Source of the DNA: a virus
Direction: 5' to 3' (one strand)
Virus record (IMG/VR): IMGVR_UViG_3300021963_000062
Location: 33,016-97,015 of that record
Length of the DNA: 64,000 bases
Shown: positions 1-64,000 of the stretch, piece by piece
How positions within the stretch are numbered: position 1 is the stretch's first letter
Layout: the number at the start of each line of letters is the position of its first letter
Made by a program: the position numbers and the translations under genes
Notes under the pieces: generated by a model
Databases searched by the model: none
The model's input: the letters and a program-made list of their open reading frames with translations, nothing else
Told to the model about the DNA's origin: nothing

Positions 1-162
1 CCAACCTTCCTGCCGTCCTTTAAGATAAAAACGGGTGCCTGATATACATGAGTCTTCAGTGAGAGCCGAGACCAATCCATTTCCTTCTTTGTCATAACTA
101 TCCCAGAGAAATTTTCCTTGTTCAACACGGAACGCATCATCAATCCATTGAATTTCTTGCAT
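1..162 (-). CDS. hypothetical phage protein, truncated by window edge
   Basis: Read by hand from ATG at 162: MQEIQWIDDAFRVEQGKFLWDSYDKEG..., open to position 1. Confidence 0.65.
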   Translation of the reverse strand, partial: MQEIQWIDDAFRVEQGKFLWDSYDKEGNGLVSALTEDSCISGTRFYLKGRQEGW

Positions 163-172
163 TTATATCTTT

Positions 173-394
173 TTAAAGTTGACTCGGACATTTACTTACC
201 ACCATAGCAATGGCAGCAGCTTCAATAGCAGGAGAAGTGGAGATTACTCTCCTCACATTTGACCCGCCATATTTATCGTTAGCCTTACTATAGGCAACTA
301 GAACTGATCGCAGAGTGTCCATACCTTTATTACGATTCGCACAAAAGTCTACTGCGACAGTATTCAATAGTGTCAGTAAAGTTAGTTCAGCCAT
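173..394 (-). CDS. hypothetical protein
   Basis: 73-aa ORF in a tightly packed minus-strand run. Confidence 0.65.
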   Translation of the reverse strand: MAELTLLTLLNTVAVDFCANRNKGMDTLRSVLVAYSKANDKYGGSNVRRVISTSPAIEAAAIAMVVSKCPSQL

Positions 395-557
395 CCCCTT
401 TAATACTTAAGGTGTAATCTTTCTTTGTTAGTTTATGTTGTTTTACGAATCTGTCAACATGATCTTTACATTCAAACCAACAGATTCGTTTTTCTTTACC
501 CTCCTTCAGATCCACTCGGAAGATGAAGGTTTCATACGGAAATTTTTCGTCAGTCAT
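387..557 (-). CDS. small hypothetical protein (56 aa)
   Basis: Read by hand: MTDEKFPYETFIFRVDLKEGKEKRICWFECKDH...; overlaps both neighbours. Confidence 0.6.
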   Translation of the reverse strand: MTDEKFPYETFIFRVDLKEGKEKRICWFECKDHVDRFVKQHKLTKKDYTLSIKGDG

Positions 558-718
558 TAAGTGGGTTGTTCCTGCCTTTGAGTATAGACCACATCAAAGA
601 GTTCGTCAAGTATTTCGTTACACTCGTGATACTCTTTACCATCAAGCAAAGTCTTCTCGAATTGATAACGACGAACTGCAGTGAAGATTAGTTTATATTG
701 TTCGGGTGTAAAGTTCAT
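557..718 (-). CDS. small hypothetical protein (53 aa)
   Basis: Read by hand: MNFTPEQYKLIFTAVRRYQ...; TAATG overlaps at both ends. Confidence 0.6.
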   Translation of the reverse strand: MNFTPEQYKLIFTAVRRYQFEKTLLDGKEYHECNEILDELFDVVYTQRQEQPT

Positions 719-1191
719 TATTCTCCAAGTGTGTGAATGACAGGTTTTTCGTGGGCAAGGATATGATAAAGGTCTGGGTTCTTTGCTGCTGATACAGGAA
801 CAAACTCCGTCTCAGGATTAAACTCTTCATCACGAATTGCCTGGTTAATGACAATGGAACCTTCCTCCCCAGAATAAGACCGATGGAAAGTCATTTTAGG
901 GATCACCAGAGCCCCAGAAGAACGATTGAGATGAACGATATGATACGGATAACGCCATTCTGGGTTTACCAGTTCAAATGTGCGAATACCAGACAGAACA
1001 CGATTATGATCTACCTGGTGATAATGAATATAAAATTGTTTAGCTCCTACAATATCATCAGGTGGTGAAATAGCAGCACCAGTATGAATTACAAGATCTT
1101 GTGCGTTTGAGTTTTCTACAGAGATGTCATAGAATACAACTGCATCTGTTTCCCTGAATACTCTATGTTTTTTAAAGTGAACTTCGCTCAT
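718..1191 (-). CDS. conserved cyanobacterial/cyanophage protein, cupin-like
   Basis: FRET..VVFYDI and YIHYHQVDHNRV...FHRS His pattern suggest a cupin fold. Confidence 0.6.
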   Translation of the reverse strand: MSEVHFKKHRVFRETDAVVFYDISVENSNAQDLVIHTGAAISPPDDIVGAKQFYIHYHQVDHNRVLSGIRTFELVNPEWRYPYHIVHLNRSSGALVIPKMTFHRSYSGEEGSIVINQAIRDEEFNPETEFVPVSAAKNPDLYHILAHEKPVIHTLGE

Positions 1192-1388
1192 CAGTCGTAG
1201 GTGTTTTGCTCCTGTTGCAATCTATCTATATAAAAATAAATGGTAGCATTTGAATACTGAAATTCTTCAAATCTATGAGGTTTTTTCTCCTTCATCTTGG
1301 TCAACATATTAATCCAGTCGTATCGTTTGTCAACGACCCAACCATAATGTTGTTCATCCTGAAAAAGATCATACTTAGTTTTCATCAC
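1191..1388 (-). CDS. hypothetical protein
   Basis: 65-aa ORF with coupled overlaps. Confidence 0.6.
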   Translation of the reverse strand: MMKTKYDLFQDEQHYGWVVDKRYDWINMLTKMKEKKPHRFEEFQYSNATIYFYIDRLQQEQNTYD

Positions 1389-1609
1389 TCAAACTCCCGA
1401 GTCCTGTTAATCCTTTGAACTGGAGGGGTATAAGGGGGAATAACCTCACAAGTCACACGAATATCAGAACCTTTGGTTGCTTCAGCCATCTCACGATAAC
1501 CAAGACCAACATAGATCTGTCCACCGACTACGGCAACTGCCATGGATCCCCAGAAATAATAATACCACTTAGTTTTTACTTGGTGGCGTAGAATCTTATT
1601 GACTTTCAT
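1385..1609 (-). CDS. small membrane protein
   Basis: Hydrophobic WYYYFWGSMAVAVVGGQIYVG segment. Confidence 0.6.
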   Translation of the reverse strand: MKVNKILRHQVKTKWYYYFWGSMAVAVVGGQIYVGLGYREMAEATKGSDIRVTCEVIPPYTPPVQRINRTREFE

Positions 1610-1749
1610 TTGAATACAGCGGTAACTCCGACTACTTTGGCATTAGGATTGCGGGCAAGGGCAACTTGTCTTGCTTCTTGATAGTCACGGGCTTGTACTT
1701 CTTCTTTGAAGACCTTACCTGCAACATAAAGGGTAACTTCACATTTCAT
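1606..1749 (-). CDS. small conserved phage protein (47 aa)
   Basis: Read by hand: MKCEVTLYVAGKVFKEEVQARDYQEARQVALARNPNAKVVGVTAVFK; ATGA overlaps on both sides. Confidence 0.65.
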   Translation of the reverse strand: MKCEVTLYVAGKVFKEEVQARDYQEARQVALARNPNAKVVGVTAVFK

Positions 1750-1928
1750 TTTAAATAATGTTCTTTATCAGTATCAAATTCAATCCATTTAGCATCTTTC
1801 ATATTAAGGCACATTAGAATTGTCTCATGTTCCCGATGTTCTCGTGGTGTACCACGATACAGGTATCTCCTTTGATACGCACAACACCAGACATTATAAT
1901 AGATCTTAGCTTTTTCAGAAAGAGCCAT
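1746..1928 (-). CDS. hypothetical protein
   Basis: 60-aa ORF in operon. Confidence 0.55.
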   Translation of the reverse strand: MALSEKAKIYYNVWCCAYQRRYLYRGTPREHREHETILMCLNMKDAKWIEFDTDKEHYLK

Positions 1929-2172
1929 TTCCTAGTCGTTCAAAACAAACACTGTTAAACTTACCCTCTACACCGCGAAGAATAAGTTTGGTGTGGGAAG
2001 ACTTTATAATTATTTGTTGAACAAAGTAAACTCCACCAGGAACTAACAGATGTTCTGGATCTGTATTATTTCCCCAAGCAACTTGTTCTTTAGAACACCC
2101 AACAAATTTTACAAAGTCTCCCTCTTTGATTTCACCATAAGAGAATTTTGGAATCTTAAGATCTTTCTTCAC
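1915..2172 (-). CDS. hypothetical protein
   Basis: 85-aa ORF in operon. Confidence 0.6.
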   Translation of the reverse strand: MKKDLKIPKFSYGEIKEGDFVKFVGCSKEQVAWGNNTDPEHLLVPGGVYFVQQIIIKSSHTKLILRGVEGKFNSVCFERLGNGSF

Positions 2173-2411
2173 TTCTTTTCCTCTTTTGGTTGCACTTTCT
2201 GTTTGGTAGGATCTGCATAAGGGACTCGTCCCTCTTTCTCGTACATCAGTATATCATACTTAAACTTGCACTCATGGGGTTTCTGATTGCAAAGAATCAG
2301 TGTGTCATTGATTGCACGATGAGATCCAACGGCAGAACCAAGTGAACTTCCTAAGAGCAATGTAAGTCCAAACATCCCAATGTTTTTAAGATTTAAAGAA
2401 CGTTCAACCAT
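2169..2411 (-). CDS. hypothetical membrane-anchored protein
   Basis: Likely start MVERSL at 2411; N-terminal hydrophobic segment. Confidence 0.5.
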   Translation of the reverse strand: MVERSLNLKNIGMFGLTLLLGSSLGSAVGSHRAINDTLILCNQKPHECKFKYDILMYEKEGRVPYADPTKQKVQPKEEKK

Positions 2412-2436
2412 AATGAATTTCAGAAGTCTTTTTATT

Positions 2437-3609
2437 CTAATGTATTTCATCTGGCCAGTCAACCCTGCCAGTATAATCTCTAAAAATCCATTTACCCAAT
2501 GAATTCGTTGAAACTATTAAATCAGCAGAAATAACTTTTTTCCTCTTATAAACTGTGAAAAGAGAACTCCAATTAGAAATTGATTTAACTACCGTTTTTG
2601 AATAACAACCCGCCATCAGATCAAATACATTTTCAAAGATTTTTATAGTTCGAAGTAAGTATTTTATTTTAAATTTTTCTTTTGGTATTTTATTTTGATG
2701 TAAAGTTATAAACTTCTTAAGATAATAAGACTTATCAATTATATTATTTGGATATCTATCATAATAATATGAATAATACTTTTTAGGAATGTCAGAACTA
2801 ATATAGATTTTTTGATTAGGATTTTCTGAAAGAATAAAATTATCAATCAAATTAAAATAATCAGAGTCTGGTATAATTTTATACCTATTAACCCAATCAA
2901 AATCATTATTAATATTTTCTGATTCAAAAAATATTTTTTGTCTGTTTTTATCTTTTTTTAATAACATATCATAATACTTATATTTTCCAGAATTTCTATA
3001 TTCTTTTCCCAATCTATTTTTATGAAAATTTTCCCAATAAGAATCTATTGTTTCCTTTGGTAAAATTTTTTCTATTTCATTCAAAAATTTTTCAGTGGGA
3101 TATGTACCCAGCCCTCTGCGTAAATGTATGCAACAAACATCGGAAAACTCATTTTCCATAAAATTAATAGCTGTTGTCAACTTTAATTTTATTTTAGATA
3201 CACAATTGTGCAGTATTTCTTTATATGTTATATTTTTATAATCAAAAAAATGATATAAGTGATCAAAACAAGAGATAGAAAAGTCAAGATAATAATAAGT
3301 ATTTTCAGAACTATTTTTATAATCAAATTGTTCTGTTAAAAGAATGTCTCTAAATTTTTCACACGTTATTGGAATTAGTTGATTATTAGATGATTTTAAA
3401 ACCGAAACATCTTGAGCTGTAGTATTTGGCAAATTAATTAATAATAGTTCAGGCCAATAGTTATCTTCCACAATTATTTCAACATCTTTAATAATTGTAG
3501 AAAAATAATATGCTAGACTCCAAATAGCAATTCTATCTCCAAATCCACTGTCATGTTCAAATAAGTTATTACCCGCCCATGGTTCAAAACATATTAGTTT
3601 TATGGACAT
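2437..3609 (-). CDS. GT-B fucosyltransferase-like protein (NodZ/GT11/O-FucT-like)
   Basis: SGFGDRI, CIHLRRG and KIYISSD resemble fucosyltransferase motifs; very low GC. Confidence 0.55.
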   Translation of the reverse strand: MSIKLICFEPWAGNNLFEHDSGFGDRIAIWSLAYYFSTIIKDVEIIVEDNYWPELLLINLPNTTAQDVSVLKSSNNQLIPITCEKFRDILLTEQFDYKNSSENTYYYLDFSISCFDHLYHFFDYKNITYKEILHNCVSKIKLKLTTAINFMENEFSDVCCIHLRRGLGTYPTEKFLNEIEKILPKETIDSYWENFHKNRLGKEYRNSGKYKYYDMLLKKDKNRQKIFFESENINNDFDWVNRYKIIPDSDYFNLIDNFILSENPNQKIYISSDIPKKYYSYYYDRYPNNIIDKSYYLKKFITLHQNKIPKEKFKIKYLLRTIKIFENVFDLMAGCYSKTVVKSISNWSSLFTVYKRKKVISADLIVSTNSLGKWIFRDYTGRVDWPDEIH

Positions 3610-4574
3610 TAGTGTTCTCTTTCAAGATCTAAAGTTACGCAATGAAAAAATCCGGCTAGGGTTCTACCATGTCTCCAAGGGAGCATTGCAGATTCAATAC
3701 CGTATTTTTCCAGTTCTTTTCTAGTTTCATGTTGGTGTTCTTCCAAAACTACTAGATTGGGATTAATACTAATAAGATTCAAATTCCCCCAAGGAGAAGC
3801 GTTATTATAACTGGCATAGTATCCAGTATCATAAGGTTCTGGAGCAAAAATAACATCCCAACTTCTAAAAGGTTCCGGGAGATCATCTTTAGATTTAACT
3901 CTAGATGGATTAACCATCACTAAACCTTCCCTCAAAAATGCAACTGTACTATCGATGTGAACATAACTGTATACACCTTGGAGTAAATGTACTCTAACTT
4001 CAGATCCTACAAGTTCTTGAAGTAACTCTGCACCTTTTATGTTACCAGTATTTGAAACAAGATAGAGGAGATCATTATTAGCTCTAATGATATTGGCAGC
4101 ATCAAAAGCAGGAGAAGATTCAGTTAAAGAAAGAATGTCTTTATTTCCAATACAATCTTCAGTGTACAATTCATCTTCACAAGAACAAGGAATGTGAATT
4201 AAATTGTCAAAATGGTGTGCAAAAGACTTCCAATTATTTTTTCTAGATCGTAAAGGCATTGGAGTTGCAATAGACAAATCTCCATGAGTAAAAATACAAT
4301 CTCTGGGACAAAAATTATAATATTCTGTTTCTTCTCTATTGGGTCTGACTACTTCTATTTGTTGACTTTTTAAAAATTCAACAAAAGTTTCCAAGTCTTC
4401 ATTAGCTTCTTCAATTACTTGTTGTGGATATTCGCCAATAACTACATCAATTACATCTTGTTTATCGGCATAATTAACAAATCTTAGAGACCTATCCATT
4501 TCAGGAACTCTAGCGTAATCTGCAACTCCTACGAGTACTTTTTTTAGAGGATCCCACTCATTTCTACTAGTCAT
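3609..4574 (-). CDS. L-arginine amidinotransferase (AGAT/StrB1 family)
   Basis: NEWDPLKKVLVG, CPRD, FDAAN, HIDST and FHCVTLDL; catalytic His and Cys present. Confidence 0.88.
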   Translation of the reverse strand: MTSRNEWDPLKKVLVGVADYARVPEMDRSLRFVNYADKQDVIDVVIGEYPQQVIEEANEDLETFVEFLKSQQIEVVRPNREETEYYNFCPRDCIFTHGDLSIATPMPLRSRKNNWKSFAHHFDNLIHIPCSCEDELYTEDCIGNKDILSLTESSPAFDAANIIRANNDLLYLVSNTGNIKGAELLQELVGSEVRVHLLQGVYSYVHIDSTVAFLREGLVMVNPSRVKSKDDLPEPFRSWDVIFAPEPYDTGYYASYNNASPWGNLNLISINPNLVVLEEHQHETRKELEKYGIESAMLPWRHGRTLAGFFHCVTLDLEREH

Positions 4575-4806
4575 TATTTTTAATAAATTCTTTTTCTAAT
4601 TCTTTTGCAAGTTTCATCGCTCTTCTCCACATTAAATATTTTACTATGGGATTACGAGGATTATTTAATAACCACCATTTGGTTTTCCCATACTCAAATT
4701 TCAAAAGTTTAGTAATAAAATAAAATGATCTTGCAACACTATCATCAGTTATGATAAAGTATGCAGCTATTACAAAGAGAAAAAACCAAATAGAATAATA
4801 TTCCAT
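4567..4806 (-). CDS. small membrane protein
   Basis: N-terminal TM helix, WW..NP.NP motif. Confidence 0.6.
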   Translation of the reverse strand: MEYYSIWFFLFVIAAYFIITDDSVARSFYFITKLLKFEYGKTKWWLLNNPRNPIVKYLMWRRAMKLAKELEKEFIKNND

Positions 4807-4807
4807 A

Positions 4808-5005
4808 TTAATGCCAACGAAGAGACTTTAAGTATTCCAATACGGTATCTCTCACATCCATGAGCTCATGATAACACTTTTGATTATGGGCACATTGTCT
4901 AAGTTCATGATCTGGTTTATATACACTTTCCACAAATAAATCTAATCCTCTATTCCACTTATCCTTTTTGGATTCTCCATCATGTGTGCAGTAAGGTTGT
5001 GACAT
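4808..5005 (-). CDS. small conserved cyanophage protein
   Basis: KWNRGLDLFVESVYKPD.ELRQCAHNQKC. Confidence 0.65.
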   Translation of the reverse strand: MSQPYCTHDGESKKDKWNRGLDLFVESVYKPDHELRQCAHNQKCYHELMDVRDTVLEYLKSLRWH

Positions 5006-5175
5006 TAAACTTGCTCCAAATCTTCTATGGATGATACTGGTACTTCGTGTTCTGCAATTCGGTAATAATGTTCACCTTCTCGTATACCAAGATACTCGAT
5101 ATCATCACAATTATATTCTCTTAACCACGCTTGAAGACGCAAATGCATCAACTCCGAGGCGTTTGGGACATTCAT
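5005..5175 (-). CDS. small hypothetical protein (56 aa)
   Basis: Read by hand: MNVPNASELMHLRLQAWLRE...; TAATG coupling to the next gene. Confidence 0.6.
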   Translation of the reverse strand: MNVPNASELMHLRLQAWLREYNCDDIEYLGIREGEHYYRIAEHEVPVSSIEDLEQV

Positions 5176-5215
5176 AGATAATCACTAAACACTTAGTAAT
5201 TATAAGTTATTTAGC

Positions 5216-6328
5216 TTATTTGTCAAGTTTAAGTTCTGATAGATTTAATAAACCAAAATCTGATATATTTAATAAAGTATAGTTCAACAAGTCTGTGGAA
5301 GGAGAATGTCCCATTGATAATCGGTAATATTCAGAAAACAAAACCCAAAATGAATAACAATCATATATGATATCTTTTTCACAATTGCATAGAGAAAATA
5401 AATCCAAAAGGTAAGTAAGCATGTGCATATCAGATTTTGATAAATCGTTTCCAAAAAAAGAAAAAAATTCTGTAAGTAGATCATCTCTGTTTATAATTTT
5501 ATTTGGATATTTTTCTTTATAGTGTTGTACGTATTTTGTTTTTACATTACATGATAGATAAAATTTTTGTTCTGGATTTATTTCCAAAATTTTATCTATT
5601 TTTTGAAAATAAATTTCATCCGGTATAAATTTATTTTTCATCTGATTTTTTAAATACTGAGAAACATTTTTATACAGATCAACATTACCTTGCCAATAAT
5701 CTGAAATAAAATCTTGCCTGATATTTTCAGGGAGAGTGTTAATATCTTCCATTGTCATAGGTATATGAGTTCTTCTAATATAAAGACCCATATGCCCTTT
5801 AAGTTTGTTTCTTAGATAATTATTTGCTTCTTCTGAGGATAATTTTATTTTACTAATTTCTTTCAACAGTTTGAACTTCATTTTTATAAATTCATCAAAA
5901 GATATATCGTATTTTTCATATCTAGTTTGATGATATTTAACTTCAAACAACAATAAATCATTACATAAACTAGTGGAATATGAAAAAGATGAATGGTCAT
6001 TTAAATAGTCAAAATTTCTTTTAATAAAGAAGTCTAAAAAGTTTTTCTCAGTTAGAGGAAAAGAATTTGATAACTGTTCTTTTTTTATAGAATCAAATGA
6101 AATTTGATCTGGAAATTTTATAAATTTACTTTCCGGCCACTTTTCTTTCTCTAGGACAATGTTAAAATTGTTTTCGCTTACTATACTTAAAACAAGAGAG
6201 TACATCAAAAAATTTAACCTATGTCCTAATCCAACATCTACTTCTTTAGTTTGGTGATTAACAATGCAATGGTTAGCTCCAAAATGAGATTTAGGTAAAA
6301 TCCAATACAAAATTTTTTTATCTTGCAT
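5216..6328 (-). CDS. GT-B fucosyltransferase-like protein, paralog of 2437..3609
   Basis: VGLGHRL, WPE, GLYIRRT, FIPD..YF, NPEQKFYLS and YPNKII match the paralog. Confidence 0.55.
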   Translation of the reverse strand: MQDKKILYWILPKSHFGANHCIVNHQTKEVDVGLGHRLNFLMYSLVLSIVSENNFNIVLEKEKWPESKFIKFPDQISFDSIKKEQLSNSFPLTEKNFLDFFIKRNFDYLNDHSSFSYSTSLCNDLLLFEVKYHQTRYEKYDISFDEFIKMKFKLLKEISKIKLSSEEANNYLRNKLKGHMGLYIRRTHIPMTMEDINTLPENIRQDFISDYWQGNVDLYKNVSQYLKNQMKNKFIPDEIYFQKIDKILEINPEQKFYLSCNVKTKYVQHYKEKYPNKIINRDDLLTEFFSFFGNDLSKSDMHMLTYLLDLFSLCNCEKDIIYDCYSFWVLFSEYYRLSMGHSPSTDLLNYTLLNISDFGLLNLSELKLDK

Positions 6329-6338
6329 ATAATTTGAA

Positions 6339-6665
6339 CTAATCTCTTTTAATTGGTATAAATTCCACTTGAGTTTTCCATTTAAATCCAGGAGTTTCCC
6401 AAGTTTGGTTGTTATTATAGATTCTATTATTGTTTACCAGTTCTTCCTCAGTAATATCAGAGTCATCGGAAGGAACATAATCCGCAAAAGTACTTCCGGA
6501 ATAAAGTTCTTCAAGCCTCAACTTACTTGGGTAATGTTTTAGAAGAGCTCTTGCAGATAACCTGACTTTTTCAGGTACATCTACAATTTTTTTGGAGTCC
6601 ATTAAGTCAATAAGAAACTCTCTAGTAGCGAGAAGAGAGTTGTGTTCTTGTTGTGGTAAAGTCAT
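6339..6665 (-). CDS. hypothetical protein
   Basis: MTLP...REFL..L...VP..VR..AR.LLKHYP motif. Confidence 0.6.
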   Translation of the reverse strand: MTLPQQEHNSLLATREFLIDLMDSKKIVDVPEKVRLSARALLKHYPSKLRLEELYSGSTFADYVPSDDSDITEEELVNNNRIYNNNQTWETPGFKWKTQVEFIPIKRD

Positions 6666-6668
6666 AAC

Positions 6669-6827
6669 TCATCTGGCATACTGCTCAATAATAAATAATA
6701 CCTCATTTAAGTACTTGTGGGCAAGTTCTTTCTCTTTTTTGTATGGAGTTGGTTCTTGATCTATTCTATTCTTTAGATTGAGAACTCTCACTCTCATTTC
6801 ATCTCTGGTGATCTGATTCCGTGGCAT
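6669..6827 (-). CDS. hypothetical protein
   Basis: Likely start MPRNQ at 6827. Confidence 0.55.
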   Translation of the reverse strand: MPRNQITRDEMRVRVLNLKNRIDQEPTPYKKEKELAHKYLNEVLFIIEQYAR

Positions 6828-6908
6828 CGTCAAAAAATCCGCGCCTTCTATATAGGCGACCCTGGCAGTCAAAAATTTTACCGGAAATTTTTCCCCCGAA
6901 AAATGAAA

Positions 6909-7115
6909 TCAGTCCTCAGTTTCAGTTTTCTGGTGTTTCTTTTTACATGCACCACGAGCCCATGCACGAGCAAGGCTATTAACGTGTGAACATGGTTTCT
7001 GTTTCTCCCCGCAGTAAGGACATGAGGCGTCTGGGGGATCCGCAATGTATCCTTCAGGCGTGTACATCCTTATTTTCTTTTGATTCTGTGATTGTTTTCT
7101 TTTACGATGATTCAT
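6909..7115 (-). CDS. small basic Cys-containing protein
   Basis: CPYC...CSH...C pattern. Confidence 0.55.
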   Translation of the reverse strand: MNHRKRKQSQNQKKIRMYTPEGYIADPPDASCPYCGEKQKPCSHVNSLARAWARGACKKKHQKTETED

Positions 7116-7429
7116 GACAGATTAAGAGGTTCCAGTTCACTCTCAGGTAATTTAAGTTGACCCTCTTTCAGTTGTTTTGGTTCTTCAACTTTCCAAGATC
7201 CACCAACACCACCATCCATATTCACGACAATCTCATTGGTGGGAAGTGCCTTAGGCATCTCAACATCAATCACTTGACCCATCAGATGATTGGTGTTCTT
7301 GATATAAGTCCTGTTAGGATGCATTTGAGCCAGATTATGGGCGTCCAATTCATTACCGCAGTCAGCAATTTTCTTCCCAGTCCTCTGGTCAATCACTGAC
7401 CAATACTCTTCGGGCAAATATTTATTCAT
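7112..7429 (-). CDS. hypothetical protein
   Basis: 105-aa ORF, ATGA coupling. Confidence 0.6.
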   Translation of the reverse strand: MNKYLPEEYWSVIDQRTGKKIADCGNELDAHNLAQMHPNRTYIKNTNHLMGQVIDVEMPKALPTNEIVVNMDGGVGGSWKVEEPKQLKEGQLKLPESELEPLNLS

Positions 7430-7431
7430 AG

Positions 7432-7638
7432 TTAAAATCCCTTTGATTTTGTTTTGGGTTTCTTTTTATCAAGAACTTCAAACAGATCTAGTTGACCAGT
7501 GGATGACCATTGGAACCAATAAACCTGGGCATCCTCCCAGTTATCAAACTCCATCGTCTTTCCGTTCTTAAAGAATAATTTATAGTCATGTCTATTATAA
7601 GGTAAATCAGAAGTTTGTGCAAAAGTTTTAATTGTCAT
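7432..7638 (-). CDS. hypothetical protein
   Basis: 68-aa ORF, ATGA coupling. Confidence 0.6.
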   Translation of the reverse strand: MTIKTFAQTSDLPYNRHDYKLFFKNGKTMEFDNWEDAQVYWFQWSSTGQLDLFEVLDKKKPKTKSKGF

Positions 7639-8183
7639 AATAAAAGTCCTTTCAAAAGATGAGTAGCCTCAGAGAACCTATCAACATAATGAACTAAGTC
7701 CATATCTTCACTACTAATGAATCCATTATCAAGCATTTCTTCCTCAATCCAATGTTTGAGTGTTCTCCACATTCTACCAACACAGATAATTGGTTTCTTA
7801 TCCATGTGACTGACTTGAACTAACTGATAGATCAATGCCATTTCTAGGAGAGTTCCTACACCACCAGGAGTAACGATAAACGCATCGCACTCTGCGAATG
7901 TCTTAAGTCTGGAGTAGAAAGTCTGGTGTTTTTCATACTCCTGAACATACTTATTAACTCCTTCCTCAAAGGGAAGATAGATTGCTTCTGCAATAGAACA
8001 GAGGTGATCTCCACCGCATCCTTCTATTGCACCCTTATTGGCGGCTTCCATAGTTCCAGGGCCGCCTCCAGTTACTACTGTCCAACCTTGTGCAGAGATA
8101 TTTCTTCCGAGTTTTTCTACTGCCTTATAGAGATCGGATTCCGGATTCGTTCTTGCAGAACCAAAGATTGCTACTTTTTTCAT
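7635..8183 (-). CDS. LOG-family (lysine-decarboxylase-like) nucleotide phosphoribohydrolase
   Basis: FGSAR, TGGGPGTMEAANKGA and PGGVGTLLE (PGGxGTxxE) motifs. Confidence 0.88.
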   Translation of the reverse strand: MKKVAIFGSARTNPESDLYKAVEKLGRNISAQGWTVVTGGGPGTMEAANKGAIEGCGGDHLCSIAEAIYLPFEEGVNKYVQEYEKHQTFYSRLKTFAECDAFIVTPGGVGTLLEMALIYQLVQVSHMDKKPIICVGRMWRTLKHWIEEEMLDNGFISSEDMDLVHYVDRFSEATHLLKGLLL

Positions 8184-8830
8184 TTAAGTTTATAGACGTA
8201 AATGTGTTTACCAGGGGTTTCAATGTACTTTGCATCACCACTTTCCAAAGCATCTTTAACTCTTTGTGCGAAAGGCTTGAGATTTTTATTCCCATACCTA
8301 TCTATATGATAAGTTCGGATACATTTATCGTGATATATCTTACCATCATAATCAATAACACGACCCTTGGCAGTCATGCCACAATGTTCAAAGTTGGATG
8401 CCTTATAGATTGTACCCTGATGATTATGAAACGTGTCTGCGTAGGATACAACAACCTTATATGATGTGTTCTTCTTCAACCACCTCAGAGTTTTTCCAAT
8501 AAAATAACTCTCAGTATTTCTAGGAGTATTATCAATACAACAAAGACGACGTAGTTCTACAACTTGATCCTCAGAATCTGCATACTTTTTCCAAGTATTA
8601 GCCATTCCTAAAGGGCCATAGATCATAGCACCAATAAGATTTTCATTATAAAATAAACCAAAAACATTAGAGATTCTAAGACCATTAACATTAGAAGAAT
8701 AATGCCAAGTTTCAACAAAGTCTCTAACGTATTGAATGGTAGTAGGTTTGACTACAAAATCCTTTACGTTTACATCCCTGCAGTCAAGTTCTTCAAACAG
8801 TAGGGATGATAAAGGATTCATAGTGTTCAT
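8180..8830 (-). CDS. Mom-like GNAT DNA adenine-modification enzyme
   Basis: HYS, ELRRL...PRNTESYFI, VVSYAD...H.GTIYKASNF; start could be 8821, 8830 or 8833. Confidence 0.78.
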   Translation of the reverse strand: MNTMNPLSSLLFEELDCRDVNVKDFVVKPTTIQYVRDFVETWHYSSNVNGLRISNVFGLFYNENLIGAMIYGPLGMANTWKKYADSEDQVVELRRLCCIDNTPRNTESYFIGKTLRWLKKNTSYKVVVSYADTFHNHQGTIYKASNFEHCGMTAKGRVIDYDGKIYHDKCIRTYHIDRYGNKNLKPFAQRVKDALESGDAKYIETPGKHIYVYKLK

Positions 8831-9335
8831 CAAATTTTTTCTTTAGTTCGTCCCTAATGATAATTTTAACATCATTTACATGAGAAAGAAAGTCTTCCCA
8901 TTTATTCTCAACACCAAGATATTTAAAAATAGCTATTCCATGAAGGTGACGAATACCATCCTTCATGTAATCATTCTTTTTTCGATCTTCCCAATATGCA
9001 TAAATAGGAATCTTATTCTTTTCTGCGGCAGACTCCTTCAATTTAACATTGTTAGCCTTTTTAGAAGAAGAATTATCAGTCGCAGGATTCTTTTTTTGTT
9101 CAACAACGATACTAGAGTTCTCCCAATCAGTCTTACATCCAACTCCAAGATGTTTTGCTTCGGGGTCTGGATCCCACTCAGGAATTACTTCTTCAATATA
9201 ATCTCCAATTAATTGGGCAATACGACTGCCAAGAAACACACCACGATTTTCGGAAAGATCCAGTAGAAAATCATAATCAAACTGAGACACATCATAATTT
9301 TGGAGACGAGTCTTCAGGTTGTCAAGAGCAGACAT
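8793..9335 (-). CDS. putative PD-(D/E)xK restriction-like endonuclease (Eco47II-like)
   Basis: IGDYIEE...KTD...VVEQKKNPATDNSSSKK resembles the E..D..ExK..T(D/M)NSSS pattern. Confidence 0.55.
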   Translation of the reverse strand: MSALDNLKTRLQNYDVSQFDYDFLLDLSENRGVFLGSRIAQLIGDYIEEVIPEWDPDPEAKHLGVGCKTDWENSSIVVEQKKNPATDNSSSKKANNVKLKESAAEKNKIPIYAYWEDRKKNDYMKDGIRHLHGIAIFKYLGVENKWEDFLSHVNDVKIIIRDELKKKFDEHYESFIIPTV

Positions 9336-9338
9336 AAT

Positions 9339-9370
9339 AAAAAAAGGAGATCTCTTTAAGAGGTCTCCTT
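9339..9370 (-). terminator. intrinsic terminator-like hairpin
   Basis: AAGGAGACCTCT-TAA-AGAGATCTCCTT followed by a T tract. Confidence 0.6.
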
Positions 9371-9399
9371 ATTATAGTGCGATAGTTCATCCTTGTCAA
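9371..9399 (-). promoter_or_regulatory. sigma70 early promoter
   Basis: TTGACA-17bp-TATAAT, exact consensus. Confidence 0.85.
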
Positions 9400-9493
9400 G
9401 GATTTTTTTTCGTTTTTTTGGTGGTCTATAAAGATTTGGCCAGGTATCTCTGATAATTTCCGCCAGTTTGTATGGTGTATCAGAACTAATCAC

Positions 9494-9631
9494 TTATCCG
9501 TAATACTTTGATAGTTTTGGGCAAAGATAAGGTCTTTTGCAAACTTCCCTGAATGGAAGAGTATCTAATACTTCCAATTCTTCATTTGAAAGTTCTCCCC
9601 AACGGAGATGTGCAAGGATATATTTAAACAT
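9494..9631 (-). CDS. small hypothetical protein (45 aa)
   Basis: Read by hand: MFKYILAHLRWGELSNEELEVLDTLPFREVCKRPYLCPKLSKYYG. Confidence 0.4.
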   Translation of the reverse strand: MFKYILAHLRWGELSNEELEVLDTLPFREVCKRPYLCPKLSKYYG

Positions 9632-9896
9632 ATTTTTCTAGCAGTTTTACAATGTTTTGGGTAATGGGTACTCCACCTTCATACTCTTCCAGTTTTTCTC
9701 CGTTTTCGTCAACCGCAATCAACACAGGAGTTGCAGTGACTTTATATTTTCTAGCAAGTTCTAGATTTTCTTGGCCGCATCCCTCATCAAGTAGAACTTC
9801 TTGGATTTGATCCGTTCTTGAATCATTCATGGCTTTAAAATATTTTTTAACCAGAATACAAGGCCCACAATCCGTCTTTGAAAAGATATACAACAT
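9624..9896 (-). CDS. thioredoxin/glutaredoxin-like protein
   Basis: CGPC active site, TATP cis-Pro loop. Confidence 0.85.
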   Translation of the reverse strand: MLYIFSKTDCGPCILVKKYFKAMNDSRTDQIQEVLLDEGCGQENLELARKYKVTATPVLIAVDENGEKLEEYEGGVPITQNIVKLLEKYV

Positions 9897-9920
9897 AAAA
9901 AAAAAAATTTTTTCTTTAAT

Positions 9921-9949
9921 ATTTTACTAAAGTTTTCTTTTTTTGTCAA
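9921..9949 (-). promoter_or_regulatory. sigma70 promoter
   Basis: TTGACA-17bp-TAAAAT. Confidence 0.65.
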
Positions 9950-9968
9950 TTTATAATAATAAATTTAA

Positions 9969-10262
9969 TTATCTTTTAAAAGAGATAAAATATAAAATTC
10001 CAGAATGATATTCTTTTACTCCATAAAAATATCTACATAATGGAAATCGTTGTGATTTACAAATATTTTTCCAAACTCTGTTTTTATATTTTTCATTATA
10101 TTCATAATGATATTTAATTTCTGACTCATGCCATCCTGAATCTTTCATTAATTTTTTAGTAGAAATAATTTCAAAAGCTTCTTCATCAGAAGATGCTATT
10201 AAATTTAGAACCCCATCATATTCAGGAAACCAATAATCAATTATATACAGAAACTTTATCAT
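9969..10262 (-). CDS. hypothetical protein
   Basis: YIIDYWFPEYDG; ATGA coupling at 10259-10262. Confidence 0.55.
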   Translation of the reverse strand: MIKFLYIIDYWFPEYDGVLNLIASSDEEAFEIISTKKLMKDSGWHESEIKYHYEYNEKYKNRVWKNICKSQRFPLCRYFYGVKEYHSGILYFISFKR

Positions 10263-10942
10263 AATTCTTTCCACAAAGATGGATGTGTTTTTGTTTCATT
10301 TAATCCCGTTAGAGTTACTATTATATCTCCAGAAATAGCAATTCTATGGCCCGCTCTCCTTGTATAACTTCTAACAGCATGATTCAACTTTGATGGAAAT
10401 ATAATTATCTTACCTTCTTTTGGATCAATAATGTGATATCTCCTATTATACTTATTCCATTCTGTTACAATATTATTAACGGTAGATATTTCTAATAGTC
10501 CATCAAGATCATTTTGATTTGCAAAACAATTTTCAAAATAAAGTTTATCCGAAGTTTCATCTGCACTAACATAGTATATGAAGGAAAGATCAGAACCAGG
10601 ATGCCAATGAGATCCCAAGGCAGATATCATATCATATCTGTTTTCATTTATATCCACTTGTTCTTCCGGTTCATCAAATTTACGAATTATCCAAGATCTG
10701 AATACATGATATGATAACTTAGTATAATCGATTCCCAAGGAACAAATATATTGATTAAGATTATCTTTTAATGAAGAAAAAAATGTTTTAAATCTAGGAT
10801 TATTATGTAATAACATAAAGTTTCCATACATTTCATGTTCATAATTATCTAAAGCATCTACACATTCCCCTTTAAACTTTTCATGACAACTTACATCGCC
10901 AATGTATAAACATAATGGAAATAAATCAACTATTTCATACAT
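10259..10942 (-). CDS. putative 2OG-Fe(II) oxygenase
   Basis: HWH, LSFIYY, P.EG.IIIFPSKLNHAV and RIAISG motifs. Confidence 0.75.
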   Translation of the reverse strand: MYEIVDLFPLCLYIGDVSCHEKFKGECVDALDNYEHEMYGNFMLLHNNPRFKTFFSSLKDNLNQYICSLGIDYTKLSYHVFRSWIIRKFDEPEEQVDINENRYDMISALGSHWHPGSDLSFIYYVSADETSDKLYFENCFANQNDLDGLLEISTVNNIVTEWNKYNRRYHIIDPKEGKIIIFPSKLNHAVRSYTRRAGHRIAISGDIIVTLTGLNETKTHPSLWKEL

Positions 10943-10984
10943 ATTACTCTACCAATTATGAATAAAAAATTATTTATTGATCAC

Positions 10985-11006
10985 AAAAAAGACCCTTTCG
11001 GGTCTT
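10985..11006 (-). terminator. intrinsic terminator after psbD
   Basis: AAGACCC-GAAA-GGGTCTT-TTTT. Confidence 0.85.
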
Positions 11007-11013
11007 GTGAAAA

Positions 11014-12075
11014 TCAAAGTGCATTACCCCTTGGAAGTACTTCCTCTGGGAACACGAAGTTCTCATGAGGTTGGTCTACTGGTGCCATCCAAGCACGTAA
11101 ACCTTCGTTGAGCAAGATGTTCTTAGTATAGAAAGTCTCAAACTCCGGGTCTTCGGCCGCACGGATTTCTTGTGAAACGAAATCATATGCACGAAGATTA
11201 AGAGCGAGTCCAATGATACCAATAGAACTAGTCCAAAGACCCATAACGGGAACAAAAAGCATGAAAAAGTGAAGCCAACGCTTATTACTAAAAGCGATTC
11301 CAAAAATCTGAGACCAGAATCTGTTAGCCGTGACCATTGAGTAGGTCTCTTCTTCTTGGGTAGGTTCAAATGCCTTGAAGGTATTTGACTGATCACTGTC
11401 TTCATAAAGTGTATTCTCAACTGTTGCACCATGAATAGCACAGAGCAGTGCTCCTCCTAGTATACCAGCAACTCCCATCATATGGAAGGGGTTGAGTGTC
11501 CAGTTATGGAAACCTTGTAGGAATAGGAGGAACCTAAAAATCGCAGCAACACCAAACGACGGCGCAAAGAACCAAGATGATTGTCCGAGTGGATACATGA
11601 GAAACACACTGACAAAAACAGCAATAGGCCCAGAAAACGCGATAGCATTGTACGGTCTAATTCCTACTAAGCGAGCAATTTCAAACTGACGCAACATAAA
11701 ACCTATAAGACTGAAGGCTCCGTGGAGCGCCACAAAAGTCCAGAGTCCCCCAAGTTGGAACCAGCGGACGATATCTCCCTGAGCCTCAGGGCCCCAGAGA
11801 AGAAGAAGAGAATGACCCATAGAATCTGCTGGAGTACTAACTGCCGCAGTAAGAAAGTTTGCGCCCTCAAGATAACTGGATGCAAGGCCATGAGTGTACC
11901 AACTCGTAACGAAAGTTGTCCCAGTAAGCCAACCACCAAGAGCAAGATAAGCTGTGGGAAAAAGAAGTAATCCAGACCAACCAACAAAAACGAAACGATC
12001 TCTCTTAAGCCAGTCGTCAAGGACATCAAACCACCCCCTTTGTTGAATAGGTTGTTTTAGTGCAGATGAAACCAT
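11014..12075 (-). CDS. psbD: photosystem II D2 protein
   Basis: [16 protein letters not shown]...[10 protein letters not shown]. Confidence 0.99.
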
Positions 12076-12110
12076 TTATATCTCCTTTAAAAAACTTAAC
12101 ATTTTGGATA

Positions 12111-12134
12111 AAAAGAAAGGGGATCTAAGTCCCC
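12111..12134 (-). terminator. terminator between psbA and psbD
   Basis: GGGGA-CTTAGA-TCCCC-TTTCTTTT. Confidence 0.65.
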
Positions 12135-12165
12135 AATCTTCCTTAGTATTCAGTTTTTAGATATA

Positions 12166-13245
12166 TCAACCGATTGCAGGTGCGGTGAGTGCAACAGGAG
12201 TTGACTCAGCAGCAGCGAGGTCAAGAGGGAAGTTGTGAGCATTGCGCTCGTGCATTACCTCCATGCCCAGACCAGCACGGTTCAGAACATCAGCCCAAGT
12301 GTTAATAACTTTACCCTGACTATCAACGATAGACTGGTTAAAATTGAAACCGTTGAGATTGAAAGCCATCGTGGAAACACCAAGAGCGGTGAACCAGATA
12401 CCAACTACAGGCCATGCAGCAAGGAAGAAGTGCAGTGAACGAGAGTTGTTGAACGATGCGTATTGGAAGATGAGACGACCGAAGTAACCGTGAGCGGCTA
12501 CAATGTTGTAGGTCTCTTCTTCTTGTCCGAACTTGTAACCGTAGTTTTGGGACTCGTTTTCTGTTGTCTCACGAACGAGACTAGAGGTGACGAGAGATCC
12601 ATGCATAGCAGAGAAAAGAGAACCACCGAAGACCCCAGCAACTCCCAACATGTGGAAAGGATGCATGAGAATGTTGTGTTCCGCCTGGAAAACAAGCATG
12701 TAGTTGAAAGTTCCCGAAATCCCCAGAGGCATTGCGTCAGAGAAGGATCCTTGACCGAAGGGATAGACCAGAAAAACTGCGCTAGCAGCAGCAACGGGTG
12801 CGCTGTAGGCAACACAAATCCAAGGACGCATACCAAGTCGGTAAGAAAGTTCCCATTCACGGCCCATATAAGCATAGATACCAATTAGGAAGTGGAAGAC
12901 AACAAGTTGGAAAGGCCCACCGTTGTAGAGCCACTCATCTAGGGAAGCAGCTTCCCAGATGGGATAAAAGTGCAGTCCAATCGCGTTGGACGAAGGAATC
13001 ACAGCACCAGAGATGATGTTGTTTCCGTACATGAGTGAACCAGCAACGGGTTCACGGATACCATCAATGTCCACAGGGGGAGCACCGATGAATGCGATGA
13101 TGAAACAAGTCGTAGCAGCAAGCAGGCAAGGAATCATCAGGACTCCAAACCAACCAACATAAAGACGATTGTCGGTGGAAGTAACCCAGTTGCAGAACTG
13201 TTCCCAAGTATTTGATTTTTGTTGACGTGAAATTGTAGCAGTCAT
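12166..13245 (-). CDS. psbA: photosystem II D1 protein, uninterrupted
   Basis: NRLYVGWFG...[13 protein letters not shown], full C-terminal extension. Confidence 0.99.
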
Positions 13246-13249
13246 TTGT

Positions 13250-13368
13250 TTAAAAGGATAGTAAGACCATCAGGGAAATGGTGGAGATACTATGCTCCCC
13301 GCACCCTTAGCGGGGATATGAGAGACGGATTGGTAACCCTGCCTAGTCTCGGTCAAGCGGCAGGGAAT
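13250..13368 (-). ncRNA. PhotoRC-II RNA motif (psbA 5' leader)
   Basis: Hairpins CCCTGCC..GGCAGGG, CCCCGC..GCGGGG and ACCAT..ATGGT; GAGAC/GTCTC pseudoknot; sits upstream of phage psbA. Confidence 0.75.
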
Positions 13369-13410
13369 ACAATGTTACAGAAGATGAAAATCTCTTAACA
13401 TTTGTTTACC

Positions 13411-13444
13411 TATTTATCATACCATGCGGTAAACCGACTGTCAA
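13411..13444 (-). promoter_or_regulatory. psbA promoter: sigma70 with overlapping T4-type late element
   Basis: TTGACA-17bp-TATGAT overlapping ATAAATA. Confidence 0.8.
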
Positions 13445-13447
13445 GCC

Positions 13448-14422
13448 CTATTCGAGGATGTCAAACCAATGGTCAATCATCTCATCAATCATTGATTCAA
13501 AAGTATATTTTGGTTTCCATCCCAAAATATTTCTTACTTCCGATGAATCTCCTCGAAGATAATTAACTTCTTCTTTTCTTAAATATTTTTCATTTTGGAT
13601 AATGTGATCTTTATAGTTTAACCCAAGAGAATTAAAAGTATATTCACATAAATCCCTAACACTTCTTGTTTGTCCTGTAGATACAACCCAATCTCTGGGC
13701 TCAGGATAATTCAAAATAAGGTGCATTGCTCTTACATAATCATAAGAATGGCCCCAATCCCTATATGAATCCAAATTACCCAATTCCAATTTATCTCTTA
13801 TGCCTAATTTAATTTCTACAGCACCTTTTACAACTTTATTAGTTACAAAGTTTGTTCCTCTTCTTGGTGATTCGTGGTTAAATAAAATTCCATTACAAGC
13901 ATGAAGTTTATATCCTTCACGATAATGTCTAGTTAAATTAAACCCCATTACTTTTGAACATCCATAGGGGCTTACAGGTCTCATAGGAGTTTCAAGTCGT
14001 TGAAAGTTATCATTATCAATACTGTTTCCAAACATTTCAGAGGAACTTGCTTGATAAAACTTTGCATGTGGAACTTTTGTTCTTAAAGCCTCAAGTACAT
14101 TAAGAACTCCTAAAGAATTTGTTTTAATTGTAAATGAAGGTACATCAAAACTAACTCTTACATGACTCATTGCAGCAAGATTATAAACTTCATCTGGTTG
14201 AACCTCTTCAATTATTCTATACAAAGAGTGTTCATCTAATAAGTCTCCATAATGTCCATTAATATGATTGTCAAAAATATGATCAATTCTTTCTGTCTGA
14301 TTTTCAGCAACAGACAATCTACGAACTATTCCATGAACTTCATAACCAAGTTCGATTAAATGTTCGGATAGATAACTTCCATCTTGACCAGTAATGCCAG
14401 TAATTAAAGCAACTTTACTCAT
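13448..14422 (-). CDS. gmd: GDP-mannose 4,6-dehydratase
   Basis: GITGQDGSYL, QASSSEMFG, SPYGCSK, LFNHESPRRG, RDWGH. Confidence 0.95.
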   Translation of the reverse strand: MSKVALITGITGQDGSYLSEHLIELGYEVHGIVRRLSVAENQTERIDHIFDNHINGHYGDLLDEHSLYRIIEEVQPDEVYNLAAMSHVRVSFDVPSFTIKTNSLGVLNVLEALRTKVPHAKFYQASSSEMFGNSIDNDNFQRLETPMRPVSPYGCSKVMGFNLTRHYREGYKLHACNGILFNHESPRRGTNFVTNKVVKGAVEIKLGIRDKLELGNLDSYRDWGHSYDYVRAMHLILNYPEPRDWVVSTGQTRSVRDLCEYTFNSLGLNYKDHIIQNEKYLRKEEVNYLRGDSSEVRNILGWKPKYTFESMIDEMIDHWFDILE

Positions 14423-14829
14423 AAAAATACTTTATCATTTTCAATTCCAGTGTATGGGCCAGTTTTATATTCATAAACAATAGTATCATCCTCAAGAATT
14501 TTATATGTATGACCACCCTCAAATGTCATGGAACAATCACCAGAATTTATTACTTCTTCTGTTAAGAGTTTGCCGTCAATATCATACAAATAAACTCTTA
14601 CAGACCCTTTAATAATAACCCAAGATTCCTGTGCGATTATTTTTTCAGTAGGAGAATCTTTCCAAATATGTTGATGTGGTTTAAAAGTCTTATCTTTTTC
14701 CAATCTAAGAGTAGCCAACTGAAGAAATTGATTCTCTGGAGCAACGTTTGTTCTTTCTACTATGTCGGATACTCTATTAATAATATGAAGTAGTTTCTCT
14801 GGATGTTTTTTAGAATAGATACGTTTCAT
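14419..14829 (-). CDS. WbuC-like cupin metalloprotein
   Basis: PHQH, QESW, GGH and EYKTGPY motifs; likely start MKRIYSK. Confidence 0.65.
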   Translation of the reverse strand: MKRIYSKKHPEKLLHIINRVSDIVERTNVAPENQFLQLATLRLEKDKTFKPHQHIWKDSPTEKIIAQESWVIIKGSVRVYLYDIDGKLLTEEVINSGDCSMTFEGGHTYKILEDDTIVYEYKTGPYTGIENDKVFL

Positions 14830-14878
14830 GCAGAAAAAATAATCACTAATATACATAGTATATCTATCTTACTATAAA

Positions 14879-15718
14879 ATGTCAACCAATCTAATGGATG
14901 TAAAATTAGATATACACATAACACATAATTGCAATTTGACCTGCGAAAGTTGTTCCGATTTCACAAACGTTGGTTTAAATTGGATGATAACTAAAGATGA
15001 ATTTGCATCTTGGATAAAAAACTGGAACAAAAGAATTAGTCCAGATCAACTTGAAATATTAGGTGGAGAACCAACATTACATAAGGATCTAGAAGAATTA
15101 CTGTACATATCAAGAGAATTATGGGGTTCTGAACAAAAAATAACTTTATACACTAATGGTTTTTTCGTACACCTTCATCCAAATTTAGGAAAAGTGTTGA
15201 GAGAAACTAATATAAATCTTGAAGTTTCAATACACAGTATAGAAAAACATTATTTAAAAAAAATAAAAGATAATATTTTATTACTGAAGAAATGGAAATC
15301 TGAAGGTACTGATATTTTTTTCCTTGATTGTTTTAGTGATTGGAGAAAAATATATAAAGGTCATGGTATTTCAATATTGCCTTACGAGGATAATGATCCC
15401 GAGTCCAGTTGGAAAAATTGTTTTACATCTCCATGGAAATGTTTTCAATTATATGAAGGAAATCTTTGGAAATGTCCACCAATAACATATTTAAAAGAAC
15501 TGAATAAAAAACATGAAATTTCTAAAAAATGGGATCCATATTTAAAATATGAACCCCTAAAAGCCGATTGTTCTGATGAAGAATTAATGAAATTTTGGAA
15601 TAGTGAATGTATAGATATATGTGCTATGTGCCCTGCTAAGAAAATCAACATAGAAGTAAGAAGAGATCCTCTAATGAGTGTTTCGGAATTAGAAAAGTAT
15701 TACCAACAAAACACTTAA
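14879..15718 (+). CDS. radical SAM protein
   Basis: CNLTCESC, GGEP, TNG, C-terminal Cys cluster. Confidence 0.9.
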   Translation: MSTNLMDVKLDIHITHNCNLTCESCSDFTNVGLNWMITKDEFASWIKNWNKRISPDQLEILGGEPTLHKDLEELLYISRELWGSEQKITLYTNGFFVHLHPNLGKVLRETNINLEVSIHSIEKHYLKKIKDNILLLKKWKSEGTDIFFLDCFSDWRKIYKGHGISILPYEDNDPESSWKNCFTSPWKCFQLYEGNLWKCPPITYLKELNKKHEISKKWDPYLKYEPLKADCSDEELMKFWNSECIDICAMCPAKKINIEVRRDPLMSVSELEKYYQQNT

Positions 15719-15750
15719 TCGAATATATACTATATCTAAATGAATATAAA

Positions 15751-16665
15751 ATGACTACGAATAAAGATTTAGGCCCCAAAACAACTACTCAAGATCCATG
15801 GATAATTGCTATTCATATAACTCATAATTGCAATTTAACTTGTGATAGTTGTTCAGACATGACTAATATTGGTCTGAACTGGATGATAACTAAAGATGAA
15901 TTTGTATCTTGGATAAAAAATTGGAATGAAAGAATCAAACCAGATCAATTCCATATATTAGGTGGAGAACCAACATTACATAAGGATCTAGAAGAATTCT
16001 TATACCTGGCTCGAGAACTATGGGGCCCAGACCAAGAGATCAGATTGATGAGTAATGGATTTTTTGTAGATCGTCATAAAAATTTAGGAAAAGTTCTTAA
16101 GGAAACTAATACATCAATCGATATTGGCCTCCATAGTAAAGAAAAAGATTACTTAGGTAAACTAAAAGATAATATTATATTGATGAAGAAGTGGAGAAAA
16201 GATGAAGGAACAACAGTAAACTTCATGGACTTCACTGAAGAAGGTTCAGGTTGGAATCCAAGTGGTAGAACTTGGAGAAGAATATACAAAGGTTATGGTG
16301 CATCAATGTTACCTTATGAAGACAATGATCCAGAATCTAGTTGGGAAAATTGTTGGATGGATGGTGCAAGATGTTTCCAATTATATCAAGGAAACCTCTG
16401 GAAGTGTCCACCAATAACATACTTATCAGAGGCAAAGAAAAAATATGGTGATCTACTATCGGAAAAGTGGGATCCATATCTTGCATACGAACCTTTAAAG
16501 CCAGAGTGTTCTGACGAAGAGTTAATGCAATTCTGGAAGAGTGAGTGCCTAAGTATATGTTCCATGTGTCCCGCTAAGCCACATTACATAGATAATCTAA
16601 AAAATCCTCTTATGAGTGTCTCGCAGTCCGAAAAATACTATCAGTCTACAGAACCAGTAACTTGA
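15751..16665 (+). CDS. radical SAM protein, tandem paralog
   Basis: CNLTCDSC, GGEP, WKCPP, CSMCP. Confidence 0.9.
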   Translation: MTTNKDLGPKTTTQDPWIIAIHITHNCNLTCDSCSDMTNIGLNWMITKDEFVSWIKNWNERIKPDQFHILGGEPTLHKDLEEFLYLARELWGPDQEIRLMSNGFFVDRHKNLGKVLKETNTSIDIGLHSKEKDYLGKLKDNIILMKKWRKDEGTTVNFMDFTEEGSGWNPSGRTWRRIYKGYGASMLPYEDNDPESSWENCWMDGARCFQLYQGNLWKCPPITYLSEAKKKYGDLLSEKWDPYLAYEPLKPECSDEELMQFWKSECLSICSMCPAKPHYIDNLKNPLMSVSQSEKYYQSTEPVT

Positions 16666-17147
16666 ATTGCATATCTATCTCTCATACTAAAATTGTAAAA
16701 TGCATGTGGTTGGAATCCTCTCCAACCAAAACAATCTCCAGACTTCCATTTACCGAAACAATCATCTTCAATTTGAATAATTTGTCCAGGAAAACTATCT
16801 TCTAACATCAAAATATATCTAACTATCTTTTCGATTTTAACGTCATATATTTTTGTGTAAGTGGAAAGTGGATCAGTATGTACTGGCAAATATTTTCCTG
16901 GTTTAAATAAATTTACAGCTACAGCAACATTGTTCAGAAAATGAAACTTTGGTTTCACATAATCATGTAAAAAAGTTGGCATAGAACTTGGTTCTTGACA
17001 GTTATATAAAGTCATGTGGTTTTTGTCATGTCCACAACTTATATACTTGTCCACAAGATCATAATCTTTATGGGTTGTGAGAAAATAATCCAAATGATAA
17101 AATTCGGTTACATCCCATTTTGGTTCTATTCTATATCTTAGTGACAT
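16641..17147 (-). CDS. 2OG-Fe(II) oxygenase-like protein
   Basis: PG..LPVHTD...PHA..N....RY..QVTG. Confidence 0.65.
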   Translation of the reverse strand: MSLRYRIEPKWDVTEFYHLDYFLTTHKDYDLVDKYISCGHDKNHMTLYNCQEPSSMPTFLHDYVKPKFHFLNNVAVAVNLFKPGKYLPVHTDPLSTYTKIYDVKIEKIVRYILMLEDSFPGQIIQIEDDCFGKWKSGDCFGWRGFQPHAFYNFSMRDRYAIQVTGSVD

Positions 17148-18241
17148 TATGCTGGGGAAAATTCTAAGTACTTTTGAATTAACTCAAGATCATTTTTATT
17201 CCTCAAAACAAGGTACTCATTGGCAAAGTGTAGTTCTACTCCACATTCTAGAGCTAAATTGAGAATAGTATTTCTCCACTTTTTTTTATCTGGAAGAGAG
17301 AATATACTTAACATAACAATTCCATCTGGTTTTCCCTTAATATAACTTTGAAGATTTGGACACCAATCTAGATACTCATTTTCAAATTGAGAGTCTGAGT
17401 AATTAATTTTGTTTTTTTCACAGTAGTCATCAATAACATTTCTTTGCATAGGCAAAGGAATGTTTTTTGAATATTTACTACTCCAAGAATCGTATGTAAT
17501 AAAATGTCTTCCCGTATTGTCTTCAGAAACATCGGAAAGATAATCTCCAGGAAATCTCAACCAAGCTCCAGGAAGTCTCCTAAGATACGATTCCCCCTCA
17601 ATTAAAATTCTCATATCCATACTTACTCTAGTAATATCGGTATTATTATTCACATTTCCATGCATATGTTCTTGAAAAAACAAATGACATTGGCCATAAT
17701 CAAGAGTAACTGGAAAAGAATGTTTGAGACATTCTTCTTCAAATTTTTCTAGAGACCATCTATTGTTTATACACTGTTTGGTAATTTTCCTAGAAATTTT
17801 TAAGGGAAGTATTTGCATACTATTACTTTCATAACATTTAGTAAAAGGCATCCAAACTGTTCTTAAACCTTTTCCATTTCCAACCCAAATACCCTGGTGA
17901 AAAGCAACTCTACGTGATTTTTTTGATTGATTAGGTTCTACAATTCTTAAAGTTGGATATCGTTGAATTAAATATTTTTTATTATCAATTCTCGATGGAA
18001 TATACTCTTTCATAAATTCATCTACCATTATCATAAATTCTTTTCTAAGTGATGCTTTATGAAAATGTTTTCTAATTAATGGAAGTTCTTCTGAACTAAC
18101 TTGGAGATGAAGTTTTTCTAATTCTGTTACTTCTGGTTTTATTTCTTGAATTACGGAAATAGCCCATTCTCTAAATTTAAATTTAGTACTATCATAATTT
18201 AGAGTTTTATTATCCCATTCCAATTGCGTTTTTGTTATCAT
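17147..18241 (-). CDS. StrG-like 2OG oxygenase fused to a LIC12192-like sporadic carbohydrate cluster domain
   Basis: N-terminal QRYPTLR, FHQG, WMPFT, HGNVNN.TDITRVSMDMR; C-terminal P.PMQR.VI..YC, GIVMLSIFSLP, ELHFANE. Confidence 0.6.
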   Translation of the reverse strand: MITKTQLEWDNKTLNYDSTKFKFREWAISVIQEIKPEVTELEKLHLQVSSEELPLIRKHFHKASLRKEFMIMVDEFMKEYIPSRIDNKKYLIQRYPTLRIVEPNQSKKSRRVAFHQGIWVGNGKGLRTVWMPFTKCYESNSMQILPLKISRKITKQCINNRWSLEKFEEECLKHSFPVTLDYGQCHLFFQEHMHGNVNNNTDITRVSMDMRILIEGESYLRRLPGAWLRFPGDYLSDVSEDNTGRHFITYDSWSSKYSKNIPLPMQRNVIDDYCEKNKINYSDSQFENEYLDWCPNLQSYIKGKPDGIVMLSIFSLPDKKKWRNTILNLALECGVELHFANEYLVLRNKNDLELIQKYLEFSPA

Positions 18242-18243
18242 AT

Positions 18244-19662
18244 TTAATTAAAAATTTTTACGTTATAAGTCTTTTCCCATTCTATCATATTACTATGATC
18301 GTTGACAATAGGATATCCTTTAATGTTCAAACTAGTATTTAAAAGGATTGGACAACCGGTTTTATTTTTCCATTGAAATAAAAGATCATAAAACTTTGGG
18401 TTGTCCTTCTTACTTAAAACCTGAACTCTACTAGTACAATCAACATGTTGTATAGAAGTCAACTCTTTTGATTTACATCTTACAGCAAACTGCATATACT
18501 TATTACCACCTTCAAAATATTCCTTGGCATATTCTTCCAAAACAACTGGTGCAAATGGTCTGAACTTTTGTCTTTTTTTTATCTCATTGACTTTATCTTT
18601 TATAAAAGGATCTCTAGGATCTGCAATTAAACTTCTATTACCTAAAGCTCTAGGGCCAAATTCCGATTTGCCCCTTGCAATACCACAAACTTTTTTATCT
18701 AAAAGATAATCAACAATTTCTTCATTTGTAGAGTTATATCCCATATCATATCCAAGATATGGTCCTTTCCAATCAATGTGTTTTTTCTTATGTGCAAGAA
18801 CCGATCCAATAGAAGAACCACTATCTCCAGGAGAAGGCATAATCCATATATTATCATAATAATTGTATGCAATTGGATTTGCAGAACAATTCAATGCACA
18901 TCCGCCCATCACTACAAGATTATCAGACTTAACCAAAGATTTAGATTTCTCTAATACATTTTTGAATAAAATTTCATAAACTGATTGTGTTCCTGCAGCA
19001 ATATCAAAATAATCCTCTTCCGTTTTAAGATCCGATCTCCAATTTAAACAACCTTTATGAAGATTATTTTTAAACCTAAGATCTTCCCCAATAAAATCAT
19101 CAAAAATATCACAAGTCAATCTACTAGGATCTCCATAAGCAGACATACCCATCAGAATATATTCTTCTTCGTTTGGTTTCAGTCCGCACCTTTGTGTCAT
19201 TGCAGAGTACCAAAGTCCGATACTATGTGGATAATTACGTTGAAATTTTAGTTTTAACTTGTTTCCCTGAGCTTCCCAGATTGTGAGTGTTTGAAATTCA
19301 CCTATAGCGTCAATAACCACCACGCAACATTCATCAAACTCGCTGGTGAAATAACCAGCACAAGCATGAGTATAGTGATGATCATAATACTTGATTGGAA
19401 CATCAACATACTTTTTGACGTTCTGGATCCAACCCTGGCCCGCAAGAAGTTGTCTAAGTGTTTTCTTATATGGGTTCTCATACCAACATACTAGCTCTGG
19501 TTTCCCAAACTTTAGTGCATAGTTGATTATGCCATCATTCAACTGAGAATCATTTTTGACGCCACTAAATCTCTCACTTTCACTTGCAAAAACAAGAGTG
19601 TCCTTAACAAAAACCGAAAGTGCAGCATTGTGACTTTCCGATGATATTCCCCAGGTTATCAT
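18244..19662 (-). CDS. O-carbamoyltransferase (NodU/CmcH family)
   Basis: HHYTHA, DAIGE, GGCALN, PGDSGS, EFGPRALGNRS, FRPFAP, LLNTSLN. Confidence 0.93.
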   Translation of the reverse strand: MITWGISSESHNAALSVFVKDTLVFASESERFSGVKNDSQLNDGIINYALKFGKPELVCWYENPYKKTLRQLLAGQGWIQNVKKYVDVPIKYYDHHYTHACAGYFTSEFDECCVVVIDAIGEFQTLTIWEAQGNKLKLKFQRNYPHSIGLWYSAMTQRCGLKPNEEEYILMGMSAYGDPSRLTCDIFDDFIGEDLRFKNNLHKGCLNWRSDLKTEEDYFDIAAGTQSVYEILFKNVLEKSKSLVKSDNLVVMGGCALNCSANPIAYNYYDNIWIMPSPGDSGSSIGSVLAHKKKHIDWKGPYLGYDMGYNSTNEEIVDYLLDKKVCGIARGKSEFGPRALGNRSLIADPRDPFIKDKVNEIKKRQKFRPFAPVVLEEYAKEYFEGGNKYMQFAVRCKSKELTSIQHVDCTSRVQVLSKKDNPKFYDLLFQWKNKTGCPILLNTSLNIKGYPIVNDHSNMIEWEKTYNVKIFN

Positions 19663-20828
19663 AAGTCACCAATAATATCTTCCAAGACTTTGAATCTTTT
19701 ATTTCCTACTAGATGACTATTTCCAATATAAAGTCCATATTCATGAATAATATCTACATTAAATGGTGCATCACCAACGATAGAATAGTTTTTTAAGAAT
19801 GGTTGTTTAAGTAGATTGCCTGCGACAATAGGTCGATATTCAATTCCATATTCTTCAAATTTTGAGATGAGATTTAAATACGTTTCTTTCTTTTTGCAAA
19901 TAAACGGAAGACAAAGGTTACTGCTAGTATTATCTTCCTTAGGAATATAGAATTTATCTGGATATTTTTTAAGTAAAGATAACAGTCTTTGATAGTTATT
20001 TTTTCTAGATTCGATAATAAAATCTATACGTCTGAGTTGGGAACTACCAAGAACTGCACAGATTTCATGATTTCTGAAGTTAAACCCGTCAGTTGGAAAA
20101 AGAAAACTTGGAGAAATGTTGGGATATTCTTCTTGATATTTTTTAAAGTTTTCTGGAGAAGCTTCTCTGGCAATACCATGACTACGTTTCATACGCATCA
20201 ATTCATATAGTTCCTTATCACAAGTAGAAATCATACCACCTTCAATACTAGTCATATGATGACTGAAATAAAAACTGAATGTGGCTCCCAGAGAATTCGC
20301 ACCATGTTTCACACCTTGAGAATTAGATACCCCCTGAGCTTCACAGATATCCTCAAGAATTAGAGCGTCTGGAAAAATTTCCTGATATTTATCCAATTCT
20401 GCTTCCAATCCAAGAAGGTGAGTAACAAAAATTATTTTGATGTCTGGATGAAGCTCTTTTACTTGTTTTAGTTTTTCGACATCAAAACTAAGAGAATTTA
20501 AATTGATATCTGCAAATACGGGTTCAAATCCAGTTTGCAACACTGGAGAAATATTAGTAGACCAAGTACATGCAGGCACTAATACTTTATCTCCGTTTTT
20601 CAATCCATACTTTTCTTTCACTGCAGATAAAAGTAGGATGTTTGCGGAACTACCAGAATTTACATAAAGGGAATATTTGGATCCCAACCATTGATTCCAT
20701 TCGGATTCAAACTTTCTCACTTTTTCTCCATTAGTAAATCTTTTGGTAGTGAGAATAAATTTAATCATTCTTAGTTTATCGCCCCAAGTTATGATATCAT
20801 CCATCAAGGGCCAAATATTTTTAGTCAT
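19659..20828 (-). CDS. DegT/StrS-family PLP enzyme, ColD-like 3-dehydratase
   Basis: VNSGSSAN, EDICE, SFYFSHHMTSIEGG (His at the catalytic Lys position), RPIVAGN. Confidence 0.85.
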   Translation of the reverse strand: MTKNIWPLMDDIITWGDKLRMIKFILTTKRFTNGEKVRKFESEWNQWLGSKYSLYVNSGSSANILLLSAVKEKYGLKNGDKVLVPACTWSTNISPVLQTGFEPVFADINLNSLSFDVEKLKQVKELHPDIKIIFVTHLLGLEAELDKYQEIFPDALILEDICEAQGVSNSQGVKHGANSLGATFSFYFSHHMTSIEGGMISTCDKELYELMRMKRSHGIAREASPENFKKYQEEYPNISPSFLFPTDGFNFRNHEICAVLGSSQLRRIDFIIESRKNNYQRLLSLLKKYPDKFYIPKEDNTSSNLCLPFICKKKETYLNLISKFEEYGIEYRPIVAGNLLKQPFLKNYSIVGDAPFNVDIIHEYGLYIGNSHLVGNKRFKVLEDIIGDL

Positions 20829-20843
20829 ATCAATTCAATAAAG

Positions 20844-20868
20844 AAAAAAAGAGGAGGTTTCCCTCCTC
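20844..20868 (-). terminator. intrinsic terminator
   Basis: GAGGAGG-GAAA-CCTCCTC-TTTTTTT. Confidence 0.85.
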
Positions 20869-20878
20869 AAAATATTTA

Positions 20879-21415
20879 TTAGACTGCCAGAGATGGAATA
20901 TTTTGTTTTACGTATTCAAGAACCTTTTCAGGAGAAGACCATTCATAAGGATCGGACTCTGCGTTATCTGTAATACCATCTTCCATAAAGATCTGTTCGA
21001 TCACACCGTCATTGATTACTGCAGCATAACGCCAAGAGCGAGCCGCGAAACCAAGGTTACGTTTCTGAACAAGCATACCCATGGCAGTAGTGAACTCACC
21101 GTTACCATCAGGAATCAGTTTGACTTTCTCAATATTCTGATCTTTAGCCCATGCGTTCATCACAAAGGCATCGTTGACAGACAGACAATAGATTTCATCA
21201 ATACCCTGTTCTGCAAACATATCATAGAATGCTTCGTAACCAGGAAGTTGATAAGCACTACAAGTAGGGGTAAATGCACCAGGAAGGGCAAACAGAACTA
21301 CTTTCTTTCCGTTGAAGAGTTCCTCAGTAGAACGAGTCACAAACTCTCCGTCTTCACGGAACATAAAGTCCACTGAAGGGACTACAGATTTTTCTTCAGG
21401 AGCTAGTTGAGGCAT
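20879..21415 (-). CDS. peroxiredoxin (Prx5/type II)
   Basis: LPGAFTPTCS, SVNDAFVM.AW, PDGNG.F, RSWRY. Confidence 0.93.
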   Translation of the reverse strand: MPQLAPEEKSVVPSVDFMFREDGEFVTRSTEELFNGKKVVLFALPGAFTPTCSAYQLPGYEAFYDMFAEQGIDEIYCLSVNDAFVMNAWAKDQNIEKVKLIPDGNGEFTTAMGMLVQKRNLGFAARSWRYAAVINDGVIEQIFMEDGITDNAESDPYEWSSPEKVLEYVKQNIPSLAV

Positions 21416-21668
21416 GTTTTTGTTTTAATTCAGGATTAGGTTGAGAAGGAACAACAGGGTTCCTAGATTTATTTTTAATAACGATGAATGCATCGTTTTG
21501 ATATGTAACTGTACCAAAAGGTTTAGACCACTTTGGATTACTGTTTGGGTTGGTGGCAGTACCAGTTACACATACTCCACCGATTTCTACAGCGATTTCA
21601 TCGCCATATTCCCATCCGAGATTTTGAAGGGCAATAGCAAGTTGTCCTAACCATGCACCTTCACTCAT
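21396..21668 (-). CDS. conserved cyanophage hypothetical protein
   Basis: Likely start MSEGAW coupled to the petF stop. Confidence 0.55.
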   Translation of the reverse strand: MSEGAWLGQLAIALQNLGWEYGDEIAVEIGGVCVTGTATNPNSNPKWSKPFGTVTYQNDAFIVIKNKSRNPVVPSQPNPELKQKHASTSS

Positions 21669-21961
21669 CACAGATTTTCCTCTTGCTCGGTAAGAATGAC
21701 ACAATCACTAGTGGGGTATGCCACACAGGTGAGGACGAACCCATTAGAGATTTGATCGTCATCCAGAAATGTTTGATCTTCATTGTCTACTGTCCCACTG
21801 ATAAGTTTTCCAGCGCAAGCAGAACAAGCACCAGCACGGCAACTGGAAGGTAGATCAACGCCAGCTTCTTCAGCAGCGTCCAAAATATACTGGTCTTTAG
21901 GGCATTGGATAGTCGTTTCGGATCCATCGGGGGAACGAAGAGTTACATTAAAAGAGGTCAT
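21668..21961 (-). CDS. petF: plant-type 2Fe-2S ferredoxin
   Basis: [13 protein letters not shown]...VLTCVAYP. Confidence 0.96.
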
Positions 21962-21984
21962 TGTGATTTAATAACAACAATAAG

Positions 21985-22013
21985 AGTTTATCAAGAAAGT
22001 CTTAAGAAGTCAA
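21985..22013 (-). promoter_or_regulatory. sigma70 promoter for petF
   Basis: TTGACT-17bp-TAAACT. Confidence 0.55.
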
Positions 22014-22017
22014 TAGA

Positions 22018-22143
22018 CTAGATGGGGTTGTATGCGGGAATCATCATACCCCCACCTTGATCATCGTCATCGTCTGCATCGTTACTACCAATGGCACTTA
22101 TGAAAAACCAAGTCCCTATTAGTATTACTGCAAACAATAACAT
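22018..22143 (-). CDS. small membrane protein (41 aa)
   Basis: Read by hand: TM helix followed by DDDDDQGGGMMIPAY. Confidence 0.6.
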   Translation of the reverse strand: MLLFAVILIGTWFFISAIGSNDADDDDDQGGGMMIPAYNPI

Positions 22144-22262
22144 CAGAGTACACCAGGAATGATTTGTCCGGTGATCAGATAAGAACCAACTCCAGCAACG
22201 AAACCGAGCATTGCAAGACGAGCGTTGAGGATCTCAGCCTCAGGGGTGAAACCGAATTTCAT
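22143..22262 (-). CDS. hli: high-light-inducible protein
   Basis: Read by hand: MKFGFTPEAEILNARLAMLGF... (ExxNxRxAM). Confidence 0.9.
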   Translation of the reverse strand: MKFGFTPEAEILNARLAMLGFVAGVGSYLITGQIIPGVL

Positions 22263-22273
22263 AATTGTTCTCC

Positions 22274-22360
22274 TTAGTAAGTTTCAGAAAGTTTTTCTAC
22301 GGAAATTGCCAACAAAACAAAGAAGGCAATACTAGTAATTGTAAACAGTACTTCAGTCAT
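22274..22360 (-). CDS. 28-aa single-TM peptide
   Basis: Read by hand: MTEVLFTITSIAFFVLLAISVEKLSETY. Confidence 0.5.
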   Translation of the reverse strand: MTEVLFTITSIAFFVLLAISVEKLSETY

Positions 22361-22368
22361 CGTCTGTC

Positions 22369-22572
22369 TCAGAAGATACCGAAGAAAAGTTTACCAGTGA
22401 ATGCATAGGAAATCGCACCAGCGATGATGCCCATCATGGCCCAACGACCATTGTACATTTCAGTGGTCTGCATAGGAGTCAAGAGACCTTTGCGGTTATA
22501 CTCTTGGTAAACCATTTGGGGTTCTTTGGCCCACATGTTTTGTTGACCACGATCATTCGTTGTTACAGTCAT
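22369..22572 (-). CDS. hli: high-light-inducible protein
   Basis: GQQNMWAKEP and EMYNGRWAMMG; start MTVTT. Confidence 0.9.
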   Translation of the reverse strand: MTVTTNDRGQQNMWAKEPQMVYQEYNRKGLLTPMQTTEMYNGRWAMMGIIAGAISYAFTGKLFFGIF

Positions 22573-22599
22573 TTTCGTTTTATTACGAATTGTTACACA

Positions 22600-22628
22600 A
22601 TTATATAGGAAATCTAAAGAGTCGTCAA
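22600..22628 (-). promoter_or_regulatory. sigma70 promoter of the hli cluster
   Basis: TTGACG-17bp-TATAAT. Confidence 0.75.
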
Positions 22629-22650
22629 GCCCCTTATGTTTGCGATTCAT

Positions 22651-22678
22651 AAAAAAACCACCCCAGAAAGGGGTGGTT
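22651..22678 (-). terminator. intrinsic terminator
   Basis: AACCACCCC-TTTCT-GGGGTGGTT-TTTTT. Confidence 0.85.
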
Positions 22679-22701
22679 CCACTCAACTTATGAGTATCTT
22701 A

Positions 22702-23079
22702 TCAGAAAGAGTAACGAACTTTCAGTTCACCACCGAGGGCAAACACTTCGCTATCAAAACCATACTCACCAGCAACTTTAGCCTTACCAGTCAGACTTCC
22801 GGCGATAGGGAAGTTAACACCAACTTCACCAACAGCAACACCCTCATTGGTGCCACCATTGTTCCACTCATAACCAGGGCCGATTTCACCGAACACGGTC
22901 ACACCATTGGAAGCCTTTTGTTCATAACCAACGCGAAGTTCGGTTTGAGCACCAGTGAAATCACCACCATCGGTGATAGTACCAGCAGCAGTGGTCTTAG
23001 ACTCAACATAAGGGCCAGCGAAAGCAGCAGTGGCAAGGAAAGGGGCAACAGCAGCAGTTGCGATAACAGATTTAATCAT
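22702..23079 (-). CDS. small outer-membrane beta-barrel-like protein
   Basis: Signal peptide ending AFA, amphipathic strands, C-terminal YSF. Confidence 0.7.
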   Translation of the reverse strand: MIKSVIATAAVAPFLATAAFAGPYVESKTTAAGTITDGGDFTGAQTELRVGYEQKASNGVTVFGEIGPGYEWNNGGTNEGVAVGEVGVNFPIAGSLTGKAKVAGEYGFDSEVFALGGELKVRYSF

Positions 23080-23157
23080 TTAATTAATACCTCGTAAATT
23101 TACTTGCGGAATGGTTACCCGCAGATGAAAGAAGACTTGACTTGTCTTCGTTCCCTA

Positions 23158-23187
23158 ATTTTAACATTCTCTTTGGGATCATGTCAA
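23158..23187 (-). promoter_or_regulatory. sigma70 promoter with extended -10
   Basis: TTGACA-18bp-TAAAAT with TGn. Confidence 0.6.
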
Positions 23188-23193
23188 GGTAGT

Positions 23194-23215
23194 AAAAACC
23201 CACCTTTCGGTGGGT
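23194..23215 (-). terminator. intrinsic terminator after the glycan operon
   Basis: ACCCACC-GAAA-GGTGGGT-TTTT. Confidence 0.8.
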
Positions 23216-23223
23216 GGTTTGAA

Positions 23224-24015
23224 CTATGAAGTTTGTTGTTGAGCTTCTGATGTCCTTCCAAGATATGGATCATAATCCATAAGTTTTTCAATTTCTAGAT
23301 CAGAACCACGAGTCTCCCAGAGATTTCTCAATCCATCATGAGATCCTCTGTGGAAAATCTCAATGTGTTCTGGATGAATGGAAGAACCCAATTCAATCTT
23401 ATACAAGAAAAGAGGAATTGCAAAAGTATTTCCAGAATTATAAATCAAATCATCTGCAACTGCACGAGGTTTAATTTGATAATCAAGTTTATACTTATCT
23501 CCACGACAATGGAATCTTACAATCTTTTCTGCATGGTGACGAGTAATTACATAACAAGCAGTAGAAAAATCATTGACAAATCTACGATGTAAGTTTACAT
23601 GAAGAGTTCCTGGACAAATAATAGCAAGTTGAACTACATCATAATCATATGGAAGTCTTGCAACAAATTGGCTCCAAGTAAAATTCCAATACTTTGCAAT
23701 ACTAATATCTACATCGTCTTCCATGACAACACAATACGGTGCATCAGAAGTTTCCAAGAAATGTTTGAGTAGTTTAAGGTGAGAAGTAACACAACCAATC
23801 TCACCAGAACTCATTCCTTGTGGATATCTGCCATGGATAATATCACTCAGATCATCATCTCTACCATCATACGCAGAGATTCTTTCATAATTTTCAATCT
23901 CCCAGTGTGCAAACATGTCTTCCATATACTGTTTGCGTTCTGGTTGATCATCTAAGTTGATATAGTAGATAGGACCAATACCTTTTAGTTTGTATGCGGA
24001 CTTATTTTTATCCAT
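23224..24015 (-). CDS. glycosyltransferase family 25
   Basis: YINLD...ER, GEIGCVTSH, EDD, STACY. Confidence 0.85.
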   Translation of the reverse strand: MDKNKSAYKLKGIGPIYYINLDDQPERKQYMEDMFAHWEIENYERISAYDGRDDDLSDIIHGRYPQGMSSGEIGCVTSHLKLLKHFLETSDAPYCVVMEDDVDISIAKYWNFTWSQFVARLPYDYDVVQLAIICPGTLHVNLHRRFVNDFSTACYVITRHHAEKIVRFHCRGDKYKLDYQIKPRAVADDLIYNSGNTFAIPLFLYKIELGSSIHPEHIEIFHRGSHDGLRNLWETRGSDLEIEKLMDYDPYLGRTSEAQQQTS

Positions 24016-24029
24016 TACAGCAACTTCCA

Positions 24030-24884
24030 TCAGAGAACTTCCCAACCCTCACAATAAAGGTCACTAGTATCTTTATCTGCATAAGAAGGACCAAACCACA
24101 TTTTAGGTGCTACAATTTTACCAGCACCATTCTGCAACCAGGCACCCCACCAAGATAGTGAAGAGTTTGCGATAATACCACCTTTACAATTAGCCATGAT
24201 GCAGAGATCGACATAAGGAGTATAGGATCCATCGGGGTACTTTTCTTCTGGAGTAGAAACGTAGAAACGATCTGGTTTGAAAAGTTCTTGTTCCAGAACC
24301 CACTCGGGAGAATCTGAGACAACTACTACTTCTTGATCTTCGGGGAAAAGTGCAAGGGCTTTCTCATAATACTCTAGTGGTTGAGGAGGATGTTGATCAG
24401 AGCATTTGGTATAAGACCACTCAAATCCACGAGCATCCACAAGGTTAGGATCTCCACGACGAACATGGAGAAAGATAGGATCCTTAAGTTCACTAAGAAA
24501 TCCTTTTACTGGAACACTTAAATCATCATGAAATGTAAAATCTTTACGAATCTCATCTTTAATATGTGCAAAATATTTTTCCGTCTGGAAGAATCCATGA
24601 ATGGAAACATCATTTGGACAAAGATCTAGAAGTTCTTTATCAAAGTGATATTGTTTTTCAGCAACAATAGGAGCGAAACCACGATCAAGCAAATACAAAT
24701 TTGTTGATTTTACAGACTCAAGAGTAAAACAATTTGCTAGACTATAATTATCAATTCGTCTTTCACCAAAAGGTGGGATGCACCAATCATAACCTTTAGC
24801 GGCTGCAATACCTCTAAGAGCCGCATACTGAAACATTTGGTTGCCTAAGCGACCATTATTTCCAAGTTCGTTAAACGCTAACAT
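24030..24884 (-). CDS. alpha-1,2-fucosyltransferase (GT11)
   Basis: GRLGNQMFQYA, HVRRGD, IIANSSLSWWGAWL. Confidence 0.9.
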   Translation of the reverse strand: MLAFNELGNNGRLGNQMFQYAALRGIAAAKGYDWCIPPFGERRIDNYSLANCFTLESVKSTNLYLLDRGFAPIVAEKQYHFDKELLDLCPNDVSIHGFFQTEKYFAHIKDEIRKDFTFHDDLSVPVKGFLSELKDPIFLHVRRGDPNLVDARGFEWSYTKCSDQHPPQPLEYYEKALALFPEDQEVVVVSDSPEWVLEQELFKPDRFYVSTPEEKYPDGSYTPYVDLCIMANCKGGIIANSSLSWWGAWLQNGAGKIVAPKMWFGPSYADKDTSDLYCEGWEVL

Positions 24885-25692
24885 AAAGTTCTTTTCCTCT
24901 TTTTTTAATGTATTCTTGTTGACTATAATAAGATTTCAATTTACTTGGATCCCAAGTTCTAATATTTTGCCATAAATTATGATTATCCATAAATTTAGGA
25001 TTGTGGTAATGAGAATTGAAAGTTCTACCATGTTCAAAATGATATACATCATTATTAACTCTACCAACTTTGCATCCAAATGAATTTAGTCTGTAGTAAA
25101 ATTCACAGTCTTCTGCACCCCAAGAAATAAAATTTTCATTCCAAAGACCGACTTGGATTTCAACTTCTCTTTTTATCATTTGACCCCAACCAATAGAAGA
25201 GGCAACTCTAAATTTTGAATCAGTTAAAATACCAAAATCAAAATTAGAATCAAGAAATTGATTAAAAGTTGACTCAGAATAATTTACAGCCCATTGATAG
25301 ACTCCACACCCAAAAGGATACACTGCATCTGCGTTTCCAGATAATATTGCATCATAGGCAATATTATAACTTTTTTTGGGTAAAACTATATCTACATCAT
25401 GATTATAAACTATTTTTGTTTCTGAAGCAACCAACAAATCATTTAATATACGAGTTTTATGAAAAAACTTGTCATCGTTTTGTTCAAAAATATGAGTTAA
25501 TTGATCAGTGTCAACATATTTTTTAATTACTGGAAGAGCCCTAAACCTAAAGTGAGAATGGGTATCAACCTCCTTTAATATTACTTTCGATTCTGGGAAA
25601 TTTTTGAGGAGATATGTAACTGAAGTAATTACATTTTTAAGTCTATCTTCAGACTCAATACGACAAGGCAATAAGAATGTTAAATCTTTCAT
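24871..25692 (-). CDS. GT2/GT7C-type glycosyltransferase
   Basis: DVD motif, NENFISWGAED, YHFEH. Confidence 0.75.
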   Translation of the reverse strand: MKDLTFLLPCRIESEDRLKNVITSVTYLLKNFPESKVILKEVDTHSHFRFRALPVIKKYVDTDQLTHIFEQNDDKFFHKTRILNDLLVASETKIVYNHDVDIVLPKKSYNIAYDAILSGNADAVYPFGCGVYQWAVNYSESTFNQFLDSNFDFGILTDSKFRVASSIGWGQMIKREVEIQVGLWNENFISWGAEDCEFYYRLNSFGCKVGRVNNDVYHFEHGRTFNSHYHNPKFMDNHNLWQNIRTWDPSKLKSYYSQQEYIKKRGKELYVSV

Positions 25693-26585
25693 GATTCTAC
25701 TGGAATTGGAGATGGATCGTTGTGAATTTTGATCCACCTTTCAGGGATCATATCTTTCATATTGTAATGAGCATAAGCAGGCCCGAACCAGGGATCAGGA
25801 ACAACAACTTTACCAGCATCACCCTGCAACCAGGCGCCCCACCAACTCAGAGAGGAGTTAGCAATAATCGCACCACCACACAGACTCATGAGACAAAGGT
25901 CAATGTAGGGGACGGCAGCACCATCTCCGAAGGTCTCATAAGATGAGTCCGAGAAGTGGAACCTATCACCTTGTAGCCATTCTTGGCGTTTGCACCAATC
26001 AATAAGATCAGAAACAACAATCACATTCTTATCTTCTGGGAACTGTTTCAGAGCTTCAAGATAATAATCAACTTTACATAGTGGGTGGTATTCTTGCACC
26101 ATCTGATAAGCCCACTTTTCGCCTCTCCGACCAGTAAGATTTGGAGAGCCGCGACGAACATGCAGGAAGATGCAATTATCCCTTCCGCCAAGAGAATCAA
26201 CAAACTCTTGACACGGTTCCGAATACGACTTCTTAAAACGGAAATCCTCACGGATAGAGGAGGCAATGGCCTCAAAGTACCTTTCCGTTTGAAAGTTACC
26301 CGAAAAATTCGTATTGTCCTCGCAATTGTTGAAGATATCTTCATTGAAATGCATATCCCTATATTCTACAGTTTTGTAGAAGGGTTCTCCAGTGTTCTTA
26401 TTTAGATCACAGTTTGTAAGTTCAAATGCATCAAACAAACCATAATTATCTAAACGATCTGCGTCTGGGCCTGGAATAACCCAGTCAAACCCACGATTCG
26501 CAGCAAGACCACGAATAAATGCGTATTGAAACATTTGGTTTCCAAGGCGCCCCTCATTACCAAGTCCTTTAAATGATACAGCCAT
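25689..26585 (-). CDS. alpha-1,2-fucosyltransferase (GT11)
   Basis: GRLGNQMFQYA, HVRRG, IIANSSLSWWGAWL. Confidence 0.9.
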   Translation of the reverse strand: MAVSFKGLGNEGRLGNQMFQYAFIRGLAANRGFDWVIPGPDADRLDNYGLFDAFELTNCDLNKNTGEPFYKTVEYRDMHFNEDIFNNCEDNTNFSGNFQTERYFEAIASSIREDFRFKKSYSEPCQEFVDSLGGRDNCIFLHVRRGSPNLTGRRGEKWAYQMVQEYHPLCKVDYYLEALKQFPEDKNVIVVSDLIDWCKRQEWLQGDRFHFSDSSYETFGDGAAVPYIDLCLMSLCGGAIIANSSLSWWGAWLQGDAGKVVVPDPWFGPAYAHYNMKDMIPERWIKIHNDPSPIPVES

Positions 26586-27445
26586 TACTTACTCCACTCT
26601 TGAATAGTCCAACGATCAGGCACAATGTCTGAGGTATCTAGGTGAGTCATTGCAGTACCAAACCACTTCTTAGGATCTGGTGCAACTACCTTACCACGAT
26701 CATTTTGCAACCATGCTCCCCACCAAGAGAAAGATGAGTTTGCAATGATAGCACCAGAACAAAGACTCATTAGGCACAGATCAACCTGTGGCAAAAGAGT
26801 GTTCTGCATTTGTCCAGTACCATCAATAGTACGATATGTATATCTACCATTACTTTCATTAAACAGGAAGCGATCCTGTTTGAAGAATTCTTGAGACTTA
26901 CACCAATCAATATCATCAGTGAAGACAAAACAAGGAGTGTCTTCTGGAAATTCCTTTAACGCATCTTCAAAATACGATATCGGGAGGATGGGATGGTATT
27001 CTTCTCTACCAATGTTGTCAGACTGACGAATGTGGAGAAAAATAGGACTCCGATCCAGGCTGTCAACATACTCAGAACAAGGTAATAGGTAATCTTTTTT
27101 AAACTTGAAGTCCTCACGGATCTCCTGTGCAATGTGACTGAAGTACTTTTCCGTCTGATAATAACCATCTAAGCTCACATTGTCTGGACATTCTTCAAAG
27201 AACTCCGGAATAAAGCAATGGTCATTCTCTTGTATATATTGACCATTGACAAATCCAATGTTAGACTCCTTAACATTTGTCATCTCAAATGTTTCAAAGA
27301 GGCCATAATTGTCTTTATGATCATATGTATCTGGAGGAATAACCCAGTCATATCCTCGTTTTGCAGAAATACCTCTCAATGAGGCATACTGAAACATCTG
27401 GTTACCCAAACGTCCATTACTTCCTAGCCTATTATAACCAATCAT
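26585..27445 (-). CDS. alpha-1,2-fucosyltransferase (GT11)
   Basis: GRLGNQMFQYA, HIRQSD, IIANSSFSWWGAWL. Confidence 0.88.
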   Translation of the reverse strand: MIGYNRLGSNGRLGNQMFQYASLRGISAKRGYDWVIPPDTYDHKDNYGLFETFEMTNVKESNIGFVNGQYIQENDHCFIPEFFEECPDNVSLDGYYQTEKYFSHIAQEIREDFKFKKDYLLPCSEYVDSLDRSPIFLHIRQSDNIGREEYHPILPISYFEDALKEFPEDTPCFVFTDDIDWCKSQEFFKQDRFLFNESNGRYTYRTIDGTGQMQNTLLPQVDLCLMSLCSGAIIANSSFSWWGAWLQNDRGKVVAPDPKKWFGTAMTHLDTSDIVPDRWTIQEWSK

Positions 27446-27486
27446 AAGTTACTTTTTAATCATTTTTTTATTTTAACAGACAAAAT

Positions 27487-28119
27487 TTAATTGTCAACTT
27501 CATAACAAAAAACAGATAATCCTATTTTATGTTTATGAGTATTACTAGATGAATGAAGTTGTCTTCTATTCCAAACTATACAATCTCCTGGATTCCATTC
27601 AACAATATTGTTAACAGTTAATCCATGCATATTTTCATATGGTAGATGTGAAAGATATTTTTCATATATTACCTTATCAAAAGGTTGATCATTATAATTC
27701 TTTATTTTAGAATAATCGGCAACTCTATCATCTCTTTTGTATGTGGATCCCCCACCATCATATATGTTTTTGCCTTTTACAAATTTAGAAGCGTTACCTT
27801 CCCAATAATTATCAAAAAATACTGTACTGCCACCATCAGAAACCAAAGGAAATAAGTATTGTATACTTGGTTTTAATTTACCATATCCACTATCAACATG
27901 TACCTGAAAAATTCCTCTCCAAGTTTCTAAATAAAAAACTTCTTCTACTAAAGAATCAACTGTTTTTTCAATTATATATTGAGGCCAATCAGTAACATTC
28001 CAAATCGGATGTTTACTTGAAACGTTTTCGTTAGTTTCTTTTAGATTATCATCAGAATGATAAAAATCTAAAAGTTTTTTAATGTCTTCAGAAGATAATA
28101 CATTTTTTAAGATATTCAT
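27487..28119 (-). CDS. 2OG-Fe(II) oxygenase-like protein
   Basis: HVD...W.PGD...WNR.QLHSS. Confidence 0.55.
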   Translation of the reverse strand: MNILKNVLSSEDIKKLLDFYHSDDNLKETNENVSSKHPIWNVTDWPQYIIEKTVDSLVEEVFYLETWRGIFQVHVDSGYGKLKPSIQYLFPLVSDGGSTVFFDNYWEGNASKFVKGKNIYDGGGSTYKRDDRVADYSKIKNYNDQPFDKVIYEKYLSHLPYENMHGLTVNNIVEWNPGDCIVWNRRQLHSSSNTHKHKIGLSVFCYEVDN

Positions 28120-28120
28120 C

Positions 28121-29263
28121 TTAAATATTAATTGACATTATACTAATATCTTTAGGTGGTTTACCAAATCTAACTTTGTCGCCATACTTCTCAGATAGAT
28201 GGTCCAATTGTTTGATGATAGATTCAACGTCATCAATGTAAACGGTATAACCTTCATTCAGAAGATCTACACAAAGACGGTATTGTTGACTCTCGGTTAG
28301 AATATCAGTTCCTTTTTTATAGGAAACATATTCAAAATAAAATGGGCGACTATCCGTATTTTTCTTTAAGAAATACTTTTTGAGGAACTTTGCATGTTCA
28401 TCATTAAAGTTATCAGTAGTCTCACCCAAATTATAATTCAAACCTTGTTTCTTTGCAAATGCAGCAAAGGATCGGTTATCTCTTGGAAGACATGGGCCAC
28501 CAAACCCATATCCATAGTTCAAATATTTATTACCAACTCTAGAGTCGTTGCCGATGGCATTAAGAACGGTCTCAATCTCATTTTCCAAACCAGCCATGAT
28601 CATTACTTCACCAACCATGTTTGCATAACTGATCTTAGTAGTCAGATAACAATTCACTGCGAGTTTAACAAGTTCTGCAGCAGTTGTTGACATGCAACTA
28701 ATCTTTGGTTTGGTAACTTGAATCTTCTTATACATCTCAGATAGAGAATGCATAACTTCTTCATTATCACCACCGATCAGAACCATATCTGCATGAGTAA
28801 GATCTTTAATGATGGATCCCTGTGCGATAAATTCTGGATTGTAAATAACACTTACACCATAAGACTTAAGTTGTTCTTGGAACCTTGCACAATCTCCTGG
28901 ATTTGTAGTACATCCAACAACAAATGTCTTACCAGAAACATCACCAGCAGTTTGAATATCGCGGATGACATCATAGACTGCGTTTACATTATAAGAACCA
29001 TCATCTAAAGATGGAGTTGCAACAAGAGTAAAGATAATATTACACTCTCTGATAACTCTTTTATTATCAGTTGTCGCTTCAATGTTGCGAGCTTCTTTCA
29101 AGTGTTCTGCAACATGAGGTTCCGCAGTTTCTATGATTTTTTTATTGAGGTTTTCTACATAATCCTCACGAATGTCTGAGACCAGGACATCATATCCTGC
29201 ATTCTCCATAAGGAGTGCAAGACAGATTCCCAGTCTCCCTGCGCCGATTAATCCTATTTTCAT
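28121..29263 (-). CDS. ugd: UDP-glucose/GDP-mannose 6-dehydrogenase family
   Basis: GAGRLG, NPEF, AELVK, GFGGPCLPRD. Confidence 0.85.
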   Translation of the reverse strand: MKIGLIGAGRLGICLALLMENAGYDVLVSDIREDYVENLNKKIIETAEPHVAEHLKEARNIEATTDNKRVIRECNIIFTLVATPSLDDGSYNVNAVYDVIRDIQTAGDVSGKTFVVGCTTNPGDCARFQEQLKSYGVSVIYNPEFIAQGSIIKDLTHADMVLIGGDNEEVMHSLSEMYKKIQVTKPKISCMSTTAAELVKLAVNCYLTTKISYANMVGEVMIMAGLENEIETVLNAIGNDSRVGNKYLNYGYGFGGPCLPRDNRSFAAFAKKQGLNYNLGETTDNFNDEHAKFLKKYFLKKNTDSRPFYFEYVSYKKGTDILTESQQYRLCVDLLNEGYTVYIDDVESIIKQLDHLSEKYGDKVRFGKPPKDISIMSINI

Positions 29264-30051
29264 AGCTTGAATGTGGGAATTTCTACCATCTTATGTTTGT
29301 TTTGCATGTGAAACTTCTGATACACATTGATTGCATTAGTTTGTTCTTCATTGAATGTTAGTGGATCTTCTAAGAGACCCCTTTCCATAACCCACTCAAG
29401 AAGTGCATAAGAAGTTCCGATCTGATCTTCATCAGTTCTACCATCATCCCAAAGACCATCGGTGGGTGGTGCAGAAACAATTCTCTCATCTACACCTAGA
29501 TGTTCACCAAGCATCCATACTTCAGTCTTGTAGAGATCTGCAATAGGAGCAATATCAATACCACCATCACCGTACTTAGTATAGAAACCTACACCATAAT
29601 CTTCAACTTTATTACCAGTTCCTACGACAATACCATTAACTGTTGTGGCAACTTGGTACAAAGTTACCATACGAAGTCTTGAACGAGTATTGGCTTGTGC
29701 AAGTTTATTAGTTGCAAAATTTTCACCAATATCATTAGATATTGTTTGAAGGAAAGAATCATAGACCGAACTCATATCAGTCTTGATAAACTTTACATTA
29801 CTAAATTTTGACTCCAACCACTTACCATGAGCATCAGAAAGAGACTCCTGATTTTCAAGTTGATTAATAGGCATCCCAACAACGTAAGTTGGCATACCAG
29901 TCAAAGCACAAAGAGTAGAAACCACAGAGGAGTCAATTCCTCCAGAGATTCCTACTACAAGACTCTTAAGTTTAGGATGGGTGATGCAATAATCGGAAAT
30001 CCATTTTACAATCCGATCTTCCAACTCATCATAGTCTTTGATACGATTCAT
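29260..30051 (-). CDS. nadE: NH3-dependent NAD+ synthetase
   Basis: SGGIDS, N.RSRLRM, GTGNKVE, FYTKYGDG, PTDGLW. Confidence 0.92.
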   Translation of the reverse strand: MNRIKDYDELEDRIVKWISDYCITHPKLKSLVVGISGGIDSSVVSTLCALTGMPTYVVGMPINQLENQESLSDAHGKWLESKFSNVKFIKTDMSSVYDSFLQTISNDIGENFATNKLAQANTRSRLRMVTLYQVATTVNGIVVGTGNKVEDYGVGFYTKYGDGGIDIAPIADLYKTEVWMLGEHLGVDERIVSAPPTDGLWDDGRTDEDQIGTSYALLEWVMERGLLEDPLTFNEEQTNAINVYQKFHMQNKHKMVEIPTFKL

Positions 30052-30827
30052 CAGCTCTTTTCCTTTGCGAGAATTACAGTGTTTTCGTAATCTTTATGAG
30101 TAGTGAATTCAAAACGTTCACTCATTCTTTCAGTAAACTTATTATAGTAGAAATCATTAAAGTTGACAAGGTTGTAAATGATGTAAGCAAATTTAGAATC
30201 AGATACTAAATTGTCGTAATATTTTACTTGAGTATCATAGTCACACTCAGAGAGAGCGTAATTACTAATAAACAAATCAACATCTTTGATTTGTTCTACA
30301 TCATCACAACTAACAAACTTACACTTTGAATAAAGTTCTGGGAAGTTTTTGAGATACTTTTCTTGAACTGCAACAGCTTCTGGAAGATCAACCAAAATAT
30401 ATTCATCAAAATCGCAGACCACACTCAAGGTCTTGCAAAGTCCACCGTACCCGCCACCAACTTCTACTACACGACTAATGGGAGACTCCCCTAAGAGAGT
30501 TGCCATCTCAAATACATTCTTGATGTATCTGATTGTAGTGGGAGAGATTTTACCCGTTTCTGGATAAGAGAATTTATCAGGAGTTCCTATAGTATCATTC
30601 TCTTTAAATCCTTCTAGATTTTCTAGAAGTGCATCTCCAGCCATTTCCATAGCAATTTGAAGATACTCTGCACCCTGACGGGGGGTAACATGTTCTAGAA
30701 TATTCTTGTACCCTTGCAGAGATTTAAACTTTGCAAAGATCTCATTATCTGCAACTGCACTACGACAAGTCTCCAGATAATCAACTGCGATTTGTTCTTC
30801 GGCTTCCCAGCCCTTGTAAGTACTCAT
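30051..30827 (-). CDS. putative sugar O-methyltransferase
   Basis: EVGGGYGG, DLPE, DLFISNYALSE. Confidence 0.75.
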   Translation of the reverse strand: MSTYKGWEAEEQIAVDYLETCRSAVADNEIFAKFKSLQGYKNILEHVTPRQGAEYLQIAMEMAGDALLENLEGFKENDTIGTPDKFSYPETGKISPTTIRYIKNVFEMATLLGESPISRVVEVGGGYGGLCKTLSVVCDFDEYILVDLPEAVAVQEKYLKNFPELYSKCKFVSCDDVEQIKDVDLFISNYALSECDYDTQVKYYDNLVSDSKFAYIIYNLVNFNDFYYNKFTERMSERFEFTTHKDYENTVILAKEKS

Positions 30828-31624
30828 TTCCAGTAAGTCTCGTATAGGTAATCTTCTGCAACTTGCAGATTGTTTGCACGTTCAAAGTTATCCTTGATCG
30901 CATCCATTTTAGAATAATAAAGTTCTTCTGTCAAAGTAGAAACATCAAAGTCATCATCCAAGAATATAATACCATCCTCGTTGAAATACTCTGTGACTCC
31001 TTTGCATCCGTAAAAGATGGGAATCGTTCCTGTGGCGAAACAGTCTGTAAGTTTCTCCGTAAAGTATGTATCATAGACGGCATTCTCTACGGCCACAGAA
31101 AACATATAATCTTTTATGCCCTCTTCTTTACGGGGAAGATCACGGAATCCGCGACCATAAAGATCAACTTGGTCTTTAAACTTATTCACAAACTCAAGTC
31201 TCTTACGATGACCAGGAACCATAGACTTGTTTGAAGAGATCATGGAGACTAGTTTAGTCTTCTCATAGATCTGGCGTTCTTCAATCCAAGGAGCTGCATT
31301 ACTTAGTGCATACTGAAACTTAGGATATTTTTCACAAAGTTCTTTATCACAACTTAGAATACCATCCACTCTGGAAGCAACAAAGTCGTAGTTTGCAAGA
31401 ATCCAATCATAAACATTTTGAATAATTTGTTTTGATTCTAAAAGCCAGATGTACTTGGGTGTTGAAGAAACATCCTGAAGTATATCTAGTGATCTTTGAT
31501 TTACATAAAGACTTACTGCACCAGAACCATCATAGACCCACTCAGTAAACTTAGAAGTATTTTTATCTGAGGTTGATGGTTTAAGTGAATCGTTGCAGTA
31601 CAGATTAATTTTGAACTTCGTCAT
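30824..31624 (-). CDS. GT10-like fucosyltransferase-domain protein
   Basis: YMFSVAVEN....YFTEKL.DCF..GTIPIFYG. Confidence 0.75.
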   Translation of the reverse strand: MTKFKINLYCNDSLKPSTSDKNTSKFTEWVYDGSGAVSLYVNQRSLDILQDVSSTPKYIWLLESKQIIQNVYDWILANYDFVASRVDGILSCDKELCEKYPKFQYALSNAAPWIEERQIYEKTKLVSMISSNKSMVPGHRKRLEFVNKFKDQVDLYGRGFRDLPRKEEGIKDYMFSVAVENAVYDTYFTEKLTDCFATGTIPIFYGCKGVTEYFNEDGIIFLDDDFDVSTLTEELYYSKMDAIKDNFERANNLQVAEDYLYETYWK

Positions 31625-31817
31625 CTTTCTTTTTATTAAATCCAAATGGAAGAGTCTCTTCCAGTTTAAGTTTCAGTGCAAGTCCACCGACTGCTTCCAT
31701 AACTTTTAGAACATCTTCTGGTTTTGCACCTTCACCAAGTTCTTTGGCAATATACCAATACTTAGGCCAGAATTCTTCACCTGCCTTTTGATAATCTTCA
31801 AGAGTCAATAGTTTCAT
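31605..31817 (-). CDS. hypothetical protein
   Basis: Likely start MKLLTLE; FWPKY motif. Confidence 0.6.
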   Translation of the reverse strand: MKLLTLEDYQKAGEEFWPKYWYIAKELGEGAKPEDVLKVMEAVGGLALKLKLEETLPFGFNKKKDDEVQN

Positions 31818-31818
31818 T

Positions 31819-32457
31819 TTACCTCCAAACAATCATTCCACCAACATGCCCATTCTCTGGAATATCAAATTTATATCCAGTTCTATCAAGCCATTCTTTA
31901 GCAGCGAGTCTTTCATGATGATCAAACTGAGGATCATGACCATGCCAATCGTCAAAACGAATGTATAGTTTATCCCACTCACATTTATCCAACCAATTTA
32001 AACAAGAAACAGTTGGTTCATAGATATCAACATCCACATTTACGGCCACTATTTTGCCAATACCATATTCAGATGGATCTTTAAGTTCATGAACATCTTC
32101 AACGAAAAGATTTACATTGGGATATGGTTCAAGTTTTTTATATACCCCAGCAATACTTGTTGGGATATGTGGGTAATCTGGGTCACCAACACGAAAAGCT
32201 CCCTCATGCCAGCCAGCATGACTTGGAAGTGGTTTTGCCGACTCTTCCAAACCTAAGAAATGATCAAAGGCAAATAGTTTACGAGTTGGATTGAATTTAG
32301 CCATTTCTATTGTGGTTTGTGCGGATGCAACTCCAAACTCAATCATATCACCATCTTCCAAATCAATGATTTGTTGAGAAAAATAAGTGATATCGCAACT
32401 TCTATTGTTTTTAAATTCTGGAAAAATATTGTCAATTTCTATAAATTGATCACCCAT
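31819..32457 (-). CDS. TylF/MycF-like O-methyltransferase
   Basis: EFGV, FDHF.GL, DVDIYE, FDD. Confidence 0.75.
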   Translation of the reverse strand: MGDQFIEIDNIFPEFKNNRSCDITYFSQQIIDLEDGDMIEFGVASAQTTIEMAKFNPTRKLFAFDHFLGLEESAKPLPSHAGWHEGAFRVGDPDYPHIPTSIAGVYKKLEPYPNVNLFVEDVHELKDPSEYGIGKIVAVNVDVDIYEPTVSCLNWLDKCEWDKLYIRFDDWHGHDPQFDHHERLAAKEWLDRTGYKFDIPENGHVGGMIVWR

Positions 32458-33307
32458 AACCATACTCCTTTTTCATTTCATTAAAGACTTTTGCAATTCC
32501 ATCCTGAAGGTTGGTCTTTGGCATCCACCAACCAGTAATGTAATTATTGGCTTGATTTCTCTTGTCTAATTGAACACTATCTTTTGCAAGACCGGGTTTA
32601 ATTTTAACCTCATACTTACCAATAAGATTGAACTGACCTTGAATAATTTCTGCAACTTCTTTGATAGTGCTTCCACTGAAAGAAGTGATATGAAGAGGAT
32701 CCTCTGGTTTGAAATCAGTATACGATTCCATAACAGTCTCAAGAGCTTCGCAACAATCTTCCGCATACAAGAACTGACGTTCTTCTGTACCGTCAGTCAT
32801 CATCTCAAATTGACCTTCTTCAAATCCCTTACGAATAAAATCTGTGATTACGTGAGACTTTTCAACATCATGTTCAATGCCATAAACATTCCAGAAGTGA
32901 ACTGTAAGACCCTTGAGTGTTTGGGTATAAATTTCACCAACTCTCTTCATCACGCCATAAGGAGAGTAACTCATGTTACTCATCTGGGATGATGCAAATA
33001 CAAATCTCTTGTTGTACTTTGCAATCAGATCGAATGCATTGACCATCAATCTAGCATTATTATTGATGAAGTCAAAGGTATGTTGATACTTTTTGAGGTA
33101 TCGTGATCCACCAACATCAAATGCAAGGAAGAATACGAAATCACAATCCATAATTACACGATGGAGTTCTGGATTGGGAATTGTTGTCATGTCTTGGTGT
33201 TCACCATTCACAACATCAAACTCATGAACTTCATGACCCTTACCACGAAGATATTCTGTTAGGTAGGCACCGATCTGCCCACTGGAACCTAGTACTGTAA
33301 TTTTCAT
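32450..33307 (-). CDS. NAD-dependent epimerase/dehydratase
   Basis: GSSGQIG, YGVMK, NVYG, RQFLYAED. Confidence 0.85.
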   Translation of the reverse strand: MKITVLGSSGQIGAYLTEYLRGKGHEVHEFDVVNGEHQDMTTIPNPELHRVIMDCDFVFFLAFDVGGSRYLKKYQHTFDFINNNARLMVNAFDLIAKYNKRFVFASSQMSNMSYSPYGVMKRVGEIYTQTLKGLTVHFWNVYGIEHDVEKSHVITDFIRKGFEEGQFEMMTDGTEERQFLYAEDCCEALETVMESYTDFKPEDPLHITSFSGSTIKEVAEIIQGQFNLIGKYEVKIKPGLAKDSVQLDKRNQANNYITGWWMPKTNLQDGIAKVFNEMKKEYGYG

Positions 33308-33876
33308 CAGACAATAGTAATTTCGTGTGCGTTTCCAAAATTGACGATGCCAGTACCACTCATATGAGCAATCTCAGTAACATCAAACTTCTCTTCAGGA
33401 ATCTCATCCCACATCAACTGAATATCGGGCCAACCAGGGCCAATGTCATCGTGAATCAAAATACCTTTCCAACCTTTATCACGCAACCAATCCATCATAA
33501 CTCGTTCTTGAGCTCCATCATGAGGATCTACATCAATCATGACGATGGGAATGTTATCCCAATCAAGAGTTTCATCTTCCATGAAGTCCTGAATTTTCCA
33601 GGTGATATTATCCTTCTTAATGGAACTTGCACCCTGTTCTACAAGATCATAACTAATTACTTGATTAGTTGGATTATAAGAAAGAGCAAGAGCGGATCCA
33701 CCAGTACGAGTACCAACATCCAGAATTGTTTTTTTATTAAAAAACGTAGAGAGATAGGCATAAAGTCTATACTCACTTTGACCAGCAGGAAGCCAATCAT
33801 TTTGATTAAGGGACATATCTCTCAGATGTCCAATATCCAACTCTTTAACGTGATCTTTTACAATTTCAATTTTCAT
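33307..33876 (-). CDS. class I SAM methyltransferase
   Basis: LDVGTRTGGS, IDVDPHDG, DDI. Confidence 0.7.
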   Translation of the reverse strand: MKIEIVKDHVKELDIGHLRDMSLNQNDWLPAGQSEYRLYAYLSTFFNKKTILDVGTRTGGSALALSYNPTNQVISYDLVEQGASSIKKDNITWKIQDFMEDETLDWDNIPIVMIDVDPHDGAQERVMMDWLRDKGWKGILIHDDIGPGWPDIQLMWDEIPEEKFDVTEIAHMSGTGIVNFGNAHEITIV

Positions 33877-34927
33877 TGTTCTTTTTAGCAATTTGTTCAG
33901 AAATCCATGCGTATGTCTTACGAATACCTTCCTCAAGAGTCTGTTGATAATCCCAACCGAGTTCTCTACGAATTACATCGTTGTTGGAATTACGTCCACG
34001 AACACCAAGAGGAGCATCTAGTTTATGATTCTTCTCTACGTTCTTACCAGCAACCTTTGCAGCAGTCTCTACCAATTGGTTGATAGTGACCATTTCTTCG
34101 GAACCAATATTAACTGGGCCAATGAAATCCGAATCCATCAATCTTCTAGATGCTTCAATGCATTCGTCAATGTACAGGAAGGAACGAGTTTGTAGGCCGT
34201 CTCCCCACACCTCAATGGTTCCACCTTCCTCTGGGAGGAGAGCGACTTTACGGCAGATTGCAGCTGGTGCTTTCTCTCTTCCACCGTCCCAGGTTCCTTC
34301 TGGTCCAAAGATATTATGATACCTAGTAACCCGAACAGGCATCCCGTAATTACGATGATAAGCGAAAAAGAGTCGCTCTGAGAACAACTTCTCCCAACCA
34401 TATTCAGAATCTGGGTTAGCAGGGTAGGCTGATTCTTCACGGCAGTCAGGGTTATCTGGATCTAGTTGATTATGTTCTGGATACATACATGCCGATCCAG
34501 AATAGAAGATTTTAGTTCGAATTGTACCGACTCTTTCATTCATCTGACGTTGCATTTCAAGAACATTCAGATTAATTTGAACTGAGTTGTGCATAATGTC
34601 TGCATCATTTTCTCCAGTAAAGACAAAACCTGCACCACCCATATCAGCAGCGAACTGATAGATTTCATCAAAAGGTTGGATATAACGATAAGGAACATGG
34701 TTATAAAAATTACCACGGTCTCCCTTATATTCCAGAACACGACGAACAAAATCTACATCACGAAGATCTCCGCGAATAAACTCATTAGCTGCAGAGTCAG
34801 AATACTCCGGATATTTAAGGTCTACACCACGAACCCAATATCCTTCGGATCGCAGTCTCTTAACCATATGACTTCCAATAAAGCCACCGGCACCGAGTAC
34901 AAGTGCCTTCTTAATATATTGACTCAT
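33866..34927 (-). CDS. GDP-mannose 3,5-epimerase-like NAD epimerase
   Basis: GAGGFIG, ADMGG, SAC.YP, YGWEK, GGREKAPAA.CRK, GVRGRNS. Confidence 0.88.
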   Translation of the reverse strand: MSQYIKKALVLGAGGFIGSHMVKRLRSEGYWVRGVDLKYPEYSDSAANEFIRGDLRDVDFVRRVLEYKGDRGNFYNHVPYRYIQPFDEIYQFAADMGGAGFVFTGENDADIMHNSVQINLNVLEMQRQMNERVGTIRTKIFYSGSACMYPEHNQLDPDNPDCREESAYPANPDSEYGWEKLFSERLFFAYHRNYGMPVRVTRYHNIFGPEGTWDGGREKAPAAICRKVALLPEEGGTIEVWGDGLQTRSFLYIDECIEASRRLMDSDFIGPVNIGSEEMVTINQLVETAAKVAGKNVEKNHKLDAPLGVRGRNSNNDVIRRELGWDYQQTLEEGIRKTYAWISEQIAKKNNEN

Positions 34928-34961
34928 TTTTTGATCAAAAATAATAATCTCAATAGTATAT

Positions 34962-34998
34962 ATTATACTAAAAAAGGTGGGTTTATGCAACCCACCTC
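34962..34998 (-). terminator. terminator with embedded sigma70 promoter
   Basis: AGGTGGGTT..AACCCACCT-TTTTT; TTGCAT-17bp-TATAAT. Confidence 0.7.
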
Positions 34999-35002
34999 TA
35001 AA

Positions 35003-35102
35003 ACTCAGGCTCGCCACTTGTTTTGAGTACGAGAAAACAAGAAACTCGGCGGGGTTAACCCCATCCGCACCACTTATTTTTTATCGGAAAAATAAGAAAC
35101 CG
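35003..35102 (-). ncRNA. wcaG RNA motif
   Basis: Two pseudoknot units each followed by UGGYG, upstream of an NAD epimerase gene. Confidence 0.75.
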
Positions 35103-35247
35103 AATATTTGTCCCATAAAATATCATAATAATAATAAAGAAGAAACAATCCTATATGAATTGTTAATGACATAGAAAATCCAGTAAACATTGAAGTAAAC
35201 AAGATTGCTAATATTCTATATCCTAAAGACTTCCAGAGTAATTTCAT
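35074..35247 (-). CDS. small membrane protein (57 aa, DUF2061-like)
   Basis: Read by hand: MKLLWKSLGYRILAILF...YYYYDILW. Confidence 0.55.
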   Translation of the reverse strand: MKLLWKSLGYRILAILFTSMFTGFSMSLTIHIGLFLLYYYYDILWDKYSVSYFSDKK

Positions 35248-35287
35248 AGTACAAAAAAATAAAGGAGGGTCATATTGACTCCACCAC

Positions 35288-35521
35288 CTAGTTTGACTTA
35301 ACTAGGAAAAGTTGGATTAGTTTTGGTATCTCAATAGCAGCATAGAAACCACATAAGAAAAGAATGTCCCAAAACTTATATTTGATAGCAAAAGGAACGA
35401 CAAAGACATTCCCGATGCATTTAACAAATAATCCGATTTTCATATCTCCCCATAGTAGGAAAAAATATCCTGATAAAAGAAGGAGATTACCAATGTATCG
35501 GAATACATTAGATTTCGTCAT
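35288..35521 (-). CDS. small membrane protein
   Basis: 77 aa, three hydrophobic segments. Confidence 0.65.
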   Translation of the reverse strand: MTKSNVFRYIGNLLLLSGYFFLLWGDMKIGLFVKCIGNVFVVPFAIKYKFWDILFLCGFYAAIEIPKLIQLFLVKSN

Positions 35522-35564
35522 AAGGGGTTTGCTCCCGACCAGTGCTGTTTAAGTCCATCCGTGA

Positions 35565-36092
35565 CTATAAAAATGAACACCATCCAGTTACCACATATTT
35601 TGTTTCTGTTTTAGATACAATTCCATAGTGACTATGTGTCCAACCAGCAGGCCAAATACACAAATCTCCAGTTCTTGCAGATTTCTTAAAATCTTGTTGA
35701 GGCCAATAGGTTTCCCCACCATCCTTAACATCATTTAAGTAAATCATCCAAGCAAGAATTCTTTTACAATCATAATCATCCTTACCATGTTCCATGTGTT
35801 CTGGGTAATATGCTTGACCAGGTAAATACTTTTGCAAATTATAATTTTTAGAAATTCCCCAAGGTGCATATAATGTCTTAAGAAATTTATGTTTTTCCAT
35901 ATACTCATTTACATTTTTTTGAACAATATCGGTCAAAAATTTGTGAGGTGTAGTAGTTACAGAAGAACTGACCAAAAAATAAAAATTATTAAAAGATTTA
36001 CGAGAACTATCAATATATTCAATTACTGAATTACATTGATTTAAAGTTAATGATTTTTCTTTTACATAAATGTAATTTTTAGTCTCGGACAT
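35565..36092 (-). CDS. 2OG-Fe(II) oxygenase (P4H-like)
   Basis: HME, WMIYLNDV..GGET, WPAGWTHSH, KYVVTGW. Confidence 0.88.
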   Translation of the reverse strand: MSETKNYIYVKEKSLTLNQCNSVIEYIDSSRKSFNNFYFLVSSSVTTTPHKFLTDIVQKNVNEYMEKHKFLKTLYAPWGISKNYNLQKYLPGQAYYPEHMEHGKDDYDCKRILAWMIYLNDVKDGGETYWPQQDFKKSARTGDLCIWPAGWTHSHYGIVSKTETKYVVTGWCSFL

Positions 36093-36318
36093 AACATGGA
36101 ACTCTATCTGGATCTAGCCATTTCGCATATTCAATGTCTTCCATTGCAGTAGTGCATTGTAGACCATTATCAAAAAGATAAATGTCATTCCAACGTTTGG
36201 TGTAGTGATCTTTCTTTTGCATTCTATAATCAGGCATACCATTTAATTCAATGATACCCTTTTGAACAAACCTATACCCTTCTCGTTCAAGAAGAACTTT
36301 AGGAAGTGTTTCAATCAC
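36079..36318 (-). CDS. conserved cyanophage hypothetical protein
   Basis: NGMPDYR...W.DIYLFDN..QC. Confidence 0.65.
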   Translation of the reverse strand: MIETLPKVLLEREGYRFVQKGIIELNGMPDYRMQKKDHYTKRWNDIYLFDNGLQCTTAMEDIEYAKWLDPDRVPCYVRD

Positions 36319-36536
36319 GATGCGATGGCTCCTTCAGCTTCAAGATCTGCATAGATATAATCAATCAACATCTCGTAGTCATCCAGAGGATCTCCAGAAA
36401 AAATTACACCATTAGATTCATAGAACTTGCGAACTTTCTTGAAGAGTTTTGGATTTTTTACATCCAGATAAGATTCTCCATTCGCAGCAGACTTCAGAGT
36501 TTGAATATCTTTCTTGAATTTTGCGGTCAGTGACAT
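36315..36536 (-). CDS. conserved cyanophage hypothetical protein
   Basis: Start MSLTAKFKKD, downstream of a promoter. Confidence 0.65.
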   Translation of the reverse strand: MSLTAKFKKDIQTLKSAANGESYLDVKNPKLFKKVRKFYESNGVIFSGDPLDDYEMLIDYIYADLEAEGAIAS

Positions 36537-36560
36537 TTGTTTGAATTTGTTTACCTTGTT

Positions 36561-36589
36561 ATTATAGGGTGTTGACTTGAAGAAGTCAA
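36561..36589 (-). promoter_or_regulatory. sigma70 promoter
   Basis: TTGACT-17bp-TATAAT; -35 lies in the hairpin TTGACTT-CTTC-AAGTCAA. Confidence 0.75.
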
Positions 36590-36614
36590 GGAGGACAGTT
36601 CGGTTTCTGTCCAA

Positions 36615-36687
36615 TGCTGGTTGAGGGGATCGAACCCACCTATATCCGATTATGAGTCGGGTGCTTTCACCAGATAGCTAAACCAGC
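36615..36687 (-). tRNA. tRNA with CAT anticodon (Ile2-like or Met)
   Basis: GCTGGTT/AACCAGC acceptor, CCGA-CTCATAA-TCGG, GGTTCGA. Confidence 0.9.
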
Positions 36688-36698
36688 AATAAAAATTA

Positions 36699-36872
36699 TT
36701 AGGGAGCTTCGTTATTCATGTCGGTATGAATTCTTACGAACTCATCATCTGCAGGAACCATTACTGCAGTATGGCCATTCTCGTTTATTATACCTATTCT
36801 TTCTCCATTTTCAACTCTTTCAATCATTTCTTCCCAGCGTTCCTGAAACTCTTGCACTGTGTAGATTTCCAT
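36699..36872 (-). CDS. Phd/YefM-antitoxin-like small protein (57 aa)
   Basis: Read by hand: TVQEF....MIERVENGERIGI..ENGHTAVMVP. Confidence 0.55.
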   Translation of the reverse strand: MEIYTVQEFQERWEEMIERVENGERIGIINENGHTAVMVPADDEFVRIHTDMNNEAP

Positions 36873-36880
36873 AGTTTTTG

Positions 36881-36888
36881 TATTTATA
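36881..36888 (-). promoter_or_regulatory. T4-type late promoter
   Basis: TATAAATA. Confidence 0.65.
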
Positions 36889-36890
36889 AG

Positions 36891-36964
36891 TCGGGATGAT
36901 AGGATTTGAACCTACGGCCCCTCGCTCCCAAAGCGAGTGCTCTACCAAACTGAGCTACATCCCG
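36891..36964 (-). tRNA. tRNA-Pro(TGG)
   Basis: CGGGATG acceptor, CTCGC-TTTGGGA-GCGAG. Confidence 0.95.
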
Positions 36965-36985
36965 ATTTACTAGTATATAGTAACA

Positions 36986-37147
36986 TTAATGATCCTTCTT
37001 GGCAAATGGCTCCCAGTGTTGCCAGTTGTATTTGTGAACGGCCCACATCCCTAAAATAGGAACAAAGACTAAAGAAAATCCTATCACTCCAAGAATAATG
37101 GGATTACTTAAAGCCAAGTAAGCAATATGTCCTAGTTTATGCATCAT
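36986..37147 (-). CDS. small membrane protein
   Basis: Read by hand: ...LVFVPILGMWAVHKYNWQHWEPF. Confidence 0.55.
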   Translation of the reverse strand: MMHKLGHIAYLALSNPIILGVIGFSLVFVPILGMWAVHKYNWQHWEPFAKKDH

Positions 37148-37192
37148 TTCAATACGTTATGTGCAGTTCCATCACCATCATATTGGTCTGTG

Positions 37193-37354
37193 TCATAGTA
37201 TCCTCCGTTCCTTTTCATTCCGAAATAAATCGTAGATAAAACGAAAGGGATTGCGGCGAACATTAGTAGTTTTCCGAGTAACATAATAGTCTTCCTCAAA
37301 TGTTTTTTCTGCAAGTGCAATCAAAGCAATTGCCTGTTCTTTACCAGTCATCAT
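37193..37354 (-). CDS. hypothetical protein
   Basis: Likely start MMTGKEQ. Confidence 0.4.
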   Translation of the reverse strand: MMTGKEQAIALIALAEKTFEEDYYVTRKTTNVRRNPFRFIYDLFRNEKERRIL

Positions 37355-37505
37355 TTTCCTCATGATCCCCAGAGAGTTCTCTAAGATAATCAGTCCACCA
37401 TTGCGGATCTTTAATATATTTCCAGTTAGGAACATCCTTTCCCCGTTCAAAGTAATACTCAAATAGAGCTTGATCTATCTTTTGAGAGATTTCAATAATC
37501 TTCAT
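37341..37505 (-). CDS. hypothetical protein
   Basis: Likely start MKIIEISQ; VPNWK..KDPQWW. Confidence 0.55.
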   Translation of the reverse strand: MKIIEISQKIDQALFEYYFERGKDVPNWKYIKDPQWWTDYLRELSGDHEENDDW

Positions 37506-37683
37506 CCTCTTGGTCAAGGTCTCCATATGCATTCTCCACGTAGGGTCCGTGTGGTCGTTTGGCGTCTTCTCGGACATAATTGACTTCAGATACGCTTGTT
37601 GATAACCATAGTGATACTTTCATTACTATGTAGATAATTGCAAGAGGGAGAAAACACAAAGAAAGGATTAGTGCATGTTTCAT
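37492..37683 (-). CDS. small membrane protein
   Basis: N-terminal TM, acidic tail, ATGA coupling to gnd. Confidence 0.6.
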   Translation of the reverse strand: MKHALILSLCFLPLAIIYIVMKVSLWLSTSVSEVNYVREDAKRPHGPYVENAYGDLDQEDEDY

Positions 37684-38717
37684 CTTACATGATGTCCTCC
37701 AAACATAAACCTCATACCATTCAGAACTTTGGACGCGAAAGCACCCAAACCGCGAGAATTAAATCTTTCATAAAGCGCAGTGGTGATGACAGGAGCGGGA
37801 ACCCCCAGATCCACAGCGGCAGTAACCGTCCAGCGACCCTCACCGCTGTCGGATACACCTCCAGAGAACTGTTTAAGCTGAGGATCGCGGCGTAACACAT
37901 CAGCAGTAAGATCCAGTAACCAAGAACCAACAACGCTACCACGACGCCATAACTCAGCCACCTCAACAACATCAATGTCATAACAGTAACTTTCTGGATC
38001 TGCCATTGGGGCGACCTCTGCATCTCCTTCTCTGACATACTTGGCACCTGCATTGGCGTTCTTAATGATGTTAAATCCTTCTGCATACGCCTGCATTATA
38101 CCATACTCTATGCCGTTGTGAACCATCTTTACAAAATGTCCTGCACCAGGGCCTCCACAATGTAACCAACCAAACTCAGCAGAGGTCAACTCCGAGTTAA
38201 ATTGAGTCCTGGGGGCAGCGTCAATTCCTGGTGAGAGGGCATCAAAAATGCGCGAACAAGTGGCGACCGCAGTATTTCCGCCACCAACCATAAGACAGTA
38301 TCCACGATCCATACCATAAACGCCACCGCTAGTACCGCAATCAATATATTGGATACCAAGTTTTGCCAACCGCTCTGCTCTTTTCCGACTGTCTTTAAAA
38401 TTGCTATTGCCATGATCAATAATAATATCTCCTTCACCACAATATCGTAGTAACTCATTGATCGTCTCCTCTACGGTTTCAGCAGGCACTACCATCTGGA
38501 AAATACCAGGTCGTACTCCACCAGTTTTTGTTTGTTTAACTACTTTAACAAGGCCTTCAATAGTAGTTGTAATGCCATCCACATACCCACTTTCGTATGC
38601 TTCGTTTGCTTTTGCATAATTTCTCCGATAACCCCAGACTTCAATTCCTCCTCTTTTCCTCATGCGACGGGCCATTCCTTCGCCCATTCTTCCGAGTCCG
38701 ATTAGCCCTACTTTCAT
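37680..38717 (-). CDS. gnd: 6-phosphogluconate dehydrogenase
   Basis: GLGRMG, DHGNS, SGG, GAGHFVKMVHNGIEYG, DSGEGRW. Confidence 0.95.
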   Translation of the reverse strand: MKVGLIGLGRMGEGMARRMRKRGGIEVWGYRRNYAKANEAYESGYVDGITTTIEGLVKVVKQTKTGGVRPGIFQMVVPAETVEETINELLRYCGEGDIIIDHGNSNFKDSRKRAERLAKLGIQYIDCGTSGGVYGMDRGYCLMVGGGNTAVATCSRIFDALSPGIDAAPRTQFNSELTSAEFGWLHCGGPGAGHFVKMVHNGIEYGIMQAYAEGFNIIKNANAGAKYVREGDAEVAPMADPESYCYDIDVVEVAELWRRGSVVGSWLLDLTADVLRRDPQLKQFSGGVSDSGEGRWTVTAAVDLGVPAPVITTALYERFNSRGLGAFASKVLNGMRFMFGGHHVR

Positions 38718-38718
38718 A

Positions 38719-38940
38719 TTAGTATCCCCTCCAGGTTTTAAACTCATAATAAAAGTATTGATCCATAATACGATTATCTAGTGGAGCATTTTCAGTCCTA
38801 TATGCCCACTCAACACAGAAGTCTATGATGCGATGATCATTTAGAGATTTATGGCCCCACATTCTTACAAACGCGGATGCTGCGAAATGAAACCTCTGTT
38901 TAGTTTGGGGTTCCATTCCGCGTGTGACCTTTGGAGTCAT
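38719..38940 (-). CDS. hypothetical protein
   Basis: 73-aa ORF. Confidence 0.55.
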   Translation of the reverse strand: MTPKVTRGMEPQTKQRFHFAASAFVRMWGHKSLNDHRIIDFCVEWAYRTENAPLDNRIMDQYFYYEFKTWRGY

Positions 38941-39107
38941 CCCACAACCCCATTACAATGAGGACAAATCCAACCCTCATCACCGAAAAGTAGACTTGAA
39001 TGGAATGCACCAGACTCACAAAATTGTTTGATTGGTTCACTGATTTCAGCGTCAACCAAACTCTTATGACAATGCGGACATTCTCTGAGTGTTAGTGGGT
39101 AAATCAT
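38937..39107 (-). CDS. small zinc-ribbon protein (56 aa)
   Basis: Read by hand: CPHC...WICPHC; ATGA overlaps on both sides. Confidence 0.6.
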   Translation of the reverse strand: MIYPLTLRECPHCHKSLVDAEISEPIKQFCESGAFHSSLLFGDEGWICPHCNGVVG

Positions 39108-39604
39108 TTGATCATCTCCATTGCTTTATGGAGCTCCTGTGCGTGTTGAATCTCATCATTCATTATATCAACTATTTTCTGATCATCATGTATTGTTAGG
39201 TATTTCGCATAAGTCATCATAGCGTGCCACTCTACTTCCTCATTTAAATGATAAGCAGAAACAGGATCAAGAAAATAATAAACCACCATAATCCAATAAT
39301 AGACGAGAACCAAATGATAAGCGAAAAAGCGATCAATCCAGCGATCTGCTCCACCACGCGACTCCATTTCTCTGAGGTGTTCGGTTTCATTGACGGTCTG
39401 TGCGAAGTGTTCTTTCATTAGGTAGTAGTGTTCTTCTGTTCGGAGACCTAGTGATTCTCTGAGATGAAGAACACTGAGAAACGCGAAGTAAGGTGCTCTA
39501 GCGATTGTTTCTAGAACCCAGAATCTTTGTATGTCTTGACCTCTATAAAGAAAGTCAAGTATAGCTACCGTGATATTTAAAACAGCGGTGTTGAATGTTT
39601 TCAT
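39104..39604 (-). CDS. ptox: plastoquinol terminal oxidase (PTOX)
   Basis: ETIARAPYF, NETEHL, EEVEWHA and DEIQH di-iron motifs. Confidence 0.92.
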   Translation of the reverse strand: MKTFNTAVLNITVAILDFLYRGQDIQRFWVLETIARAPYFAFLSVLHLRESLGLRTEEHYYLMKEHFAQTVNETEHLREMESRGGADRWIDRFFAYHLVLVYYWIMVVYYFLDPVSAYHLNEEVEWHAMMTYAKYLTIHDDQKIVDIMNDEIQHAQELHKAMEMIK

Positions 39605-39762
39605 GCTCGTGTAGGAACATACTCCATGTCTTTCAGGAATTCATCTAGAATCGCACCATACTCCTTAAATCTACGATCTCCGGCTATGAAGCGTCTTTGT
39701 CTCATCCAAACTGCATCAGCCAAAAGTTTGACTTGTTCTTCGGTAAATGTGAATTCCTTCAT
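39601..39762 (-). CDS. small hypothetical protein
   Basis: Read by hand: MKEFTFTEEQVKLLADAVWMRQRRFIAGD... Confidence 0.55.
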   Translation of the reverse strand: MKEFTFTEEQVKLLADAVWMRQRRFIAGDRRFKEYGAILDEFLKDMEYVPTRA

Positions 39763-39774
39763 TTTTTACTCCGA

Positions 39775-40434
39775 TTAGTTTTGTTTTTGAACTGAATCCC
39801 AGTCTTTCTGGAATTGTTCTAGACCTTTTTCTGTCATAATATTTTTGTACATGCCCCAAAAGACTACTGGTGGAATAGTTACCACATCAGCACCAAACAG
39901 GGCACACTTCTCAACTTGTCTTACATCACGAACGGATGCACCAAGAATCTGAGTAGTAGTGAACCTACCGTGTCCAGTATATACTTCACGAATGTTCTTA
40001 ATGAGTTCAAGACCATCTACGGAATTATCTTCCCACCTACCAATAAATGGAGAGATATATGCGGCACCAGCCTTCTCTGCGAGAATGGCTTGTGCGACTG
40101 AGAACACCAAAGTCACATTAACCTTATAACCAGCAATGGTAAGTGCAAGGCAGGCCTTAAGACCTTCTACAGTACAGGGAACTTTGATAGTAACGTTCCA
40201 AAGTCCTTCAAATGCTTTTGCTTGATCAATCATTTCCTCTGCAGTATCAGCAACAACCTCTGCCGAGATTGATTCTAATTGTGGAAATGAAGATTGAATT
40301 TCTTTAATAACTTCAATTGGATCACGACCACTCTTTTTAATTAGAGTTGGATTTGTTGTGACTCCATTCAAAAGTCCAGTTTCATAAACTGAACGGATCA
40401 TGTCAACATCTGCGGTGTCTAAAAATATCTTCAT
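39775..40434 (-). CDS. talC: transaldolase (TalC/FSA family)
   Basis: MKIFLDTA, GVTTNPTL, IKVP, NVTLVFS, SPFIGR. Confidence 0.95.
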   Translation of the reverse strand: MKIFLDTADVDMIRSVYETGLLNGVTTNPTLIKKSGRDPIEVIKEIQSSFPQLESISAEVVADTAEEMIDQAKAFEGLWNVTIKVPCTVEGLKACLALTIAGYKVNVTLVFSVAQAILAEKAGAAYISPFIGRWEDNSVDGLELIKNIREVYTGHGRFTTTQILGASVRDVRQVEKCALFGADVVTIPPVVFWGMYKNIMTEKGLEQFQKDWDSVQKQN

Positions 40435-40911
40435 GTTTTTTCTTAAAAAGGATACGCATGGGTCAAGCCCCAAAAAACAAATAGTCCTATGGTTCCAAAT
40501 ATGACCAAGGTATATAGAGTCAGACTATTCATTACATATCTCCTCCGTTACGAAATCCTACTATGTAACCAATGATAAGACCACACATAAACGCAACAAA
40601 CATGTATAGAATGTGTGATACAAACTCAATAAACTCTAGCCATTCCGTATTCGTCATCATCATCCTCATAGGTAGATGGTTCTTCAAAGAGTTCATCCAT
40701 TTTTTGTTGAAGGACTCTTTCTTGCAATTCTTTTAAATCTTCTTCTGTTAAGATGATCATTTGTCTTTGAGTAGTTCCTCTATTCGTTTACGCATGTTCT
40801 CACTATCTTGTTTAAGATAATCTCTAAGAGAATAACCACGTTGACCTCTTATGATACATGTTCCTTGATAGAACATGGTGGCAGCAAAGACTAATAATAA
40901 TACAATACCAA

Positions 40912-41115
40912 TTATTTCAGGGTAATGTTTAGCCATGGCAGTACGGGAGGAATTACACCAATAAGTCTCAACAATCCTTCAGCAAATAAAGCAAGGACAA
41001 CCCAACCAACGCACATAGAAATAATGGAAGCATTCCGATTGTGCCTTCGTATAGCATCATCTATCATCTCCTGGACTTCAGAACGACTGACCAACTCATC
41101 ATGTTCTCTATCCAT
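40912..41115 (-). CDS. small membrane protein
   Basis: AIRRHNRNASIISM..GWVVLALFAEGL. Confidence 0.65.
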   Translation of the reverse strand: MDREHDELVSRSEVQEMIDDAIRRHNRNASIISMCVGWVVLALFAEGLLRLIGVIPPVLPWLNITLK

Positions 41116-41332
41116 TTTTTACCTCTCTTAAGTAACGGCGATACATTTCTAAAGTTTGATTGTCACATTCACGTTCATCTGATGGAGGATTCCATCCTTG
41201 ACTAAGGGTAAAATCACAAAATTCATATACTTCTTGAGTAACAACCATTCCGACTCTGACCAGAGAACTCAATAAATGGGCTCTTTTTTGAAAGCATTCG
41301 TCTTTGAATCTCCAATCATGAGTACTTGTCAT
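41108..41332 (-). CDS. hypothetical protein
   Basis: DWR...YEFCD pattern; likely start MTSTH. Confidence 0.55.
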   Translation of the reverse strand: MTSTHDWRFKDECFQKRAHLLSSLVRVGMVVTQEVYEFCDFTLSQGWNPPSDERECDNQTLEMYRRYLREVKNG

Positions 41333-41590
41333 GATTTCCTCCAAGAAATTTTTCTAGTGGATCCTTTTCACCTCTAACAATTGCACATGCTCTTTTGTAG
41401 AACATATTATCAGTGTTACCAGAATCCTCGAAAGTCTTCTTGATCTTCACCCAATTATTATAGGTGTGTTCGTCCATGAGGTTATTGAGTTGTACATAAG
41501 TATATACTAATCACGAAAGCCCCAATGGCAACAAGTGTGTTCGTATCGTAACACTCATTAAGTAATAATTAAATTTGTAACAATTCTAAA

Positions 41591-41675
41591 CGGAAAGGGT
41601 GGGATTTGAACCCACGGAGGCTTTCACCTCGCTTGTTTTCAAGACAAGTACCTTAAACCACTCGGTCACCTTTCC
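41591..41675 (-). tRNA. tRNA-Ser(TGA)
   Basis: CTTGT-CTTGAAA-ACAAG, long variable arm. Confidence 0.95.
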
Positions 41676-41678
41676 AAA

Positions 41679-41770
41679 CGGAGGATGTTGGATTTGAACC
41701 AACGGATGCACTTAAAGTACATCGGGGGATTAGCAATCCCCTGCATTAAACCTAACTCTGCCAATCCTCC
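41679..41770 (-). tRNA. tRNA-Ser(GCT)
   Basis: GGGGA-TTGCTAA-TCCCC, long variable arm. Confidence 0.93.
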
Positions 41771-42021
41771 TATCGGATTTCAAAATCCAGTTTACGAACC
41801 TTACGAGCCCTTCTGGATTCCTGATAAGCAAGATCTGATGCACTGAGTACACCAGAATTCTTATCTTCTTTGATAGAGTTTAACATAACAACTTGATTTA
41901 GGTCAACAGCAGTGATGGTGTCTCCCTTTACAAGAGTCATATTTTCACATCCACAACATACTGATTTTGTTGGATGCGACTCCAACTCGGTGTTACACAC
42001 CTTACATCTTACTCTTAACAT
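41770..42021 (-). CDS. Zn-finger-like conserved phage protein
   Basis: CKVC...CCGCEN. Confidence 0.65.
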   Translation of the reverse strand: MLRVRCKVCNTELESHPTKSVCCGCENMTLVKGDTITAVDLNQVVMLNSIKEDKNSGVLSASDLAYQESRRARKVRKLDFEIR

Positions 42022-42041
42022 TGTTCAATACCTTTAGTTAA

Positions 42042-42596
42042 TCAATCTTCAATAGTTTCTTCAACTTCTTCGGAACTCTCGCATACACATGGATCACAAG
42101 AACACTCTGGACATATCTCTTGTATTTCTTCTTCAACTTCCTCTTTAGTTAAACCTGGAGAGGTCTCCATGTATGAACGTAACATCCAAACGAATTTACC
42201 ATGTGATTCATTTAGATCGTCTGCAAGATTTGAAGTTCCTCTTGATTTCTGTGCGTCAGCTTCTTCAGCGACTTCAGTAAGAAGATCACATAAATCTTGA
42301 TTTGATTTCAACAGATCTTTGACCATTTTATGGCAATCTGTTGTACTTTGTCCAGTTTTGATTTTAGATACTTCTAATACTCTTTCTAGACTATTGAGTG
42401 GTTTTACATTTAGAAACCTCATGTGTTCAGAGATACGATCAATCTCTTCAAACATGGTTTCATACTGACCACCAAAAAGAGTATGAAGTTGTGGAAAATC
42501 TTCTCCAACTACATTCCAATGATAAGCCCAAGTCTTATGAAATAAGACGAAGAGGGACGCTTGTGCATCACTTAGTAGTTTAAAAAGTTTTTCCAT
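42042..42596 (-). CDS. dps: Dps/ferritin-like protein
   Basis: HWNVVG..F.QLH.LF, DRISE, HGKFVWML. Confidence 0.9.
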   Translation of the reverse strand: MEKLFKLLSDAQASLFVLFHKTWAYHWNVVGEDFPQLHTLFGGQYETMFEEIDRISEHMRFLNVKPLNSLERVLEVSKIKTGQSTTDCHKMVKDLLKSNQDLCDLLTEVAEEADAQKSRGTSNLADDLNESHGKFVWMLRSYMETSPGLTKEEVEEEIQEICPECSCDPCVCESSEEVEETIED

Positions 42597-42627
42597 TATA
42601 CCAAAATACTTTAGAAGTATTTATTAA

Positions 42628-42699
42628 TGGGAAATACTGGATTTGAACCAGTGACTTACTGCTTGTAAGGCAGCCACTCTACCGCTGAGTTAATCTCCC
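42628..42699 (-). tRNA. tRNA-Val(TAC)
   Basis: CTGC-CTTACAA-GCAG. Confidence 0.95.
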
Positions 42700-42702
42700 G
42701 AG

Positions 42703-42773
42703 AGCGGGTAACCGGATTTGAACCGGTGAGAACAACTTGGAAGGATGTCATGTTACCGCTACATCATACCCGC
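42703..42773 (-). tRNA. tRNA-Gly(TCC)
   Basis: GCGGGTA acceptor, CTTCCAA loop. Confidence 0.92.
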
Positions 42774-42783
42774 TTATGAGACA

Positions 42784-42812
42784 ATTATAGAGTATTTGAG
42801 TATAATTGTCAA
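42784..42812 (-). promoter_or_regulatory. sigma70 promoter within the tRNA cluster
   Basis: TTGACA-17bp-TATAAT. Confidence 0.85.
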
Positions 42813-42813
42813 G

Positions 42814-42895
42814 TGTCGCTGAAGGGACTTGAACCCCCACGAATAAATTCACTGGAACCTAAACCCAGCGCGTCTACCAATTCCGCCACAGCGAC
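42814..42895 (-). tRNA. tRNA-Leu(TAG)
   Basis: CTGGG-TTTAGGT-TCCAG, variable arm. Confidence 0.95.
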
Positions 42896-42898
42896 GGA

Positions 42899-42970
42899 CT
42901 CCCCCGGCAAGGATCGAACTTGCGACCAATCGGTTAACAGCCGACCGCTCTACCGCTGAGCTACAGAGGA
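42899..42970 (-). tRNA. tRNA-Asn(GTT)
   Basis: GTCGG-CTGTTAA-CCGAT. Confidence 0.95.
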
Positions 42971-42994
42971 ATAATTTGGAGAATAAATCTCCAA

Positions 42995-43068
42995 CGACTC
43001 AGGAGGGACTTGAACCCCCGACCAACTGCTTAGAAGGCAGATGCTCTATCCAACTGAGCTACTGAGTC
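42995..43068 (-). tRNA. tRNA-Arg(TCT)
   Basis: CTGC-CTTCTAA-GCAG. Confidence 0.95.
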
Positions 43069-43076
43069 ATGAGACA

Positions 43077-43105
43077 ATTATACCCGTTGAAGGTTGAATT
43101 GTCAA
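43077..43105 (-). promoter_or_regulatory. sigma70 promoter within the tRNA cluster
   Basis: TTGACA-17bp-TATAAT. Confidence 0.85.
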
Positions 43106-43192
43106 CGGAGAGAAAGGGATTTGAACCCTTGGTGAAGTTACCCCCACACAGACTTTCCAGGTCTGCACCTTAAGCCACTCGGTCATCTCTCC
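43106..43192 (-). tRNA. tRNA-Ser(GGA)
   Basis: CAGAC-CTGGAAA-GTCTG, long variable arm. Confidence 0.95.
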
Positions 43193-43200
43193 ATATTTAA

Positions 43201-43229
43201 AGTATAGAGTGGGGAAGGAGTGTTGTCAA
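43201..43229 (-). promoter_or_regulatory. sigma70 promoter heading the tRNA cluster
   Basis: TTGACA-17bp-TATACT inside a purine/pyrimidine hairpin. Confidence 0.8.
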
Positions 43230-43252
43230 CCCCTTCCTCCTATTCTATTGTA

Positions 43253-43870
43253 TCAAACTTCTACCTTGATCAGACGAGATGCATAATCATGAGCATACGA
43301 AGTACGGGCTCCATGATGCCCCCATCCAATCCAACTATACGCATAGTTCATGTAGCGGTCAATTGATTTACCAGGAGTTTTCATCTTCTCCTCAATCCTT
43401 TGCCACTGAACTTCATTCGTCAGATAACGAAGTTGCGTTTGAAGTGATGATGGCGAACCACCATACTTCTTAGCAAAATCACCCAATCCATAATAACGGT
43501 TGGCAGATGTCCATTGAATCAGTCCGTAACCACGGCCGCAGCCGTTGTAACTGGTTCTGCTTCCACCTTCGCAAATATTAGGCACGAATGTAGATTCTTG
43601 TCTAATATTGCCCATGATGGTAGCAAGGGCGTTTCTGTCTTTAATTCCATGATCCTGAAGAAATGCCAAGGTGGCATTTTCATTCTCATTACACCCTTTA
43701 CAAATTAGCCTTAACTCTTTTGGCTTTTCGGGAGCAACCTCTTTGGTCGCTGTCTCTTCAACTACTGGGGGCGGAGGCCCATCCATTTTGTAGTTTACGA
43801 ATGGCAGTGTTGCCGCATTGGTTGTAACCGTTGCCATAAGGGGCAGGGCTACTGTAAAGATATTTTGCAT
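43253..43870 (-). CDS. exported phage-tail-lysozyme-like cell-wall hydrolase
   Basis: ATIMGNIRQES, GYGLIQWT; N-terminal signal-like segment. Confidence 0.75.
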   Translation of the reverse strand: MQNIFTVALPLMATVTTNAATLPFVNYKMDGPPPPVVEETATKEVAPEKPKELRLICKGCNENENATLAFLQDHGIKDRNALATIMGNIRQESTFVPNICEGGSRTSYNGCGRGYGLIQWTSANRYYGLGDFAKKYGGSPSSLQTQLRYLTNEVQWQRIEEKMKTPGKSIDRYMNYAYSWIGWGHHGARTSYAHDYASRLIKVEV

Positions 43871-44014
43871 TAAAATTAATTGAACTCTACATCCGAATAG
43901 AAAGGGGGTACACCACACCTCTCGGTGGGCACTTTCCTCGGCTCTAATGTCACTTCAAATTCTCATGACGAAGATCATTATAAGTGATTATTTAGTTTTG
44001 TTACTAAAAGTCAC

Positions 44015-44158
44015 CTACGGTTGTTCCGTAATCGTTTCTCGGAATTCTTCATAAAATGCACAAGCATTTAGGTAATCCCCAACCTCGGCAAGATAATGAA
44101 GCCGGTCAATAATACTATCTTTTAGATTTTCAACGTTGTCAATCAGCTGATTTTCCAT
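44015..44158 (-). CDS. small hypothetical protein
   Basis: Likely start MENQLID. Confidence 0.45.
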   Translation of the reverse strand: MENQLIDNVENLKDSIIDRLHYLAEVGDYLNACAFYEEFRETITEQP

Positions 44159-44576
44159 GAAAGTAGTCCTTCCTGTAGTAACGACCAAGAACATTGCTAT
44201 TGTAGTATCTTGGTTCCCCATTGTCAAGAGATTCGGTCAGGACATTGTTGAGAAACAACTGACGAGTCTCTTCGTAATTGGTTTTACCTACAGTATCATG
44301 TAAGGATATAATTGTTCTCTTAAACTTATCTTTTCCAAACTTCTTTACATCTTCTTTGAGTTCTGGACAAGATCCGTAATACTTTTTCCAATCAGACTCT
44401 GATTTACTTCTTCTACTAGCGCCCTTCTTCTTGCGGAAACTCCAGAAATATTTTCTACCAATATACGACCTACCAGTTGGAATGCAGTGAATATGATAAA
44501 CAAAACCAAAATGATCTTGAATATGATCAGACTCAAAAACTTCTCCATTGTAGAGCCAAGGGTTTTCATAACTCAT
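44139..44576 (-). CDS. GIY-YIG nuclease-like protein
   Basis: GFVY.I....GRSYIG, FKRTI, E...L, YYN. Confidence 0.75.
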   Translation of the reverse strand: MSYENPWLYNGEVFESDHIQDHFGFVYHIHCIPTGRSYIGRKYFWSFRKKKGASRRSKSESDWKKYYGSCPELKEDVKKFGKDKFKRTIISLHDTVGKTNYEETRQLFLNNVLTESLDNGEPRYYNSNVLGRYYRKDYFHGKSAD

Positions 44577-44603
44577 AAAGCTCTTTAATTAATCAAGCTT
44601 TAT

Positions 44604-45371
44604 TTAGATGTAACCTTCAAGTATTTTTTGTTCATCAATAAATTTAATTAATTTTGATGCCCAAAATTTATGAAATTCTTCTGGATAGTGTCCATGCCAT
44701 CTATCTTCATATCGTAAATGCTTCCAATCTGGATGATGTGTAGCAACACCCCAAAAAGAATAAATTTTATCCATTAAAGAAGAGTATTGGTAGTCAAATG
44801 TATTACTTTTATGATGGCCAAAATGATGTTTTTTATCTATCAACGACCAATCTCCATAATACCAATTAATACTATTATGAAATATAAAAGGAATATCGTA
44901 TTTCTGACATATAGTTTGGACAATAAACATCTGATTTATTGATTTTTTATCAAGAGTTTCATTAGTATTACTCATTATATAATGTCTATAAATTGGCAGA
45001 TGTAATTTTATATCTCTCTCATACTCATTATCTACTGTAAATTCATCAGTTAAATGAGATGGATAAAAATTTATATAATCATGACCTATAATAGATGATT
45101 TAACTCTAATAAAAGTTCTACTAGCTTCAGTAAAATTAAATAAAACAAAAACTTTTTCTTTCTTTGTTATTACTTTTTTAATTTCTTCATTAAATCTTTC
45201 AATTAACAAATCATTACTTCCACCGGGTTCAGAAAAATTTTTATATTTAAATCCATAATATTTTGCAATATAAGCAGGATATGCTTTTGAAAAACATTCA
45301 TAATTATATTGTTCTTCTATTTCAGCACCGGCTGTATGACTATCACCAAAGGCTATTAAAGTTCTCGTCAT
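44604..45371 (-). CDS. SGNH/GDSL hydrolase-like protein
   Basis: AFGDSHTAG, PGGSN, GHYP...H. Confidence 0.65.
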   Translation of the reverse strand: MTRTLIAFGDSHTAGAEIEEQYNYECFSKAYPAYIAKYYGFKYKNFSEPGGSNDLLIERFNEEIKKVITKKEKVFVLFNFTEASRTFIRVKSSIIGHDYINFYPSHLTDEFTVDNEYERDIKLHLPIYRHYIMSNTNETLDKKSINQMFIVQTICQKYDIPFIFHNSINWYYGDWSLIDKKHHFGHHKSNTFDYQYSSLMDKIYSFWGVATHHPDWKHLRYEDRWHGHYPEEFHKFWASKLIKFIDEQKILEGYI

Positions 45372-45375
45372 ATAA

Positions 45376-45480
45376 TCACTTGTATATAAATGGATCTCTC
45401 TTCTGAAGTTCTTTAAGTCTTTTCTTGAATTCCTTTTCTTTTTTCCAATTAAAAATAAAATTCCAAAGTTTTTTAATCAT
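45376..45480 (-). CDS. 34-aa basic peptide
   Basis: Read by hand: MIKKLWNFIFNWKKEKEFKKKLKELQKRDPFIYK. Confidence 0.55.
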   Translation of the reverse strand: MIKKLWNFIFNWKKEKEFKKRLKELQKRDPFIYK

Positions 45481-45534
45481 GAGAGGCTCTTTAAATATCA
45501 GAGCCTTATTTATCTTTTGAACCCTAGCAGAGTT

Positions 45535-45572
45535 ATTGTACCCATAAAAAAAGAGTCCGTCAAGCGGACTCT
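45535..45572 (-). terminator. terminator with embedded sigma70 promoter
   Basis: AAGAGTCCG-CTTGA-CGGACTCTT-TTTTT; TTGACG-17bp-TACAAT. Confidence 0.75.
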
Positions 45573-45592
45573 TGAAATTATTTCAGATCGTA

Positions 45593-46897
45593 TCAGCGAC
45601 CCATCTGTTTCGCGTACCACTTTTCAAACTCTTCTCTACGCTTGTCACCTCTAGGTGGCATAGGAGTTTTTTCACCACGGACTTTTCCGTACTTCTTTTC
45701 GTTTTCCTTCTCTTCATCTTCTTCATGCTTCTCTGGATTTTCACGAGCTGCTTGAGCTTCGTAAACTCTTTCCATTCTTCTACTAAGAGCAAGGATATCT
45801 TCTAGTTTAATACTCCCATTTTCATTTTCTTCTTTGCGAAGTTGTCCCGTTGCTGCATCCGTAGCTGCAGCTCTATTTCCTAACTGACCTGCAATTCCAG
45901 TATTCTTAGGTGCAGTATTTGTAGTTGTTTGCTTTTTTGCTAATGGATTCTTGATACCAAGTCTAGGGTGTCCAAGATATCCATCACCAGATTGACCACC
46001 AAGAACCTCTAGAATAGACTCTCTCCATTCTTCACTCATGTTTGCCATGATTACGAGTGCGTTCTCTTCAGTCTCTGCATATCCTTCATCTAGAAGGTGA
46101 CCTTTGACTAGATCAAAGATGTCAACACCTTGATTGAGCATTCTCTCTCTTGCACCACCCGCAGGGCCACCTGCTTTGAGTGCTTGTGCTCTTGCACTCA
46201 TTTGTGGTTTTGGTGCTTCAGGCTTTGGTGCTTCTGGTTTTTGTGATAAGGATGCAGCAGGTTTTGATGGGAGATTAAGAGCAGCTCTTACCTTTGGATC
46301 AGCAGCAGATCCTAGAGCGGTTGTAGATGATGGTAGAGCTGGTTTTCCTTCAGATGCCTTTTTAATTTGATCTGGAGCATTACCAGTTTGATAACCAAAA
46401 GTTTTCTGCATCAAAGGATTTGGAGTCTTTGGTTTAATTGACTCTGGGCCAGCAGCTTTAGTTCCTGGTGCGGGTTTTGCAGGTGCTGCAGGTGTTGATG
46501 GTTTTGCAGTTGCAGAAGGAGTTGGTTTTGCTGCAGGAGCTGGTGCAGGTTTAGCGGCCGCAGGAGCAGCAGGTTTTGCAGGTGCAGCAGGAGCAGCAGG
46601 TTTTGCAGGTGCAGCGGGTGGTTTAATTGTTCCACCACCTCTAACATTTCTATTTCTTGTTATTGGCGCCTCTGGTCTTTTTCCTGCTGCATTTCCATAA
46701 AGAAGAGTATTACCTAAAGCAGCTCTATTCTTTGCAACATTGGCATCATAAGCAGCTTTAGCTTTTGGGTCTGTAGGAGCACCACGCTCCATAAGTTGTT
46801 CTACATCTTCTTCTACAACTTCCTCTGAGAGAACCTCAGGAGTCTCGTAAACATGGGAATAGGCCTCCATGAGACCCTTGATTTCTTCTGCTCTCAT
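45593..46897 (-). CDS. Pro/Ala/Lys-rich low-complexity late protein
   Basis: PAAPAKP repeats; DIFDLVKGHLLDEGYAET module; ATAAATA upstream. Confidence 0.7.
   Translation of the reverse strand: MRAEEIKGLMEAYSHVYETPEVLSEEVVEEDVEQLMERGAPTDPKAKAAYDANVAKNRAALGNTLLYGNAAGKRPEAPITRNRNVRGGGTIKPPAAPAKPAAPAAPAKPAAPAAAKPAPAPAAKPTPSATAKPSTPAAPAKPAPGTKAAGPESIKPKTPNPLMQKTFGYQTGNAPDQIKKASEGKPALPSSTTALGSAADPKVRAALNLPSKPAASLSQKPEAPKPEAPKPQMSARAQALKAGGPAGGARERMLNQGVDIFDLVKGHLLDEGYAETEENALVIMANMSEEWRESILEVLGGQSGDGYLGHPRLGIKNPLAKKQTTTNTAPKNTGIAGQLGNRAAATDAATGQLRKEENENGSIKLEDILALSRRMERVYEAQAARENPEKHEEDEEKENEKKYGKVRGEKTPMPPRGDKRREEFEKWYAKQMGR
46470..46622 (-). repeat. PAAPAKP coding tandem repeats
   Basis: gcaggagcagcaggttttgcaggtgc repeated. 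Confidence 0.75.
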
Positions 46898-46926
46898 CGT
46901 TACAAAAAGTACTTTTATAATGTTAT

Positions 46927-47364
46927 TTATTTATCCTCTGGCTTTACAGGACAGCCAATCCCTTCAAAAACTGGAGAACACATTCTCATCGGTGGTGCAA
47001 GTTTCTTACAATCCTCCGAGTAACACAAAGACTCATCGTTTTCTTCTTCTAAGTATTTTTGTTTATATTTTTGATCATAATCGGAAATAATCCGATCATA
47101 CTCCCGTGTTACATCACGAATCGCTTTATCAACATCTCTTTCAACTCTACGATTTACTTTGTTGGGATCTTGTAGTATAATCTCATTAAGAATACCTTGC
47201 GGTAGATACTTTCTTTGAAGTTCGTCTAATAAATCCCAAAGACCACTTTCAGATACTCCTGTACATTGTGAAAGGCCAGCTATAAGTGTAGATACAACAA
47301 CTCCTACAATAATTAATTGTTTTTTATCTGGTTTCTTTTTTCCAAATTGAAAGTTAAATTGCAT
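46927..47364 (-). CDS. conserved membrane-anchored phage protein
   Basis: TM segment, LSQCTG, C-terminal Cys residues. Confidence 0.65.
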   Translation of the reverse strand: MQFNFQFGKKKPDKKQLIIVGVVVSTLIAGLSQCTGVSESGLWDLLDELQRKYLPQGILNEIILQDPNKVNRRVERDVDKAIRDVTREYDRIISDYDQKYKQKYLEEENDESLCYSEDCKKLAPPMRMCSPVFEGIGCPVKPEDK

Positions 47365-47436
47365 GATTTGAAATCATTCTATTACTAGTTATAAGCATCA
47401 ATAAATATAAAAATAGGGAAAGACTGAGGAAAATTA

Positions 47437-50400
47437 ATGTCTAGACTCGGGATCAACACTGGTAGTAATCCTAATGATGGTCAGGGCGATCCATTGCGAA
47501 TTGCAATGGGTAAAATCAATAGTAACTTTCAAGAAGTATATAATACATTTGGGGATGGATTTACTCTCACAAGTTATGCAAGTACTGCAGGAATCTCTAC
47601 ACTTGCAAGAAACTTAACGGGATCTCCAAGAATTAATGTCAGTGGTATTTTAAATACTGGAATCACGACAACGGAACATTTAGAAGTTAGAAATATAACT
47701 TCCACAGGAATTATTACTGCTGTTCAATTTGTTGGAGATGGAAGTCAATTAGAAAATGTTGTTGCAACAAGTAGTGGTGTAGAAGTTTTAGATGATAACG
47801 TAAGAAAAGGAATCGCAAAAGAATTAAATTTTGGACAAGGTATATTTTGTAGTGGGCCAGATGGAGTTGGTAGAGTAACAATTGCTATTACAACTTCTAT
47901 TGTTTCTGGTGGTGGTACTGGGGGATCTCCGTTAGAAATTAGAAATCAAAATACAATTCTCGGCGAATATTCCAAATTAAATTTTGGATCAAATCTATTA
48001 GCTTATGTTAATCCCGTTAGTGGTGTAGTAACAGTAACAACCGCTTCTGGACTTAATGTATCTGGAGTTATAACGGCAACTTCATTCCGTGGTTCTGGTT
48101 CAAGTCTAACAGGAGTAATAACTTCCTTAACCGGATACGCAACTACTGCATATGTCAATTCAGTTGTTTCTGGACTATCAACCTTCTCTGGAAATTATAA
48201 TGATCTTACCAATAAACCCACAATTCCTTCTATAGTTGGTTTGGCTTCAGAAGGATATGTTGATGCTGCAATAAATGAAGTATCATCATTCTCTGGAGAT
48301 TATAATGATCTAACAAACAAACCCACAATTCCTTCTATAGTTGGTTTGGCTTCAGAAGGTTATGTAAATAATTCTATCGTAGGTTTTATTACATCTGGAT
48401 CATTAACTGGATATGCAACTCAAGGATATGTTAATTCTGTTGTTGCCGGAATCGCAACCTTCTCTGGGGATTATAATGATTTAACAAATAAACCGACCAT
48501 TCCATCTATAGTTGGATTGGCTTCTGAAGGTTATGTTGATGCAGCAGTCTCCGGAGTCTCTACATTCTCCGGTGATTACAATGATCTCACTAACAAACCA
48601 ACAATACCAGTAAGTCTTACAGATCTATCAGATGTAAATGCTGGAGCCCCTTCCACAGGGCAAGTTTTGAAGTGGACTGGATCTGAATGGCAACCAGCTC
48701 CAGATTTAACTGCATCGGGAGTTGGGATTGGACTATCAGACTTGTCGGTTAGTATATCGGCGCCAGGTATAAACTCATTAACGTATAATAATACAACTGG
48801 AATATTCCAATTTACTCCAACAGATTTATCTTCCTACGTTACCTCAAGTGGATCTGTCAGTTATGCTTCAAGTTCTGGAGTTTCTGAAGGTCTTATAGGA
48901 ACTCCAAATATTTCCGTTGGTGAAGTGGGAATTTCTTCTTATCTATCAGTTTCTGGAGTCAGTAGTTTCTATAATAATATTCACATAGAAAGTAATAGAG
49001 GTCTTTTTATCGGTGATAATGATGAGTTCCAATTTGCTCACATTGGCGCAGACAGTTACATAGAGAATACTAGTTCTGGTTACTTAGTCATTAGAGATGG
49101 CGGTGAAGGAATTCAACTCAGAAGATCTGGAGGCGGCCCAAATGCTGGACTTATGGCAGCATTTAATAATGATGCTGGAGTTCAACTATATTATGATAGC
49201 GTACTTAAATTCCAAACGTTCCAAGATGGAGTTGCAATAAACGACTCTATTGGAATTGGAACTACTGCAGGAAATCCTCCATATAGACTTACAGTAAGTG
49301 GTATTGGTGCAACTATCACCTCAGGTCTTGAGAATGCCATCGCAGATCTTACTTCAAGTGTTGATGGATATGGACAAGTCAATATCAGAAACTCTCGTTC
49401 TGCTCCTAGTGCTTCTGGTGACTTAGTTATTACTGCAGATACTGGAACAGATACTTCAAACTATATTGATCTTGGAATCAATAATACTGGATTTAGTACA
49501 TCCTCTTGGACAATCAATGGTGTTCTTGATGGATACTTATATACCTCTGATTCCAATCTATCCATTGGAGTTGCAGATACAGGCAAATACCTTTCTTTAT
49601 TCGCAGGTGGAACTCTTGCGGAGAATGAGAAAGTAAGAGTAACTGAAACTGGTGTTGGTATTGGTTCTACACAACCAACATCAATGCTTGCAGTTGGCGG
49701 AGATGTAAGAATTTCTGGAGTTGTTACTGCAACCGCGTTTTATGGCAGTGGTTCTAATTTGAGTGGCATTTTAACTTCTGGCGCTTTAAGTGGTTATGCG
49801 ACAACTGAACTTCTTGATAGTGTGGTATCAAGTATTCCCACATTTGACCAAGACCTAAGCACAACTAATGATGTAACCTTTAATAGAATTGGTATTACAA
49901 CTGGCGTAATAAATGTCGGATATGATAACAGTCTATTGATAAATGTGGAAGATGGCGAAAGTGGAGTATCCACTTATACCTTTGACACTGCTGGAAATTT
50001 AACTATTCCAGGAAATATTTACATAGATGGAAATAGTGGATATGTATTATTCAATAACGGTGGTTCAAAACTACAAGCAGAACCTACTAATGATTTTGAA
50101 ATTCATGTGGGTGGATTTAATAATAAAGTTACAGGATTTGGTACTGATGGAAGTTTAACAGTACCAGGAACCATAACATTAGCAAACGGATTAAAGCTTG
50201 CTGATTCTGGTTCTGGATTACCTGGAAACTTTGGATTTATTGGTGACGAAACTACAGATGTTCTATATCTGCAAGGTCAGAATGGTGTGGTATTGGCATT
50301 CCCTGACGGATTGGATGAGCCTGATTCATTTTTATTTGATGTATCTGGTATAACATTCCCAGATCTCACAGTTCAAACCACTGCTTTTACTGGTTATGCA

Positions 50401-50721
50401 AATACTGCGGGTATTGCAACTTATTCTTCATCATCGGGAATTGCTTCTGGACTAACTTCAACATCATCCGTTAATACCACAGGGATTATTACCGCATCCA
50501 GATTTGAAAGTACTTCTGCAGGAACTCCAACCATTGATTCTCCAAACAACTTAAATATTAATGCAGTAACAGTTGCAATCAGTACCGATCTAACAGTTGG
50601 TGGAGATGCTTATGTTGGAGTTGATACTTCAAGTGGATTAATTTTAACTTCACCAAATGGAACTCAATACAGATTAGTAGTAGACAACTCAGGAAACCTA
50701 AGTACAGTTCTAGTACCATAA
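47437..50721 (+). CDS. virion structural / tail-fibre-like protein
   Basis: N-terminal NDGQGDPLR...KIN.NF.E.Y module, Gly/Ser/Thr-rich, internal repeats, ATAAATA at 47401. Confidence 0.8.
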   Translation: MSRLGINTGSNPNDGQGDPLRIAMGKINSNFQEVYNTFGDGFTLTSYASTAGISTLARNLTGSPRINVSGILNTGITTTEHLEVRNITSTGIITAVQFVGDGSQLENVVATSSGVEVLDDNVRKGIAKELNFGQGIFCSGPDGVGRVTIAITTSIVSGGGTGGSPLEIRNQNTILGEYSKLNFGSNLLAYVNPVSGVVTVTTASGLNVSGVITATSFRGSGSSLTGVITSLTGYATTAYVNSVVSGLSTFSGNYNDLTNKPTIPSIVGLASEGYVDAAINEVSSFSGDYNDLTNKPTIPSIVGLASEGYVNNSIVGFITSGSLTGYATQGYVNSVVAGIATFSGDYNDLTNKPTIPSIVGLASEGYVDAAVSGVSTFSGDYNDLTNKPTIPVSLTDLSDVNAGAPSTGQVLKWTGSEWQPAPDLTASGVGIGLSDLSVSISAPGINSLTYNNTTGIFQFTPTDLSSYVTSSGSVSYASSSGVSEGLIGTPNISVGEVGISSYLSVSGVSSFYNNIHIESNRGLFIGDNDEFQFAHIGADSYIENTSSGYLVIRDGGEGIQLRRSGGGPNAGLMAAFNNDAGVQLYYDSVLKFQTFQDGVAINDSIGIGTTAGNPPYRLTVSGIGATITSGLENAIADLTSSVDGYGQVNIRNSRSAPSASGDLVITADTGTDTSNYIDLGINNTGFSTSSWTINGVLDGYLYTSDSNLSIGVADTGKYLSLFAGGTLAENEKVRVTETGVGIGSTQPTSMLAVGGDVRISGVVTATAFYGSGSNLSGILTSGALSGYATTELLDSVVSSIPTFDQDLSTTNDVTFNRIGITTGVINVGYDNSLLINVEDGESGVSTYTFDTAGNLTIPGNIYIDGNSGYVLFNNGGSKLQAEPTNDFEIHVGGFNNKVTGFGTDGSLTVPGTITLANGLKLADSGSGLPGNFGFIGDETTDVLYLQGQNGVVLAFPDGLDEPDSFLFDVSGITFPDLTVQTTAFTGYANTAGIATYSSSSGIASGLTSTSSVNTTGIITASRFESTSAGTPTIDSPNNLNINAVTVAISTDLTVGGDAYVGVDTSSGLILTSPNGTQYRLVVDNSGNLSTVLVP
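48127..48609 (+). repeat. FSGDYNDLTNKPTIP x4 coding repeat
   Basis: Copies at 48184, 48289, 48460 and 48565. Confidence 0.9.
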
Positions 50722-50722
50722 G

Positions 50723-52659
50723 ATGACTTTAAAAAAATATACTATCAGTGTAACTGAACCTCAGTATTGGCAGGAGATTCATGATCTCCTGTGTACTACA
50801 ACCTCATGCGAACATATTCCAGATAGAGAGGTTTCATGTCATGATGAAAAGGAACATAGTCCTACAAGAGGAACTTTTATTCTTCATGGCAACGAAGCGG
50901 AATCTTTAAAAAACCATCCCCATATTAGTTGGGTGGAATTGGATCCATCTTCATATCCAGATGAATATCCAAAACCATCACATTATATTAAAAGATGGAA
51001 TAAAAATGTAAAGGTTTATAGAGATTTGGGATCTAGTGTTCCAGTTACATCTGGAATAGCCAGTGTAGGAGAACTGGATAGAACTGGTTGGCAAATTGTT
51101 AGAACCGGTATTGGAACTGCTGGAGACTTCTGGGGAACATCGACTGGGGAAACTATTGGCCCAGTATCTGGTGATGTCAGTTACAGTTTAACTGGAAAAA
51201 ATGTCGATGTAATTATTCATGATTCTGGAGTACTTCAATATCATCCAGAATTTTTAGATACAAATAGTCAATCAAGAGTTAGAGATGTAATCCTAGATGG
51301 GCCATATTATATTGATCCAGACTACTTTAATAATGTAATACCTGGTGTTAAGTATACAAAGCCAGACGGTAGAGTTGGAATCGCTACAACTGCTGCAGAA
51401 GAATGGTGGGAACAGTCTGCAAAAAGATCTGCAGGTTTTTCAACAATAGGTACTTTAAGTGTTCCTGTAGATTATACGGTACAAAATACCATAGGTTCTG
51501 GTGGAACTTCACATAATCTTGGTGGTGGTCATGGAACTTCCTGTGCTTCTTTAGTCGCAGGTAAAAATTTCGGATTGGCATTCGAAGCCAATATTTGGAA
51601 TATGTGTGGAATTGGAGATAATACTTCAATTAGTATTGAACAAAATTATGATTTCATGAAACTGTTTCACATGTACAAACCAGTTAACCCTGAAACAGGA
51701 AGAAAAAATCCAACAGTAGTTAATGGTAGTTGGGGATATCAGGCAGCTTTCAGTTCTGCAAATACTGTAACTTATAGGTTCAGAGGAACTACTGGAACCT
51801 TTCTGGGAAATGCGGCTGTTACAGACCAAGTAACTGCAATGAAAAGTGGATTGAATAATCAGGTTGGTGGTGCTCTTGAATCATGGTCTTCATCTTCTCG
51901 TTCAAATTCCACTGATCAAGCGGCTTTAGAAATGATGGATACTGGAGTAATTTATGTGTGTGCTGCAGGAAATAATAATCAAAGACTTGGAGTTGGATCT
52001 ACTGATCCAGATCTTTTAAATTATATGTCAGACAATTGGTTTGGGACAACAGATCCAAGATCACATTTTCCATCCAATTGTGTTCCATGCAATCATAGGA
52101 ACTGGATGAATCCTCAAGGCATTGGATTTAATTCCACAACAGATGCAGAGTTTCATCCCGTTATTTGTGTTGGGGCGATGGATGATTTTATTAGTGCAAC
52201 TACTTTGCCTAGAGGAGAAACCAAAGCTTCTTATTCAAATAATGGCCCAGGAATTGATGTGTGGGCTCCTGCGGATGAAACTCTTGCTGCAGGATTACCA
52301 AACAATGGCAGTGGATATAATGATTTTCGTAGATATGATAATTCTCTACACTTTGATAAAACTTTAATGGAACTAGTGCCGCATCTCCTGTGGCTTGTGG
52401 ATTAATCACTTTATATATGGAAACCAATCCTACAGCAAATTCAAGAAAGGTAAAGTCTTGGTTAAAAAAACATGGTTCCAGAAATATTGGGACTTCTTTA
52501 TACTTGGATCAATATACTGATGATACTACCACACTTTATTGGACTGGTTCTTCGAATATGAGAGGTGCAGAAACTAGAATTCTTTATAATCCTTTTGCAA
52601 ACGATACCAAACCCACTATGAGTGGTATTCAAATTTCTGGAATAAGTCTTTCTCTATAA
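50723..52659 (+). CDS. subtilisin-like S8 peptidase, frameshifted near 52360
   Basis: DSG, HGT and AAGN in one frame; catalytic GTSAASP only in the -1 frame. Confidence 0.8.
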
Positions 52660-52662
52660 ATA
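52655..52662 (+). promoter_or_regulatory. T4-type late promoter
   Basis: TATAAATA. Confidence 0.7.
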
Positions 52663-52689
52663 AGCTGCAATTGTTATCATAACAAAACA

Positions 52690-53184
52690 ATGAAAAGACT
52701 TATCCTAGCCTTTTCGTTATTCTTTGCAACACCAGTCTTTGCAGGGGAAATCACCCATAAGATTGTTGACTCGGTACAACTGACTGTTGATGGTGCTGCA
52801 TCTGCTGCTACCAGAATCGGTTCTTCTTACGCTGTAAGTGGAAGTAACATCTCCGCCACGACCTTTGGTGGTCTGACTGCTCCTGCGAGTGCTACTGCTG
52901 CCGCGACTCAAATTCAGGGTTCATATAATGTAAACACCTCTGGTCAGGCATTCTCTTTTAGCGAATCCTTTACTGTCGGTGATGCTGTTCCATCTGGTAC
53001 TACAGTTACCTCAGGTGTTGTAGGTTCTCTTCCTTCATTCGGAAGTGTTACTACTTCTTCTGGTGGTGTTGCTGGTTCTCTTGCTGGTTCTCTTTCTGCT
53101 ACTGGTGTTCCTACCGTCACCGCTGGTGGTGCTGGAACTCAGGCAGTCGGTCAGAGAAGTGTCGAGTTAAGTGTATTCAAATGA
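52690..53184 (+). CDS. exported Gly/Ser/Thr-rich protein
   Basis: Signal peptide; SVQLTVD, FSFSES. Confidence 0.7.
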   Translation: MKRLILAFSLFFATPVFAGEITHKIVDSVQLTVDGAASAATRIGSSYAVSGSNISATTFGGLTAPASATAAATQIQGSYNVNTSGQAFSFSESFTVGDAVPSGTTVTSGVVGSLPSFGSVTTSSGGVAGSLAGSLSATGVPTVTAGGAGTQAVGQRSVELSVFK

Positions 53185-53543
53185 GATCTATAACTCCCGT
53201 TCTGCTAGTTGCAGCGGGATTTATATCTCCCGCTATGGCAGTGCCAGTCGTACCTAACTTTACCTCTGGCACAATGACTTCACACACGGAGTCCACAACA
53301 ACTGTAAATGAAACTATTCGCCAAATTGATTATCAGACAGGATGGAGTTACACAGTCACGGGGACAAATATCAATATTCCCTCAACACCACAGGTAGGAA
53401 CACCCTATACCATTATGCAAAATGGTGCTCCATTCCAGTTCTCAGAAACCTATTCTGGCCCTGGAATGATCAAAGACACAACTGTGATCCGAAGCACAAC
53501 CATAATGTCAGTTACAGATACAACAAGTGTCTTCACACAATAG
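53181..53543 (+). CDS. exported protein
   Basis: Signal peptide; VPVVPNF, FQFSETY.GPG. Confidence 0.7.
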   Translation: MRSITPVLLVAAGFISPAMAVPVVPNFTSGTMTSHTESTTTVNETIRQIDYQTGWSYTVTGTNINIPSTPQVGTPYTIMQNGAPFQFSETYSGPGMIKDTTVIRSTTIMSVTDTTSVFTQ

Positions 53544-54250
53544 CATCCGCCCTTGTTCTCACTGCCTCTGTGACCCCTGCATTTGCGGAAGGGGACGTTC
53601 CAGTAACAGCAGTTGCGAATCCTCAAGCAACTTCTACAGGAAGCGTAACAAACCAGGCAGTACAGGTATTGCAAGGGCCATACGTTACCAACTCATACGG
53701 TGGTGGCGTAAGTTGTCAAGGGCCAACCTTTAACTTAACTCCATTCTACACAACAACTCATAGTGGTCAGAGACCTTATGAGGATTATGCAAACCTTGAT
53801 AATGACCCTACAACCCCTCTGGAGAGGACTGGACAGAAGGATAACTTCTCTGGTAATTTTGGCATCTCTGGCACGATCTCAATACCCTTAGATGGTGGAT
53901 TACAATCTCGTTGTAAGGCAGCAGCAGAAGTCTGGACTAATCGCCAGAGGGCGGAGACCGATAAGGCTCGTCTTGATTTTGAACTCGTCCGCCTCTTGAA
54001 ATGCGGTGAAGCCATGAAGGCAGGAATCCATTTTCATCCTCAGTCTCCGTATGCAAAGATTTGTGCAGACGTTGTTGTTGTTCCCACTGGAGGTACTGTT
54101 CTTTCTTCTGCAACTTCAGTTCCTTCTGGAAAGCCTTTACAATCTTCTTCTTCAAATCCAACTGGGCAGCGAAATCAACCTGTAACTCGTAAGGCGTCAG
54201 GTCTCGGTGGAGCCGTTTCTTTGCCTGGACGTACATCTGTTGGACAATAG
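53540..54250 (+). CDS. exported conserved phage protein (start uncertain)
   Basis: Signal-like ASALVLTASVTPAFA; GSVTNQAVQ, CQGPT, RLDFELVRL..C; ORF frame opens at 53342. Confidence 0.6.
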   Translation: MASALVLTASVTPAFAEGDVPVTAVANPQATSTGSVTNQAVQVLQGPYVTNSYGGGVSCQGPTFNLTPFYTTTHSGQRPYEDYANLDNDPTTPLERTGQKDNFSGNFGISGTISIPLDGGLQSRCKAAAEVWTNRQRAETDKARLDFELVRLLKCGEAMKAGIHFHPQSPYAKICADVVVVPTGGTVLSSATSVPSGKPLQSSSSNPTGQRNQPVTRKASGLGGAVSLPGRTSVGQ

Positions 54251-54734
54251 GTTTCATCTTACCTACCATCCATTCCACCAAAGATTTCCCAACAATAGCC
54301 GCAGCAACGGAAGCAGTAGCAGTAGTGCCAGCAAGTAAAACCTGTTCTTTAGGAGGAATTGGGACTTCTCCGATGAGGGGTACTTCAATGACTGGTACTC
54401 CTAAATTTGTTGTTGGTGGTGGAATTACCTGTTGTTGAACTGATTCTGGTGTCTGAACAGCAGGTATCTGTGGTGCTGCTGGTGGAGGAAGTTGTCTAGA
54501 CTTTTCCTCAATTTCATCTTTCTTCTCTTCGTTCTGTTTTTGCCCCTCAACCATCTGTTTCCATTGTTCCATTGTGGGAACATCAAGTTGTTCATAATAA
54601 GGTAAGTTTGCAGATGGTACTTCTACCACAGGTTTCTGCAGACTTCTTATTGATGGTGGTGTGAACACTGGTGGTTCCAGTTGACGAACAACAGGAACCT
54701 CAACCCTGGGTACATTTATTTCAGGAATTTCCAT
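53937..54734 (-). CDS. Pro-rich membrane protein
   Basis: Pro-rich N-terminus, TM ATASVAAAIV. Confidence 0.6.
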   Translation of the reverse strand: MEIPEINVPRVEVPVVRQLEPPVFTPPSIRSLQKPVVEVPSANLPYYEQLDVPTMEQWKQMVEGQKQNEEKKDEIEEKSRQLPPPAAPQIPAVQTPESVQQQVIPPPTTNLGVPVIEVPLIGEVPIPPKEQVLLAGTTATASVAAAIVGKSLVEWMVGKMKPIVQQMYVQAKKRLHRDLTPYELQVDFAAQLDLKKKIVKAFQKELKLQKKEQYLQWEQQQRLHKSLHTETEDENGFLPSWLHRISRGGRVQNQDEPYRSPPSGD

Positions 54735-54738
54735 TAGA

Positions 54739-55485
54739 TCAATATTTACCCTCTACACACATTTGTGCTTTCTTATTTGGATAATAAGGATACAAACCAT
54801 CTCTGGGTTTCATCCAGTTACATCCAATCAACCATTCTTTAGTCATGGGAGTTGGTTCTACTTGTTCCCATAATGGTTTTTCTGCAACCATCTCAAGATA
54901 TCTAGCAGTTTGATTGGATTGTTCCTCAGCCCAATTTGCATCCGCTTCCCAGGGAACAGCACGACTCTGACCTATTGATTCGTAAGTGAGTTTGGTTTGT
55001 TTCATAATCCAGGCAGGAATCTCAGAATCCTGATGAACCTGTGCCATAAACGAGGTATGCAAACCACCTCCCATAGCATCTTGAACTACATGCCAACCTT
55101 CGTGTCTCAAAGTTCCAAGAAACTCTCTTTCATCACTCAATAACTTTTCACTGATAAAAAAACGATTAAGATTGGGTTTATAGATACCAACAGTTCTTGG
55201 TGTAAAATATCTTTCTGGAGCAAGATAAACTCCAACTTCCAACTTATTCAGAGCAGCGATAATTCTCTTTATTTCTTCTCTGAATGGATCAAAACCTTCT
55301 TTATCAAATACTGAAGATTTTGGAGTAAGTTTTTCAACCCCTTCAGTGCATTCTAGAAGAATCATACAACCCATTGCGTCAAGACTATATGGTTTGACAG
55401 TTGGTTGAGTTGGTTCTAGTGAATTAGCAAATACTGGTGATGCTAAAGTAATTGTGAGGCCAAGTGTTGCGAGTAGTTTTTTCAT
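54739..55485 (-). CDS. exported zincin-like metallopeptidase
   Basis: Signal peptide, HEGWH (HExxH), WEADA. Confidence 0.65.
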   Translation of the reverse strand: MKKLLATLGLTITLASPVFANSLEPTQPTVKPYSLDAMGCMILLECTEGVEKLTPKSSVFDKEGFDPFREEIKRIIAALNKLEVGVYLAPERYFTPRTVGIYKPNLNRFFISEKLLSDEREFLGTLRHEGWHVVQDAMGGGLHTSFMAQVHQDSEIPAWIMKQTKLTYESIGQSRAVPWEADANWAEEQSNQTARYLEMVAEKPLWEQVEPTPMTKEWLIGCNWMKPRDGLYPYYPNKKAQMCVEGKY

Positions 55486-55682
55486 TCATCCCACCATCCT
55501 TCTTCTTTATGTATCCATATTTTGAGATTTTTGACATACTCTCGTAATATTTGTGCTTGTTCCTCATGCCAAAAATCACCCGTCTCCATCCAGAGGCGGG
55601 TGTGGTTATCTATGGCTTTGAGTATTTGATGGATGGGAGCATTCCAACACTCCCTTTTGGGAGTGTTCCATTCTCGTGGCAC
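55482..55682 (-). CDS. hypothetical protein
   Basis: WNAPIH..LKAIDNH. Confidence 0.6.
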   Translation of the reverse strand: MPREWNTPKRECWNAPIHQILKAIDNHTRLWMETGDFWHEEQAQILREYVKNLKIWIHKEEGWWDE

Positions 55683-55785
55683 GGTATTACGAGCGAGTGT
55701 ATTTCATTATATCTAAAATATTCCAATTGGCATTGACCAGGAGATGTTTCCACATATCCAACAATCATGAATGCAATGAATTCAA

Positions 55786-56154
55786 TCATGTTCTTGGTTG
55801 TACGAATCCCTCTCCCTCTTCACCTTCTACCTTAGTCTCAAGAGCTTCAACTCTTTCTTCTAGAGAAACTTCTCTAACAGGAGCCGATTCTTCTACCACT
55901 GGTTCTGGTGTAGGTGTTTCAACTACATACTCAGTTCTTTGTTCTTCTTTTTTGTGATCGTCATCATCCTCGCCACCCTTCTTCATGGTATTAATTCCAA
56001 AGGTAGCTGCAGATGCAGTAAAGACGGTCGCAATAAAAGTTGGATCCATCTTAGATAGAGCACCAGCATAACTTGCGGTGAGAAGAGCAGCAGACCATCC
56101 GAGGATGGCAATACGAATTACTTGCCCCAAAGCATTCTCCTTTTTCTTATCCAT
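55786..56154 (-). CDS. two-TM membrane protein
   Basis: ILGWSA.LLT.SY, DPTFIA.VF...ATFG. Confidence 0.65.
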   Translation of the reverse strand: MDKKKENALGQVIRIAILGWSAALLTASYAGALSKMDPTFIATVFTASAATFGINTMKKGGEDDDDHKKEEQRTEYVVETPTPEPVVEESAPVREVSLEERVEALETKVEGEEGEGFVQPRT

Positions 56155-56195
56155 ATTGGGATTCCGTGTGATTGAAATCTAAGGTATTTAGGATT

Positions 56196-58541
56196 TTAGA
56201 ACCTAAATTTAACATTTGCTGATACTGCGGTGTTGGAAACACCATCAGAAATCTGATGAATTCCCTGAATAAACACCATCTCCTTATAGTCAACGGTAGC
56301 AGAAACCTCAGCAGAGTTATCAGTCGCATAAGAACCTTCTACACTAACACCGAAGAGATCTTTTTTCTTACCACCAAAACGATGTGAAAGATTAAGACCA
56401 ACTTCACCAGTGTGTGAAGTCTCATCTACTGCTGCAACACTTCTTGCGGACTGAATAGAACCTGACTCAGTAAAGGCATCTCTACGAGTATTTCCAACAG
56501 TGTATCCAACAAAAGGTGTGATGTTCTTATGAGCGTGCCAGAAGAGTCTGTTAGTGACCCACCACTCTTGTCCAGTGGTAGAACTCTCATTATTAAATAC
56601 ACCTTGAACATTTCTGGAGACATTATACTTGTTTTGAGCAAGTCCAGCGTTCGTGAGAAGTGAAAGTGTATTTCCACGGAACATATTGAAGACACCAATG
56701 TGACTCTTATTCAATGAGGAAGTGCTATCAACACCATCAAGATCAATATTTACATTATTATACTGAGCCCCAATAGTCCAGGTTGGTTTAATATCAATTT
56801 CTAGTCCACCACCATAGATGAAGGACTTTGCGGAATATCCATTATCAGCAGAAGACCAAGCATAATAGTTCTTGCTGAACACTCTGACCTTATCGGTTGT
56901 TGGTTCGGTTGGTTCGTGGTTCAGAAGACCTTGCAATCCACTACCAAGACCACCAATACTTTCTAGAACTTCGTGTTGGTCTACACGACCAAAGAGAGAA
57001 TCATAAGTGTGCGAAATCGTAACATCATTCCAGAGTTCATAAGTATCAACAGGTGTTCCATTGGTTATGGTTTCATTTCCAGCAGCATCAGTTGTTGTAG
57101 TAACTGGTGTTGTGGTGATGGTTCTAACCATCGGAGTTGTGGTGGTCTTCGTATGATGTCTTGCGATTCTCTGAACACCACTATTTTCAGAAGCGTCGTG
57201 TTCAGTAAGTGTGATGTTTACAACTGGAAGGTTTGAAGACTGAACAGATGCCTGGGCAACTGATGGTCTTGTGATCGCAGTAGAATCAAGTGCAGTTGCG
57301 GTCACAGCAGAAGTTGGAGAACCATTTGCAGAAGAATAAGTTACAACTGGTGTTCCATTTGTTGTGGTTGAAGTTCCGTCAGAATAGGTGGTGGTTGTAA
57401 CTGGGGTTGTTGTGGTGGTTGTGGTATCAACTGGTGTTGTGGTGACTACGGTATCAGTATAAGTTCTAACTCTTGGGTTTCCATCAGCATCAGTATCTGT
57501 AACAGTTCTGGTTACATAAGTTGTCGCAGAAGTTGATGATGAAGAAACTGATGTTGTAACTGAATTTGTGGTTGTAGTTCCTGTGACTGTTGGTGTGGAA
57601 GGAGTTGTAGGAGCAGAAGCAGAACCTACATCAGTAACAGTAAAGGTTGATGGAGTTGCACCACCAGCACCACCAGCAACAGCACCAGAACCAGCAGCGA
57701 AAGCAGAAGGGCCAAAGATATAAGCATACTGAATATTAACAATATCACCAGCATTTAATCCAGTGAACATAAATCCAAGACCGATGGTGTAGTCACCATT
57801 TCCGTTATCTACACCATTGTAATAATTGATTGGATCAGTAGTCCAAGAGGCACTTACACCAGAGTTGACTCCACCAATTTGACCTGTGAATAACCCTAGA
57901 GCATACTTGGATGCGAGTGCCTCTGATAGAACTACATTGGTTGCTGGAATACCACCAGCATATCCTCTAACATTAAGAGTTGCGGAACTATCTCCTGCGG
58001 CAGCTCTTGCGTCTGGGTCAGTGAATCTACCGAAGTAAAGAGTTGGAACAGCGATCAAAAACTCTAAACGAGTATTGATATCGACAAAGTGTTGATTATC
58101 ATTGAATCTTACATCGTGTTCAATAGTAAAGTTTGATGTAGAACCAGACCATACTGCACGATTATCGTATGTGACTCCTCTATAGGATACTCCAGAGTAG
58201 TCTGCGTTGGTTCCTGTGATTGGGTTTGATTGACCAAAACCACCAGTATTATTGTTGGAGTGATTAAAGATGATTGCTCCAGTCGCATCTAATCCTTTAA
58301 TCGTCCATCCCTCAAAAGGAGTTCCAGGAGTTAGATAATCGTATGCAGGATTAAAAGTTGATGTGCAAGTGGAATCGTAGAGAATACCTGGTGCGGTGTT
58401 TCCTTGCGAACCAATAGTTCCTCTATCTGAGGTTCCAATTTTGACACAATTTCCTTGCAGGGTGACATTACCTGCAAATGCTGATGGTGCGCCAATCAAT
58501 AGCGCAGACGCTGCAGCAAGCGCCCTTTTAGCGTAAGACAT
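56196..58541 (-). CDS. autotransporter-like outer-membrane protein
   Basis: Signal peptide, passenger domain, Thr-rich stalk, beta-barrel ending KFRF. Confidence 0.75.
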   Translation of the reverse strand: MSYAKRALAAASALLIGAPSAFAGNVTLQGNCVKIGTSDRGTIGSQGNTAPGILYDSTCTSTFNPAYDYLTPGTPFEGWTIKGLDATGAIIFNHSNNNTGGFGQSNPITGTNADYSGVSYRGVTYDNRAVWSGSTSNFTIEHDVRFNDNQHFVDINTRLEFLIAVPTLYFGRFTDPDARAAAGDSSATLNVRGYAGGIPATNVVLSEALASKYALGLFTGQIGGVNSGVSASWTTDPINYYNGVDNGNGDYTIGLGFMFTGLNAGDIVNIQYAYIFGPSAFAAGSGAVAGGAGGATPSTFTVTDVGSASAPTTPSTPTVTGTTTTNSVTTSVSSSSTSATTYVTRTVTDTDADGNPRVRTYTDTVVTTTPVDTTTTTTTPVTTTTYSDGTSTTTNGTPVVTYSSANGSPTSAVTATALDSTAITRPSVAQASVQSSNLPVVNITLTEHDASENSGVQRIARHHTKTTTTPMVRTITTTPVTTTTDAAGNETITNGTPVDTYELWNDVTISHTYDSLFGRVDQHEVLESIGGLGSGLQGLLNHEPTEPTTDKVRVFSKNYYAWSSADNGYSAKSFIYGGGLEIDIKPTWTIGAQYNNVNIDLDGVDSTSSLNKSHIGVFNMFRGNTLSLLTNAGLAQNKYNVSRNVQGVFNNESSTTGQEWWVTNRLFWHAHKNITPFVGYTVGNTRRDAFTESGSIQSARSVAAVDETSHTGEVGLNLSHRFGGKKKDLFGVSVEGSYATDNSAEVSATVDYKEMVFIQGIHQISDGVSNTAVSANVKFRF

Positions 58542-58681
58542 AAAAATCCCCTGAACTTAGTGTGTACTAAACGAAACAAACCGAAGTTTTGTTTAAAAGT
58601 AAAGTAATCACCAAGTCCAGAGGACTCGGACTATGTAGATTCAGATCAAAAGATCAAGAATCAGTAATAATTGTATCTTAT

Positions 58682-59350
58682 TTATCCTTTTTTCCAGGCT
58701 TCGCCTTCTGCCTTACGGCGGCGAGCAAGACCTGCTTCTACATTTGAACCAGGGTTACGATAGAGATAAAGAGCATCAGGAACCAAGTCCCACTCCTTAT
58801 TCTTCAGACGCTTTGTAATGGTATTGAAATTATCTCCACCATAGAAACCAGCACCTAGATTATAAGCAAATGAGAGGAGTGCTCCTCTTTTACCATCAGT
58901 CATCTCATTCCAATGAGGAATCTTGCGAAGTGCAGGTAAGAACTGACTCTTACACTGACTGATGAGTAGATCGTCTGCCTCCTGTTGAGTGATAGTATCA
59001 CCCAGTTTGAATGGCGATCCATCCTTCTTGCGAGTGGAACCCCAACCAATAGTAATTGGAAGTCCACCAGTCAAGGGATCAGGATATGCAGATAGATGAC
59101 ATCCTTCAAACTCTTTGATAAGTTTGAGACCCATCATAGGCATATCATCACCACTTGTTACAGGAGCTGCAGCAGCGGCTGAGGCTGGTGCAGCACTAGT
59201 CTTTTTTCCTCTATAAATCTCAGCCCAGTCAATGTTGTCCTCTAGAAACTTGACGGGGAGATTATCTTCTAACCATTGAACTGCCTTGACATGGTTAGGA
59301 TTTCTTTCGTCGTAAAACTTGAAAAAGTTGTGTAAATCTATTCTAGCCAT
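58682..59350 (-). CDS. GH24 lysozyme/endolysin
   Basis: LIKEFEGC...AY.D...TIGWGST, SFAYNLG, GLARRR..E. Confidence 0.9.
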   Translation of the reverse strand: MARIDLHNFFKFYDERNPNHVKAVQWLEDNLPVKFLEDNIDWAEIYRGKKTSAAPASAAAAAPVTSGDDMPMMGLKLIKEFEGCHLSAYPDPLTGGLPITIGWGSTRKKDGSPFKLGDTITQQEADDLLISQCKSQFLPALRKIPHWNEMTDGKRGALLSFAYNLGAGFYGGDNFNTITKRLKNKEWDLVPDALYLYRNPGSNVEAGLARRRKAEGEAWKKG

Positions 59351-59361
59351 TGTTGTTCTCC

Positions 59362-60033
59362 TCAGTCAAAAATTCTACCCCAACCATCGTTGCCACCTGG
59401 GCACCAACGATGCTTAAGAACTGCTTTGGTGTAAATGGTTTTCTTACCATTTGTTACTGGACCGGTATAGTTATCGTTTAGAGAACCATATGGATCGTTG
59501 ATATAGTAACCCTTTCCATCTGGGGTCTTTCCTATAACAACACACATGTGCCCACCAGTAGGTGCAGAAAGAGAACCCCTATGGAGTATGCCAATAACAA
59601 CGGGCTTCCCAGCGTCCAGACTTTTATCAATATCAGCAAAAGATAGATTGTAACTAAAGTGTGACTTAACACCATAAGCTGCCAGAACTTTCGTCTGTAC
59701 GGCATGGTCAGTCGTATCACCAATCTCAAATACTTTCTTGACATACTCATCATCGCCCTTGATGCTGCCTGGCTTGAGGAAAGACAGACACATAGCACAC
59801 GATGAAGAGTTGCAAGTTCTATGTGCATCTCTATAGTTGTCTACTTGATTGTAGTAAGGGACTGCGAGAACTTCTGGAGTAGGGGGTTTTGTTCTAAAAA
59901 TTCCAATCCATTCGGATTCAGAATCATCCATGAATTGTGCAGGAAGGTTATCCTCTAACCATTGAACTGCAGCTACATGATTCGCGTTATTATCATCATA
60001 ATACTTGAAGAAGTTATGAAGATCTAAAGTCAT
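59362..60033 (-). CDS. C39-like cysteine peptidase
   Basis: VPYYNQ, TCNSSSCAM, GHM, NDPYG. Confidence 0.8.
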   Translation of the reverse strand: MTLDLHNFFKYYDDNNANHVAAVQWLEDNLPAQFMDDSESEWIGIFRTKPPTPEVLAVPYYNQVDNYRDAHRTCNSSSCAMCLSFLKPGSIKGDDEYVKKVFEIGDTTDHAVQTKVLAAYGVKSHFSYNLSFADIDKSLDAGKPVVIGILHRGSLSAPTGGHMCVVIGKTPDGKGYYINDPYGSLNDNYTGPVTNGKKTIYTKAVLKHRWCPGGNDGWGRIFD

Positions 60034-60067
60034 AGATATTCTTTTTGCGACACTGAGGTATTTAGTA

Positions 60068-60712
60068 TTATGCAAGTGTAATGTCTGCAGATCTCAACAC
60101 ACCATCAGTTCCGCGAACTTTAATTCTCAAATTTGTGTCTGATGTGAGTTCAAAACTCATTTGAGAATTATTTACTGGAGTAGAAGTATTTGCAAGTCCA
60201 ACTGTGGCAATTCCAGTTATTAATGTATCACCTTGGACATGAAATAAACATACTGGAGAATTTGTTCCTATGCCAACAGATCCAATACCAGTTACTATAA
60301 CGGGAGTAGCATCAGGATTTGTTTCATCTTCAACAACTAGGGCATTTCCGCCACCAGTTTGAGTAATTCTTAATGCATCAATAGAACTATTGACTGATAA
60401 TGTGGTAAGTCCAACAACTGTTAATCCTATAAGTGAACCAAATCCTCCACTTACTGTTGTCGAAACTCCAGATGATGATGAATAAGTTGCAACACCCGCT
60501 GTTGTTGCATATCCAGATATAGTTGCAACACCAGATGTGGTTGCATAAGTTGCTATACCAGCAGTATTAACATAACTCGTTAATGTATTTCCGTTTCCAA
60601 AAGTATTATAAATTTCCAGAAAATTTTGATTAATTTTTACAGCACCAGCTAACAGAGAGTCGCCTAAACCATCATTAGGCGATGTTCCTGTACTAATCCC
60701 CTGCCTTGCCAT
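60068..60712 (-). CDS. virion structural protein
   Basis: NDGLGDSL...KIN.NF.EIY module, AGIATYA repeats. Confidence 0.7.
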   Translation of the reverse strand: MARQGISTGTSPNDGLGDSLLAGAVKINQNFLEIYNTFGNGNTLTSYVNTAGIATYATTSGVATISGYATTAGVATYSSSSGVSTTVSGGFGSLIGLTVVGLTTLSVNSSIDALRITQTGGGNALVVEDETNPDATPVIVTGIGSVGIGTNSPVCLFHVQGDTLITGIATVGLANTSTPVNNSQMSFELTSDTNLRIKVRGTDGVLRSADITLA

Positions 60713-60743
60713 ATTCTTTAGATACTATATTTCTAATAGGTAT

Positions 60744-61310
60744 TTATGATCTACCACCCCATTGGATATCAGGATAAGCATCAGATACATTTTGTTTAGT
60801 AATATTATACTTAGTTTGAAGTTTTTTATCTTTAACAAGAATAAGGATTTCCGCTTCGAGTGGGTGCAATCCTTCAAGAATATTAATAAACATCATCTCC
60901 CTCTTTCTGTTAGAAAGACGATCATTACCACCTTTTACAAAATTATAAAAATAAGTGTACTCTTGACGAATAGAAGTTCTACCTTGATCTTGAGATCCAA
61001 TAGAATTGGAATGCAATTCATCCATCATCTCTACAGCCCTATTAATATTGTCGCTGAGGTTACCAGAAGAAACATTTTGTTGAGAAACACTACCATATGG
61101 GACAAGACCCTCTGGTAATTCAGAAACAATAGTTTCATCAAAATTCCAAATAAGAATTGTAGTTAATGATGGATGGGCGTATTTTTTAAGAATCTCTGCC
61201 TTTTTTGCATTTGATTTTTGTTTTGCGACAAGTGCAAGAACTTCGAAAGCAAAAGGATTGGAGGGTAGATCTTCCGAAACTACCCTCGGAATTTTAGTTT
61301 GAGTAGCCAT
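60744..61310 (-). CDS. conserved T4-like phage protein
   Basis: WNFD....LPEG.VPY, RE.MFI..LEGLHP.EA. Confidence 0.7.
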   Translation of the reverse strand: MATQTKIPRVVSEDLPSNPFAFEVLALVAKQKSNAKKAEILKKYAHPSLTTILIWNFDETIVSELPEGLVPYGSVSQQNVSSGNLSDNINRAVEMMDELHSNSIGSQDQGRTSIRQEYTYFYNFVKGGNDRLSNRKREMMFINILEGLHPLEAEILILVKDKKLQTKYNITKQNVSDAYPDIQWGGRS

Positions 61311-61347
61311 AAGACTTAGTTCAATTCAGTTGTTATTAATATTTAGA

Positions 61348-62493
61348 TCAGAGTTTGAATCCAGCAAACGTATCTTTCTTTACGTCCTGTTTGATACCAC
61401 CAACAACATAAGATTCTACTTCTGTTTCTTGTGGGGCTACCTGAAGACCCTTAGAAGAGATCCAGTGTTCAGTCCAAGGCAATGGATTGTTCTTTGCGGG
61501 AACATCATAAAGTGGTTTCAACCCAATCGCCTTCATACGACGATTTGCAATCCACTCAACATAGTTATTGAGAAGTTTGTCATTTAGTCCAATCATGGAT
61601 CCATCTCTGAACAGGTACTTAGCCCATTCTTTTTCCTCATTCACACAATTGCGGAAGCACTCCGTTACCCAAGATTCTTCTTCTTGAGCAATTTCTTGCA
61701 TCTCTGGATCATCTCCTTCGCGCCACTTATTGAGGATGTTTTGAGTAATGACAAGGTGCTGATTTTCGTCTCTTGCGATGAGAGAGATAATTTTAGCGGA
61801 TCCTTCCATAAGCTTGAGTTCACCAAACGCAAAGCTGCAAGCGAACGAGACATAGAACCTGATACCTTCAAGAATATTGACATTTGCAACAGCACGATAG
61901 AGTTTACGTTTGAGTTCCTTACGATTATCTTTGGAATATCCCGCACCTTCTTGTGCATGAATCCACTCATTAGAAGTCCCATATTGTTGTGCAGCATTAA
62001 TAAAGTCGTTGTATGCCTCAGTAACAGAGGTTGCACGACTCACAATCTTCTCATCATCTAGAATATGGTCAAAGACTTCTGCAGCATCAGGATAAACATT
62101 CTTAATAATGTATGTATAAGAACGACTATGAATCATCTCCATAAATCCCCAAACCTCCATGCACGCTTCCAGTTCAGGAAGAGAACAGTAAGGGATGAAT
62201 GCCATACCAGGGCCACGACCTTGAACGGAGTCAAGCATGATCTGATACTTCAAGTTGGAAGTAAAAATATGTTTTTGTTCTGGACGAAGTAGTTGATAAT
62301 CACTACGATCCTTCTGGAGGGATACCTCTTCAGGCCTCCAGAAGTATCCGAGTTGTTGTTGAGTCAGTTTATCAAATACTGGGTACTTGTAGTGATCATA
62401 ACGCTGCAAACCTAGTGGTTGACCAAAAAACATTGGTTGTTTGCGGGTATCAACATCTGTACTGGTGTTGAATACGGTCATTCCTTCTACCAT
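61348..62493 (-). CDS. nrdB: ribonucleotide reductase class Ia beta subunit
   Basis: FWRPEE, LDSVQGR, EMIHSRSY, LEGIRFYVSF, RDENQH, VAPQETE. Confidence 0.97.
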   Translation of the reverse strand: MVEGMTVFNTSTDVDTRKQPMFFGQPLGLQRYDHYKYPVFDKLTQQQLGYFWRPEEVSLQKDRSDYQLLRPEQKHIFTSNLKYQIMLDSVQGRGPGMAFIPYCSLPELEACMEVWGFMEMIHSRSYTYIIKNVYPDAAEVFDHILDDEKIVSRATSVTEAYNDFINAAQQYGTSNEWIHAQEGAGYSKDNRKELKRKLYRAVANVNILEGIRFYVSFACSFAFGELKLMEGSAKIISLIARDENQHLVITQNILNKWREGDDPEMQEIAQEEESWVTECFRNCVNEEKEWAKYLFRDGSMIGLNDKLLNNYVEWIANRRMKAIGLKPLYDVPAKNNPLPWTEHWISSKGLQVAPQETEVESYVVGGIKQDVKKDTFAGFKL

Positions 62494-62512
62494 TTGAAAC
62501 TCCTTTTGTATA

Positions 62513-64000
62513 CTAGATTTTGCAGCTTTCACAATCTTCCTCACTGGACTCCATAATTTGTTCAAGTAATTTGTTTAGTTGATCCTTAGTAGTTTCCTCC
62601 TTAACTTCATCAGTCTTATGATCATATGTATTCTGATAATACGATGTCTTCCAACCATACTTATAAGTCCTTAGAAGGTCTTGTGCCATGACTGAAGTGG
62701 GAACCTCATTGTCTGGGTAGTTCTCTGGGTTATAAGACCAGTTGCCACTGATAGCCTGATCAAAGAACTTCTGCATTACAGAGACAATATTAATATAACC
62801 AGTGTTATCAGGCATATCCCACAAGAGAGTATAATTGTTCTTGAGGGAACCATATTGTGGAACAATCTGTTTAAGAGGCCCTTTCTTTGATTTCTTAATG
62901 GACAAGTATCCCCGAGGAGGCTCAATGCCATTGGTGGCATTTGACACAACGGAACTGCTCTCCGATGGCATTTGTGCTGACAGTGTTGAATGTCGTAATC
63001 CAAATGTTTGAATCTCGGTACGTAGAGTTTCCCAATCATAGTTGAGTGTATTAGGTACGATTTCGTCTACATCTTTCTTGTAAGTATCAATAGGGAGAAG
63101 TCCTTGATAATACTTTGTACGATTGAAATCTGTACATGCACCCTTCTCTTTTGCGATTTGATTTGAAGATTTCAATAGGTAATATTGGAATGCTTCAGTC
63201 AAATCATGAACCAAGTTCCAAGACTCCTGAGAGTCATACTTTACACCGTGTTTTGCAAGATAATGTGCAAGTCCGATGTAACCAATACCAAGAGAACGAC
63301 GAGATTTTGTTGCAAGTTCTGCAGCATTTACTGGGTAATCCTGGTAGTCAATCAGTTCTTCAAGAGAACGAACTGAAAGATCACAAAGTTCTTCCAAATC
63401 ATCTAACTCACGAATCTTACCCACATTAATTGCAGAAAGAATACAAAGTGCAATCTCGCCAGCAATATCATCAATGTGTTGAAGTGGTTCTGTAGGAAGA
63501 GTGATTTCCTGACAGAGATTACTCATCCACACTTTATCAATAAAAGAACTGTGAGAATTGCAATGATCGATATTCATAATGTAAATACGACCAGTTTCAG
63601 CTCGTTCTTTCAGAATATCTAGAATAAGTTCTTGAGCCCTGACAGTTTTTCTTGGAATAGACTGATCTCGTTCTGCAGCCACATAGAGATCATCAAACTC
63701 AGGAAGCCCAAAAGCATCAGATACCTCTTGAACATCATGAGGTGAGAAGAGGGACATCTCTTCGTCATTGATAAATCTTTCATAAAAAAGTTTTGAGAAT
63801 TGAATTGAATAATCTAATTTACGAACACGGTTATCTTCAGTTCCTTTATTGTTCTTCAGTACAATAATATCTTCTATTTCTTTGTGCCAAATGGGGAAGT
63901 GAACCGTAGCTGATCCACCTCTAATGCCATTTTGAGTACAGCATCGGACAGTCGCTTCAAACTTCTTGAGGAATGGAACAACACCTGTGTGTTGAACTTC
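62513..64000 (-). CDS. nrdA: ribonucleotide reductase class Ia alpha subunit, 5' part outside window
   Basis: CTQNGIRGG, SNLCQEI, MPSESSS, KTSYY, C-terminal CESC. Confidence 0.97.
   Translation of the reverse strand, partial: EVQHTGVVPFLKKFEATVRCCTQNGIRGGSATVHFPIWHKEIEDIIVLKNNKGTEDNRVRKLDYSIQFSKLFYERFINDEEMSLFSPHDVQEVSDAFGLPEFDDLYVAAERDQSIPRKTVRAQELILDILKERAETGRIYIMNIDHCNSHSSFIDKVWMSNLCQEITLPTEPLQHIDDIAGEIALCILSAINVGKIRELDDLEELCDLSVRSLEELIDYQDYPVNAAELATKSRRSLGIGYIGLAHYLAKHGVKYDSQESWNLVHDLTEAFQYYLLKSSNQIAKEKGACTDFNRTKYYQGLLPIDTYKKDVDEIVPNTLNYDWETLRTEIQTFGLRHSTLSAQMPSESSSVVSNATNGIEPPRGYLSIKKSKKGPLKQIVPQYGSLKNNYTLLWDMPDNTGYINIVSVMQKFFDQAISGNWSYNPENYPDNEVPTSVMAQDLLRTYKYGWKTSYYQNTYDHKTDEVKEETTKDQLNKLLEQIMESSEEDCESCKI

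Follow-up and report, generated by a model that had tools for sequence, protein, structure and literature searches.

AvaI and AvaII sites are counter-selected in Anabaena/Nostoc cyanophages, according to classical work of the 1980s, and AvaII isoschizomers are well known in the cyanobacterial phylum. GGWCC is the recognition site of the Type II enzymes AvaII and SinI (PMC7337904, PMC3424549), both included in PF09570 (PMC3424549). AvaII is similar to EcoO109I (RGGNCCY) both in its fold and in the way it binds DNA, and GGNCC-type sites are cut with a 3-nt stagger by AvaII and by enzymes of the Eco47II/EcoO109I type (PMC7337904). A sign of conflict over this site in the sea is that marine Myoviridae-like viral MAGs methylate GGWCC as m4C (Hiraoka et al. 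2022, PMC8919816). Here, we analyzed a stretch of 64,000 nt (37% GC), referred to as the window, within a 97-kb IMG/VR cyanomyovirus contig that has lost most of its GGWCC sites. The purge itself is textbook anti-restriction.

Depletion of GGWCC and the route of site loss

The window contains seven GGWCC sites (Table 1). A maximal-order Markov model predicts 40 (z of -6.5), and permutation of synonymous codons within each gene predicts 47.8 ± 4.8 (z of -8.6; 300 runs, with a minimum of 36 in any run). Under both models, GGWCC is the lowest of all 5-mers. Codon shuffles were preferred because lower-order Markov nulls overstate depletion in high-GC hosts. The codon-corrected ratio of observed to expected sites (O/E) is 0.15 rather than near 1, which bears out the window-wide avoidance proposed in an earlier, sequence-only reading. 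That reading had located six of the seven sites correctly and missed the one at 28201. Across the whole 97-kb contig, 17 sites are left (O/E of 0.25). The 4-mer GACC/GGTC is not purged in the window (299 versus 359 expected; O/E of 0.83).

By reading frame, observed and expected counts are 3/12.9, 0/6.0, and 1/6.4 for GGACC and 3/15.2, 0/3.3, and 0/3.3 for GGTCC, and the 5.3 kb of non-coding DNA in the window holds no site. It is therefore well supported that the depletion acts at the DNA level, independently of frame and strand and on both words.

Glycine codons are mostly GGT (621) or GGA (524), together 84% by count, with 125 GGC and 95 GGG. In Gly-Pro pairs, the glycine codon is GGC in 19 cases, GGG in 10, and GGA and GGT in 3 each. 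The resulting 29 of 35, obtained with our ORF calls, is close to the earlier count by hand (about 32 of 38), and the accompanying remark that GGCC and GGSCC are common also holds (73 and 46 in the window). GGSCC is in fact 2.4-fold enriched over the codon permutation (19.3 ± 3.8 expected; z of +7.0). This excess is found only in the Gly-Pro frame (29 versus 6.9 expected), the other frames being near expectation, and it equals the GGWCC deficit in the same frame, as predicted by simple replacement. Of 335 aligned cases in which a relative carries GGWCC, the contig has GGSCC in 186 and has retained GGWCC in 17. The Gly-Pro sites of psbA, psbD, nrdA, and nrdB, correctly called as GGSCC beforehand, are examples (Table 1). 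Sites were removed by protein-neutral, synonymous substitutions, seen as W-to-S swaps at orthologous positions.

A new detail is that any Gly-Pro codon pair holds either GGWCC or GGCC, so that a phage is unable to avoid both. GGCC is the word avoided by most cyanomyoviruses, including most relatives of this phage, which avoids GGWCC instead, as do dozens of other lineages. Gly-Pro pairs are hence a forced binary switch, from which the restriction specificity faced by a lineage, GGWCC or GGCC, can be told by sequence alone.

Table 1 Residual GGWCC sites, examples of replaced sites, and cassette genes in the window
Feature	Position	Strand	Remark
Residual GGTCC	18761..18765		Gly-Pro pair of carbamoyltransferase gene
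Residual GGACC	23972..23976		Glycosyltransferase island
Residual GGACC	24088..24092		Glycosyltransferase island
Residual GGTCC	28201..28205		Sole residual site off the Gly-Pro codon pair register
Residual GGTCC	34302..34306		
Residual GGTCC	37544..37548		
Residual GGACC	59459..59463		
GGSCC, psbD Gly-Pro site	11627..11631	-	Aligned relatives mostly GGACC
GGSCC, psbA Gly-Pro site	12914..12918	-	Aligned relatives mostly GGACC
GGSCC, nrdB Gly-Pro site	62210..62214	-	GGWCC in 78 aligned relatives
GGSCC, nrdA Gly-Pro site	62877..62881	-	GGWCC in 70 aligned relatives
LOG/SLOG-family gene, third in cassette	7635..8183	-	PF03641, E of 5.5e-22
Mom-family DNA-modification gene, overlaps nuclease gene	8180..8833	-	PF25680, E of 1.2e-35
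Eco47II-family (PD-(D/E)XK) restriction endonuclease homologue, 180 aa	8793..9335	-	Profile search, hhalign

The purge and other avoided sites among cyanomyoviruses

A survey of 114 IMG/VR contigs, selected solely for GGSCC at one nrdB site, identified at least 40 with a GGWCC O/E below 0.3. These form 19 to 24 sequence clusters and, when pooled, contain 27 GGWCC versus 233 GGSCC over 317 kb. The purge is common, with origins in several lineages. Among larger genomes, O/E equals 0.04 in contig G417 (94 kb; 2 sites versus 48.7 expected), 0.19 in G405, and 0.39 in DSL-LC03, where no site lies outside the Gly-Pro frames against 27 expected. The complete genomes of S-SCSM2R, S-SKS1, S-SCSM1, and S-SSM7 range from 0.88 to 0.99.

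TCGA is also avoided in the window (35 versus 125 expected), ACGT, CCGG, GCGC, and GTAC are likewise depleted, and GTGCAC, GGTACC, and TCGCGA do not occur in the phage. Words with a GC step, namely GGSCC, GGCC, AGCT, and TGCA, are not depleted. The avoided sets differ between sister phages, comprising CCGG in S-SCSM2R; CCGG, GCGC, and AGCT in S-SCSM1; and AGCT and GGCC in S-SKS1, as would be expected if their hosts differ in restriction-modification (R-M) repertoire. The avoidance profile of this phage (GGWCC, TCGA, ACGT, CCGG, GCGC, GTGCAC, and GGTACC) predicts the R-M repertoire of its host, and such profiles could help to pair uncultured cyanophages with their hosts.

Probable host restriction and competing explanations

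The GGWCC purge is probably ordinary, lineage-specific restriction-site avoidance driven by a host enzyme of the AvaII/SinI type. Such an enzyme would be the most economical cause of a depletion that is frame independent, follows a synonymous route, appears as substitutions at orthologous positions, is lineage specific, and is paralleled by the avoidance of other palindromes. The cyanomyovirus lineage would long have infected picocyanobacterial hosts with a Type II R-M system cutting GGWCC (AvaII/SinI/Eco47I specificity). Genomes poorer in GGWCC would have escaped cleavage more often, and sites would therefore have been lost by any protein-preserving change. In Gly-Pro pairs, GGW to GGS would be the sole silent escape. 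It creates GGCC, and the route would have been open because this phage, unlike most of its relatives, presumably faced no restriction at GGCC. Ordinary synonymous changes may have removed the site in the remaining two frames.

A host AvaII-like enzyme was one of two selective agents put forward in the sequence-only reading. Selection at the DNA level is well supported by the frames, the synonymous route, and the W-to-S swaps; the link to a host comes from the family Cyanobiaceae. A search of 401 sampled Cyanobiaceae genomes for GGWCC R-M systems retrieved one, in Prochlorococcus sp. AG-409-P03, where a SinI/AvaII-family endonuclease adjoins a C5 methylase and GGWCC itself has an O/E of 0.52. 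The Eco47II family was found in none of the 401. Several Cyanobiaceae genomes are themselves GGWCC depleted, as counted from sampled 20-kb pieces. One of them (G162) has 21 sites versus 65 expected, with depletion in all frames; its best protein matches are to freshwater Cyanobium/Synechococcus (78%). These data show only that GGWCC systems and GGWCC depletion occur in the family.

The single SinI/AvaII-type system among 401 genomes counts against the host-enzyme explanation, as does the Eco47II-family nuclease that the phage itself encodes. Furthermore, three large carriers of the nuclease cassette (our contig, G405, and DSL-LC03) have a strong purge that is missing from the four cassette-free complete genomes named above, a coincidence not foreseen by a model based on the host enzyme alone. 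With 17 sites left in the contig, protection is incomplete.

The phage nuclease was the second proposed agent. Its ORF has no Pfam match, falling below the PF09553 gathering score with one homologue at an E value of 0.27. However, a profile search started from it retrieves PF09553 and PF14511 proteins, and remote relatives of the protein score as Eco47II or EcoO109I. Comparison of its family with 11 proteins passing the PF09553 cutoff by hhalign gives a probability of 99.1% (E of 1.6e-18, 143 columns), and residues D70, E79, and K81, invariant across 20 homologues, are matched in the alignment by the D...ExK residues of the Eco47II proteins. Profile evidence of this kind identifies the predicted protein as a genuine Eco47II-family homologue of the GGNCC-type clan. 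The AF2 model (pLDDT of 72) represents the catalytic stretch poorly (pLDDT below 50), and its best Foldseek match, EcoO109I, is weak. VIA-align on this model returned helical noise only, and sequence and profile searches of the PDB with the protein gave no match. The operon partner of the nuclease is the Mom-family gene, and the 97-kb contig contains no cognate methyltransferase, whether N4/N6 or C5. The context of phage Mu Mom is not enriched around the residual GGWCC sites, judging the flanks by eye.

It is possible, but unlikely, that this nuclease cuts GGWCC in the DNA of the host or of rival phages and that the phage genome was purged so as not to be a substrate. The Mom-like enzyme would then be the protective partner of the nuclease in place of a methylase. 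In a variant with reversed order, host restriction would have purged the lineage first, which could then have taken up the nuclease cost-free. The homology is consistent with such a role, as Eco47II/EcoO109I-like enzymes and AvaII cut GGNCC-type sites (PMC7337904). So is the distribution of the cassette. S-SCSM2R is closer to our phage than DSL-LC03 by NrdB identity (91% versus 84%), yet has neither cassette nor purge. Moreover, the contig and G405 share the cassette while their other avoided sites differ, with observed/expected counts of 76/197 versus 98/107 for TCGA and 146/156 versus 36/106 for AGCT.

On the other hand, G411, which encodes a 69%-identical nuclease and a Mom protein, still has 53 GGWCC sites over 64 kb, and its Gly-Pro GGWCC count is as expected (51 versus 50.7) although it tolerates GGCC. 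Depletion is also absent from carriers whose nuclease is 48% identical. Conversely, G417 is purged with no match to nuclease or Mom in its 94 kb, a contig that is just 46% complete. The Eco47II archetype cuts GGNCC, but GGSCC is enriched in the window. The homologue in DSL-LC03, at the same position according to annotation and hhalign, is so divergent as to be barely alignable, so that specificity would have to hold there yet fail at 69% identity. Finally, the at least 40 purged nrdB contigs outnumber the 22 nuclease contigs in the same collection, and most of the 22 are unpurged, which argues that nucleases of this type do not cause the purge in general. The comparison of relatives with and without the nuclease, suggested as a check at the outset, is thus split: our contig, G405, DSL-LC03, and the four genomes lacking the cassette fit, whereas G411, G417, and the excess of purged contigs are contrary. 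The Eco47II-family assignment stands, and the comparison leans against the nuclease as the driver.

Equally tentative is the idea that the nuclease, Mom-like, and LOG genes form a phage-borne, R-M-like weapon without a methylase, which would cut GGWCC in the DNA of hosts or competitors. Freedom from GGWCC would then be a consequence of the cassette or a precondition for its safe uptake, and the Gly-Pro codon signature would be the visible trace of a restriction specificity encoded by the virus.

A quite improbable alternative is that pressure, from host or phage, bore on all GGNCC sites and that context-specific modification at G-C steps shielded GGSCC, leaving only GGWCC to be purged. The Mom-family gene is present in the contig, and the undepleted words listed above contain a GC step, whereas TCGA, ACGT, GTAC, and GGWCC are depleted. 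Nevertheless, GCGC, which consists entirely of GC steps, is depleted; G405 strongly avoids AGCT despite a 95%-identical Mom; and residual CCGG, CCWGG, CATG, and TCGA sites lack an excess of 5' G (0.10 to 0.14 versus a base frequency of 0.18). The confinement of the GGSCC excess to the Gly-Pro frame also speaks for simple replacement.

Codon-pair biases and basecalling errors at methylated motifs are known phenomena, but an origin without site selection is hardly credible: translational codon-pair bias is rejected by depletion in all frames and in non-coding DNA, deamination-type decay of methylated C by replacements that are mostly central W-to-S changes and not C-to-T products, and a sequencing or assembly artefact by independent assemblies sharing the signature and by the silent-frame-only GGSCC excess, since a W-to-S artefact would alter amino acids in two of the three frames.

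Comparison with known systems

Like the cyanophages of Anabaena/Nostoc, the phage studied here has lost GGWCC from its DNA. Those phages infect filamentous freshwater hosts with identified enzymes, whereas our T4-like cyanomyovirus belongs to picocyanobacteria and the host enzyme proposed for it is putative. With the virulent double-stranded DNA phages surveyed for restriction-site avoidance (Rusinov et al. 2018, PMC6286503), it shares the strong, specific loss of a short Type II site, silent changes, differences between related phages, and the avoidance of other palindromes. The depth of the loss (O/E of 0.15) and the Gly-Pro readout are particular to our phage.

The phage nuclease is homologous to Eco47II-family proteins (PF09553). 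Unlike AvaII/SinI (PF09570), EcoO109I (PF14511), and Eco47II, it scores below the Pfam cutoff, is paired with a Mom-like gene instead of a C5 methylase, and has a putative GGNCC-type specificity. A GGWCC purge in a phage that encodes a nuclease of the GGNCC clan, coupled to a Mom-like gene, makes a case for asking whether cyanophages use restriction-type nucleases offensively. The marine Myoviridae-like viruses (PMC8919816) are of a like virus type and habitat and also defend GGWCC; they mask the site by methylation, whereas the 97-kb contig removes it.

Avoidance of GGWCC in the window

The window spans positions 33016-97015 of a 97-kb linear virus recorded in IMG/VR, a T4-like cyanomyovirus with a completeness of 47% (CheckV). 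Besides psbA, psbD, and nrdB, it carries nrdA, a carbamoyltransferase gene, sugar-tailoring genes, and tail-fiber genes. The nearest named phages by NrdB identity are S-SCSM2R (91%) and DSL-LC03 (84%), followed by S-SKS1 and S-SCSM1, and the nearest available relatives share only approximately 80% nucleotide identity with the window phage.

Locations of the features discussed in the text
Feature	Sequence	Position	Strand
LOG/SLOG gene	Window	7635-8183	-
Mom-family gene	Window	8180-8833	-
Nuclease ORF	Window	8793-9335	-
Whole cassette	Window	7635-9335	-
psbD	Window	11014-12075	
psbA	Window	12166-13245	-
Sugar and glycosyltransferase island	Window	18.7-34.3 kb	
nrdB	Window	61348-62565	
Segment with opposite signature	Whole contig	22801-30400 (L082:2801-10400)	
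DSL-LC03 cassette	OR003938.1	68307-69477 (L260:2808-3978)	
Mom-family genes of G411	L288-L291	~2.1-2.7 kb and 32.9-33.4 kb	
AG-409-P03 endonuclease-methylase pair	QCKN01000001.1 (L190/L267)	~113.7-115.5 kb	

Across 64 kb at 37.4% GC, the AvaII/SinI site GGWCC (W = A or T) occurs 7 times, compared to 46 occurrences of GGSCC (GGGCC or GGCCC) and 73 of GGCC. A maximal-order Markov model predicts 40 GGWCC sites, giving the lowest z score among all 5-mers (z = -6.5). The sequence-only reading had claimed that this avoidance is visible at Gly-Pro codon pairs and had called for a codon-preserving check; the claim was borne out, and the depletion persisted. When synonymous codons were permuted inside each gene (300 runs), preserving every protein and the per-gene codon usage, 47.8 ± 4.8 GGWCC sites were expected (z = -8.6), with no run below 36; GGWCC was again the most depleted 5-mer, while GGSCC was in excess (19.3 ± 3.8 expected, z = +7.0). 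Depletion affects GGACC and GGTCC alike, whichever of the three reading frames is considered, and the 5.3 kb of noncoding DNA in the window contains no GGWCC site.

In 29 of the 35 Gly-Pro pairs, Gly is encoded by GGC or GGG, while 84% of all Gly codons in the window are GGT or GGA. The GGSCC excess is confined to this frame (29 versus 6.9 expected, the other two frames being near expectation) and equals the GGWCC deficit in the same frame (6 versus 28 expected), which is the pattern predicted by silent replacement. A sequencing artifact at a modified motif was ruled out by the same confinement, since W-to-S miscalls would alter the encoded protein in two frames out of three. The GGWCC depletion is real and strong, and a known principle explains it.

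The contig was also compared with 109 relative loci in BLASTN alignments. Of 335 aligned cases in which a relative has GGWCC, the contig carries GGGCC or GGCCC in 186 and GGWCC in only 17; single Gly-Pro sites in nrdB and nrdA are GGWCC in 78 and 70 relatives, respectively. Deamination of methylated C was ruled out because the substitutions are central W-to-S rather than C-to-T changes.

Of the seven residual window sites, five fall within the sugar and glycosyltransferase island. A 7.6-kb segment a short distance upstream of the window contains 10 GGWCC and no GGSCC sites, the opposite of the remaining 89 kb of the contig (7 and 54, respectively; binomial P ~1e-7). It encodes GT25-like paralogues and three tandem 172- to 177-amino-acid ORFs without a Pfam match; these ORFs hold 7 of the 10 sites, including one that recurs at an identical offset in each of the three copies. 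Recent import of DNA, or else a chimeric assembly, probably accounts for this segment.

Spread of the purge and the Gly-Pro choice

Among the relatives of the window phage, the purge is specific to one lineage, but it recurs in other lineages. The 80 relatives selected by NrdB have GGWCC at expectation (819 versus 870), which also holds for loci whose NrdB is 94% identical, and codon shuffling gives observed/expected (O/E) values of 0.88 to 0.99 for S-SCSM2R, S-SKS1, S-SCSM1, and S-SSM7. Recurrence was scanned using IMG/VR nrdB genes with GGSCC at one nrdB site. O/E was below 0.3 in at least 40 contigs (40 of 114 among the matches listed), which, within that set, form 19 to 24 clusters at 90 to 97% identity and together contain 27 GGWCC versus 233 GGSCC sites in 317 kb. 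One purged contig, G417, has 2 GGWCC sites in 94 kb, where 48.7 are expected.

Any Gly-Pro codon pair (GGN-CCN) forms either GGWCC or GGSCC, which contains GGCC, so a phage is unable to avoid both GGWCC and GGCC unless it abandons the dipeptide. In most cyanomyoviruses, GGCC is the word strongly avoided (226 versus 560 expected when the 80 NrdB-selected loci, L001-L080, are pooled), and S-SSM7 and S-SCSM1 lack GGSCC altogether over 100 kb and 50 kb, respectively. Their Gly-Pro pairs are therefore restricted to GGW-CCN, which the 80 loci retain (495 versus 450 expected). The window phage shows the opposite, keeping GGCC and avoiding GGWCC. DSL-LC03 is under both pressures, with 0 versus 27 expected GGWCC sites outside the Gly-Pro frame, 24 versus 43 inside it, and 35 versus 86 GGCC sites.

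The nuclease cassette

The nuclease ORF has no Pfam or PHROG match of its own, and its best fold match, EcoO109I, is weak. A profile from 20 homologues was searched against 1.8 billion proteins, and 20 remote relatives were scanned: 17 scored for RE_Eco47II, 11 of them above the cut-off, and one for RE_EcoO109I. Aligned by hhalign with 11 Eco47II proteins, the phage nuclease family matches over 143 columns (99.1% probability, E = 1.6e-18), spanning a D...ExK core and an NTDNSSSRK-like motif common to both families. Eco47II is described, at the family level, as recognizing GGNCC. Eco47II, EcoO109I (RGGNCCY), and AvaII (GGWCC) share an unusual 3-nucleotide stagger, and AvaII resembles EcoO109I (PMC7337904).

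The nuclease gene overlaps the Mom-family gene, followed by the LOG/SLOG gene, as a cassette of three overlapping genes; of the IMG/VR carrier contigs, five were tested for Mom, and each had the nuclease-Mom pair. The 97-kb contig contains no DNA methylase. The DSL-LC03 cassette is arranged in the same way and has a 71%-identical Mom, with a nuclease barely alignable to that of the window (hhalign 84%, E = 7e-6; weak EcoO109I match). This comparison of sequences suggests that the nuclease may have diverged rapidly or been replaced beside a conserved Mom. A 64-kb phage contig, G411, encodes two Mom-family genes in addition to a nuclease.

Host enzyme or phage nuclease

We lean toward a host enzyme as the cause of the purge. 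The window psbA is closest (92 to 94% amino acid identity) to genes of genome-like GC in MAGs of Cyanobium and Synechococcus; judging by their bin names, these MAGs may come from lakes, estuaries, and inland seas. Separately, a 49-kb contig (L169, NYUL01000008.1; 40% GC) in a Gammaproteobacteria-labeled MAG carries a phage-type psbA region with a psbA 94% identical to that of the window and is probably a mis-binned cyanophage contig.

SinI and AvaII both belong to Pfam family PF09570 (PMC3424549). Among 401 sampled Cyanobiaceae genomes, this family was found in one, Prochlorococcus sp. AG-409-P03, in which the endonuclease gene immediately precedes a C5 cytosine methylase gene, the pair sitting beside a GMP synthase gene; GGWCC in its own genome has an O/E of 0.52. 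A second Cyanobiaceae genome, G162 (49% GC), shows the signature of the phage (GGWCC 21 versus 65 expected, all three frames depleted, GGSCC raised). It has no match to the SinI/AvaII or Eco47II families and is a candidate carrier of an unrecognized GGWCC system. A third, G212, has an O/E of 0.59. Systems directed at GGWCC are thus present in the host family, as are their footprints, but none is tied to the window phage.

The sequence-only reading had also named the phage's own nuclease as a possible source of selection. We consider this unlikely, even when counting the reverse order, in which an already purged lineage adopts the nuclease at no cost. The presence of a GGNCC-clan nuclease in a GGWCC-purged phage is a striking coincidence, and comparing relatives with and without the nuclease agreed with it in part. 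Three large cassette-bearing sequences were purged (O/E of 0.25 for the window contig, 0.19 for G405, and 0.39 for DSL-LC03), four cassette-free complete genomes were not, and S-SCSM2R, although nearer by NrdB than DSL-LC03, has neither cassette nor purge. However, G411, with Mom and a 69%-identical nuclease, still has 53 GGWCC sites in 64 kb, and its Gly-Pro GGWCC is at expectation although it tolerates GGCC. Contigs with a 48%-identical nuclease are likewise undepleted. Conversely, G417 has a GGWCC O/E of 0.04, and its 94 kb gave no match to the nuclease or to Mom; this is weak evidence because the contig is only 46% complete. The same collection holds at least 40 purged nrdB contigs versus only 22 nuclease contigs, most of them unpurged, so a close relative of the window nuclease cannot be the cause in most purged lineages. 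In addition, a GGNCC enzyme would target GGSCC too, yet GGSCC is enriched in the window. Pressure on GGNCC with GGSCC shielded is highly improbable. The other surviving sites show no G-flank shield.

The host enzyme that we favor can be set beside the other avoided sites. TCGA is the most depleted 4-mer in the window (35 versus 125 expected, z = -16); ACGT, CCGG, and GCGC each occur at approximately half of expectation; and GTGCAC, GGTACC, and TCGCGA are absent from it. In contrast to several relatives, the window does not avoid GATC, AGCT, or GGCC, and the avoided-site sets of relatives differ from that of the window phage. A mosaic of this kind is what hosts with different restriction repertoires usually leave behind. 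What merits follow-up is the Gly-Pro switch, together with the GGNCC-clan nuclease encoded in the same genome. Marine Myoviridae-like viral MAGs methylate GGWCC (PMC8919816), which is independent evidence that GGWCC is a contested site.

What the first reader, a model, noticed from the sequence alone, without database searches (positions are those of the whole stretch)
7635..9399. Candidate non-methyl restriction-modification system: endonuclease + Mom-like GNAT + LOG
Seen: a perfect TTGACA-17-TATAAT promoter precedes three overlapping genes. The first is a 180-aa protein with E..D..EQK..TDNSSS. It overlaps a Mom-like GNAT by 29-41 nt, and the GNAT is ATGA-coupled to a LOG enzyme. No DNA methyltransferase is adjacent. 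Established: Eco47II/Sau96I-type enzymes cut GGNCC and normally pair with C5 methyltransferases; Mu Mom hypermodifies adenine N6 in SASNY; LOG releases N6-substituted adenines from nucleotides. Inference: the nuclease cuts unmodified host or competitor DNA, Mom protects phage DNA (GGACC contains the S-A-S core), and LOG recycles the modified dAMP. This is the best candidate for an undescribed system in the window.
Basis: partly seen in the sequence, partly recalled or inferred. Interest (0 to 1): 0.85.

Follow-up and report, generated by a model that had tools for sequence, protein, structure and literature searches.

The report
Phage nuclease paired with Mom modifier
A marine T4-like cyanophage carries a mobile two-gene cassette, a restriction-enzyme-like DNA cutter overlapping a Mom-type adenine modifier, that probably works as a cut-and-protect pair without a methylase; the neighbouring LOG gene is not part of it, and this kind of pairing was already predicted for large phages but never tested.

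Summary
A perfect TTGACA-17-TATAAT promoter precedes three co-directional, overlapping minus-strand genes: a 180-aa protein, a Mom-family GNAT and a LOG enzyme.

- **Nuclease:** the 180-aa protein has no direct Pfam hit. It is a confident PD-(D/E)xK fold whose only full-length structural match is EcoO109I, and it is a remote relative of RE_Eco47II. D70, E79-x-K81 and TDNSSS are conserved.
- **Pairing:** of 44 distinct copies elsewhere, 41 are followed at once by Mom with a fixed 38-nt overlap, 2 end at a contig edge, and 1 lacks Mom. Mom often occurs alone. A second, divergent nuclease allele (type B, annotated "type II restriction endonuclease" in phage DSL-LC03) takes the same slot and has been swapped several times on the Mom tree. 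No DNA methyltransferase was found.
- **LOG:** present only in the closest relatives. It also occurs in Mom-less phages, and at this same locus without the cassette. It is not part of the system.
- **Specificity:** GGNCC is unsupported. GGWCC depletion is striking here but is not specific to nuclease carriers.

Mom-plus-REase "momylation" systems were predicted by Iyer et al. (2021), and this scan has noted similar pairs on other DNA. This is a new member of a predicted, untested kind.

The parts
9389..9403 (-). Small hairpin (AUCCUU-GAC-AAGGAU) with the -35 hexamer in and around its loop. This is a promoter-in-stem-loop layout like the early promoter/stem-loop units of T4-type phages.
   Evidence: RNA fold of 9420..9330: MFE -20.5 kcal/mol, z -4.3 against shuffles. 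Similar -35-in-hairpin promoters lie upstream of the nuclease gene in most related loci.
9371..9399 (-). Perfect sigma-70-type promoter, TTGACA-17-TATAAT. It is the presumed early promoter of the cassette.
   Evidence: 12 of 12 matches. 3 perfect matches in 64 kb against 0.03 expected. Promoters scoring 10-12 of 12 at the same place in 26 related loci.
9339..9368 (-). Terminator-like hairpin (GGAGAcCUC-UUAAA-GAGaUCUCC) followed by U7, ending 3 nt before the ATG. The predicted transcription start falls inside its 5' arm, so it would stop only read-through from upstream (inference).
   Evidence: Sequence; fold. The simple terminator scan did not flag it because the stem has one mismatch.
8793..9335 (-). 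Type-A nuclease gene, 180 aa. PD-(D/E)xK fold, remote RE_Eco47II/EcoO109I relative, with conserved D70, E79-x-K81, TDNSSS(86-91) and K98.
   Evidence: - No direct Pfam, PHROG or NCBIfam hit.
- AF2 pLDDT 92.7.
- Foldseek top hit EcoO109I 1wte, prob 1.00, TMq 0.65.
- VIA Z 7.8 over 168 residues.
- hhalign to giant-virus PF09553 proteins: 94.8%, E 5e-8.
- Conserved columns.
8180..8830 (-). Mom-family GNAT, 216 aa from the ATG at 8830. Predicted Gly-tRNA(Gly)-dependent N6-adenine DNA modifier. It overlaps the nuclease gene by 38 nt.
   Evidence: - PF25680, E 1.2e-35.
- phrog_1384, E 2.4e-60.
- Aligns to Mu Mom 8bv8, E 2.7e-10, with the equivalents of H58, Y59, R111, S124, D149 and Y159 kept, but not W48 or R151 (residue list from PMC13219725).
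- 38-nt overlap conserved in type-A and type-B loci.
8184..9437 (.). Extent of the promoter-nuclease-Mom cassette as a presence/absence unit.
   Evidence: Contigs from other runs join 8183 directly to 9438 (DNA run X7, depth 70.5, with 32 other letters between) or to 9465 (RNA-library runs X18 and X20). They skip exactly this block while keeping LOG and the upstream flank.
7635..8183 (-). LOG/TIGR00730 gene, 182 aa, with GGGPGTMEA and PGGVGTLLE motifs intact. It is a neighbour ATGA-coupled to Mom here, but not a conserved part of the pair.
   Evidence: - PF03641, E 5.5e-22.
- TIGR00730, 110.4 bits against a cut-off of 96.35.
- Found with only 3 of 44 distinct nuclease copies.
- Found in the Mom-less phages S-CAM7, S-B68 and S-H34.

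Best explanation
The unit is a mobile, early-expressed two-gene 'cut-and-protect' cassette of T4-like cyanophages: promoter, nuclease, Mom.

- The first gene encodes a small type II restriction-enzyme-like PD-(D/E)xK endonuclease of the Eco47II/EcoO109I lineage.
- The second gene overlaps it by 38 nt, so it is probably translationally coupled. It encodes a Mom-type enzyme that, as shown for phage Mu, would put glycine from Gly-tRNA(Gly) on adenine N6 in double-stranded DNA, giving N6-carbamoylmethyl-adenine at a short degenerate motif.
- Inferred mechanism: packaged and replicating phage DNA carries the Mom mark and resists the nuclease. Unmarked DNA, meaning the host chromosome and/or co-infecting Mom-less phages, is cut. 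Mom takes the place of the methyltransferase of a classical restriction-modification pair.
- Because Mom marks many sites, nuclease alleles (type A here, type B in other phages) can be exchanged under the same protector.

Shown here: the fold, the family links, the conserved catalytic motif, the near-obligate linkage, the conserved overlap, the conserved promoter and the cassette boundaries.

Inferred only: nuclease activity, its site, protection by Mom, and the targets.

LOG is an unrelated cyanophage nucleotide-metabolism gene that the cassette happens to abut in this lineage.
For: 1. Nuclease identity.
- AF2 model pLDDT 92.7 with alpha-beta-beta-beta-alpha-beta order.
- EcoO109I is the top Foldseek hit (prob 1.00, TMq 0.65) and the only full-length VIA match (Z 7.8, 168 aligned). 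Hjc and BsaWI match the core.
- hhalign to PF09553 proteins: 94.8%, E 5e-8. Distant family member P0062 passes the PF09553 cut-off (47.9 bits against 25.9).
- D70, E79 and K81 are conserved.

2. Linkage.
- 27 of 27 IMG/VR loci and 37 of 40 metagenome loci have Mom immediately downstream.
- After removing duplicates, 41 of 44 distinct copies have Mom, 2 are at contig ends, and 1 is an exception.
- One MAG contig also carries the pair.

3. Asymmetry typical of restriction-modification systems. Mom occurs alone in S-SSM7 and about 13 of 58 close Mom loci. The nuclease almost never occurs alone.

4. A second allele.
- Type-B nuclease sits in the same slot in 14 of 58 Mom loci, with the same 38-nt overlap.
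- It is homologous to type A (hhalign 94.4%, E 9e-8, 107 columns).
- It hits RE_EcoO109I weakly (best E 3e-5).
- On the Mom tree the nuclease type changes at least 4 times (A) and at least 2 times (B) across well-supported branches.

5. No C5, N4/N6 or D12 methyltransferase in the own 97 kb, in the complete DSL-LC03 genome, or in four other carrier contigs.

6. A near-consensus sigma-70 promoter directly upstream in relatives and a perfect one here.

7. Mom keeps the Mu residues R111, S124 and D149 that are needed for activity.

8. The same logic was predicted for Mom-REase fusions by Iyer et al. 2021.
Against: - No activity, cleavage site or protection has been shown for any member.
- One intact-looking nuclease copy (L066) has no Mom within 2.1 kb downstream.
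- Mom's R151, essential in Mu, is not conserved in the alignment.
- Mom would also mark host DNA, so discrimination would depend on timing.
- Close relatives of this phage live without the cassette, so it is dispensable.
- Nuclease genes of classical homing families also sit next to or fused to Mom: HNH in a Geobacillus phage and GIY-YIG-HTH in P0182. The link could therefore be about selfish mobility.
- The site-depletion test did not single out nuclease carriers.
Confidence: 0.5

Rival explanations
1. The nuclease is a free-standing homing-type endonuclease, a selfish element. It cuts a rare site at or near the cassette-less allele in co-infecting phages and is copied in by repair, carrying Mom along or using Mom only to shield its own target. 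It is not a general restriction function against host DNA.
For: - The cassette is a clean presence/absence polymorphism between close relatives (joint 8183/9438).
- Nuclease types are swapped repeatedly on the Mom tree.
- HNH and GIY-YIG-HTH nucleases, the classical homing families, also overlap or fuse with Mom genes.
- Earlier scan notes describe Hef-like homing nucleases with Mom domains (these are leads only).
Against: - The protein's only relatives are type II restriction enzyme families with short palindromic sites (Eco47II, EcoO109I).
- It is 180 aa with no extra DNA-binding domain.
- The order nuclease-then-Mom, the 38-nt overlap and the shared C-terminal tail are ancestral to both the A and B alleles. 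This argues for long co-inheritance rather than repeated invasion.
- Within the large Mom clade the slot is always filled.
- The cassette has at least 5 different downstream neighbourhoods among type-A loci, so there is no single fixed target site.
Confidence: 0.2
2. The nuclease has a function unrelated to Mom's mark, such as host DNA breakdown, recombination or repair. The two genes merely travel together in one early promoter-stem-loop cassette of the hyperplastic region. Mom acts only against host restriction enzymes, as in Mu.
For: - Mom alone is common and is an established anti-restriction function.
- GGWCC depletion, present in carriers and in non-carriers such as S-B68, shows that these phages face host restriction.
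- L066 has the nuclease without Mom.
Against: 41 of 42 informative distinct copies keep Mom, with a fixed 38-nt overlap, across 48-95% nuclease identity and in varied neighbourhoods. A second nuclease allele keeps the same arrangement. This is hard to explain by hitch-hiking alone.
Confidence: 0.15
3. The nuclease-fold protein does not cut. It is a DNA-binding helper or regulator of Mom: a site-targeting subunit, or a Com-like control of Mom expression through the overlap.
For: - Type B has E-x-Q-x-K in place of a plain ExK.
- The overlap implies coupled translation.
- Mu controls mom tightly through a separate upstream gene (general knowledge of Mu com/mom).
Against: - D70, E79 and K81 are kept across the type-A family.
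- Mom works alone in Mu and in many phages.
- No sequence feature of a regulator was found.
Confidence: 0.08
4. One reading: a GGNCC-cutting nuclease, Mom protection, and LOG salvaging the modified dAMP.
For: The three genes overlap in this window, including the ATGA coupling. LOG motifs are intact.
Against: - LOG accompanies only 3 of 44 distinct copies.
- LOG occurs in complete genomes without Mom.
- LOG occurs at this locus without the cassette.
- GGSCC sites cannot be protected by an adenine mark, yet they are not depleted.
Confidence: 0.03

Closest known systems
Mom-linked REase 'momylation' systems predicted in T4-like (group 2) jumbo phages and in bacteria (Iyer, Anantharaman, Krishnan, Burroughs, Aravind 2021, Viruses 13:63, PMC7824862)
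   Same: A Mom-family GNAT combined with a restriction-endonuclease-fold domain. The proposed logic is the same: Mom protects phage DNA and the nuclease attacks host or superinfecting DNA.
   Different: - That paper describes fusions. Here there are two separate genes with a fixed 38-nt overlap and their own promoter.
- The nuclease belongs to the Eco47II/EcoO109I lineage and comes in two swappable alleles.
- The carriers are ordinary-sized marine cyanomyoviruses.
- Neither version has been tested experimentally.
R.EcoO109I (RG^GNCCY; PDB 1wte/1wtd) and Pfam RE_Eco47II PF09553 (Eco47II and Sau96I, GGNCC)
   Same: PD-(D/E)xK core plus long N- and C-terminal helices. EcoO109I is the only full-length structural match. 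The G..D..ExK..TDN(A/S)SSKK..N..KL block is shared with PF09553 proteins.
   Different: - 180 aa against 272 aa for EcoO109I.
- No direct HMM hit to PF09553 or PF14511.
- Partner is Mom, not a C5 methyltransferase.
- Recognition site unknown. Plain GGNCC is unlikely.
Phage Mu Mom (PDB 8bv8; Silva et al. 2026, PMC13219725)
   Same: Same Pfam family. The equivalents of H58, Y59, R111, S124, D149 and Y159 are kept. Expected chemistry: glycine from Gly-tRNA(Gly) to adenine N6 in dsDNA at SAS-type motifs.
   Different: - Distant in sequence: phmmer E 2.7e-10 over 160 residues.
- W48 and R151 are not conserved in the alignment.
- No com-like gene. It is preceded by a nuclease gene instead.
- Product and motif are untested for this subfamily.
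Phage T4 modified-cytosine system with EndoII/EndoIV (denA/denB), and chlorovirus restriction-modification systems (general knowledge)
   Same: A virus-encoded nuclease destroys unmodified host DNA while the virus's own DNA is shielded by a virus-made base modification.
   Different: T4 builds hmC at the nucleotide level and replaces every cytosine. Chloroviruses use methyltransferases. Here the shield would be a post-replicative adenine hypermodification.
Free-standing homing endonucleases of T4-type phages (Seg, Mob, Hef)
   Same: A small nuclease gene with its own promoter in a variable region, polymorphic between close relatives. HNH and GIY-YIG examples lie beside or fused to Mom.
   Different: The nuclease family here is type II REase-like, not GIY-YIG or HNH. 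The pairing with Mom is ancestral, and the gene order and overlap are fixed.
LOG / TIGR00730 nucleotide 5'-monophosphate phosphoribohydrolases
   Same: The third gene passes the TIGR00730 cut-off and has the GGGxGxM and PGGxGTxxE motifs.
   Different: It is a cyanophage gene found mostly without Mom. Its substrate in phage infection is unknown.

Membership tests
PD-(D/E)xK nuclease superfamily | alpha-beta-beta-beta-alpha-beta core fold | tested here: met
   AF2 pLDDT 92.7 with H27-54, strands 61-62/71-72/76-81, H89-106 and strand 109-114. Matches: EcoO109I (Foldseek prob 1.00; VIA Z 7.8 over 168 residues), Hjc (Z 6.1) and BsaWI (Z 6.0). The Z values are moderate and the long helices inflate unrelated hits.
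PD-(D/E)xK nuclease superfamily | Acidic residue at the start of strand 2 and (D/E)xK in strand 3 | tested here: met
   D70 and E79-Q-K81 are conserved in 90% or more of rows in A1 and A2, and K81 is invariant. Type B has D85 and E92-G-Q94-x-K96.
Pfam RE_Eco47II (PF09553) | Direct HMM match above the gathering score | tested here: not met
   No hit at E up to 1 for the window protein. Distant relative P0062 scores 47.9 bits against a cut-off of 25.9, and P0053 reaches E 2e-4. The profile-profile comparison gives 94.8%, E 5e-8, 74 columns. It is a remote relative, not a member by Pfam's rule.
Pfam RE_Eco47II (PF09553) | Recognition of GGNCC | not testable with these tools
   Indirect only. GGSCC is not depleted (54 seen, 41 expected). 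GGWCC is strongly depleted (17 seen, 58 expected) in the own genome, but this depletion is not specific to carriers.
Pfam RE_Eco47II (PF09553) | Cognate C5 cytosine methyltransferase nearby | tested here: not met
   PF00145 is absent from the own 97 kb, from the complete DSL-LC03 genome and from four carrier contigs. The control genomes gave hits.
Mom family (PF25680) | HMM match above the gathering score | tested here: met
   123.5 bits against a cut-off of 27.1, covering 184 of 202 profile positions. phrog_1384, E 2.4e-60.
Mom family (PF25680) | Residues needed for Mu Mom activity (R111, S124, D149, R151; also H58, Y59, Y159) | tested here: inconclusive
   In the phmmer alignment to 8bv8, which I read with chain number = native number minus 9 for the delta-10 construct, R111, S124, D149, H58, Y59 and Y159 are kept. 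R151 aligns to F and W48 to Q. The residue list comes from PMC13219725.
Mom family (PF25680) | Gly-tRNA(Gly)-dependent N6-adenine modification of dsDNA | not testable with these tools
The phage does encode a tRNA-Gly(UCC) at 42702-42773, but it lies 33 kb away in an ordinary tRNA cluster.
Type II restriction-modification system (functional class) | Adjacent nuclease and DNA-modifying enzyme that are inherited together | tested here: met
   41 of 44 distinct copies have Mom, 2 are uninformative and 1 is an exception. The 38-nt overlap is fixed.
Type II restriction-modification system (functional class) | The modification blocks the cognate nuclease | not testable with these tools
   Needs expression and cleavage assays.
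Free-standing homing endonuclease | Presence/absence polymorphism at one fixed target site between near-identical genomes | tested here: inconclusive
   A cassette-less form of this locus exists. But the cassette has 16 upstream and 19 downstream flank clusters overall, and the nuclease family is not a classical homing family.
LOG / TIGR00730 | HMM above the cut-off, and the PGGxGTxxE and GGGxGxM motifs | tested here: met
   110.4 bits against a cut-off of 96.35. TPGGVGTLLE and GGGPGTMEA are in the translation.

The most novel reading that the evidence does not exclude
A lytic cyanophage uses a post-replicative adenine hypermodification (N6-carbamoylmethyl-adenine made from Gly-tRNA) as the 'self' mark of a compact type II-like restriction system. 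One broad-motif protector, Mom, lets the phage population exchange nuclease alleles freely. This would give T4-like cyanophages, which have ordinary cytosine DNA, a way to destroy host or rival-phage DNA while sparing their own.
Probability: 0.45. Interest if true: 0.65.

Novelty: new member of a known kind. Interest (0 to 1): 0.45.

Why it matters
- **A testable case.** If the pair works as proposed, it would be the first testable minimal example of restriction-modification without methylation in a virus. It has two small genes (180 and 216 aa), a cultured carrier (Synechococcus phage DSL-LC03) and natural cassette-less sister genomes that can serve as controls.
- **An open question in cyanophage biology.** It could explain how abundant marine cyanomyoviruses tell their own unmodified-cytosine DNA from host DNA during host genome breakdown, or how they exclude competitors.
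- **A possible new enzyme.** It may yield a restriction enzyme whose cognate block is N6-carbamoylmethyl-adenine.
- **A correction to the literature.** A 2025 paper states that mom had not been seen in cyanophages before. In fact it is widespread there, and this stretch alone is held by runs from about 14 metagenome studies.

Tried and rejected
**Searches on the nuclease that found nothing**
- Direct Pfam, PHROG, NCBIfam and PADLOC searches gave no hit.
- tblastn and megablast against 50,697 phage records gave no match.
- PDB sequence searches with the single protein and with a profile gave nothing meaningful.

**Scans that failed or were unavailable**
- Metagenome scans with distant-member alignments failed. 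A2 and A4 had no usable conserved stretch. A5 gave no confirmed relative.
The contexts of the most distant relatives (P0051-P0053, P0057, P0058, P0061, P0062) therefore could not be seen.

**Complex prediction**
- Complex prediction on Mom plus nuclease gave the verdict 'no answer' (score 0.00). It is not used as evidence either way.

**Site-avoidance test for nuclease specificity**
- GGWCC is the most depleted of 512 5-mers in this genome (O/E 0.29).
- Across 21 genomes or contigs the O/E ranges are: type A 0.29-1.01, type B 0.45-0.95, Mom-only 0.61-0.94, neither 0.50-1.05.
- One-sided rank test for carriers against others: p = 0.04, uncorrected and not phylogenetically independent.
- An unbiased 4-6-mer screen gave no strong carrier-specific word.
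- I reject this as evidence for the site. Host GGWCC restriction is the simpler cause.

**Other checks**
- No tRNA-like or Rfam element lies beside Mom. This was a lead from earlier scan notes.
- Metatranscriptome contigs: three RNA-library runs hold pieces about 91-95% identical to LOG, Mom and the nuclease 5' end. Contigs cannot show transcription or a start site, so no expression claim is made.
- Fused forms: only 3 long Mom proteins were found and none contains the type-A domain.
I saw no obvious (L/I)xE site near the N-terminus and did not test it.
- A modification-dependent (type IV) nuclease was rejected on logic. It would cut the DNA marked by its own operon partner.
Full report
**What is there**

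The window comes from a T4-like cyanophage: psbD lies at 11014-12075, and the record is a 97-kb fragment about 47% complete.

On the minus strand, a perfect TTGACA-17-TATAAT promoter (9399-9371) scores 12 of 12. Such perfect matches occur 3 times in the window against 0.03 expected by chance. The -35 box sits in a small hairpin. A second, terminator-like hairpin with U7 lies between the -10 box and the first ATG.

Three genes follow:
- a 180-aa ORF (9335..8793);
- a Mom-like ORF (8830..8180) that overlaps the first;
- a LOG ORF (8183..7635) joined to Mom by ATGA.

The chain then continues into small ORFs.

**The two easy genes**

Mom:
- It matches PF25680 at E 1.2e-35 and phrog_1384 at E 2.4e-60.
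- It aligns to the solved Mu Mom structure 8bv8 at E 2.7e-10.
- Silva et al. 2026 (PMC13219725) show that Mu Mom transfers glycine from Gly-tRNA(Gly) to adenine N6 in dsDNA at SAS motifs. The group then rearranges to N6-carbamoylmethyl-dA. R111, S124, D149 and R151 are needed for activity.
- I read the crystal chain as the delta-10 construct, so chain number = native number minus 9. On that mapping the window protein keeps H58, Y59, R111, S124, D149 and Y159, but not W48 or R151.

LOG:
- It passes TIGR00730 (110.4 bits against a cut-off of 96.35).
- It has both signature motifs.

**The 180-aa protein**

- It has no direct hit in Pfam, PHROGs, NCBIfam, PADLOC, PDB sequences or GenBank phages.
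- An exhaustive HMMER search of 1.84 billion representatives found only 15 relatives. The word-indexed search found 49, all metagenomic and unnamed.
- Alignments show conserved E53, D70, E79-x-K81, TDNSSS and K98.
- One distant relative (P0062) passes the RE_Eco47II cut-off. Its close homologues are a large giant-virus family of PF09553 proteins.
- Profile-profile comparison of the cyanophage family with that family gives 94.8%, E 5e-8 over the catalytic block.
- The AF2 model is confident (pLDDT 92.7) and has the nuclease core order.
- EcoO109I is the top Foldseek hit (prob 1.00, TMq 0.65). It is also the only hit that aligns the whole chain (Z 7.8, 168 residues).

**Co-occurrence**

- In 27 of 27 IMG/VR loci and 37 of 40 metagenome loci the nuclease gene is followed at once by Mom. 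A mis-binned MAG contig shows the same.
- After removing duplicates there are 44 distinct copies: 41 with Mom, 2 at contig ends and 1 exception.
- In the exception, L066, the nuclease tail is replaced. A ParB-motif ORF and a PP-loop ATPase follow, and SHMT lies upstream.
- The overlap is 38 nt in almost every locus.
- A promoter scoring 10-12 of 12 precedes the nuclease gene in the related loci, often with the -35 box inside a hairpin.

**Looking from the Mom side**

The 58 close Mom loci divide as follows:

| Upstream of Mom | Loci |
|---|---|
| Type-A nuclease | 26 |
| Type-B ORF | 14 |
| A second Mom copy | 5 |
| No nuclease | 13 (like S-SSM7) |

- Type B is the gene annotated "type II restriction endonuclease" in the cultured phage DSL-LC03.
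- It is homologous to type A (94.4%, E 9e-8, 107 columns).
- It ends in the same overlap-encoded tail.
- It conserves D85 and E92-G-Q94-x-K96.
- It hits RE_EcoO109I weakly.
- On a Mom tree, the nuclease type changes at least 4 times (A) and at least 2 times (B) across well-supported branches, and the Mom-only clade is nested inside.

The pattern is therefore: the modifier is often alone, the nuclease almost never is, and nuclease alleles are exchanged under one protector. This is what restriction-modification systems look like. It also fits a protector with a short, frequent motif.

No C5, N4/N6 or D12 methyltransferase is present in the own record, in the complete DSL-LC03 genome, or in four other carrier contigs.

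**LOG is not part of it**

- LOG accompanies only the three closest distinct copies.
- LOG homologues sit elsewhere in S-CAM7, S-B68 and S-H34. Those complete genomes have no Mom.
- Contigs from other public runs join base 8183, the first base of the LOG start codon, straight to 9438 or 9465. They skip exactly promoter plus nuclease plus Mom.

So the cassette (8184-9437) is an insertion/deletion unit that happens to abut LOG in this lineage.

**Specificity**

- In this genome GGWCC is the most depleted of all 512 5-mers (17 seen, 57.7 expected). GGSCC is not depleted (54 seen, 41 expected).
- An adenine mark cannot protect GGSCC, so a plain GGNCC cutter is unlikely.
- GGWCC depletion also occurs in S-B68, which has neither gene, and is absent from some type-A carriers. 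The group difference is weak (p = 0.04).
- I attribute the depletion mainly to host restriction and leave the nuclease's site open.

**Prior knowledge**

- Iyer et al. [quoted passage not shown] They predict these to be the restriction component, with momylation protecting phage DNA.
- A 2025 paper on cyanophage S-SCSM2R treats Mom only as anti-restriction and says it had not been seen in cyanophages.
- Notes of this scan on other genomes describe similar nuclease-Mom pairs, including a "swappable nuclease beside Mom" in a marine T4-type phage and Hef-like homing nucleases with Mom domains. I treated them as leads. My own data independently show the swapping.
- I also found an HNH gene overlapping Mom in a Geobacillus phage and a Mom-GIY-YIG-HTH fusion. 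These keep a homing-type reading alive.

**Verdict**

| Reading | Confidence |
|---|---|
| Mobile, early-expressed cut-and-protect cassette, with Mom replacing the methyltransferase of a type II-like pair | about 0.5 |
| Homing-type selfish nuclease | 0.2 |
| Unrelated nuclease hitch-hiking with Mom | 0.15 |
| Non-cutting helper of Mom | 0.08 |
| The three-part LOG model | 0.03 |

- Nothing about activity, site or protection has been shown.
- This is a new member of a predicted but untested kind. It is of moderate interest mainly because it is compact, widespread (runs from about 14 studies hold it) and directly testable.

Noticed in passing
whole 97-kb genome record (window = its bases 33016-97015): GGACC/GGTCC (GGWCC, the AvaII/Eco47I/SinI site) is the single most under-represented of 512 5-mers: 17 seen against 57.7 expected, z -5.4. 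GGGCC/GGCCC is not depleted. The same depletion appears in S-B68 (107 against 214) and several other cyanophage contigs. This points to GGWCC-specific restriction in picocyanobacterial hosts.
   Followed up: yes
L066:1-3386: This is the one nuclease copy without Mom. SHMT abuts the nuclease start. The nuclease C-terminal tail is replaced. It is followed by a 353-aa ORF with a ParB-like DGRQR motif (no Pfam hit) and a PP-loop ATPase (Asn_synthase/QueC-like). It may be a different DNA-modification partner, or a deletion remnant.
   Followed up: partly
L132-L135, L152 (upstream ORF 1295-2029); G001 and G011: Some marine phage contigs carry two Mom genes. These are either tandem and overlapping by 29 nt (a 244-aa Mom paralogue upstream of the usual one) or about 30 kb apart.
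   Followed up: partly
G012 and G013 (IMG/VR contigs of 71 and 98 kb; L187-L192, L200-L202): These Mom-only phage contigs have zero CCAGG/CCTGG (53 and 71 expected) and zero GCAGC/GCTGC (43 and 54 expected). Two 5-mer sites are completely erased.
   Followed up: no
S-SSM7 first 100 kb (L038-L042), G001, G005, DSL-LC03: CATCC/GGATG is among the most depleted 5-mers in several cyanophages (S-SSM7: 99 against 202). S-SSM7 also has no GGSCC at all (0 against 9.4).
   Followed up: no
window 42702-42773 and 42784-42812, 43077-43105: A tRNA cluster of 10 tRNAs includes tRNA-Gly(UCC). [quoted passage not shown]
   Followed up: partly
L054:1014-2196 (Geobacillus phage vB_GthS_PK3.6); protein P0182: Nucleases of other folds also sit on Mom. 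An HNH endonuclease gene overlaps the Mom gene by 59 nt in a Geobacillus phage. A 468-aa metagenomic protein is a Mom-GIY-YIG-HTH fusion.
   Followed up: partly
L056:2710-3362: In one close relative (nuclease 93% identical) the Mom frame is broken by a 1-nt deletion while the nuclease is intact. This could be an assembly error or a real Mom pseudogene next to a live nuclease.
   Followed up: partly
L138:7-1302: In two Mom-only contigs the gene upstream of Mom is a 431-aa protein with an N6_N4 DNA methylase domain. Two adenine/cytosine modifiers therefore lie side by side.
   Followed up: no
protein P0047: This is a chimeric relative. Its C-terminal 70 residues are typical of the type-A nuclease, but its N-terminal 100 residues, including the catalytic block, are unrelated and Cys-rich.
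   Followed up: no
window 7432-7638: A 68-aa ORF starts 4 nt inside the LOG stop, and a 105-aa ORF follows. The co-directional gene chain therefore does not end with LOG.
   Followed up: no
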